Below are positions 1-26,199 of a stretch of 26,199 nt of DNA, piece by piece. Under the pieces are notes generated by a model, which saw only the letters and a program-made list of their open reading frames with translations, ran no database searches and was not told where the DNA came from. Made by a program: the position numbers and the translations under genes. The stretch lies in the NCBI GenBank assembly GCA_964426425.1, contig CAYRQI010000002.1, positions 1 through 26,199 of the forward strand. Direction: 5' to 3'. Source of the DNA: an uncultured Candidatus Saccharibacteria bacterium (GTDB lineage: Bacteria; Patescibacteriota; Minisyncoccia; Phycocordibacterales; UBA2100). Numbering within the stretch: position 1 is the stretch's first letter; every line of letters starts with the position of its first letter.

Positions 1-1
1 C

Positions 2-505
2 TGTACTGCCGAGCGCTGTGTTGCCACCCGTGCGCGCCCTCGCACGCGTCGTGCTTGTGATCGCGCCGCTCGAGGTGGAGGTCGCCGTGATGGAAGAGCC
101 ATTGATGTTTGCGGTCGTCGAGGCAAGCTCAAGATCTATCTCTGTATCATTCAGCGTATTTGACGATGAGGCTGACGACGATGCGCTTCCTGTCTCGACA
201 TATCCTCCGTTGCTCGCATCTCCGCCCGCTCCGCCATCTCCCGCCGTTGCGCCTGCGTTGTTGAAGTTACCGCCGCCAGTGGTGGAGACTGATCCTCCCG
301 CTCCTCCCGCGCCGCCGGTGCTGCCGAACGCTGTGTTGCCGCCTGTGCTTGCACTCGCGGTCGTTGAGCTTGTAATCGAGCCTGAATTCTCGACGATCAC
401 CGTAATGGAGCTGCCGTTAATATCCGCAAAGGCAACTGATGCGACTGCGAGCGCACCGACTATTGCGGCAAAGAACACTACCCACGCATCTTTGATTATG
501 GACAT
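2..505 (-). CDS. Secreted Gly/Ser/Thr-rich repeat protein, partial (runs off the left edge; absent from the ORF track)
   Basis: Manual translation from ATG at 505: MSIIKDAWVVFFAAIVGALAVASVAFA|DINGSSITVIVENSGSITSSTTASASTGGNTAFGSTGGAGGAGG..., open to base 2. It has a signal peptide ending AFA, and the INGSSIT...TGGNTA(F/L)GST unit recurs 105 codons later (DNA repeat at 6 and 321). Confidence 0.85.
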   Translation of the reverse strand, partial: MSIIKDAWVVFFAAIVGALAVASVAFADINGSSITVIVENSGSITSSTTASASTGGNTAFGSTGGAGGAGGSVSTTGGGNFNNAGATAGDGGAGGDASNGGYVETGSASSSASSSNTLNDTEIDLELASTTANINGSSITATSTSSGAITSTTRARARTGGNTALGST

Positions 506-531
506 ACGTTAAAACTGGTAAGCGAATAACG

Positions 532-620
532 CCTGCACCTTCGTGCGGGTCGCCTACGCTTCAGGCATCGATACAGCCGCCGCGCTGTACTGATCGCTGG
601 TTCCCCTTTTCCAGATCAGT
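532..620 (-). other. Four consecutive hairpins in a probable ~120-nt 5' leader
   Basis: Inverted repeats at 589-620, 572-589, 552-566 and 532-549 lie between an extended -10 (634-642) and the ATG at 505. Confidence 0.5.
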
Positions 621-633
621 GCAAAGCAAAGAA

Positions 634-642
634 ATCATACCA
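634..642 (-). promoter_or_regulatory. Extended -10 promoter TGGTATGAT for the repeat protein
   Basis: Matches TGnTAnnnT, about 130 nt upstream of ATG 505. Confidence 0.5.
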
Positions 643-784
643 TGCGATACGACCTCTGTTGGTCAGAGTGAGACATAGGTGTGAATTATGTATGAGCACC
701 TTGTGGAATCATTGAGAACGAGACGAAGCGCCGCAGCCCAAAATCGCCCGCCGCGGCCAGGGAGAGGTTTTTAGTAGACATGCC

Positions 785-1003
785 CTAGTCGATCGAGAAG
801 ATTTTGGAGGGCGAGCGGCGACCGCGGATGATACGAACGCGATTCTTCGGCACCTTGAAATGCAGCGCGACAAGCTCAACGGCACGGCGATTCGCCGCGT
901 TCTCAAGCGGCTTCTCCCGCACCGATATCTTGAGCGTATGCGGCGATAGTGGCTCGAAGCTCTCTTTGCGGGCATTTGCGCACACTCGCACCTTCACCAA
1001 CAT
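785..1003 (-). CDS. DUF167/YggU (UPF0235) family protein
   Basis: VKVRVCANARKE...LKISVREKPLENAANRRAVELVALHF...VRIIRGRRSPSK fits the DUF167 pattern. Start moved from 1009 to 1003 because TGGTATGGT sits 6 nt upstream. Confidence 0.85.
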   Translation of the reverse strand: MLVKVRVCANARKESFEPLSPHTLKISVREKPLENAANRRAVELVALHFKVPKNRVRIIRGRRSPSKIFSID

Positions 1004-1127
1004 GCGCATACCATACCATCAGCGCAGAAAAACGCAGCCATAGTCGCCGCTCGCTTGGCCGTCGCTTGCTCAAAAAGACACAGGCAAGCTCGTTATTTTG
1101 CTCGCTTAGCCAAGCTATAATAACGCA

Positions 1128-3728
1128 ATGGCACTCGATTCCAGAACTCTTTCTGCAAGCTTCTCAAGCATGTCGGAAGCTGCTACGGCAGAGGCGCTCG
1201 AAACCGACATTCACCGTGGCCTCTTGGAAGAAGAAGCGAAGCGGCGGCAGGAACTATTCGGCGCAAACTCGATCGAGAAGGTGCACCGCGCCTCCTCCCT
1301 CGGTATCTTTTTCAAACAGTTTGAAAGCCCCTTGATCCTCATCCTCCTCGCCGCAGCGACAACGACACTCGCTATCTCCCACTATCGCGATTCGCTCTTC
1401 ATCCTCATCGCCATTCTTGCGAACGTGGGATTGGGCTTCTTTCAGGAACACAAAGCCGAACGCGCGCTCTCCGAGCTCAAGAGCTACCTGCGCGAGCGCG
1501 CGCGAGTCGTGCGGGCTGGGAAAGAGCGTGAGATCGATGCAGAGCGCCTGGTGCCCGGCGATATCATCCGCCTCTCGCAGGGCGACCGCGTGCCGGCAGA
1601 TGCGCGCATCGTCTTTGGGAACGACCTTGAGATCGACGAGGCGATCCTCACCGGCGAATCACTCCCCGTAGAAAAATCCGCCGAGCCTGTCCCCGCAAAC
1701 GCTGAACCTGCCGATCAGCGCTCGATGGCCTTCGCCGGCACCTTGGTGACGCAGGGCGTCGGCACAGGGATCATCTGCCGCACCGGAAGCTCGACGGAAT
1801 TCGGAAAGATCGCGACACTCGTCGCACGCGCAGAACACGAAGCAACACCTCTGCAAATGGCGATCCAGAAGTTTTCTCTCCGCGCAAGCGTCTTTTTGGC
1901 GGCACTCACGGGAATTGTTTTCTTCGCCGGCGTCGTAGCGGGACACTCATACATCGACATGTTCCTCACGTCAGTCGCGATCGCGGTTGCCGCTATCCCC
2001 GAGGGACTCCCTGTCGCGCTCACGGTAATCCTCGCGGTCGGCGTCGAGCGAATGGCGAAACGAAACGGCGTTGTGCGAAAGCTCGTCGCAGCCGAAGCCT
2101 TGGGTGACGTGACTGTCATCCTCACTGACAAAACGGGCACGCTCACCATGGCAAAGATGGAGCTCTCAAGCATCGTGCCGGCGCGGGGGCAAGATGAGAA
2201 CCGCTTACTCGAGCGCGCGCTCCTCAACGCGAACGTTCTCATCGAGAACAAGGAGGATCCGCCGAACGAGTGGCGCATGAGCGGGCCTATCATGGAAGTC
2301 GCTCTCGTCCGCGCATCCGCGGCACGAGGTGTCGACGTCGCACGCGTAAAGAAGGAGGCGCAGATTGGGCAGATGCTTCCCTTCAACGCGGTGAACAAAT
2401 TCTCGGTCTCGCTGCTGCGCGAGGGCAAGGGCTATCGGCTCATCTTCTTCGGCGCGCCGGACCTCCTCGTTTCTCGCTCGACGCTTCCCGAGGCGGAGCG
2501 CCGCGCCATGCTTGCGACGATCGATTCGCTCGCGCGTGAAGGAAAACGCGTACTCGGTGTCGCGAGCAAAGAGACGCATCGGCACCACGACCTTTCCCTA
2601 TCGCAAAAGCTCGATGCCGAGCATCTCGAGTTTGAGGGTCTGATCACCTTTTCCGATCCGGTGCGGTCGAGCGTGGTCGAAGCAATACGGCGTGTCGAGC
2701 GCGCCGGCATCAAGACGGTCATCGTCACCGGCGACCACCTCGGCACGGCAGAAACTATCGCGCGCGCAGCGGGCCTCCCGCTCGACCGAGGCTCTGCCAT
2801 AGAAGCACGAGAACTCATGCAGTTCGACGATGCTGCATTCGCGAAGCGACTCGCAACGCTTCGCGTCATCGCGCGGGTCTCGCCCTTGGAGAAGGTGCGT
2901 ATTGTGCGCGCACTCAAGCAATCGGGAGAGGTCGTCGCAATGACGGGCGATGGCGTGAACGACGCGCCAAGTATTAAGGAAGCAGATGTTGGCGTCTCGA
3001 TGGGCTCGGGCACGGAAGTCGCCCGAAACGTGGCCGACCTCGTTCTTCTCGATGACAATTTCGAGACGATTGCCGCAGCGATAGACGAAGGCCGACAGAT
3101 CATGAGCAACATCCGCAAGGTTATCGTCTATTTGCTCTCGACCGTTATGGATGAGCTCGTTCTCATCGGCGGAGCGCTCGTTGCCGGCGCCGCGCTTCCC
3201 CTCAACGCGCTGCAGATTCTATGGGTCAATTTCTTTTCTGACAGTTTCCCGGCAGTTGCCTTCGCGTTCGAGAAAGACACCGATGGTCTCTCGTCACGCT
3301 CACGCTCTTCGCGGCGTGAACTTTTCGACCCGCTGATGCGCTTCCTTGTTCTCGTCGTCGGCCTCTCGTCAAGCGCTTTCCTGCTCGCGCTCTACCTCGT
3401 ACTGCTGTACGCGGGCTACGACGAGGCGCTCGTGCGCACCTTCATCTTCGCCTGCTTCGGAAGCTACACGCTTTTCGTCGCCTTCTCGGTAAAAAGCCTC
3501 GAGAAGAGTATCTTCTCCTACTCGCCGCTCTCTAACCTCTACCTCGTCGCAGGTATCAGTATCGGCGTCGTGCTTATGCTCGCCGCCGTGTACATGCCCT
3601 TCATGCAGTCGTTGTTTGGCACTGTGGCCTTGCCGCCGCTGTGGCTCGCGGCCGTCCTCGGCGTGGGAGCGCTCAACATAGGCGCGATCGAGATCGGTAA
3701 GTGGCTTTTCCGCGGGCGGTTGCTATGA
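1128..3728 (+). CDS. Cation-transporting P-type ATPase (type II, Ca2+-ATPase-like)
   Basis: TGES actuator motif, PEGL, DKTGT phosphorylation site, MAFAGT, TGD and GDGVNDAPS motifs, and a C-terminal TM bundle. TATAAT at 1116-1121 lies 6 nt before the ATG. Confidence 0.95.
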   Translation: MALDSRTLSASFSSMSEAATAEALETDIHRGLLEEEAKRRQELFGANSIEKVHRASSLGIFFKQFESPLILILLAAATTTLAISHYRDSLFILIAILANVGLGFFQEHKAERALSELKSYLRERARVVRAGKEREIDAERLVPGDIIRLSQGDRVPADARIVFGNDLEIDEAILTGESLPVEKSAEPVPANAEPADQRSMAFAGTLVTQGVGTGIICRTGSSTEFGKIATLVARAEHEATPLQMAIQKFSLRASVFLAALTGIVFFAGVVAGHSYIDMFLTSVAIAVAAIPEGLPVALTVILAVGVERMAKRNGVVRKLVAAEALGDVTVILTDKTGTLTMAKMELSSIVPARGQDENRLLERALLNANVLIENKEDPPNEWRMSGPIMEVALVRASAARGVDVARVKKEAQIGQMLPFNAVNKFSVSLLREGKGYRLIFFGAPDLLVSRSTLPEAERRAMLATIDSLAREGKRVLGVASKETHRHHDLSLSQKLDAEHLEFEGLITFSDPVRSSVVEAIRRVERAGIKTVIVTGDHLGTAETIARAAGLPLDRGSAIEARELMQFDDAAFAKRLATLRVIARVSPLEKVRIVRALKQSGEVVAMTGDGVNDAPSIKEADVGVSMGSGTEVARNVADLVLLDDNFETIAAAIDEGRQIMSNIRKVIVYLLSTVMDELVLIGGALVAGAALPLNALQILWVNFFSDSFPAVAFAFEKDTDGLSSRSRSSRRELFDPLMRFLVLVVGLSSSAFLLALYLVLLYAGYDEALVRTFIFACFGSYTLFVAFSVKSLEKSIFSYSPLSNLYLVAGISIGVVLMLAAVYMPFMQSLFGTVALPPLWLAAVLGVGALNIGAIEIGKWLFRGRLL

Positions 3729-4750
3729 CGTCTTCTATGATGCAATCGAACGCGCGTGTACTCGTCGTTGGACGGAGAACAAGGTCTCGCGTCCGACGCA
3801 CGCGCCCCCGTGGAGGAAGGACCGCCAAAGGCGGTGTTGGGAAACCGAGAGGTTTCCCAGACGGGGGTCGGGGGCGCGTGTTGCTTGTCGGTGGTTCTGA
3901 GGATTTTGTTGGCGCGCCGTATCTCGCAGGCATCTCGGCGCTCCGCTCCGGCGCCGAATCGGTCATCGTGATGGCTCCGGAGCGCGTTGCGTGGGCTATC
4001 AACGCACTCTCCCCCGATCTCATGACGCGAAAACTCAAAGGCTCACACCTCACGATGGCGCACGCGGAGACAATCAAAAAGCAAGCGGAAACCGCAGATA
4101 TCCTCGTGCTCGGTAATGGTGTCGGCATGAAGCCCGCGACAGAGAAGCTGATGCGCTTCCTTATGCGCCTTCCCATGCAAAAAGTGATAGATGCCGACGC
4201 ACTAAAGGCGCTTCGCAGCGCATCCGTGCAAAACGCGATACTCACGCCAAACGAAGGAGAGTGGCGCTCGCTCGAAACCCGAAGCGACATCCGCGCGCTT
4301 TTAAATAATAAGAACATTATTGTGAAGAAAGGATTTCCCACGAAAATACTCGCTAAAGGGCGGACGATCGTCATGCAACGAACGAATAGGGGCCTCCGGA
4401 AAGCTGGTACGGGAGATGTGCTCGCCGGTCTCATCGCCGGATACCTAGCGCAGGGACTCTCGCTGATCGAGGCCGCACAAGAAGCCTGCACGACAGGCAA
4501 TGCTATCGCCGACGTTCTCACAAAGAAAAAGAAAGGTTACTACTTCCTTGCAAGCGACATCGCGAAAGAGCTTAGTAGCATCAAAGCGAGAGCGGGAGCG
4601 CTCTTCCGTCTTAAGCGAGGAGGTGTTGTGTTGCGAGGGTCTTCGCGCAGGCCGACGAGGCCGAGCGGGAGCGCGGCGCGAGCACGCGCCGACGCGACCC
4701 GAGCAATACAACATCTCCGAGCGACTACTTCAATTTCCGGAAAAATCTAA
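3725..4750 (+). CDS. nnrD: ADP-dependent NAD(P)H-hydrate dehydratase (YjeF C-terminal / carbohydrate kinase family) with repeat-derived N-terminal insert and C-terminal tail
   Basis: GRVLLVGGSEDFVGAPYLAG..ALRSGA, LGNG, IDADAL, LTPNEGE and KAGTGDVLAG motifs. ATG 3725 overlaps the ATPase stop (ATGA); exact start uncertain. Confidence 0.85.
   Translation: MTSSMMQSNARVLVVGRRTRSRVRRTRPRGGRTAKGGVGKPRGFPDGGRGRVLLVGGSEDFVGAPYLAGISALRSGAESVIVMAPERVAWAINALSPDLMTRKLKGSHLTMAHAETIKKQAETADILVLGNGVGMKPATEKLMRFLMRLPMQKVIDADALKALRSASVQNAILTPNEGEWRSLETRSDIRALLNNKNIIVKKGFPTKILAKGRTIVMQRTNRGLRKAGTGDVLAGLIAGYLAQGLSLIEAAQEACTTGNAIADVLTKKKKGYYFLASDIAKELSSIKARAGALFRLKRGGVVLRGSSRRPTRPSGSAARARADATRAIQHLRATTSISGKI
3799..3880. 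repeat. Nested palindromic (REP-like) element inside the nnrD reading frame
   Basis: A 12-bp terminal inverted repeat CACGCGCCCCCG/CGGGGGCGCGTG encloses the hairpins ACCGCC-AAA-GGCGGT and TGGGAAACC-GAGA-GGTTTCCCA. An alternative 7-bp pair CCCCCGT/ACGGGGG spans 3805-3867 (63 bp). Confidence 0.8.
4615..4722 (+). repeat. Structured dispersed element, family A, copy 1
   Basis: 16-bp outer stem 4619-4634/4703-4718, GGGTC/GACCC stem, inner hairpins GGCC/GGCC and GGCGCG/CGCGCC, core AGCGGGAGCGC at 4664-4674. Homologous to 7362-7452 and 21222-21331. Confidence 0.85.
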
Positions 4751-5372
4751 ACAGCCGAGGAGTGAACGGCAACCGCGCTTGCCTGTACATCCAGAAGTAA
4801 CCGGCAATGCTTACGATGAGCGCTCCCGCAGCCGCCGCGACCAAATCCCACATCGTGTCGGCGTTGCCGTTTTGCCAATCGACGCCGAATATCGAATCAG
4901 CGGTAAATTCCACAAGTTCCCACACGACACCGATCGCGAGTGAGAAGGTTACCGAAAAAAATGATACGAAGCCCGGGCTCAAGTCGAGGTGAACTGACTC
5001 CTCTTCATTGAGTGTATACACCAAGACGAAGCCCGCGACACCGAGAATGAGACCGGACTGGAAATGGACAACCTTGTCCCAGAGCGGAATGTAATCATAG
5101 AAGTTCGCCAAATGACCAAGAAAGAGCGTCGCGAACACGAAACAGACTATTCCCAAATCAAGGGTAAATGGCAGATAGAACCGGTAGCGGTGCTTTAAGA
5201 CCGATGGCGCCGACATGAGAACGAAAACGAGCACCGTGCTGAAAACGGATGCCCAATCACCTCGAAGCCCGAAGTAGAGAGCCGCAACAAGGATAGCCGC
5301 ACGCAGCCCGTAATAGACAAAAAGCGTATAGCGGTTGCGGTACGCCTCCGATATTGCGGCAGAGTCCTCCAT
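4725..5372 (-). CDS. Multi-pass membrane protein, DUF2238/YjdF-like
   Basis: Several hydrophobic helices with the WDKVVHF..G, WELVEF..D and Q....DTMWDL motifs typical of this family. Confidence 0.75.
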   Translation of the reverse strand: MEDSAAISEAYRNRYTLFVYYGLRAAILVAALYFGLRGDWASVFSTVLVFVLMSAPSVLKHRYRFYLPFTLDLGIVCFVFATLFLGHLANFYDYIPLWDKVVHFQSGLILGVAGFVLVYTLNEEESVHLDLSPGFVSFFSVTFSLAIGVVWELVEFTADSIFGVDWQNGNADTMWDLVAAAAGALIVSIAGYFWMYRQARLPFTPRLFRFFRKLK

Positions 5373-5415
5373 AGAGAGATCGTAAGAGAGATCGTAGCAT
5401 ACGGAAATCTGCGAC

Positions 5416-5452
5416 CCGGGGGTTAACCCGAAGGTTTAACCTCCGGTAGACA
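5416..5452. repeat. REP doublet of the family flanking the RAYT gene
   Basis: CCGGGGGTTAACC-CGAA-GGTTTAACCTCCGG followed by TAGACA. Same half-sites and tail as 16630-16654 and 17352-17376. Confidence 0.8.
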
Positions 5453-5484
5453 TCTATTGAATCGCATTACGTAGTTTTTTTGTA

Positions 5485-5913
5485 TCAGTACCAAGCCCCA
5501 GCCCACGGGTCATACAGCCACTGGTGCGGATCGTAGACATAGTCCGGATAACATCCGTAGCCGCTGTAGCAGTAGTCATATGGGTTGTACCAATAACCGT
5601 ACGTATATGTCGGATAGTAGAAGTACGTGTCGTATGGGTAGTACCAGTAATCGTAATAGTATGTGGGATACGTATACGTCGGATACGAGTACGAGTACGA
5701 AGGATATGCGTATGACGAGTATGTGTACTGCGGCGCGCTCACATGCACATACGGAGATGTATTGATGTAGGTGTAAGGTGAGAAATTGTGGTACGAGTAG
5801 TTGCCGCTTGGCACCCGATACGGATACGAATAGTAGTACTGGGCGAGTGCCGGCGTTGGCGCGAGGATCGCGAGCACTCCAAGCAAGACACCATATGCAA
5901 GCGTCTGCTTCAT
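5485..5913 (-). CDS. Secreted tyrosine-rich low-complexity protein
   Basis: Signal peptide (MKQTLAYGVLLGVLAILAPTPALA). I count 42 Tyr in the ~118-aa mature part. TGCTACTGT lies 7 nt before the ATG. Confidence 0.8.
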   Translation of the reverse strand: MKQTLAYGVLLGVLAILAPTPALAQYYYSYPYRVPSGNYSYHNFSPYTYINTSPYVHVSAPQYTYSSYAYPSYSYSYPTYTYPTYYYDYWYYPYDTYFYYPTYTYGYWYNPYDYCYSGYGCYPDYVYDPHQWLYDPWAGAWY

Positions 5914-5996
5914 ATCTACAACAGTAGCAACATCGCGATACGCATGGCAAGAGGAGAATAAAGACGCGCCCTGTTTGTTATACTGCCGTCAACTCC

Positions 5997-6122
5997 ATGA
6001 CAAAAACTATGGCCATAACGCTTGGCATTCTTCTCCTCTTGAGTTTTTTGTTTTTTGTGTCGCCAGTGGGGCGATACGTCGCGAGCTCCCCCTTTTCAGC
6101 GATCCGACAGTTAGATTACTAA
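5997..6122 (+). CDS. Putative 41-aa single-TM small protein (below ORF-track cutoff)
   Basis: MTKTMAITLGILLLLSFLFFVSPVGRYVASSPFSAIRQLDY*. TGTTATACT extended -10 at 5976-5984. The stop overlaps the convergent gene's stop in CTAA, as at 9788-9791 and 16299-16302. Confidence 0.55.
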   Translation: MTKTMAITLGILLLLSFLFFVSPVGRYVASSPFSAIRQLDY

Positions 6123-7276
6123 TCCAATAATTCTGTGCCGCCCCACTCGACAACGCTGAATCCTCTTCGCTCGAATGGTTGTATCTCTTGCGGAGTAACA
6201 TCCTTGTAGTGATCAAGTGCCCTGAAAGCCATAAACACGCGCAGCATCGAATCTGGTTTCGGAGAAATAGAGAGCGGCGCGCTCTTCTCATATTCTTCGC
6301 CAACGAACTGAATGAAATTGTACGGATTGTCCTCCATCTTCGGAAGCCAGAAGACAATAAATTCATTGTACTCGCGAGGAATTAGACCCAATTCCGCCAG
6401 CTTTGTTTGGAGAAATTCACGCGTCTCGCTCCCCTTCACGACGAATCCTTTCGTTTCGTCTATGTTCAGATCGTATTCCTTCCCCTCCCAGAAGAGGTAG
6501 CTGTACTCTCTCCCGTCCGCGAGATTTATGAGCGTGCCATCAGGACGCGCTATCACCCGCCATCCTTCGATGGATTGGTTGTAGGAAGGATAGGTATAGG
6601 CAAGCATGCCACCGAACCGCAACTTCACGGAGACCTCTTGTGTGGTGGACGGATACAGATATATAACTGGCTTCTTGACGGCCGTCGGATATGCGTCGTA
6701 TGGATACCCGGTATCGATCCTCACCCAATCGCCGTTTTTGCATTGGTATCGAACGATCATTCCAGGATCACATGCAACGCAGCGCTGCATGGCCGAATCA
6801 GGAACGGCCGTTGCCGATTGATAACCCGAAAGAGGTGTAAAAGGCATAATCGTCCCTTCAGGGAAAGTCTGACCATTCCATATACACGAGGTTGTTTTCT
6901 GCGGCGGCGTTCTGCACGCGATAAGCTCGTCTTGGGTGGACTTGAGTTGCGTCTTTGTGAGCGCGAGTTCCGACTGCGCCGATGCGAGCGTCGCGTTTGC
7001 AGTGGAGAGCTGACTGTTCACGGACGAGAGCACGCTTTTAGTCGTCGAGAGTTCGGTGCGAGCAGCTGCAGCGTCTTTCTGCGAGGCGGAAAGCTGCGTT
7101 TTGAGGTCGGCAAGTTGCGAGTCGAGCATTTGAATGAGTTGTTTCTGGATCGCGATGATTTGATTAAACAACGAGAATGTTTGCGCGTAAAAGTCTTCAG
7201 TTGTAAGAGCGCTGGCAGAGAACGGGAGCAGAGCTGCAAGGGCAAGTGCCGCGGCCAACTTTCGTACGGAACGCAT
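6119..7276 (-). CDS. Secreted modular protein: signal peptide, coiled coil, Cys-containing linker, conserved uncharacterised C-terminal domain
   Basis: Heptad-like LADLKTQLSASQKDAAAARTEL stretch, CIWNG...CVACDPG...YQCKNGDW segment, and a KPVIYLYP...YLFWEG...RVFM...VVEWGG domain. TATACT lies 6 nt before the ATG. Confidence 0.85.
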   Translation of the reverse strand: MRSVRKLAAALALAALLPFSASALTTEDFYAQTFSLFNQIIAIQKQLIQMLDSQLADLKTQLSASQKDAAAARTELSTTKSVLSSVNSQLSTANATLASAQSELALTKTQLKSTQDELIACRTPPQKTTSCIWNGQTFPEGTIMPFTPLSGYQSATAVPDSAMQRCVACDPGMIVRYQCKNGDWVRIDTGYPYDAYPTAVKKPVIYLYPSTTQEVSVKLRFGGMLAYTYPSYNQSIEGWRVIARPDGTLINLADGREYSYLFWEGKEYDLNIDETKGFVVKGSETREFLQTKLAELGLIPREYNEFIVFWLPKMEDNPYNFIQFVGEEYEKSAPLSISPKPDSMLRVFMAFRALDHYKDVTPQEIQPFERRGFSVVEWGGTELLD

Positions 7277-7361
7277 GTAAAAAGTATAGAAGTCGGCAAC
7301 GGAATCGCAAATAAGTATTGGGGAAAAGACTGCCGCTATCTATCGTGTCTCGAGAGCCGAT

Positions 7362-7452
7362 AGCGAAGAGATATTGCATCGTGAGGGTCTTCGCGAAGGC
7401 GCGCGAGCGCCAAGCGGGAGCGCAGCGCGAGCACGCAGCGACACGACTCGAA
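7362..7452 (+). repeat. Structured dispersed element, family A, copy 2 (right outer arm decayed)
   Basis: GAGGGTCTTCGCG, hairpin GGCGC-GCGA-GCGCC, core AGCGGGAGCGC at 7413-7423, then GCGAGCACGC and GACTC. Confidence 0.8.
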
Positions 7453-7489
7453 AACAGATTGTGGCGGGATCGCATAAGGGTAATCCACG

Positions 7490-7518
7490 TTGCTCTGCAA
7501 GCGCTTGCAGTATATCCT
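7490..7518 (+). promoter_or_regulatory. sigma70-type promoter of serC with a perfect 16-bp palindrome in the spacer
   Basis: TTGCTC (7490-7495), 17 nt, TATCCT (7513-7518), 6 nt, ATG. CTGCAAGCGCTTGCAG occupies 7495-7510. Confidence 0.6.
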
Positions 7519-7524
7519 CCATTG

Positions 7525-8616
7525 ATGACGAGCCGCGTGTACAACTTTAGTGCAGGCCCTGCGGTGCTGCCCGAAGAAGTCCTCGCGAAGGCAAAGAGCG
7601 AGCTCATGGATTGGCACGGAAGCGGGATGTCTGTGATGGAGATGAGTCATCGAGGCGAAGAGTTCATCTCTATCGCAAAGGACGCGGAGGCGCGTTTGCG
7701 CGCGCTACACGAGATTCCCGACGATTACCACGTCCTTTTTTTACAGGGCGGCGCGTCGCTCCAATTTTCTGCGATACCCATGAATCTCCTGCGCGGGAAA
7801 AAACGGATGGCCTATATAGAGACCGGCGCATGGTCCGAGAAGGCGATCAAGGCGGCTAAACCTTACGGCGAAGTCAGTGTCGTGGCCTCCAGCAAGGCAG
7901 ACAAATATACAACCGCTCCCGATCTCTCCGATCTCCCGCTCGACGACTCTTTTGCCTATCTCCATTACACACCAAACGAAACTATTAACGGCCTGCGCTT
8001 GTTCGACATCCCCGACAGCAAGGGAGTTCCGCTTGTCGCCGACATGTCGTCGATGATTCTCTCCGAGCCAATCGACGTTTCTCGCTTCGCCCTCATCTAT
8101 GCGGGCTCCCAAAAGAACATTGGTCCTGCAGGCGTAACGATCGTTATCGTAAAAAAGGACTTCTGCGGTTATGCTACTTCCACCCCCCCCGACGTGCTCG
8201 ATTATGCCAAACAGGCGAAAGACGGCTCGATGCTCAACACGCCGCCGTGCTTTTCATGGTACATGGCAGGGCTCGTTTTCGAATGGATCGAGAACAATGG
8301 CGGGGTCGAAGCGATGCATAAGCGCGCCAAAGAACGCGCCAAAGTCTTGTATGATGCGATCGATGCATCAGGCTTCTATCGGAACCCCGTGGAAAAATCG
8401 TGCCGCTCACTCATGAATGTCCCCTTCGTGTTGAAAGATCCGTCGCTCGATAAAAAGTTCCTCACGGAAGCCGACGCGGCAGGCCTGAAAAATCTCGCTG
8501 GTCATCGATCGGTCGGTGGCATGCGCGCTTCCCTCTACAACGCGATGCCGCACAAGGGCGTGGAAGCGCTCGTGTCGTTTATGCGTTCCTTCGAGCAGAA
8601 ATACGGAACCACGTAA
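7525..8616 (+). CDS. serC: Phosphoserine aminotransferase
   Basis: YNFSAGPAVLP, SVMEMSHR, FLQGGASLQF, DMSS, YAGSQKNIGPAG, NTPP and GHRSVGGMRASLYNA motifs. True start taken as 7525, not 7318. Confidence 0.95.
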   Translation: MTSRVYNFSAGPAVLPEEVLAKAKSELMDWHGSGMSVMEMSHRGEEFISIAKDAEARLRALHEIPDDYHVLFLQGGASLQFSAIPMNLLRGKKRMAYIETGAWSEKAIKAAKPYGEVSVVASSKADKYTTAPDLSDLPLDDSFAYLHYTPNETINGLRLFDIPDSKGVPLVADMSSMILSEPIDVSRFALIYAGSQKNIGPAGVTIVIVKKDFCGYATSTPPDVLDYAKQAKDGSMLNTPPCFSWYMAGLVFEWIENNGGVEAMHKRAKERAKVLYDAIDASGFYRNPVEKSCRSLMNVPFVLKDPSLDKKFLTEADAAGLKNLAGHRSVGGMRASLYNAMPHKGVEALVSFMRSFEQKYGTT

Positions 8617-8624
8617 GCTCGACT

Positions 8625-9791
8625 ATGGCGATTGCTATCAAGACGTACAACAGCATTTCCCCCAAGGGCCTCGCCGTTTTTGCCAACGCAGACTACACGG
8701 TGGGTCCGGATGTCGTGGACCCTGCGGCGATACTGCTGCGCTCGCAGAATCTTCACAAAGAGACCATTCCTGTGAGCGTGCTCGCGATAGGCCGCGCGGG
8801 CGCGGGAGTTAACAACATCCCCGTCGACGAGATGAGCAGGCGGGGTATCGTCGTCTTCAATGCGCCGGGCGGCAACGCAAACGCGGTCAAGGAGCTCGTG
8901 CTCGGGGCGCTGATTGCGGCCTCCCGCAACATCGTAGAGGGTGTGACCTACGTGCAGGAACTCAAGAGCGAAGGCGAGGCGCTCACCAAAGAGATTGAAA
9001 CGGGCAAAAAACAATTTACCGGCATCGAACTAGAAGGAAAAACGCTGGGGGTGATCGGTCTCGGCGCGATCGGCGCCGCTGTGTGCAACGCTGCTGCCGC
9101 ACTCGGAATGCGGGTGATCGGATTCGATCCATACGTGACGCCCGAACAGAAGGCAAAACTCTCCCCTTCGATTCGCATCCTTGCCGACAGCAACGAACTA
9201 TTTTCGACGGCGGACGCTATCACCATGCATGTCCCCTATCTGCCCTCGACGCGCAATATGGTGAATGCCGATTCGCTTGCGCGGATGAAAAAGGGCGTTA
9301 TCCTCCTCAACTATTCACGCGATGGCATCGTTGACGATGCCGCGTGCATCGCCGCGATAAAAAGTGGCACGATTCGCCGCTATGTCACCGACTTCCCGAC
9401 TCGCGAGGTCATCGGCGTCTCGGGGATCATCACAACGCCCCACCTCGGCGCTTCGACCGAGGAGGCGGAAGACACGTGTGCTGTCATGGCGGCAAGCGAA
9501 GTGAAGGAATACCTCGAACATGGCACCATCATCAATTCCGTCAACATGCCGAAAGTGTCGCTAGCGCGAGGCGGTGTCGCTCGTATTGCTCTGATCCATG
9601 AGAACATCCCGGATATGCTTGGCGTCATCACGCACGTCTTGGGCGAGCGCGGCATCAATATCGAGGGAGCAAGCAATGGCGCAAAAGATGCGTACGCTTA
9701 CACGCTTCTCAACCTAAACATAAAACCCGACGAACACGTTCTTGCTTCCCTCCGCGCCATAGCGCATGTCATCCGTGTTCGTCGTCTCTAA
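8625..9791 (+). CDS. serA: D-3-phosphoglycerate dehydrogenase with C-terminal ACT domain
   Basis: RAGAGVNNIP, NANAVKEL, GVIGLGAIG Rossmann motif, DF, TPHLGASTEEAE, and ACT-like HENIPDMLG..T..LG..GINI. Directly follows serC. Confidence 0.92.
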   Translation: MAIAIKTYNSISPKGLAVFANADYTVGPDVVDPAAILLRSQNLHKETIPVSVLAIGRAGAGVNNIPVDEMSRRGIVVFNAPGGNANAVKELVLGALIAASRNIVEGVTYVQELKSEGEALTKEIETGKKQFTGIELEGKTLGVIGLGAIGAAVCNAAAALGMRVIGFDPYVTPEQKAKLSPSIRILADSNELFSTADAITMHVPYLPSTRNMVNADSLARMKKGVILLNYSRDGIVDDAACIAAIKSGTIRRYVTDFPTREVIGVSGIITTPHLGASTEEAEDTCAVMAASEVKEYLEHGTIINSVNMPKVSLARGGVARIALIHENIPDMLGVITHVLGERGINIEGASNGAKDAYAYTLLNLNIKPDEHVLASLRAIAHVIRVRRL

Positions 9792-10447
9792 TCCTCGATA
9801 AATTTAAGAAGATCGTTGAAGGATCGCGCGACGGCATCCGCATTTGCGACTACTTTGTCGCGATAGACATGCTCGGTGTAGGCAACGAACGTGTCTGCAG
9901 CGCCTTGCTTCTTGATCTCATAGTCGGTCCAGCCGTCGCCGATTATGACGCGCGGAGATGGGAGGGAGGCGCTTGTGATGGCGACGATCTTTCCACCTTC
10001 TTGCGCCGTGGGACGCTTCGCGATTCCTGTTGCAATACCTCTCTCGTACACAAATGCATTGGCAAATGTGTGAGCAGGGTCCAGCCCGAGTGTCTCGGCT
10101 ACCGGCGCGATGATTTCCTCGAATCCGCCGGAAATAATATGGATGCGCTCCCGGTTCGTCTGCAGGTATGCGCGATGCGCGAGAAATGACGGTGTGATGT
10201 GATGAATCATTTCGCGAGCGATTCGCGCGACACTCTCGCGCGAAGGAGAGATAAGCGCCATGCGGCGCGCAAGCGATTCTCCAAAAGGTATGGCGCCCTC
10301 CATACCGAGCTCCGTGATGCGCTTCACTTTGGCAACAATCTCTTCGCGATCAGATCTTCCGGCAAGAGCGACCTCGGATAGGAGATCGAGAGTTTCGCAA
10401 TCCACCATCGTGCTGTCGAAGTCGAATATGACGGAAGCAAATTTCAT
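9788..10447 (-). CDS. serB: HAD-IB family phosphatase, probable phosphoserine phosphatase
   Basis: FDFDST motif I, ITELGMEG.IPF.ESL..R cap, ISGGF, IGDGWTD. Convergent with serA (4-nt overlap). Confidence 0.8.
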   Translation of the reverse strand: MKFASVIFDFDSTMVDCETLDLLSEVALAGRSDREEIVAKVKRITELGMEGAIPFGESLARRMALISPSRESVARIAREMIHHITPSFLAHRAYLQTNRERIHIISGGFEEIIAPVAETLGLDPAHTFANAFVYERGIATGIAKRPTAQEGGKIVAITSASLPSPRVIIGDGWTDYEIKKQGAADTFVAYTEHVYRDKVVANADAVARSFNDLLKFIED

Positions 10448-10561
10448 ACGGTGGCAGTTCCTAACTTAAATGCTGTCTACCTTATACCTTTTCGGCAGAG
10501 TCGCCTGCCAGCACGGCCCAATTGTACCCTATTCCCGACCGCGCATTTCTATTCCCATACC

Positions 10562-10599
10562 TTACTACTTTCTTGAACCATGGTATGAAAGAGTAGTAA
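10562..10599. repeat. 38-bp imperfect palindrome abutting the stop codon of the PaaX/Cas2-like gene
   Basis: TTACTACTTTCTTGAACCA|TGGTATGAAAGAGTAGTAA; 14/19 arm positions are complementary. Shares TACTCTTTCrTACCATGGT (18/19) with 11213-11250. Confidence 0.8.
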
Positions 10600-11232
10600 T
10601 TAGCGCACCCCGAAATGTTTCTTGAATGCGGCATCATTGCCGATTGACTTTGCTACAACCATTCGAAGTTCCTTCTCCGTTAAATCAAACAAAGATTTCA
10701 AAAGATCAATTTGACTAGAGCAGTCGAACGGATATAGCCAAACACTTTTTTGCACCATGACAGCGCCAAGTCGACTCACAAGCGCACGAAACGCATTGCG
10801 CTTTGAACGCTCCTCTGCAGAAATATCAAACATTATGATGCGCCAGCATTTGTCCCACACTGGAGGAGTTTCCACAGGCTTTAAGAGAGCGCGTTTGATT
10901 CGCAACTGAGTGCCATGCTGCTTGCCCCTTTCTGTAAGTTCTATGCGTATGCCTCTTCCGTCTTTTCTAGTTCTAGTCGTTACGCGGACATATTTTTTCC
11001 GTTTGAGGTATTGAAATGAGTTGTTTAGTCTCTTTCGACGAATGTTGTCGTTGTCCTTCAAAGCATACCCAATTCCTGCAAGAACAGCAAAAAGTGTCGG
11101 AGCGAAAGTGAGCCCTCCCACTATGCCGCCTCCTATCAGTAGCGCCTCGAGCAAACCGCGCGGCGTGTCGTCGAACAGATAATCACGTTTGCCCTTCTTT
11201 GGCGATTGTACGATGTTACTCTTTCGTACCAT
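10600..11232 (-). CDS. PaaX-like protein: N-terminal hydrophobic segment, winged helix, Cas2-like (PaaX central) domain
   Basis: FQYLKRKKYV...IELTERGK wHTH-like segment and WDKCWRIIMFDI...R..FR..V..LG..MVQKSVWLYP domain. Start taken at 11232 (TGTTACACT 8 nt upstream). Confidence 0.85.
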   Translation of the reverse strand: MVRKSNIVQSPKKGKRDYLFDDTPRGLLEALLIGGGIVGGLTFAPTLFAVLAGIGYALKDNDNIRRKRLNNSFQYLKRKKYVRVTTRTRKDGRGIRIELTERGKQHGTQLRIKRALLKPVETPPVWDKCWRIIMFDISAEERSKRNAFRALVSRLGAVMVQKSVWLYPFDCSSQIDLLKSLFDLTEKELRMVVAKSIGNDAAFKKHFGVR

Positions 11233-11250
11233 GGTATAGAAGTGTAACAT
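11213..11250. repeat. 38-bp imperfect palindrome centred on the start codon of the PaaX/Cas2-like gene
   Basis: ATGTTACTCTTTCGTACCA|TGGTATAGAAGTGTAACAT; 15/19 arm positions are complementary. It covers the -10 box and the ATG. Confidence 0.85.
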
Positions 11251-11274
11251 GAGGTATGCTCCGCGGTATCTTCG

Positions 11275-13704
11275 CTAGCGGCGATGCATCTCTTTCTCCA
11301 CCTTTGCGACCATGACCTTCGTCTTGATGATGGAATCGGGATTCAGCGACATACTCTCGATTCCCTGCTCTACCAAAAATTTGGCGAATCCCGGATGGTC
11401 AGAAGGCGCCTGCCCGCAGATACCGACATACTTTTTTCGCTTGCGACACACGCGTATCACCTCGGCAATGAATTTCTTGACAGCCGGGTCGTTCTCATCG
11501 GCGATGCGGTTCACGAGCCCGGAGTCGCGGTCGAGGCCGAGCGTAAGCTGTGTCAAGTCGTTCGAGCCGATTGACATGCCGTCGAAGATATCCAAAAACT
11601 CGTCGGCAAGGATGACGTTACTGGGTATCTCGCACATGACAATGACGGGAGTCTTCTGCCCGGAGCGCGGCTCACCAGGTAGCGACTGCGGATGCAGGCC
11701 CGCTTCGGCCATCGTCGCGAGCACCTTTCTACCCTCTTCGAGGGTGCGACAAAAAGGAACCATGGGGATCGCATTCGTTAAGCCCATGTCTTCTCGCACG
11801 AGATGCAAGGCCTTGCACTCGAGCTCAAAGGCCTCTTTGAACTTGGGATCGTAGTAGCGTGAAGCGCCGCGCCAGCCGAGCATCGGATTTTCCTCATGGG
11901 GTTCGAAGTAATCACCGCCGAGGAGCGATCGGTATTCGTTTGATTTGAAATCGGAAAAACGAACGATGACCTGCTTCGGGTAAAACGCGGTCGCGATCTT
12001 TGCGATGCCGAAGGCGAGATTGTCGACATAGTAGCGCTTCCGATCGCTCCAGCCGCGTACCTTCTTGTCTATCTTTTCTCGCAGAGCGAGCGGGAGTTTC
12101 TTGTAGTGAATGAGCGCGAGCGGGTGCACGCCGACAGAGGAGGCGATGATAAACTCTTCGCGCGCGAGCCCGACACCTTCGTGCGGCAGGAACGATTTCT
12201 CGAACGCTGTATCCGGCGTGGCAAGATTCATCGATATCTTTGTTTTCGTCGCGGGAATCTTCCGCACATCACTCTCCCGCACGTCGAATCGGAGCGCCCC
12301 TTGAAATATGACGCCTTCAGAGGTCGTCGTATCAACCGTGATGACTTGCCCCGTTTTTATCTGTTTTGTCACAGTCTCCGCGCCGACGACCGCGGTCAAG
12401 CCCAACTCTCGCGAAACGATTGCTGCGTGCGAAGTGCGGCCACCCTTGTCGGTCACGATGGCAGCGGCTTTCTTCATCACCGGCTCCCAATCCGGGTCCG
12501 TCATCTCGGTCACCAGAATCTCTCCCGACTGCAATTCTTCCATGTCCTTCACGCTCTCGATGATTCGCGCTTTCCCCACGACGATCTTCGAGCCGACCGA
12601 GAGCCCTTTTGCGAGAATCGTGCCCGGATCGCGGCGCATATACTCCTTTATCTTCGAGCGATCTTTCGAAACCTGCACCGTCTCGGGCCGCGCCTGCAGA
12701 ATGAAGAGCTCGTTGGTCTTCCCGTCGAGGCCCCATTCGATATCCATGGGACTCGGCCTTCCGCGTTTTTTCGAATAGTGCTCTTCGATGGTCTTCGCCC
12801 AGCGCGCGAGGACCATAATCTCGCGACTCGAAAGCGAGAAGCGCCGCCTGTCGGCCTCACTCGTCATAACGACCCGTACGGGCTTCGCGCTCCCGCGTGG
12901 AGCATACACGAGCTTCTCTGCCTTTCCGCCCACACGTTTCCCGATAATGGGAAGGGGCGCTTTGTCTATCATTTTTTTTGCGACGAGAAATTCATCTGGC
13001 ACCACTCTCCCCTGCACGACCATCTCGCCGAGTCCGTAGGAGGACGTAATCAAAATGACGTCGGGAAAACCGCTCTCGGTGTCAAGCGTGAAAATCACAC
13101 CGGAAGCGCCGAGATCGCTCCTGACCATCCGCTGCACGCCCACCGAAAGCGCGATCTCATGCTTGTCGTAACCCTTATCGACGCGATAACTGATGGCACG
13201 ACCCGTAAAGAGCGAGGCGAAGCACGCGCGGATCGCTTTCAACACCTCTCTTTCGCCGCGAACGCCGAGGTAGGTGTCGTGCTCGCCGGCAAAACTGGCG
13301 TCCGGCAGATCTTCGGCCGTCGCCGAGGAGCGCACAGCGACATCAATGTTCGTGCCATACTTCTCTTCCATCTCGCGATAGGCGCGGATGATGCGTTCTT
13401 CAAGCGCACGCGGAAGTGGCGAGGCGACTATTTTCTTTCGTATCGCTGCACCGACTTTTTCAAAGTGCTTCACGTCGCCCTTTCTCAATTTCCGAAGTTC
13501 GTCTTTGATACATTGCTCAAGACCTGCTTCACGCAAAAACAGCCGATAGGCCTCGGCTGTCACGATGAATCCCGAGGGCACGCGGATCCCCCTCTTCCCG
13601 AGTTCCCGGAGCATCTCACCAAGAGAAGCGTTCTTGCCGCCGACGAGCGCGACATCGTTCATCCCAGCTTTTTCCATCGGGATCACGAGTCGTCCCGCCT
13701 TCAT
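11275..13704 (-). CDS. ppsA: Phosphoenolpyruvate synthase (pyruvate, water dikinase)
   Basis: VGGKNASLGEM, VAVRSSATAEDLPDASFAG, DIEW, ILQARPETV, GGRTSHAAIVSRELG phospho-His motif, GVGLAR, EENPMLGWRGASRY, SIGSNDLTQL and GICGQAPSD. Start 13704 (TATACT 6 nt upstream). Confidence 0.97.
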   Translation of the reverse strand: MKAGRLVIPMEKAGMNDVALVGGKNASLGEMLRELGKRGIRVPSGFIVTAEAYRLFLREAGLEQCIKDELRKLRKGDVKHFEKVGAAIRKKIVASPLPRALEERIIRAYREMEEKYGTNIDVAVRSSATAEDLPDASFAGEHDTYLGVRGEREVLKAIRACFASLFTGRAISYRVDKGYDKHEIALSVGVQRMVRSDLGASGVIFTLDTESGFPDVILITSSYGLGEMVVQGRVVPDEFLVAKKMIDKAPLPIIGKRVGGKAEKLVYAPRGSAKPVRVVMTSEADRRRFSLSSREIMVLARWAKTIEEHYSKKRGRPSPMDIEWGLDGKTNELFILQARPETVQVSKDRSKIKEYMRRDPGTILAKGLSVGSKIVVGKARIIESVKDMEELQSGEILVTEMTDPDWEPVMKKAAAIVTDKGGRTSHAAIVSRELGLTAVVGAETVTKQIKTGQVITVDTTTSEGVIFQGALRFDVRESDVRKIPATKTKISMNLATPDTAFEKSFLPHEGVGLAREEFIIASSVGVHPLALIHYKKLPLALREKIDKKVRGWSDRKRYYVDNLAFGIAKIATAFYPKQVIVRFSDFKSNEYRSLLGGDYFEPHEENPMLGWRGASRYYDPKFKEAFELECKALHLVREDMGLTNAIPMVPFCRTLEEGRKVLATMAEAGLHPQSLPGEPRSGQKTPVIVMCEIPSNVILADEFLDIFDGMSIGSNDLTQLTLGLDRDSGLVNRIADENDPAVKKFIAEVIRVCRKRKKYVGICGQAPSDHPGFAKFLVEQGIESMSLNPDSIIKTKVMVAKVEKEMHRR

Positions 13705-13766
13705 TGCGGCAGTATACGAAAGAAAGAGCAAAAATCAAAAATCACATTGCACATGACAAATCTCCC

Positions 13767-13919
13767 AAGCGAGACGGGAGTGTTTCCTCGATGAGGCTTT
13801 GTTCGAGATTCGAGCGACACGAAACAGGCGCTATGAGACGAGCCCCCGCCGGCACAACATTCGCTAAAGTCCGGGGTCGGTGCCGCGAGTCCCGAGGCGG
13901 GGAACACTCCCGCCGAGCG
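13767..13919 (+). repeat. Longer structured element (family B) with the same terminal motifs as family A
   Basis: AAGCGAG-a-CGGGAGTGTTTCC ... GGGAACACTCCCG-c-CGAGCG: a 13-bp outer stem with one G.T pair, plus internal short inverted repeats. Confidence 0.65.
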
Positions 13920-14003
13920 CCCCCTGCCCTTCATGCTGGATTCAGAATCAGCGTGGTGTACTATGATTGGTGGTGTCCCTATTGGTCACGCACCTTCACG
14001 CGT

Positions 14004-14195
14004 ATGACCGAATCACGAACCCCACAGGAGATGGCACATGCGGCTCGAGGCTCGCTTTCTGTCATACGTTTGACGACTGAAACGCTCCTCGAAAAGGGCC
14101 ATGATGAAGAAACGCGGGCTGAACTCGAAACCATCCTGAAGCAGGTCGACCAGCTCGCAGAAATCATGACCGAGCTCTCTCGGACAAGAAGATGA
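14004..14195 (+). CDS. 63-aa stand-alone HisKA/DHp-like protein
   Basis: EMAHAARGSLSVIRLTTETLL...ELETILKQVDQLAEIMTEL resembles the H-box two-helix domain. Ends 1 nt before the kinase ATG. Start taken as 14004, not 13704. Confidence 0.7.
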   Translation: MTESRTPQEMAHAARGSLSVIRLTTETLLEKGHDEETRAELETILKQVDQLAEIMTELSRTRR

Positions 14196-14196
14196 T

Positions 14197-16302
14197 ATGC
14201 CAGCATTTTCCGGGCGTGCATACGCATTCTCACTCGTGATCGTTTTTTTCACGTACCTCGGCACGGCGCTGTTTGGTTTCAGCATTCAGCCGGTGAATAC
14301 GTTTGCGACACTCATCTGGGCGCCAACTGGCATCGCGATCGCCGCGCTCACGCTCGGCGGGTATCGTTTGTGGCCTGCAGTGTTTCTTGCGGCTTTCTCT
14401 GCAAACTTCTATATCGGTGCGCCTCTTTTCGTTGCGTTGGGGATCGGCATCGGGAACACGCTTGAAGCGCTCGCTGGCTCCTACGTGCTCAGAAACTTTC
14501 GCTCGGGCTCCCTCGAATTCTCGTTCGGGAACCTCAAGGAGACAATGGTCTTCATCTTCGGCGCTGCGCTCGCCGCTCCGCTCATAAGCGCGAGCATAGG
14601 CGTGTTGAGTCTTACGCTAGGCAACATCATTCCCTCCACCGAAATCGACCGCACGTGGATCGCGTGGTGGGTGGGTGATGTGCTCGGCGCACTCATTGTC
14701 GCTCCATTTCTCTTGCGCTGGCTCTCGGAGCCCTACTTCCGCATGAATATGCTCCGTTCCGCAGAGATTGTCGCGAGTGCGGCAGCATCGGGACTCGTCG
14801 CGTGGCTCGTCTTCTGGAATCAAGACATGGCAGCGCCGTACCCCGTGCTTATCCCGCTCGTGTGGGCGGCACTTCGTACTGGAGAGCGTGGCATCACACT
14901 CTCGATACTCGTGCTTTCGACCGTGGCGATATCAGGAACACTCGCCGGAGGAGGACCGTTCCGGGAACTCCCCCTCGAGAGCGCGCTCCTGCAGCTCCAG
15001 CTCTTCCTCGGTACCATAGCGACCATCCTCCTCGTGTTCACCGCTGTCGTGGAGGACAGGCGGCGGACGGCGGGCGCGCTCGAGAAGCATGTGGGAGAAC
15101 TCGAAGGCCTCCTCGAGAGGTTCCGGGTCGAAGACACCGCCAAAAACGAGTTCATTGCGACACTTGCCCACGAGCTGCGAAACCCGCTTTCCCCCATCGT
15201 AAGCTCCATAGAACTACTGAAGCGCAGCGATACGAGCAGCATCGCCCGTCAGGCACTCATCATGGAGAAACATGCAAAGAGCCTCTCGAGTCTCCTCAAC
15301 GACCTTCTCGACGTTTCGCGCATATCGACGCACAAGCTCGAGATCGAGAAGAAGCCCGTGTACCTGAGCGCTCCCGTAGCACAGGCGATTGAATCCGTCG
15401 AGCCGCTCATGCGCGAGAAAAACCATATCCTCAATGTCTCGATCAATCCTCACCCCATCCTGCTCGAGGCCGATCCTGTGCGCCTCGAGCAAATTGTCGT
15501 GAACCTCCTTACGAACGCTGCAAAATACACGCCCACCGGAGGAACGATCACGCTCTCCGTCACGCGAGAAGGACGGGAGGCAGTGATCGTTGTGCAAGAC
15601 ACCGGCATCGGTATCGAAAAGAATATGCTCGGCCGCATTTTTGAGCCCTTCCTCCAGATCAAGAGAGCAAATTCTGTCGAAGCCGGCATCGGCGTCGGCC
15701 TCACGGTCACCAAGAGACTTGTTGAGCTCCATGGCGGAACCATCACGGCAAAGAGCGAGGGAGAGGGAAAAGGGAGCGAATTTTCCGTTCGCCTGCCACT
15801 GCCTCCGCCCGGCGCATTCACCGAGAAAGAGAAAGTACCGAAGCAAGCGGCAAAGCGTCGGCGACCTCTCCCGCGCTTGCGGATTCTTGTCGTGGACGAC
15901 AACGTTGACGCCGGGAATGCCCTCGGGAAGCTCCTCGGTATACGGGGACACGAGGTAACCCTTGCGCAAGATGGAGGCAGCGCGCTTCGGATGGCACCGC
16001 TTATCGATCCTGACATCATCATTCTCGACATCGGCTTGCCGGACTTCGACGGCTACGAGACCGCACGCCGGCTCCGGAAGGCAAAATTCGATTGTCCTCT
16101 GATCGCACTCACCGGCTATGGGCAAGAAGAAGACAAGAAAAAAGCGAAAAATGCCGGATTTGCGTATCACCTCACAAAGCCCGTTTCACTCGCAACAGTT
16201 GAAGAAGCGCTCTCGAAGATTGTCGTAGGCGGAATTCTCAAGAAACCGCCCGTGAAGATGGAGGCCATCACCAAAGCACCCGCGCAATTTGCGCAGAGCT
16301 AA
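14197..16302 (+). CDS. Hybrid sensor histidine kinase: MASE1-HisKA-HATPase_c-REC
   Basis: MASE1-like IWAPTGIAIA...GNTLEAL...WWVGDVLG, LAHELRNPL H-box, NLLTNAAKY, DTGIGI, GIGVGL, and a receiver with VVDD...DIGLP..DG...TGYG...KP. Confidence 0.93.
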   Translation: MPAFSGRAYAFSLVIVFFTYLGTALFGFSIQPVNTFATLIWAPTGIAIAALTLGGYRLWPAVFLAAFSANFYIGAPLFVALGIGIGNTLEALAGSYVLRNFRSGSLEFSFGNLKETMVFIFGAALAAPLISASIGVLSLTLGNIIPSTEIDRTWIAWWVGDVLGALIVAPFLLRWLSEPYFRMNMLRSAEIVASAAASGLVAWLVFWNQDMAAPYPVLIPLVWAALRTGERGITLSILVLSTVAISGTLAGGGPFRELPLESALLQLQLFLGTIATILLVFTAVVEDRRRTAGALEKHVGELEGLLERFRVEDTAKNEFIATLAHELRNPLSPIVSSIELLKRSDTSSIARQALIMEKHAKSLSSLLNDLLDVSRISTHKLEIEKKPVYLSAPVAQAIESVEPLMREKNHILNVSINPHPILLEADPVRLEQIVVNLLTNAAKYTPTGGTITLSVTREGREAVIVVQDTGIGIEKNMLGRIFEPFLQIKRANSVEAGIGVGLTVTKRLVELHGGTITAKSEGEGKGSEFSVRLPLPPPGAFTEKEKVPKQAAKRRRPLPRLRILVVDDNVDAGNALGKLLGIRGHEVTLAQDGGSALRMAPLIDPDIIILDIGLPDFDGYETARRLRKAKFDCPLIALTGYGQEEDKKKAKNAGFAYHLTKPVSLATVEEALSKIVVGGILKKPPVKMEAITKAPAQFAQS

Positions 16303-16556
16303 TGTAGGTGCGCGGAGACGAGTTTCGTCATCTCAAACATCGACACCTGGCTCTTTCCTCCGAAGATGACCTTGAGCTTCTCGTCCGCGTTGATATTGCG
16401 TTTGTTCTGCTGGTCCTGGAGCCCATGTTGCTTGATGTACTCCCACAACTTCTTCACAACTTGCCCGCGAGGCATTGGCCCCTTGCCCACAACCGCCTCG
16501 AGCTCGCTCGAGAGGTTCATCGGCTTTAGTAATGCAGGATTGGCCTTTCTAACCAT
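16299..16556 (-). CDS. SWIB/MDM2 domain protein
   Basis: LSSELEAVVGKGPMPRGQVVKKLWEYIKQHGLQDQQNKRNINADEKLKVIFG...MFEMTKLVSAHL. Start taken at 16556; the ORF-track extension reads through the REP. Confidence 0.92.
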   Translation of the reverse strand: MVRKANPALLKPMNLSSELEAVVGKGPMPRGQVVKKLWEYIKQHGLQDQQNKRNINADEKLKVIFGGKSQVSMFEMTKLVSAHLH

Positions 16557-16629
16557 AGCAATGGTATTAGCTGGTAGACCTCTAGTGTAGCGAATCAAAC
16601 AGCTGTGCCAGCGCCTCGCTGTGGATAGA

Positions 16630-16654
16630 CCGGAGGTTAAACCTCCGGTAGACA
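16630..16654. repeat. REP hairpin upstream of rayT
   Basis: CCGGAGGTT-A-AACCTCCGG followed by TAGACA. Confidence 0.9.
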
Positions 16655-16682
16655 AGTCAAAAACATGTTATCCTATACTTAC

Positions 16683-17363
16683 ATGGTGACCAGAGAACCG
16701 TGCGTGACCGACGAGTGGTACCACTGCTACAATAGAGGCGTCGACAAACGAATCGTCTTCGAGAGGCCGGCACACTATGAGCGCTTCATATCTCTCCTCT
16801 ACGCAAGTAACGGCACCAAGTCAGAAGTCATCTCCGAAAGATTCACCACCGACCTGACATCGCTCCTCAATGACAGATCGATAGACAGAGGCGATCCTCT
16901 GGTCGACATCGGCGCCTATTGCCTTATGCCGACCCATGTGCACCTCATTCTCAAGCAGCTTCAAGACGGTGGCATCGCTCGCTTTATGCAAAAAGTCTTC
17001 ACGGGATACACGATGTACTTCAACGTGCGAAATGAACGCGCGGGCGCCCTGTTCGCGGGAACGTATAAAGCAAAGCACATCGATGATGATAACTATTTGA
17101 AGCTGGCAGTACCATACGTCCTCCTCAACCCGCTTGAATTGTTCGATTCAACGTGGAAGAAAGGGGGAGGAAATTTGAGAGTTCTGGAGAACAAGCTATT
17201 GGCATATCCGTACTCAAGTGTGCGAGCATTTTTACGGCACGATTGTCCGGAAAGAAAAATCACAGGCAACTCACTGTATGACTACTATGACCGTGTGCCG
17301 GATCTGGCGACGATGATGCGCGAAGCGAAAGAATACTACCGAAGCATTCATCCGGAGGTTTAA
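16683..17363 (+). mobile_element. rayT: REP-associated tyrosine transposase (Y1/HUH, TnpA-REP/RAYT type)
   Basis: WYHCYNRG, AYCLMPTHVHL (HUH), FMQK...YTMYFN..R.G.LF.G.YK, YVLLNP (catalytic Tyr region) and YPYSS. Flanked by identical-family palindromes. Confidence 0.9.
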
Positions 17364-17376
17364 CCTCCGGTTGACA
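17352..17376. repeat. REP hairpin overlapping the rayT stop codon
   Basis: CCGGAGGTT-T-AACCTCCGG followed by TTGACA. The TAA stop (17361-17363) starts at the hairpin apex. Confidence 0.9.
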
Positions 17377-17423
17377 GAGTGAGATCTAATTACGTCGTGA
17401 GGTAAGAAGGTGCTCGCGCCAAA

Positions 17424-18572
17424 CTAGCGCCATTCCTTCGCAATCTCCCACGTTATCTTCACGAGCGCACCGAGCGTGAGAAGCATGAGAATGAACTGTG
17501 CGAGCCAGCCGACGATGGGGATGAGCCCCAGCACCGCGTAGATGAACACGCCAAGGAGGATCGATTTCCAGCTCACGTCGAACTCACCACTAAAGAAACT
17601 GCGATACGCAAAACTCCCGAGAAGAACGGGCGTCATGATCCAGAGGTAAACAATGACTGTTGCGAATAGCAGCAGTCCGAGGAGTCCAAGCGGAATGCCA
17701 AGGAGCGACCACAAGAGCATCATCGATGCAACCGGCAGCACGATCACGACGACGAGCCCACGGCCAACCTCTAAGAGAGGTTGCGCGGCCGCTACTTCGA
17801 CAAGCCGTACCGCGTAGCGTCGGAACACGAGGCCAAGCAGGAGTGCCGAGGCAAGCTGTGCAAGCGTAGTGGCGATAAGCGCGACTGAAATAATGGCAAC
17901 AATCCCGCCGACGGAAACTGTCCGTTCCCGCTTCTTGAAAGTTACCTCGCCCTCTACCGAGGCGCCCTCTTCCATCTCCGCTTCCTTCGCTGCCGTAAGG
18001 AAGAGATCGCCGCGAATCTTCGCGCCCTGCCCGAGCGTCAGCGTCTCCGCGAACACTTCGACATTGCCCGCAATCGCAGAATTCAGGTAGACGTCGCCGC
18101 CGCCGATGCGCACGTTGCCGCCGACAGGAGCGTCGAGCCGCACCGTCCCGCCACCTACCACGAGATCGCCCTTGATATTGCCGCCGATATTGAGCTGTCC
18201 ACCTCCAATAACGACATCACTGCCTACATTGCCCCGGAGCAAAATAGTTCCTCCCACTGCGCGTACGTCGTCACTCACGCTGCCAAGAATGGTCACCGTG
18301 CCTCCCGCGGCCGCAACATCGCCACCAACATTCCCGCCTACGACGACAGTACCACCCGCCGCCACGAGGTCAGCACCTACGCTGCCATCGCTTGAGACGT
18401 TCCCGCCTGCGATGTAGACATCCTCTATGATTCGTTCTTCTGCATTGATAGAGGGCTGATCTCCCGTGCGAAGCTCCGCCGCCTCCCCCATGCCGGGAAT
18501 GAGCGAAAGAACGAGGAAGAGACCCGCAAGTAGTGCGAGAAGTCGGATGTTGAGTTTCCAGCTCGCCTTCAT
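17424..18572 (-). CDS. Exported bactofilin-like (polymer-forming) beta-helix repeat protein with C-terminal multi-TM region
   Basis: Signal peptide, about eight 15-aa repeats of type D(V/L)xxxGGxVxxxGxV, then several hydrophobic helices. TGTTACCCT lies 8 nt before the ATG. Confidence 0.8.
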   Translation of the reverse strand: MKASWKLNIRLLALLAGLFLVLSLIPGMGEAAELRTGDQPSINAEERIIEDVYIAGGNVSSDGSVGADLVAAGGTVVVGGNVGGDVAAAGGTVTILGSVSDDVRAVGGTILLRGNVGSDVVIGGGQLNIGGNIKGDLVVGGGTVRLDAPVGGNVRIGGGDVYLNSAIAGNVEVFAETLTLGQGAKIRGDLFLTAAKEAEMEEGASVEGEVTFKKRERTVSVGGIVAIISVALIATTLAQLASALLLGLVFRRYAVRLVEVAAAQPLLEVGRGLVVVIVLPVASMMLLWSLLGIPLGLLGLLLFATVIVYLWIMTPVLLGSFAYRSFFSGEFDVSWKSILLGVFIYAVLGLIPIVGWLAQFILMLLTLGALVKITWEIAKEWR

Positions 18573-18660
18573 ATGGCTCTAGGGTAACATGCCGATTTGT
18601 GTCGTGCACATGTTCGAGTCGCCCTAGATGGGGGACCAAGGACCGTGTGATCGATGTTGT

Positions 18661-19095
18661 CTAAATCGACTGTTTCTCTTTTTCCGCCTCGTAGATGCGA
18701 CGCCGAAGCTCCGTCGTCGAAAAGCCGTGATCGCGCGAATTGAAGTACATCTCGATAGGTAGATCGTGCCCCGTGTATAGTTTCCCCTTCCAGTCCGCAC
18801 CGATAATGCGAATATCGAAACCATATGTGTTCTCCTTCAAAATTCCATAGAGTTGCGCTTCTGTGTCGTACTCGAAAATCTCGTCGATGTATTTGATCGC
18901 TTCGAGAATGATCCTTCGCTCCGCAAGCGACATAATGGGCTTGTTCTTCTCTGGCCTGTCGATGGATGGATCAGATTGGAGCCCAACGACGAGATAGTCG
19001 CACACGCTCTTAGCCTCCTTGAACATCAAGATATGTCCCGCGTGACAAAGGTCGAATGCACCAACCGTTACGCCAACTTTTTTTCCGTTTCGCAT
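18661..19095 (-). CDS. Cytidylyltransferase family protein (TagD/glycerol-3-phosphate cytidylyltransferase-like)
   Basis: GAFDLCHAGH (HxGH), DYLVVGLQSDP, KPIMS..ER and FSTTELRRRI. Real start 19095; the ORF-track extension to 19986 is antisense to other genes. Confidence 0.9.
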   Translation of the reverse strand: MRNGKKVGVTVGAFDLCHAGHILMFKEAKSVCDYLVVGLQSDPSIDRPEKNKPIMSLAERRIILEAIKYIDEIFEYDTEAQLYGILKENTYGFDIRIIGADWKGKLYTGHDLPIEMYFNSRDHGFSTTELRRRIYEAEKEKQSI

Positions 19096-19131
19096 TGGGA
19101 AATAGAATACCACGCATGCTAGAATGCGCGA
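19096..19131. promoter_or_regulatory. 36-bp back-to-back divergent promoter pair
   Basis: Minus-strand TGGTATTCT (19112-19104) 8 nt before ATG 19095; plus-strand TGCTAGAAT (19117-19125) 6 nt before ATG 19132. Confidence 0.65.
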
Positions 19132-19695
19132 ATGCTCGCGCTCCTCGCGTCCTATGAAAAAGACGAAGGTCTCCTTCGTCTTGGGACTCTGCTGAAAAAT
19201 GCGGGATGGAAGCTTCTTGGATCGGCGGGCACCGCGAAGTATCTGAACGAAAATGGCGTCCTTTGCCGCGACGTCGCTGAAATCGTGGGCCCGCCCATTC
19301 TTGGCCACCGCGTTGTGACGCTTTCGCGCGAGCTTCATGCGGCGCTGCTTTCGACTCCGAGCGACATGGAAGAAATGAAAAAGCTTGGCATCGAGCCCAT
19401 CGACCTTGTGTACGTCACGCTCTATCCCCTCGAAAAAGCGATCCAGAGCGGCGCAGAGAGGGATGATGTGGTTGAGAAAACAGATATCGGCGGTCCGACT
19501 CTTCTGCGCGCCGCGGCAAAAGGCAGACGAATCGTTCTTTCCTCTTCGAAGCAGTTGGATGAATTTGAAAAACGTCTGGTGAACGGAACGACTGATGACG
19601 AGAAATACCGCGCCGCGCTCGCCGCTGCCGCAGAGCGCCGTGTCGCGGAGTACGTTGCGGCGTCGGCAAATTATTGGGAGAAACAAACAACATAA
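19132..19695 (+). CDS. Stand-alone PurH N-terminal (MGS-like / IMP cyclohydrolase) domain protein
   Basis: SAGTAKYL, RV.TL, IDLVYVTLYP and DIGGPTLLRAAAK motifs. Stops at 187 aa with no AICAR transformylase domain. Confidence 0.85.
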   Translation: MLALLASYEKDEGLLRLGTLLKNAGWKLLGSAGTAKYLNENGVLCRDVAEIVGPPILGHRVVTLSRELHAALLSTPSDMEEMKKLGIEPIDLVYVTLYPLEKAIQSGAERDDVVEKTDIGGPTLLRAAAKGRRIVLSSSKQLDEFEKRLVNGTTDDEKYRAALAAAAERRVAEYVAASANYWEKQTT

Positions 19696-19699
19696 CACA

Positions 19700-20422
19700 A
19701 TGCCGAAACATTTCTTTTTCGATGTCGACAAGACGCTTACGCCAAGCAGGAGTCTCATGCTCGAGGAACACCAGCTGATCTTCGGCCGTCTGTGCAAAGC
19801 AGCAAACGTGGTCGCCGTGTCTGGCGCACAAGAATCGCAGATTAGGGCACAAATCCCGCACGCCTTCGATGGGCTGTATTTTGTGCTTGCGCAGAACGGC
19901 AACCATGCGATCGACAAGAATGGTTCGACGCTTTGGAGAGAAGAGCTTCGCGACAGTGAGATCAAAGCTATTATGGAGTTCATCAAAAAAATACGAGCAG
20001 AGTTGGATCTTCAGGTAAAAGACGAGAACGATCTTATCGAGAATCGAGGCTCGCAGATCAGCTACAGCTTGATCGGACACCATGAAGATCTGGAAAAGAA
20101 GAGTGCATTCGATCCCGACGCCTCACTCCGACGAAGCATCCTCGAGCGGCATTCGACCGATTTGGAAAAACTCAAGGAGAACAAAGTCGAGGTGAAAATC
20201 GGTGGCACTACGACGTTGGATTTCTTCTCATGGGGGAAAAATAAGGGCTTTAACATCGCACGCTTCATAGAAAAGTACGGCTGGAAAAAAGAAGATTGCA
20301 TCTACATCGGCGACGCGCTCTTCCCGGGCGGCAACGACGAAATGGTTATTGGCATCATTCCCACCCGCTCGGTGAAAGACTACCACGAGACATACGCGTA
20401 CCTCAAAAGCATATTGAAATGA
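19700..20422 (+). CDS. HAD-IIB family hydrolase, eukaryote-type phosphomannomutase-like
   Basis: FDVDKTLT, VSG, QNG, IENRGSQIS, GGTTTLD, KNKG and YIGDALFPGGND. Start taken at 19700. Confidence 0.85.
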   Translation: MPKHFFFDVDKTLTPSRSLMLEEHQLIFGRLCKAANVVAVSGAQESQIRAQIPHAFDGLYFVLAQNGNHAIDKNGSTLWREELRDSEIKAIMEFIKKIRAELDLQVKDENDLIENRGSQISYSLIGHHEDLEKKSAFDPDASLRRSILERHSTDLEKLKENKVEVKIGGTTTLDFFSWGKNKGFNIARFIEKYGWKKEDCIYIGDALFPGGNDEMVIGIIPTRSVKDYHETYAYLKSILK

Positions 20423-21189
20423 CTACGCCTGCACCAGCGCTCGAAATACGCAACCTCAAGAAAACATATAAAAGCGGCACGGAGGCGCTGAAAGGCGTAT
20501 CGCTCACTGTTCCCGTCGGCGACTTTTACGCGCTCCTTGGCCCCAACGGTGCTGGAAAAACGACCCTCATCGGCATTGTCACCTCGCTTGTGAACAAGTC
20601 CGGCGGCACGGTAAAAGTATTCGGCCATGACATCGATACCGATTTTGAGAAGGCAAAAATCTACATCGGTCTCGTGGGACAGGAGATAAATTTCAACCCC
20701 TTCGAGAAACCGATTGACATCGTCGTCAATCAAGGCGGCTACTATGGCATCCCGCGCTCGAGGGCAATACCGCGGGCGGAAAAGCTCCTCAAGGACTTAG
20801 GGCTCGGTGACAAAATGAATCAGCAAGCCATGCAGCTTAGCGGCGGCATGAAGCGCCGATTGATGATCGCTCGCGCACTCATCCATGAGCCGAGCTTTTT
20901 GATTCTCGATGAGCCGACCGCCGGCGTGGACGTCGAACTCCGACGAAGCATGTGGGATTACCTCCGCGGCATCACGGCAAAAGGCGTCACAATTCTTCTC
21001 ACCACCCACTACCTCGAGGAAGCCGAGCAGCTCGCCAAACATGTCGCCATTATCAACAAGGGCGAGATAGCCGCGGCGGGAAGCATGGAGGAGATCCTCG
21101 CGCTGCACGATGAAGAAGAGGCCGGAAAACACGGCTATCGCGGCGGGAAGCTGGAGGAAGTTTTTCTGCAACTTACCAAGGAGAAGTAA
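20419..21189 (+). CDS. ABC transporter ATP-binding protein (ABC-2/YadG-like)
   Basis: GPNGAGKTT, LSGGMKRRL, LILDEPTAG and TTHY. ATGA overlap with the upstream HAD gene gives start 20419. Confidence 0.93.
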   Translation: MTTPAPALEIRNLKKTYKSGTEALKGVSLTVPVGDFYALLGPNGAGKTTLIGIVTSLVNKSGGTVKVFGHDIDTDFEKAKIYIGLVGQEINFNPFEKPIDIVVNQGGYYGIPRSRAIPRAEKLLKDLGLGDKMNQQAMQLSGGMKRRLMIARALIHEPSFLILDEPTAGVDVELRRSMWDYLRGITAKGVTILLTTHYLEEAEQLAKHVAIINKGEIAAAGSMEEILALHDEEEAGKHGYRGGKLEEVFLQLTKEK

Positions 21190-21221
21190 AATGATATGAA
21201 CATTTCCTCCAATCAGCAAAA

Positions 21222-21331
21222 GCGAGCCGGGGCGTGTGTTCGATGGGGTCTCGCGCAGGCCGGCGGGCCGAGCGGGAGCGCTGCGCGAACACGCGCAGAT
21301 AGCGACCCCAGCGAGCACATGCCCCGCGAGC
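21222..21331 (+). repeat. Structured dispersed element, family A, copy 3
   Basis: Outer stem GGGGCGTGTGTTCG/CGAGCACATGCCCC, GGGGTC/GACCCC, hairpins GGCC/GGCC and CTGCGCG/CGCGCAG, core AGCGGGAGCGC at 21271-21281. Confidence 0.85.
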
Positions 21332-21338
21332 AAATCCT

Positions 21339-22121
21339 ATGAGTCCCTATCAACTCTGGATTTCTTTCTATACGATGGTCCGCCGAGACATAGTGCGGAT
21401 GTTCCGAATATGGGTGCAGACGTTCTTGCCGAGCATCATCACCTCGGTCTTGTACTTTACGATCTTCGGAACGGTCTTGGGTTCACGTATCGGGGAGATG
21501 CAAGGGGTCGACTATATGACCTTCGTTGTGCCGGGTCTCGTGATGCTCGCAATCGTCACGACCTCATACGCGAACACCTCATTTATGTTCTTCGCGTCAA
21601 AATTCTTCGCGCGCTCGATCGACGAGATTCTCGTTTCCCCCACGCCGCCGTGGCTCCTCGTAGGCGGCTTTGCGGCAGGTGGCGTCGTGCGCGGCATCTT
21701 GGTAGGAACACTCGTGCTCATCGTCTCGGTTTTCTTCACCGGCCTTTCGCTTAGCATTCACAACGTGCTCGTCATACTCGGCTTTGCGATACTCACCGCT
21801 CTCGTGTTTGCGCTCGCTGGCCTTGTGAACGGCATTTACGCAAAATCAATCGATGGCATTAACATCGTTCCCACCTTCGTCCTCACCCCACTTGTGTACC
21901 TTGGCGGCATCTTCTATTCCGTGCACGACCTTCCCGACTGGTGGCAAGCAATCACGTACGCGAATCCCCTGTTCTATCTCGTGAATGGTTTCCGCTACGG
22001 CTTTCTCGGCATCACGGATATTTCCCTTTCGATCTCGCTCGCCGTTCTTTTGGGGATGATCGCGGCTCTCACCATGATCAACTGGTACTGTATTCGCAGC
22101 GGTCTTGGATTGCGCCAATAA
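21339..22121 (+). CDS. ABC-2 type transporter permease (YadH-like)
   Basis: RIWVQTFLPSII, YMTFVVPGLVM, SIDEILVSP, PLVYLGGIFYS and NPLFYLVNGFRYGF; six TM segments. Confidence 0.92.
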   Translation: MSPYQLWISFYTMVRRDIVRMFRIWVQTFLPSIITSVLYFTIFGTVLGSRIGEMQGVDYMTFVVPGLVMLAIVTTSYANTSFMFFASKFFARSIDEILVSPTPPWLLVGGFAAGGVVRGILVGTLVLIVSVFFTGLSLSIHNVLVILGFAILTALVFALAGLVNGIYAKSIDGINIVPTFVLTPLVYLGGIFYSVHDLPDWWQAITYANPLFYLVNGFRYGFLGITDISLSISLAVLLGMIAALTMINWYCIRSGLGLRQ

Positions 22122-22187
22122 GACTGCGATACAATGTCGATGGTCGAACAGCATTAGTAGCAGGCACAAGAAATAAGATTAGTTAGT

Positions 22188-22430
22188 ATGGCAAAAAGTC
22201 TTACGGCAGCTGCGGGATTACTTGTCGGCGTGGCAGGAGGGTACGTGTACGGCGATCAGGCGAACAAGATCGACGTATGTCACATGACAGGTTCTGAGAG
22301 CAACCCGGTAGTGCTCATAAACATCTCTGGGAACGCGCTCAGCGCGCACCTCGCCCACGGCGACTTCATTCTTCCGGAAGGAGCGACTGATTGCTCGGGC
22401 GGTCAACCTCCCCCCGGTGGCGAGAACTAG
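22188..22430 (+). CDS. Small exported/anchored protein with a Cys/His motif
   Basis: Hydrophobic N-terminus, then VCHMTGSESNP...ISGNALSAHLAHGD......C. Confidence 0.75.
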   Translation: MAKSLTAAAGLLVGVAGGYVYGDQANKIDVCHMTGSESNPVVLINISGNALSAHLAHGDFILPEGATDCSGGQPPPGGEN

Positions 22431-22434
22431 CGCC

Positions 22435-23838
22435 TCATATCCGATCTGTGGCCAGCTCAACAGCAAGGCCAAGGTAGTTTTCGGGTGTAAGCGATTTGAG
22501 ATGCTTTTTGATTTTGTTGGAAACATCGAGACCATCGATACATTTAGCAAAGTCAGCCATCGTGACTTCCTTGCCACGCGTGAGTGTTTTGAGTTTTTCA
22601 TAGGGTACTTCAACACCTTCTTTGCGGAGAATCGTTTGAATGGCTTCTGCAATAACTTCTGGATGCTGTTGCAATGCTTCGAGCATTGCGGCTTTGTCCA
22701 CGCTCACCTTTGAAATGCCGCGCAAAAGCGCCTTGTAGCCGATGAGCGAATGAGCGAAAGCAAGGCCAAAGGTGCGCTTCACAGTCGAATCCGAGAGGTC
22801 GCGCTGCAGACGTGAGATCGGGAGCTTCCGCGAGAAATGCTCGAAAAGCGCGTTCGCGATGCCAAGATTCCCTTCCGCATTCTCAAAATCGATAGGATTC
22901 ACCTTGTGCGGCATGGTAGAGGAACCTACGTCCCCCGCTTTCACCTTCTGTACAAGCCACCCATCGCTGATGTAGCGCCACACATCTTGCGAGAGATCGA
23001 TGAGAATCGTATTGACGCGACGCATGGTGTCGAACATTTCCGCGTACGTATCGTGCGGCTCGATCTGCGTCGTACACTGGTTCAGCTCAAGTTTAATGGG
23101 CTGCTCCTCGCTATTGAATCTCTCAATGAATTTTTTACTGAAATCAATCCAGTGTACGTCGGGAATAGCAACTGTATGCGCGCTCCAATTCCCCGTTGCG
23201 CCCGAGAATTTCACCACTATCGAGCGCTTTTCAAGCTCCTCGAGCTGCCGTGAAAGACGAGAATGAAAAACGCGCATTTCCTTGCCGAATGTCGTTGGAG
23301 AAGCAGGTTGTCCGTGCGTGCGCGCGAGCATCGGTGTCGCGGAGTGAGCGTTACCCCATCTTTCCAGCTCTTTGAGAATGAGATCAAGCGCTGTAATGAT
23401 GCATTCCTCAAGAGCTCCGCGTAATAGAAGCGCATACGCAACATTGTCTGTATCCTCTGACGTGATTGCAAAATGTACCCACTCCGAAACGTCATCGAGT
23501 GATGTGCCCGCGAGCTTCTTCTTAATGAAATATTCAACGGCCTTCACGTCGTGGTTTGTCGCGGGGATCCCCTCGTATCCATCTTGCTCTATTTTTTTGA
23601 CGATTGTTGCATCTTCGAGAGTAATCGTGGGCAAGCTTTCAAGGATCTTCTTCTCCGCAGCCGTGAGAGCACGCATTCCAACGCCGGGTGTTTCCGATAA
23701 TGCCGCGAGGTATCTGCATTCAACTGAAATGCGGGCCTGAATGAGAGCAAGCTCACTGAAATACTCCGCGAGCTCTTTCACTGCCCCGCGGTATCGCCCG
23801 TCTATCGAGCTTATCGAGATGAGTGGGTCAAATTGCAT
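22435..23838 (-). CDS. purB: Adenylosuccinate lyase
   Basis: SSIDGRY, TNHDVKAVEYF, TSED, ARTHGQPASPTT.GKE, GSSTMPHKVNPIDFENAEGN and SRLQRDLSDST. Confidence 0.97.
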   Translation of the reverse strand: MQFDPLISISSIDGRYRGAVKELAEYFSELALIQARISVECRYLAALSETPGVGMRALTAAEKKILESLPTITLEDATIVKKIEQDGYEGIPATNHDVKAVEYFIKKKLAGTSLDDVSEWVHFAITSEDTDNVAYALLLRGALEECIITALDLILKELERWGNAHSATPMLARTHGQPASPTTFGKEMRVFHSRLSRQLEELEKRSIVVKFSGATGNWSAHTVAIPDVHWIDFSKKFIERFNSEEQPIKLELNQCTTQIEPHDTYAEMFDTMRRVNTILIDLSQDVWRYISDGWLVQKVKAGDVGSSTMPHKVNPIDFENAEGNLGIANALFEHFSRKLPISRLQRDLSDSTVKRTFGLAFAHSLIGYKALLRGISKVSVDKAAMLEALQQHPEVIAEAIQTILRKEGVEVPYEKLKTLTRGKEVTMADFAKCIDGLDVSNKIKKHLKSLTPENYLGLAVELATDRI

Positions 23839-24778
23839 ACTGTTTTAGGTTCTTCTCCATGCGCGGAATTATCGGCTCCTCACCGGCAATAAATGCCTCG
23901 CCGGTCATTTGCTCATATATCTGAATGTAGCGCCGCGACAATTCCTCCACAAGCTTAGGCGGCGCAGGAGGAAGTACGGCATCCTTGTACGGATCGCAGT
24001 GCTCTTTGAACCACAAGCGCAAAAACTCTTTGTCGAAATATTCCGGCTCTTCACCGATTGCTATGCGCTCCTCGTACGAGGCACGCTGCCAGTAACGCGA
24101 GGAATCTGGCGTATGGATCTCGTCGATGAGCACGAGTCTGCCATTCTCATCGGTCCCGAATTCGTATTTGGTATCGACAAGAATAAGACCGCGCTTCGCG
24201 GCGATTTCCTGTCCCCGCAGGAAAAGCTTCGTCGCAATCTCCTTTACTTCATCGAACAACTCGTGCGTAACGAGACCTTCGGCGATCATTTCGCCTGGGG
24301 TGAGAGCGCGGTCGTGCGTCTCCTCCTTTGTCGTCGGATCGAAAATGGGAAACGGGAGTTTTGTATTTTTCTTCAGCCCCTCCTCCAGTGTCAATTCGCC
24401 AAATCTTCGCTGTCCTTTCTGGTAGCGCATCCAAATCGAGGTATCAGTGACACCGGTGAGGTATCCGCGCACGACAGCTTCAATTGGGACTGTCTTCAGT
24501 TTCTTTGCAACTGTCACATTCGGGTCGGGAACCGCAAGCACGTGATTCGGAATAACGTCTTTCGTACGTTCGAACCACCACGCGCTTACCTGATTCAATA
24601 CCTGCCCCTTGCGCGGAATGTGCGCAATGATCCGATCAAACGAAGAATGTCTGTCAGTGGAGATAAAAATGAGTTTGCCTTCGCCTGGGCCTGTCGAAGG
24701 CTCGTAGATATCGCGCGCCTTTCCTCTTCTCTTCTTCCCAAGAAAGTCGAAGTTTGTTTCTTTGAGTATATCCGTCAT
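23828..24778 (-). CDS. purC: SAICAR synthetase
   Basis: GK.RDIY, TDR.S.FD, KGQVLN, EAVVRGY, PTTK, GLILVDTKYEFG, DEIHTPDSSRYW and DKEFLR. Confidence 0.95.
   Translation of the reverse strand: MTDILKETNFDFLGKKRRGKARDIYEPSTGPGEGKLIFISTDRHSSFDRIIAHIPRKGQVLNQVSAWWFERTKDVIPNHVLAVPDPNVTVAKKLKTVPIEAVVRGYLTGVTDTSIWMRYQKGQRRFGELTLEEGLKKNTKLPFPIFDPTTKEETHDRALTPGEMIAEGLVTHELFDEVKEIATKLFLRGQEIAAKRGLILVDTKYEFGTDENGRLVLIDEIHTPDSSRYWQRASYEERIAIGEEPEYFDKEFLRLWFKEHCDPYKDAVLPPAPPKLVEELSRRYIQIYEQMTGEAFIAGEEPIIPRMEKNLKQYAI
24677..24701. repeat. Short palindromic element inside purC
   Basis: GCCTTCG-11 nt-CGAAGGC. The coding strand reads GCCTTCGACAGGCCCAGGCGAAGGC and encodes PSTGPGEG. Confidence 0.6.
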
Positions 24779-24784
24779 GTTTTT

Positions 24785-25921
24785 CTATACATCAAAAGTG
24801 AGTATTTGTCCAGCCCTTTCGATCCCCTTACTCACTATTCGAATCCGAGGTTCTTCAATTATTGAGCCTGCAATCCGCGCCTCGATACCGGCCCTTGCCG
24901 CCTCTTCGATGACCTTTTCTGGCTCCGGGGTGATGAGTGCGAGCCCCTGCCCCATATTCCATGCGCGATACGCGTCGACATCGGAAATGCCACCGACTTC
25001 CTGACAATGGGTCATGACGGCAGGCGGCCCGAACAGATCGGTAAGGTCTGCGCCACGTTTAGAGACTCGAAGGACGCGCCCCATTTTTTCAGGAATGCCG
25101 CCACCGGTGATATGCGCTACGCCATGGATAACGGCCGTTCCTTCCGTACCAAACCCGCCGTGAAGCGCGACGACAAAACGCGAGTAGACCCTCGCAGGCG
25201 CGAGTGCCGCGAGTCCGAGTGTCGTGCTCTCGAATTTCTCGTCATGCCAGTGCGTTCCATATTCTGTCTCAAATACTTTCCGCGCCAGAGACAATCCGTT
25301 CACGCGAAATCCTTGCTCGCGCAACATGACCACTGAATCGCCACCTTGTATCTCGGAACCCGTGAATACTTTGTCTTTTCGGGCGACCCACACGCACGCC
25401 GCACCCCAATGGTACGGAAAATCTCCCCAGCCGGAGAGAAGCGAACCCATTTGCGCTATTTCACCGTTGATGATGGCAATCCCGGCTTCTTGAGCAGCCA
25501 ATACGTACCCTTTGGCGAGTTCTCGCACAACGGGAAGAAACCTGTCGTCCGTACCCAGACTTTTAAGATCAAGATTGGTGCCGACCAGTATCGGCTCGCC
25601 GCCACGCACAAGCGCGTCGTCGCAAACCATCGCGAGGAGATCAAATGCGATCGTGTCGTGCTTACCGACCCGTTGTGCGATTTCCACCTTTGTCCCGGCC
25701 GTATCAAAACCAACAGACAGGTACGCGTCCTTCGGCAAGTTCCCGATTGAAACCATCCTCAATGCGGCAAAATCATCGAATGGACTGATGATCTCACCGA
25801 TTTTTCCCTTTCTGTTCTCGAAGGTTTCCTTCGACGCCTCGTACATGATGCGCGAGGCTTCCGCTTCAATATCGACATCAACCCCTGAAAGCGCGTATGC
25901 GTTCGGGCGTCGAGTGTTCAT
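24785..25921 (-). CDS. purM: Phosphoribosylformylglycinamidine cyclo-ligase (AIR synthetase)
   Basis: [43 protein letters not shown] and AWNMGQG. Lies in the pur cluster. Confidence 0.9.
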
Positions 25922-26199
25922 ATCAACCCTTTCTCTTCAAGATACTTTTTAAACCCTTTTTCCCGGAGTGCCCGATCTTTCGCGATGACGTCTTCCCCCA
26001 TGTCCTTCTTGTATGCTGCGATTCTGGCACGCACTGTCTCGTCACCAGCGCCGATTATCTGCGCCGCGAGGATCCCGGCGTTTTTTGCACCATTGATGCC
26101 GACGGTCGCGACGGGAATGCCGGGCGGCATTTGTACCGTTGAGAAAAGCGCATCCACGCCTGCGGCCGTTTTGTTCATGATAGGCACGCCAATGACAGG
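25918..26199 (-). CDS. purE: PurE (N5-CAIR mutase / AIR carboxylase), C-terminal part; 5' end outside the window
   Basis: PVIGVP...[34 protein letters not shown]. The frame is open to base 26199, so the ORF-track start at 26187 is internal. Confidence 0.95.

Follow-up and report, generated by a model that had tools for sequence, protein, structure and literature searches.

The repeats of about 100 nt that are dispersed in the DNA stretch analysed here (26,199 nucleotides, hereafter the window) probably belong to a family of mobile palindromic DNA elements that are small, carry no genes and occur in Candidatus Kaiserbacteria (CPR); these elements resemble MITEs, RPEs and ERIC-like elements in the way they work. 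This kind of element is already known; its architecture is unusual. The copies behave as a mobile, non-autonomous element and not as a host RNA gene, a reading that follows from identical copies elsewhere, empty orthologous sites, flanking direct repeats, random orientation, decay and the lack of a recurrent neighbour.

Three copies with an invariant core, all on the + strand, had been described in an initial annotation made from the sequence alone. All three were found at those places, and AGCGGGAGCGC is exact in each (at 4664, 7413 and 21271). A fourth exact occurrence, at 4591, lies inside a remnant, and when up to one mismatch is allowed, 8 matches are present against 1.4 expected. The copies were scored with R1, a covariance model of the core that was searched in the own genome, the genus and the class. 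The following elements and element parts are present in the window:

4584-4601, + strand: remnant of a second copy, in which AAGCGAG is joined directly to the internal AGCGGGAGCGC
4613-4723, + strand: copy c1, a full element identified by R1 (88.2 bits), its fold and a subfamily alignment; from 5' to 3' it consists of AAGCGAG, a 16-bp outer stem, a GA/GA internal loop, the core (4635-4702), the return stem and CGAGCG
7362-7452, + strand: copy c2, decayed, with a recognisable core (7383-7451) and a lost outer stem (R1 72.7 bits; fold z -0.68)
13767-13919, + strand: related element with the same ends (AAGCGAG plus stem, and stem plus CGAGCG) and another interior
21220-21331, + strand: copy c3, a full element identified by R1 (73.5 bits) and its fold, with its core at 21243-21310

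Copies c1 and c3 are full, long hairpins of ~110 nt that branch at a three-way junction, with RNA minimum free energies of -77.2 and -78.6 kcal/mol, respectively (z -9.7 and -7.0 against shuffles). The - strands fold more weakly (RNA -61.1 and -64.1), and DNA parameters agree, giving -43.6 and -45.6 against -36 and -37 on the - strand. The stems quoted in the initial annotation pair as described, the hairpin foot is closed by CGAG opposite CGAG, and c1 also has the second GA/GA, located between its outer stem and its core. Copy c2, which lies upstream of a serC-like gene, consists of the core only, without an outer stem, and folds no better than shuffles; its degenerate state had not been pointed out before. 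The remnant at 4584-4601 combines an internal deletion with a 3' truncation, and the same type of deletion is found at the orthologous locus in genome G016. A strict scan of the own genome for the terminal motifs gave no more matches than control motifs.

The anatomy of the element is as follows. From 5' to 3', AGCGAG is followed by the outer stem, the conserved three-way junction, the return arm of the outer stem and CGAGC. The outer stem measures 14-20 bp, and its sequence varies between subfamilies while the pairing is kept. Within the junction, helix P2 is GGGTC/GACCC, P3 carries a GCA/GA internal loop and a GNCG loop, and P4 carries an AGCA tetraloop and bulged A's. The foot of the hairpin is closed by a G-C and a C-G pair together with a tandem G.A. 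The loops contain invariant nucleotides (GCAG, CGAG, GAGCG, GAC(A)GCGAC and the AGCA loop). The conservation of loop nucleotides between species with ~70-80% protein identity would likewise be compatible with a function. The sequence of the arms, which are inverted repeats, depends on the subfamily, and the tips carry a GA/GA mismatch; these tips are not true inverted repeats, as left GCGAG stands opposite right CGAGC and CGAG is found at both ends on one strand. The moving unit is the hairpin alone, of ~105-125 bp. In a longer version, the same hairpin is flanked by terminal inverted repeats (TIRs) of 17-19 bp (TAGAGCATGTTTGAAAA), and overall the elements measure about 105-165 bp.

The family is widespread in the genus. 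R1 detected 8 copies in the own 837-kb genome and 1-16 copies in each of 46 of the 60 species genomes of the genus, with sparse matches in the rest of the class and roughly 290 matches in all; the element is present in 51 of 101 relatives. The compensatory changes seen in the initial annotation also hold in two separate further sets of 42 and 61 copies, in which covariation is strong. Paired cells amount to 95.6% and 96.7%, respectively, against about 40% in slid controls, and the counts of double-change cells are 147 and 262, whereas shuffles give 34 and 68, so that substitutions track base pairing and not codons. The initial annotation could not assign the element to a named family, and it is absent from Rfam: Rfam 15 gave 0 matches on the window at gathering thresholds, and with E up to 10, the matches of c1 and c3 were limited to miRNAs and snoRNAs, were due to chance and lay far below threshold, with no ribozyme among them.

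The preferred folding strand that had been suggested from a few mismatches is borne out by the outer stems of 113 copies, in which G.T pairs number 134 and A.C pairs 26 on the element's own strand. The excess is present in both orientation classes (48/7 and 29/6), and G.T exceeds A.C in 63 copies, with the reverse in 11. Since the excess exists regardless of the direction of the host genes, one single strand is under selection. Such an asymmetry is not expected of a plain cut-and-paste MITE, and a transposase that binds double strands would not obviously need CGAG on the same strand at both ends.

Multiple observations point to mobility. Genome G008 contains three identical copies, each ending exactly at the hairpin foot, and G031 contains near-identical copy pairs. 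When c1 is aligned with 8 subfamily copies from three other genomes, similarity runs from AGCGAG to CGAGC(G), and the nine copies of the four genomes have nothing in common outside AGCGAG...CGAGC. Empty sites, by which insertion boundaries could be defined, were found in relatives. Copy c3 sits between an ABC ATPase gene (20296-21189) and an ABC-2 permease gene (21339-22121), and this junction is empty in 56 of 80 relatives, including the closest one, L045 (permease 93% identical). On the permease tree, the own c3 is sister to an empty site with a support of 100/97, and the R1-type state at the junction requires at least 6 changes. A sequence of about 9 nt (CTACCTCCA) is repeated on either side of copies L149 and L190, which occupy the same site; G014 and G000 are empty there. 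For L144, a copy in G014, no clean empty site was found, and the relatives hold deleted remnants there.

Flanking direct repeats of at least 8 nt were observed 15 times against 5.9 expected, while many copies have no clear repeat. Their apparent length is 5-10 nt, often 8-9, and examples from several copies are TATGACGC, GATATGAC, TTTTGGAA, TATCCCATT and the approximate CTACCTCCA repeat. At the ABC junction, the repeat on both sides is TATGACGC in L071; the corresponding sequences are GATATGAC in L087 and TCTATGA in L058. Around c3 itself, the following pair is probably a decayed target-site duplication:

21195-21199, + strand: left TATGA, the duplicated start-codon region, with its right copy at 21338-21342

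A longer duplication of the permease 5' end was considered for the leader that precedes AGCGAG and rejected; this leader scores 6.7 against the own permease start and 5.9 against others, so only the short repeat is duplicated.

Copies are located at the boundaries of genes or inside gene ends and occur in both orientations; among 99 classified copies, 31 are opposite to both flanking genes, 26 are in the same direction and 42 are mixed. No recurrent neighbouring protein family was found beside the copies, and therefore the element is considered non-autonomous. Many cores have decayed since their insertion, whereas the pairing of the long stems has persisted. Examples of decay are c2, the G016 internal deletion, a remnant in G000:C14 and the core of L190. 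It was shown that copies persist only where the host tolerates them.

The same observations bear on the possibility that the copies are a host-serving structured RNA, dispersed on account of its usefulness in many transcripts, either as an mRNA processing or stability signal or as a multi-copy small RNA. Strong covariation, invariant loop nucleotides and copies right at gene ends would fit such an RNA, as would the outer stem at an orthologous site, where pairing persists despite changes at 5-6 positions on both arms. However, the 31 antisense copies would be transcribed as the weaker complement and yet have the same G.T excess, the bare-hairpin subfamily has no common upstream promoter, orthologous presence is patchy with the closest relatives empty, cores decay, and no consistent gene class is found near the copies. 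The sequencing runs that contain the locus are DNA only. The mRNA stability element or new ncRNA class put forward in the initial annotation fits poorly with random orientation, patchy sites, decay and in-frame insertion, and a host RNA is considered improbable.

For the mobile element, a route of propagation can be sketched. An enzyme acting in trans would make a staggered cut at the target, and propagation would need the element's own strand to be folded in single-stranded form, whether DNA or RNA. The need for this fold would explain that G.T is tolerated and A.C is not, whichever way the host genes run. It is conceivable, although rather doubtful, that the three-way junction, which contains three tandem-G.A motifs and the AGCA loop, is the recognition module of an undescribed structure-specific transposition pathway that uses one folded single strand (DNA or RNA) and makes 8-9-bp target duplications. 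The arms may then drift freely because only the fold and ~6 nt per foot would be read.

A search for the mobilising enzyme gave no candidate. DDE_Tnp_1 (PF01609), Transposase_mut (PF00872), rve (PF00665) and DDE_Tnp_ISL3 (PF01610) had no match in G008, G031, G014 and G016, a weak negative that covers four families in four MAGs, as MAGs often lose IS copies. No IS with the ends of the TIR version was found as a parent. Candidate autonomous versions were rejected in G039, where no recognisable transposase or RNA lies between two TIRs at a distance of 1.4 kb, and in G040, where a 3.9-kb pair holds ordinary genes. In the own genome, a scan for GCGAG plus arm and arm plus CGAGC at a spacing of 0.3-4 kb returned only noise.

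The initial annotation had named a non-autonomous, HUH-mobilised element as a candidate; the non-autonomous mobile part of this proposal agrees with the data. The other part would make the copies REP/REPIN-like single-stranded DNA elements, cut by a RAYT-type (Y1/HUH) transposase at the same-strand CGAG feet. The strand-specific fold and the CGAG on the same strand at both ends are consistent with this, and RAYT-like proteins are the sole transposase-like class found in most genomes of the group (83 of 101 relatives), while the four common DDE families were not found in genomes with recent copies. The own genome has 6 RAYT matches, of which 4 are clear paralogs and 2 are weak and partial. However, no element copy adjoins a RAYT gene, and each of the four clear paralogs is bracketed by its own short REP, none of them element-like, while the two weak matches have no REPs. 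The REPs beside the local RAYT (CCGGAGGTTWAACCTCCGG) are unrelated to the element, as had been stated. Co-occurrence across 101 genomes, judged with one RAYT query, is loose: G079 has 11 element copies and no RAYT match, G012, G002, G036 and G092 also have the element and no RAYT match, and many RAYT genomes are without copies. Several copies carry flanking direct repeats of 8-9 nt, which Y1 (IS200/IS605) transposition is not known to make. Orientation is also unbiased (26 same, 31 opposite), as measured against gene direction and not replication. Mobilisation by RAYTs is therefore unlikely.

An RNA-mediated (retro-)element, with the three-way junction as a ribozyme or reverse-transcriptase recognition fold, is very improbable. 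It would be compatible with a strand-specific fold that is independent of host gene direction, with direct repeats of variable length (5-10 nt) and with random orientation. RVT_1 was found in 24 of the 60 genus genomes, but not in the copy-rich G014, G016 and G013, nor in G008. In addition, no Rfam ribozyme match was obtained with E up to 10, and neither an A-rich tail nor a 5'-truncated series was seen.

At two places in the window, copies lie within reading frames:

4574-4720, + strand: in-frame 49-codon insertion (remnant plus c1) in the C-terminal tail of an NnrD-like ORF (3701-4750)
21196-21342, + strand: 48-codon bridging ORF that starts with an ATG 7 nt past the ATPase stop and crosses c3

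The Carb_kinase domain of the NnrD-like ORF ends at residue 291, and the native tail resumes after the insertion; seven relatives stop 5-15 residues past LASDIxxEL, and the own tail TTSISGKI resembles VSSRSGKV of G016. The TGA of the bridging ORF overlaps the permease ATG (ATGA), and ribosomes that reach the ATPase stop could be passed on to the start of the permease by this mini-ORF. The equivalent bridging frame is open in all 12 of the 12 GC-rich inserts at the ABC junction, compared with 2 and 1 of 12 for the other frames, and the bridging peptide is not conserved, with two frames of the core in use. ORFs of 39-50 codons span all these inserts, but the idea that the copies encode a small protein, with the hairpin as incidental, was rejected because copies differ in frame: at least two frames of the core are used, the resulting peptides are not conserved, the element lies in both orientations and in non-coding places, and its substitutions follow pairing.

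CPR genomes are tiny and tightly packed, and a mobile family of this kind would mean that genomes of ~0.8 Mb still carry active selfish hairpins. A full-text literature search found no paper on small mobile repeats in CPR bacteria. Gene ends are reshaped by the elements: NnrD has gained a C-terminal peptide, and mini-ORFs may relay translation in an operon. A MITE-like element can be defined by a conserved internal fold and not by its termini. In annotation, copies inflate ORFs and produce false small genes, and in RNA-motif discovery they give strong covariation without a host RNA gene. Single-strand selection that is independent of host transcription provides a handle on the mechanism of mobilisation.

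Multiple known systems resemble the element. Like prokaryotic MITEs, it is small and multi-copy, has no transposase coding, shows insertion polymorphism and has near-identical copies at different loci, whereas no parent IS with shared terminal inverted repeats was found. REPs and REPINs are also dispersed hairpins with a short conserved foot motif and a preferred strand, and RAYTs are abundant in the same genomes. However, REPs measure 20-40 nt and bracket their RAYT, whereas the Kaiserbacteria element is ~110 nt with a branched core, never lies beside a RAYT and has flanking direct repeats in several copies, and the local RAYTs have other REPs. It differs from IS200/IS605-type PATEs, which have no target duplication and a replication-tied bias, in its direct repeats and its lack of a gene-direction bias.

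ERIC/IRU and Neisseria Correia elements are transcribed hairpin MITEs, gene-less imperfect palindromes of ~100-200 bp (PMC10969869). The Kaiserbacteria element resembles them in its place in short operon intergenic regions, in either orientation, with flanking duplications around some copies and no transposase of its own, and in the existence of a TIR version. The terminal inverted repeats of ERIC and Correia elements are conserved, and Correia elements have a TA duplication. In contrast, only ~6 nt per tip are conserved here, these are non-complementary (GA opposite GA), and the repeats measure ~8-9 nt. Effects of RNase III or RNase E and promoter activity have been shown for ERIC and Correia elements.

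RPEs are palindromic repeats of ~100-150 bp in a reduced genome, which lie in frame in housekeeping genes and are translated as an extra peptide (PMC10969869). Copy c1, in frame in the NnrD tail, works alike, a likeness of working and not a claim of membership by sequence. Unlike RPEs, to which its sequence is presumably unrelated, the Kaiserbacteria element is found in another host phylum, mostly between genes and not inside them, has a conserved centre (the three-way junction) with variable arms, and shows a measured strand-specific G.T excess and some flanking direct repeats.

The three copies of the element that the initial annotation had placed on the + strand are present, and their alignment bears out the proposed common core, which includes AGCGGGAGCGC and GGGTCTTCGCG.AGG:

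4613-4723, + strand: full copy (copy 1)
7362-7452, + strand: decayed core (copy 2)
21220-21331, + strand: full copy (copy 3)

In RNA folding, copies 1 and 3 form a long hairpin around a three-way junction, with energies far below those of shuffled sequences (z -9.7 and -7.0, respectively). The CGAG/CGAG tandem G.A closure is present in both, with G-C and C-G. Copy 2 has lost the outer stem and keeps the core alone, with a fold no better than chance, and is thus a decayed copy. The complementary strand of the full copies folds 14-16 kcal/mol weaker with RNA parameters, and DNA parameters leave the ranking unchanged; these energies, together with an excess of G.T in the outer stem, bear out a preferred folding strand.

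A covariance model covering the 68-nt core (R1) recovered the family, with 8 copies in the window's own genome (837 kb, 54% G+C, 92% complete; the window is its contig C2). Within the genus, 46 of 60 species genomes have R1 copies, between 1 and 16 apiece; among 40 other families in the order, 4 have them, as do, mostly with weak matches, 7 genomes in a class-wide sample of 150. No family in Rfam 15 matches the element.

The claim that the stems differ yet keep pairing holds in two separate alignments, one of 42 and one of 61 copies. Standard pairs fill 95.6% and 96.7% of cells, compared with 35-47% with slid partners, both-side changes are seen in 17 of 23 pairs, and double-change cells number 147 and 262 versus 34 and 68 in shuffles; these figures overstate independence, as the alignments were fitted to R1 and the copies are akin. 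P4 is replaced completely from copy to copy, with its AGCA loop unchanged. Template switching is known for quasi-palindromes, and paired stem changes could arise from such arm-to-arm correction with no function needed. In an orthologous pair of loci (L149/L190), the element is 68% identical and the coding flank 70%; the outer stem is still paired, with 5-6 positions changed on both arms, and the L190 core is breaking down.

The outer stem, which lies outside the R1 model, shows 1480 Watson-Crick, 134 G.T, 26 A.C and 58 other oppositions in 113 distinct copies; copy by copy, G.T is the more frequent in 63 and A.C in 11. Among 99 copies for which a crude ORF caller called both neighbours, 31 are opposite in direction to both genes, 26 share the direction of both, and the remaining 42 have convergent or divergent neighbours. 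The G.T/A.C counts are 48/7 in opposite-orientation and 29/6 in same-orientation copies, and the excess is present in every class. Strand-symmetric mutation would give equal G.T and A.C, and transcription or replication bias would track gene direction; neither is seen, and therefore selection for folding acts on one of the element's own strands. This selection, whichever way the genes run, poorly fits a host mRNA signal, and the suggested mRNA stability element was not borne out. It is also unexpected for a plain double-strand cut-and-paste MITE, and is the one point of real interest left.

The element is mobile and non-autonomous. One relative (G008) carries three identical copies in unrelated loci, with identity bounded by the foot of a 29-bp stem, and another (G031) carries two pairs of near-identical copies. 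Nine copies of the copy 1 subfamily in four genomes have nothing in common beyond AGCGAG on the upstream side and CGAGC on the downstream side, and no recurrent neighbour protein family was found beside copies. Target-site duplication on insertion is likely. About CTACCTCCA abuts both feet of the L149/L190 pair, where G014 and the own genome have an empty site. Across copies, 15 flanking repeats of at least 8 nt were observed versus 5.9 expected, a real signal that is far from universal.

Flanking repeats (7-9 nt, both sides) at individual copies
L071: TATGACGC
L087: GATATGAC
Own-genome copy on contig C16: TTTTGGAA
L145: TATCCCATT

Copy 3 lies at an ABC ATPase/permease junction. Empty sites in relatives were indeed found here (56 among 80), and in most of them the stop either overlaps the start or is separated from it by 1 nt.

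Hairpins at the ABC junction
R1-type element (matching the core model): 7 sites, including the window's own
Variant with the same AGCA-loop hairpin: 4 sites
Mini-hairpin with AAGCGAG...CGAGCG ends: 1 site (L085)
Other hairpin elements: 6 sites

The last six (L047, L052, L072, L118, L057, L119) are unrelated to the element and 117-140 nt long, comprising AT-rich ones plus one type with ATGCCCGGTAG arms. In the permease tree, the R1-type state requires at least 6 changes, and copy 3 is sister to an empty site (support 100/97). Such scattered states imply repeated hits or many precise losses, and in either case the junction is a hot spot. Since unrelated hairpins also occur there, the hot-spot character of this 1-nt intergenic site extends to palindromic elements in general.

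Few stop codons occur on either strand of the hairpins (205 of 318 frames open). Copy 3 lies within a 48-codon ORF that starts 7 nt past the ATPase stop and ends with a TGA overlapping the permease ATG. All 12 GC-rich inserts at the junction show this arrangement, with the other two frames open in 2 and 1. Because the peptides are not alike and two frames are used to read the core, it is translation across the hairpin that is kept, most simply, we infer, to preserve translational coupling. Copy 1 and a deleted remnant (4584-4601) together insert 49 codons in frame into the C-terminal tail of an NnrD-like protein (gene at 3701-4750, found with the query used in only 8 of 61 genus genomes); seven relatives do not have these codons, and downstream of them the tail returns to its native last residues. 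Elsewhere in the window are purB-, purC- and purM-like purine-synthesis genes (22435-25921) and serC-, serA- and serB-like serine pathway genes (7524-10447), a richer biosynthetic set than CPR genomes usually have.

Copies decay once inserted. At one locus, a full copy in G014 corresponds to an internal deletion in G016, joining AAGCGAG to an internal CGGGAGC, and to a remnant only in the own genome. The same type of deletion, from 5' AAGCGAG to an internal CGAGCGGGAGC motif, is seen at window 4584-4601 and on G016 contig C3 (~17.9 kb, L219); it is recurrent and probably arises through slippage between the two CGAG repeats.

Of the proposed non-autonomous HUH-mobilised element, the first part stands and mobilisation by a RAYT is disfavoured on present evidence. 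A RAYT-like Y1 query gave six matches in the own genome, four clear paralogs and two weak partial hits (contigs C49 and C22), and each clear paralog lies between copies of a short REP hairpin of its own, e.g., CCGGAGGTTWAACCTCCGG in the window and ATGATTGATTTACGAAATCAATCAT on contig C14:

16629-16654 and 17352-17376: REP hairpins at the window RAYT (other clear paralogs on contigs C3, C14 and C53)

No element copy is adjacent to a RAYT. Among 101 relatives, 83 carry RAYT-like genes, with a maximum of 15 matches in a genome, and co-occurrence with the element is loose. No reverse transcriptase was found in copy-rich genomes. Four common DDE transposase families were not found in genomes with recent copies, which is weak evidence, as IS copies are often missing from MAGs.

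No autonomous partner was found. A longer version, in which terminal inverted repeats of 17-19 bp enclose the same hairpin and have CTAG or TTAG on their outer side, occurs in 27 of 60 genus genomes and not in the own genome; other interiors also occur between these repeats. A MITE family with TAGAGCATGTTTGAAAA as its terminal repeats, a length of 155-165 nt and CTAG/TTAG flanks is seen in G039 (L201-L205), G010, G040 and G031, with up to 31 terminal-repeat matches in the 0.9-Mb G039 genome and interchangeable interiors (R1 core, variant three-way junction or unrelated sequence). The ends of the window's own copies, AAGCGAG and CGAGCG, also enclose another window feature:

13767-13919: AAGCGAG plus stem, a different 110-nt interior, stem plus CGAGCG

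These ends also bound a mini-hairpin in the L085 ABC junction and a further one embedded in the left arm of G031 copies L128 and L129.

Overall, the initial observation is confirmed and its interpretation partly supported. In full-text literature searches, no publication describing repeats of this kind in CPR bacteria came up. Compared with known elements, some of whose features are summarised in the review PMC10969869, this one is closest to the in-frame palindromes RPE, the operon-located hairpin MITEs ERIC and Correia, and REP/REPIN. It works like all of these, but it fails the RAYT tests of a REP and the parent-IS test of a MITE. Unlike RPE, ERIC, Correia and REP/REPIN, it keeps its centre rather than its ends.

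Follow-up and report, generated by a model that had tools for sequence, protein, structure and literature searches.

A winged-helix/Cas2-fold gene bracketed by two related palindromes in Candidatus Saccharibacteria, and its relatives in the Candidate Phyla Radiation

Two 38-bp palindromes at the ends of one gene

The window, by which we mean the whole stretch of 26,199 nucleotides analysed here (contig CAYRQI010000002.1 of an uncultured Candidatus Saccharibacteria bacterium), carries on its minus strand a gene for a protein with a winged helix-turn-helix (wHTH) and a Cas2-fold domain, referred to below as mini-PaaX. A ppsA-like gene lies upstream of it and a serB-like gene downstream. An earlier note on this DNA had described a 38-bp palindrome at each end of the gene, one centred on the start codon and the other beginning with the base after the stop codon, and this arrangement was confirmed base for base. 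The features are as follows (a slash marks the centre of a dyad):

10562..10599, no strand: 3' palindrome (site A), 38 bp, dyad CCA/TGG, 14/19 arm positions paired
10600..11232, minus strand: CDS of the 210-aa wHTH and Cas2-fold protein mini-PaaX, ATG 11232-11230, TAA 10602-10600
11213..11250, no strand: 5' palindrome (site B), 38 bp, centre CCA/TGG, 15/19 arm positions paired
11241..11249, minus strand: candidate extended -10-like box TGTTACACT (TGnTAnnnT), read from the sequence, 8 nt 5' of the ATG and within the outer arm of site B

The first base of site A is the base directly 3' of the stop codon, and the dyad of site B falls between 11231 and 11232, that is, inside the ATG. This start codon was picked by homology with the paralogues C16 and C59, both of which begin with MV.K from the same central ATG and have no in-frame start upstream. 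The 19-mer that the earlier note had seen in opposite orientation in the two palindromes is indeed present: TACTCTTTCRTACCATGGT was found at 11217-11235 on the plus strand and at 10577-10595 on the minus strand, with 0 mismatches to the degenerate word, and the two copies are identical to each other at 18/19 positions. Within the window the word occurs at the two flanking sites only, which are spaced by about 650 bp, and at least three matches were obtained in 0/100 shuffles.

The 5' palindrome was also said to cover the -10 box, which agrees with the position of TGTTACACT in its arm; in paralogue C59, TATAAT stands at the same spacing. Since the candidate box lies only 8 nt before the ATG, the transcript would be leaderless or nearly so. 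Site A has a -10-like TACTCT box 8 nt before its own central ATG, directed towards serB. A consensus sigma-70 promoter scan of positions 10350-11400 returned no promoter-like site, and an intrinsic-terminator scan of the same interval returned just two terminator-like sites, at chance level and inside the ORF. The AT-richness suspected for the segment was borne out: the GC content of the gene is 0.464 versus a mean of 0.544 for the genes of the genome, which places it at the 2.4th percentile of 631 genes, and several paralogues have a low GC content as well.

Domains, predicted fold and predicted dimer of mini-PaaX

As judged from profile matches and a predicted structure, the protein is a shortened PaaX: a MarR/PadR-like winged helix joined to a Cas2-fold domain, without the C-terminal domain of PaaX. 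Residues 131-203 matched Pfam PaaX_M (PF20803) with an E value of 2.3e-15 and 56.9 bits (cut-off, 24), and two Cas2 profiles were matched at or above their curated cut-offs (TIGR01573, 26.1 versus 24.5; PF09827, 23.8 versus 23.8). The Pfam search of mini-PaaX gave no match at E<=1 to the N-terminal winged helix of PaaX (PF07848) and no match to its C-terminal helical domain (PF08223), and the protein stops 3 residues past the Cas2-fold domain. Nor did mini-PaaX match the Y1 transposase profile (PF01797). Sequence matches of the winged helix were weak and of the MarR/SarA type, and those in the PDB covered the recognition helix and wing of MarR/SlyA proteins. The AF2 model has a pLDDT of 84; its top Foldseek match, which was also the best full-length match, was PaaX 8a39 (197 columns including the wHTH; TM, 0.41; E, 2e-4), and further matches were to PadR-type proteins and Cas2 structures. 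The parts of the protein are as follows:

10936..11163, minus strand: winged-helix region, residues about 24-99, with H1, H2, recognition helix 63-78 and wing 82-99 (AF2 secondary structure)
11053..11148, minus strand: uncharged, hydrophobic, Gly-rich stretch, residues 29-60, spanning H1-H2 of the winged helix
10612..10857, minus strand: Cas2-fold domain, residues 126-207, with the predicted dimer interface

The proposal of the earlier note that a winged helix is combined with a Cas2-like domain that retains the acidic residue of the FDI motif is thus in line with the profile matches and with conservation in the family. D136 of this motif, which corresponds to the metal-binding Asp of Cas2, and D127 are invariant in 61/61 aligned sequences, and W126, W130, F135, Q161 and S163 of the Cas2 domain are invariant too. 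A homodimer model reached an ipSAE of 0.51 versus 0.00 for the best control; in the calibration of the tool, this mark was reached by 20/30 solved homodimers and 1/23 monomers. Three runs agreed in at least 96% of the contacts, with a pLDDT of at least 70, and placed the predicted interface at residues 129-136, 160-164 and 186-199. The invariant Asp lies in this predicted interface and may have a structural role. Residues 29-60 have a 19-residue Kyte-Doolittle mean of 1.85, a value of at least 1.6 is found in 49/61 family members, and the AF2 confidence for the stretch is low (57-69). It may be a membrane-inserted segment, and the DNA-binding domain may be atypical or membrane embedded.

PaaX is a repressor that binds palindromic operators. 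In PaaX as in mini-PaaX, an N-terminal winged helix is followed by a Cas2-like ferredoxin-fold domain. PaaX responds to phenylacetyl-CoA and represses paa operons (E. coli W structure 8A39; PF07848, PF20803 and PF08223), and PaaX-like structures are 3L09 and that of Rv0674, 3KFW. In contrast to PaaX, mini-PaaX has only about 210 residues and lacks the C-terminal helical domain and a PF07848 match, its gene adjoins ppsA and serB rather than paa genes, and this gene is framed by a pair of long 38-bp sites of its own. Moreover, the mini-PaaX family is present in multiple copies per genome with apparently divergent specificities, to judge from the sites, and most members have the hydrophobic N-terminal stretch. 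With autorepressors of the MarR/PadR type the protein shares a recognition helix and a wing as well as a palindrome over its own -10 box and gene start, but its dimer is predicted to form via the Cas2 fold and not via helices of the wHTH domain, its site is 38 bp long, a second site follows the stop codon, and copies are found at other gene ends. Mini-PaaX resembles Cas2 in its ferredoxin-like fold, in the FDI Asp where strand 1 ends and in its predicted homodimer, which forms via the Cas2-fold domain and has the Asp in its interface. Unlike Cas2 of CRISPR systems, mini-PaaX has a fused winged helix, and its repeats lie about 650 bp from each other on either side of a gene instead of separating spacers. 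As the earlier note had stated, there is no sign of a cas operon or CRISPR array: Cas1 (PF01867) was not found in the 92%-complete genome, in which control profiles matched, and the window holds two repeat copies and no array.

Cognate pairs, solo sites and lineage-specific presence

The 837-kb genome of this ultra-small, Kaiserbacteria-like CPR bacterium encodes roughly 8 paralogues that are only 23-53% identical to each other in pairwise comparison, and all of them have their own cognate palindrome pair, with one site 0-25 nt past the stop and the other over or just before the start. In a set of 72 homologous loci from at least 10 CPR (Candidate Phyla Radiation) lineages (Kaiser-, Pacei-, Sacchari-, Wildermuth-, Nealson-, Taylor-, Moran-, Berkel-, Yanofsky- and Uhrbacteria), a strong palindrome (>=13/16) was present upstream in 32/72 and downstream in 32/72, compared to 1/72 and 0/72 in control windows inside genes; only about 45% of the loci per side pass this strict threshold. 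In 28/30 loci, the upstream site agreed with the downstream one at 12/14 positions or more, versus 4.2% for shuffled pairings. Site similarity increased with protein similarity (Mantel r about 0.38; p<=0.0005), a correlation that is confounded by shared descent. The expectation that homologues have cognate palindrome pairs that change with the protein was thus met both by the paralogues of this genome and by the loci across the CPR. The predicted map of proteins to site families, read from the sequences, is C2 with the TTACTC type, C59/C3 with the TGATGTAC type, C43 with the TATATCA type and C5 with the GCGGCCGC type. When representatives of 50%-identity clusters were searched with a profile of the family, 5,450 matched at E<=1e-3 and 2,783 at E<=1e-10, and the family is spread over most CPR lineages sampled.

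Each site is a near-symmetric palindrome, and the orientation of the pairs was read from the informative asymmetric positions, which were direct in 11 cases, inverted in 5 and tied in 12 (p=0.21). In our genome, the pairs likewise had no preference for direct or inverted orientation. These counts give no support to a target-site or CRISPR-repeat-like duplication, which predicts direct repeats, or to a TIR/RAYT layout, which predicts inverted ones.

In addition to the pairs, the genome contains 19 solo copies, 13 of the CCA/TGG superfamily and 6 of the GCGG/CCGC family. Their sub-types correspond to particular paralogues, with 0-6 solos per sub-type, and for the pairs of C8, C19 and C11/C13 solos are absent from the genome. 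The solos occupy gaps of 3-25 nt at the 3' ends of genes, and several are perfect palindromes with 19-bp arms; nearly all sites are at gene 3' ends, about 11 flanked by convergent and about 9 by tandem genes. The genes next to 10 solos are functionally unrelated housekeeping genes, and an ordinary regulon is therefore disfavoured as an explanation of the solos. For the solos after aldolase, parB and recR, all 12 of the 12 orthologous positions recovered from the 4-5 closest genomes were empty. The convergent stops of parB and relA, for instance, are 0-15 nt apart in the relatives versus 49 nt here, where the 38-bp palindrome lies between them; for a solo site, the comparison of empty with filled positions thus worked. 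Long palindromes as such are not exclusive to the family, since G053, a complete genome of the same genus in which two profiles detected 0 family members, has 2.75 of them per 100 kb, and palindrome families with no partner gene also occur in our genome. The densities of 3.46 per 100 kb in our genome and 4.06 in G013 (8 family copies) indicate, together with that of G053, that the palindrome load is not strictly tied to the family.

In RAYT genes the flanking REPs are inverted, REP doublets form REPINs, and the RAYT protein is a HUH/Y1 transposase of the IS200/IS605 type. The parallel drawn in the earlier note between the bracketed gene and rayT with its REPs turned out to be apt because solo copies do exist at other gene ends, in lineage-specific positions. 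As in REP/RAYT systems, a palindromic repeat is found on both flanks of the gene, single repeats are scattered among narrow intergenic spaces, most of them at 3' ends or between convergent genes, and several repeat families exist per genome, each with its own paralogue. In contrast to these systems, mini-PaaX is unrelated to HUH/Y1 transposases, solos are few and no fixed inversion was apparent among the flanking copies. Six Y1_Tnp homologues are encoded elsewhere in the genome, without these palindromes at their flanks, and are thus not obvious drivers of the spread.

The family is present in 18/25 genomes of the genus, with 0-8 copies each. An orthologous module (L017; protein 72% identical) has kept ppsA upstream and both palindromes, with the 3' palindrome in the equivalent place, but its downstream gene is different, convergent and unrelated. 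Next to the ppsA orthologues of 12 same-genus genomes the module is absent and the downstream genes differ, and the serB orthologues of four same-genus genomes have a different upstream gene and no such site, which speaks against the control of downstream serB considered in the earlier note. The note had also thought of a mobile module; no evidence for a recent transposition of the gene was obtained, nor any for cleavage of its ends by the protein, and the low identity of the paralogues marks them as old. A search for empty sites of the gene module yielded no exact one among the same-genus ppsA and serB orthologue loci, because synteny breaks on one side. The only sequencing data in which this DNA was found are contigs of the probable source sample, and these had no joints or variants indicative of population polymorphism.

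A proposed self-recognizing unit and its alternatives

The reading that we favour, and consider probable though well short of certain, is that mini-PaaX is a dimeric, site-specific DNA-binding protein that represses its own gene, that the gene and its sites are gained and lost as one unit, and that the sites disperse like REPs. The Cas2-fold domains would pair two chains, and the two winged helices would each read one half of the 38-bp palindrome as double-stranded DNA. The mismatches in the sites are in line with this: G:T and A:C types occur about equally often (38 versus 39) and thus reveal no wobble bias of the sense strand, which favours double-stranded DNA over RNA as the form recognized. 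As site B covers the promoter, with the candidate -10 box in one arm and the start codon at its centre, the protein is expected to repress the leaderless transcription of its own gene. Site A might act as an insulator or roadblock, as a partner in DNA looping or as the boundary of the module. The gene with its two sites behaves as a unit that has diversified to about 8 paralogues, each with its cognate pair, that is present or absent as a whole among close relatives and that recurs across Patescibacteria. In addition, sites have spread singly, in a REP-like manner, to the narrow gaps that separate unrelated genes. The selfish-module and autoregulator models of the earlier note do not exclude each other, and the sequence is compatible with either.

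Some observations do not fit a plain autorepressor and count against the favoured reading. The 3' site and the solos between convergent genes would be left unexplained, and the invariant Asp and other Cas2-domain residues would be superfluous for such a protein, though they lie in the predicted interface. The hydrophobic, weakly modelled stretch in the winged helix of most members, the share of about 45% of loci per side with a strong palindrome and the long palindromes of G053 weigh against the reading as well.

Alternatively, mini-PaaX could be the counterpart of a RAYT in a REPtron, selfish or domesticated, whose Cas2-fold nuclease nicks or cuts the palindromes, possibly as extruded cruciforms or hairpins, and so copies the sites and occasionally the gene. 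This we regard as rather unlikely, although several observations speak for it: the gene has palindromes of its own on both sides and is matched by dispersed solos of the same sub-type, the solos between convergent stops are absent in relatives, the family occurs patchily and in several copies in a single genus, several paralogues are low in GC, D136 and D127 are invariant in the 61 sequences, and the conventional Y1 homologues lack flanking palindromes. On the other hand, the paralogues are old, the pairs of C8, C19 and C11/C13 have no solo at all, the flanking sites show no consistent inversion at their informative positions, the conserved Asp may be structural, and PaaX, the nearest structural relative, is a repressor according to its PDB entry and Pfam naming. 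The bolder version, in which the CPR has a second, independent REP/RAYT lifestyle with a wHTH-guided Cas2-fold enzyme that recognizes its own 38-bp palindromes and, by cutting or nicking, propagates them together with the gene, appears doubtful to us. We know of no transposition chemistry for the Cas2 fold alone. In a further variant, suggested by the sequence, the hydrophobic N terminus might anchor the dimer in the membrane, and the dispersed sites would then tether the chromosome.

Cas2 and VapD family members have been reported to have RNase activity, and mini-PaaX has a Cas2-fold domain, so the palindromes could instead be transcribed and serve as hairpins at gene ends, as terminators, stabilizers or processing sites, which the protein would bind or cleave as RNA. 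The location of nearly all sites at gene 3' ends and the perfect solos with 19-bp arms, which would give very stable hairpins, fit this view, but it is improbable in our judgement. As sense RNA, sites A and B fold only weakly (-8 kcal/mol; z, -0.8 and 0.0) and no better than shuffled sequences, the equal mismatch counts argue against RNA, and the dyad (CCATGG, GCGGCCGC) is conserved and self-complementary, which is needless for a hairpin loop. Also, the 5' site covers the gene's promoter and start codon, and a recognition helix with a wing is typical of readers of double-stranded DNA. Even less credit is given to a regulator with two operators, in which the 3' site controls serB or loops to the 5' site and the solos form an ordinary regulon. 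PaaX-type proteins are repressors, the two sites are about 650 bp apart and the TACTCT box of the 3' site does face serB, but in relatives serB is preceded by other genes and by no such site, and the L017 ortholog keeps its 3' site beside an unrelated convergent gene. Furthermore, most solos separate the 3' ends of convergent genes, a position that offers no promoter to control, their neighbours have no common function and their positions are not conserved in close relatives. We strongly disfavour the view that the palindromes have no specific link to the protein and are just hairpins or terminators common in intergenic regions of the lineage. The similar density of long palindromes in G053 and the palindrome families that have no partner gene would be expected from such a coincidence, but the match of the sites of the same gene, their enrichment at the flanks over the controls and the bracketing of all 8 paralogues would not.

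The earlier note knew of no description of such paired sites, and indeed no published account of palindrome-bracketed PaaX/Cas2-like genes in CPR was found in the full-text literature, in a search whose coverage mostly left out subscription journals. The genes described here are members of a large, CPR-wide family without a described function, in which the probable DNA target of each protein is written beside its gene, twice. The family therefore offers hundreds of natural protein/site pairs from which a recognition code for winged-helix/Cas2-fold proteins could be read, and it could be a source of orthogonal repressor-operator pairs. The sites behave like REPs, yet their partner protein is unrelated to RAYT. 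If the Cas2-fold domain is active on the palindromes, this would be relevant to how components of CRISPR adaptation arose, and if the REP/RAYT-like reading is true, the Cas2 fold would have a stand-alone, sequence-specific, DNA-mobilizing role outside CRISPR and might show how Cas2-like proteins dealt with repeats before or beside CRISPR adaptation. For the organisms themselves, whose genomes are tiny, the module may represent a novel type of self-contained genetic unit that is gained and lost.

A gene between two palindromes

The genome studied, of which the window is contig C2, comprises 837 kb in 73 contigs, is 92% complete and has a GC content of 54%; among named relatives, a Candidatus Kaiserbacteria MAG is the closest. 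The ORF encoding the winged helix and Cas2 fold (10600-11250, minus strand) has two ATGs in frame, one of which, 11232-11230, falls exactly on the dyad of the 5' palindrome (site B, 11213-11250). Because the paralogues on contigs C16 and C59, which lack any start farther upstream, open with MV.K at the equivalent central ATG, this ATG is, by sequence comparison, the homologous start of the gene. The arms pair at 15 of 19 positions in site B and at 14 of 19 in the 3' palindrome (site A, 10562-10599). The two share the word that the earlier note had seen in them, with 18/19 identity over the 19-mer, and none of 100 shuffles equalled the number of matches to this word. Its impression of AT-richness also held, the GC content of the gene (0.464) being at the 2.4th percentile among 631 genes; paralogues C16, C43 and C19 are likewise low in GC, and C59 and C5 are not.

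Features of the gene
10600-10602, minus strand: stop codon, directly abutting the palindrome at 10562-10599
8 nt 5' of the ATG, coding strand: -10-like box TGTTACACT (TGnTAnnnT), within the outer arm of site B
11053-11148, minus strand: hydrophobic stretch (residues 29-60) replacing the usual amphipathic H1-H2; low-confidence model

Since the box sits inside the outer arm, a protein on the palindrome would cover the -10 box together with the point where the transcript begins. This leaderless-type layout, with a -10-like box near the ATG, was checked for the gene and its paralogues only. The 3' palindrome, too, has an ATG at its centre, and a TACTCT box again lies 8 nt ahead of it (10551-10582, minus strand); this ATG opens a frame of just 10 codons (MVQESSKVWE), and ATG and box are probably a by-product of the symmetry of the site.

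The encoded protein

The protein matched PaaX_M (Cas2-like) in Pfam with 2.3e-15, the Cas2 family right at its curated Pfam cut-off and TIGR01573 slightly over its cut-off. In a profile search among PDB sequences, only the recognition helix plus wing of MarR/SlyA and Cas2 proteins were matched. The AF2 model, made from 61 sequences (pLDDT 84), predicts H1 and H2 at low confidence, a recognition helix (63-78), a wing (82-99), a linker helix (101-117) and a βαββαβ Cas2 fold (130-207). The best full-length Foldseek match was PaaX (8a39), followed by Rv0674 and 3l09, and single domains were matched by Cas2 and PadR proteins. W126, D127, W130, F135, D136, Q161 and S163 are invariant in all 61 sequences. 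In 49 of the 61 aligned members, H1-H2 is an uncharged, Gly-rich hydrophobic stretch (Kyte-Doolittle 19-residue mean of at least 1.6), which at residues 29-60 may be a membrane hairpin.

A predicted homodimer cleared its controls (0.51 versus 0.00). In calibration, 20 of 30 solved homodimers came up to this mark, as did 1 of 23 monomers. Three runs agreed in at least 96% of contacts, with a pLDDT of at least 70. The predicted interface is the sheet of the Cas2 fold, including D136. This model is a likeness and not proof, because Cas2 and PaaX dimers have already been solved.

Paralogues, homologues and dispersed palindromes

The family has about 10 matches in this genome, corresponding to about 8 genes, since C59 plus C3 and C11 plus C13 each appear to be one gene divided by the assembly. 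Every paralogue is bracketed by a cognate palindrome pair, as had been claimed for the gene in the window. The 3' sites begin 0 to 25 nt past the stop, and the 5' sites overlap the start or finish a few bases ahead of it.

Palindrome pairs of the paralogues
C2, C16, C43, C59/C3: centred on CCA|TGG
C5: ..CATGCGG|CCGCATG..
C19: GTGGTTA...CCT|AGG
C8: ..GTCTCG|..CGAGAC..
C11/C13: TTCAC|CTGAA

The perfect palindromes C67:2532-2569 and C15:17-54 are identical, one at a contig end and the other at a contig start, and there is an overlap between C13:8156-8323 and the beginning of C11. Since the assembly is interrupted at palindrome repeats, copy counts are lower bounds. Several contigs contain runs of N, one of them within the C8 paralogue.

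Of 61 genomes in the same family-level group, 27 carry the family; within the genus, 18 of 25 do (0 to 8 copies each). Further members occur in Saccharibacteria, Paceibacteria, Wildermuth-, Nealson-, Taylor-, Moran-, Berkel-, Yanofsky- and Uhrbacteria. When 1.84 billion representatives were searched with a profile, 5,450 matched at E<=1e-3, and the stricter E<=1e-10 left 2,783. Taking the best palindrome per side, we found one of at least 13/16 on the upstream side of 32 of 72 CPR loci and on the downstream side of 32, versus 1 and 0 in equal-sized windows within the genes. Both sites were present in 30 loci, and they shared at least 12/14 in 28 of these, versus 4.2% of shuffled pairings; the check proposed in the earlier note, whether homologues are flanked by their own cognate pair, thus had a positive outcome across CPR. 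Palindrome sequences vary widely from locus to locus. Site similarity increases with protein similarity (Mantel r ~0.38), which is not proof of co-evolution, because shared descent of whole modules (gene plus both sites) would give the same result.

An ortholog in MFLZ01000024 (72% identical) likewise lies behind ppsA, with its two palindromes retained, and its downstream gene is a different, convergent one. Twelve same-genus genomes having ppsA (55-87% identical) lack the module. The suggestion that the 3' site controls serB was not supported: in four genomes of the genus, the serB orthologues follow other genes and lack such a site. Since the site is kept in MFLZ01000024 and absent from these orthologues, it travels with the gene and is no serB operator. 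In another genome of the same genus (locus L060, G075:C4), a perfect 17+6+17 palindrome, AAATACCATAATGGTGCcggtcgGCACCATTATGGTATTT, lies at +31..+70 past the ppsA stop; it is a solo copy, belongs to another sequence family and occupies the gene end that carries the module here.

Clustering of all near-palindromes of the genome yielded two families tied to paralogues, which also include solo sites, single copies at the ends of unrelated genes. The CCA|TGG superfamily has 21 sites (8 flanking paralogues, 13 solo) and the GCGG|CCGC family 8 (2 flanking C5, 6 solo); solo sub-types correspond to particular paralogues. The best match to the window's sites, C9:12537-12574, is a better palindrome than either, with 17/19 pairing. 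Solos occupy tight gaps (3 to 25 nt either side), about 11 between convergent genes, about 9 in tandem and 1 or 2 divergent, next to genes without a common theme (L21/RecR, Ddl/glycosylase, AtpB, aldolase/aminotransferase, ParB/RelA, RuvX, SpoU). For three solos, those following aldolase, parB and recR, we looked at the corresponding places in the closest genomes available (flanking proteins 65-87% identical); 12 of 12 orthologous positions had neither such a palindrome nor a module. The convergent stops of parB and relA are 0 to 15 nt apart in three relatives versus 49 nt here, with a 38-bp palindrome between. Because the orthologous positions are empty and this gap is wider here, the solos arose by recent, clean insertion and are not operators conserved among relatives. 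A glycosyltransferase gene (C7:19070-20287, plus strand) is bracketed by palindromes of different families, GCGG|CCGC type at the 5' end (C7:19093-19130) and TGATGTA..CCA|TGG type 5 nt past the stop (C7:20293-20330); a non-family gene can therefore also lie between sites.

The genome has six matches to the Y1 (IS200/IS605/RAYT-type) transposase family, and CCATGG- or GCGGCCGC-type palindromes flank none of the six. At one end of some of them lie short hairpins of other kinds.

Y1 matches
C49:4629-5300, C22:179-526, C3:17984-18703, C53:206-991, C14:3864-4469: Y1 matches
16665-17363 of the window, plus strand: weak match, under the cut-off

Not all long palindromes of these genomes are part of the wHTH-Cas2 system. 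The complete same-genus genome G053, which is free of the family, has long palindromes at comparable density, and repeated families without a wHTH-Cas2 partner gene in the assembly are also present here. A CATCCCGATAC-type palindrome occurs in G053 too.

Partnerless palindrome families
CCCGCCCGTTCTG|CAGAACGGGCGGG: 7 copies
AACATCC.AACATACTT|GAGAATGTTGG: 6 copies
..TAGTGTTTTG|CAAAACACTAGAATAG: 4 copies
CATCCCGATACTTAAAGTA|..: 2 copies
TATTCCATATTTTGTCCGA|..: 2 copies
Examples: C4:8223-8260, C8:10008-10045, C1:43261-43298, C7:11612-11649, C26:6170-6207, C32:8572-8609, C5:6533-6570, C12:16311-16348, C1:26238-26275

Reading of the sites and the module

Arm mismatches of the G:T type (38) and the A:C type (39) are equal, sites A and B fold weakly as sense RNA and the dyad is conserved and self-complementary; for these reasons, we favor a site of double-stranded DNA that would be read by a symmetric dimer. 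Judged by their asymmetric positions, the upstream and downstream sites were in direct orientation in 11 loci and in inverted orientation in 5, with 12 loci uninformative, a distribution that supports neither a strict terminal inverted repeat or RAYT layout nor a strict target-site or CRISPR-repeat-type duplication.

By analogy, the core of the protein would work like PaaX and MarR-type repressors. It differs from PaaX in having no paa context and no PaaX_C domain, and for want of this C-terminal domain it is a "mini-PaaX." The genomic behavior of the module is similar to that of REP/RAYT, but RAYT is a Y1 transposase and the module protein is not. Unlike Cas2, the module is accompanied by neither cas1 nor a CRISPR array, and no Cas1 was found in this 92%-complete genome. 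A full-text search of the literature found no description of the module. There is a real chance that it encodes an active Cas2-fold enzyme, putatively DNA mobilizing; we rate the module as combining a repressor-operator pair with dispersed, REP-like repeats.
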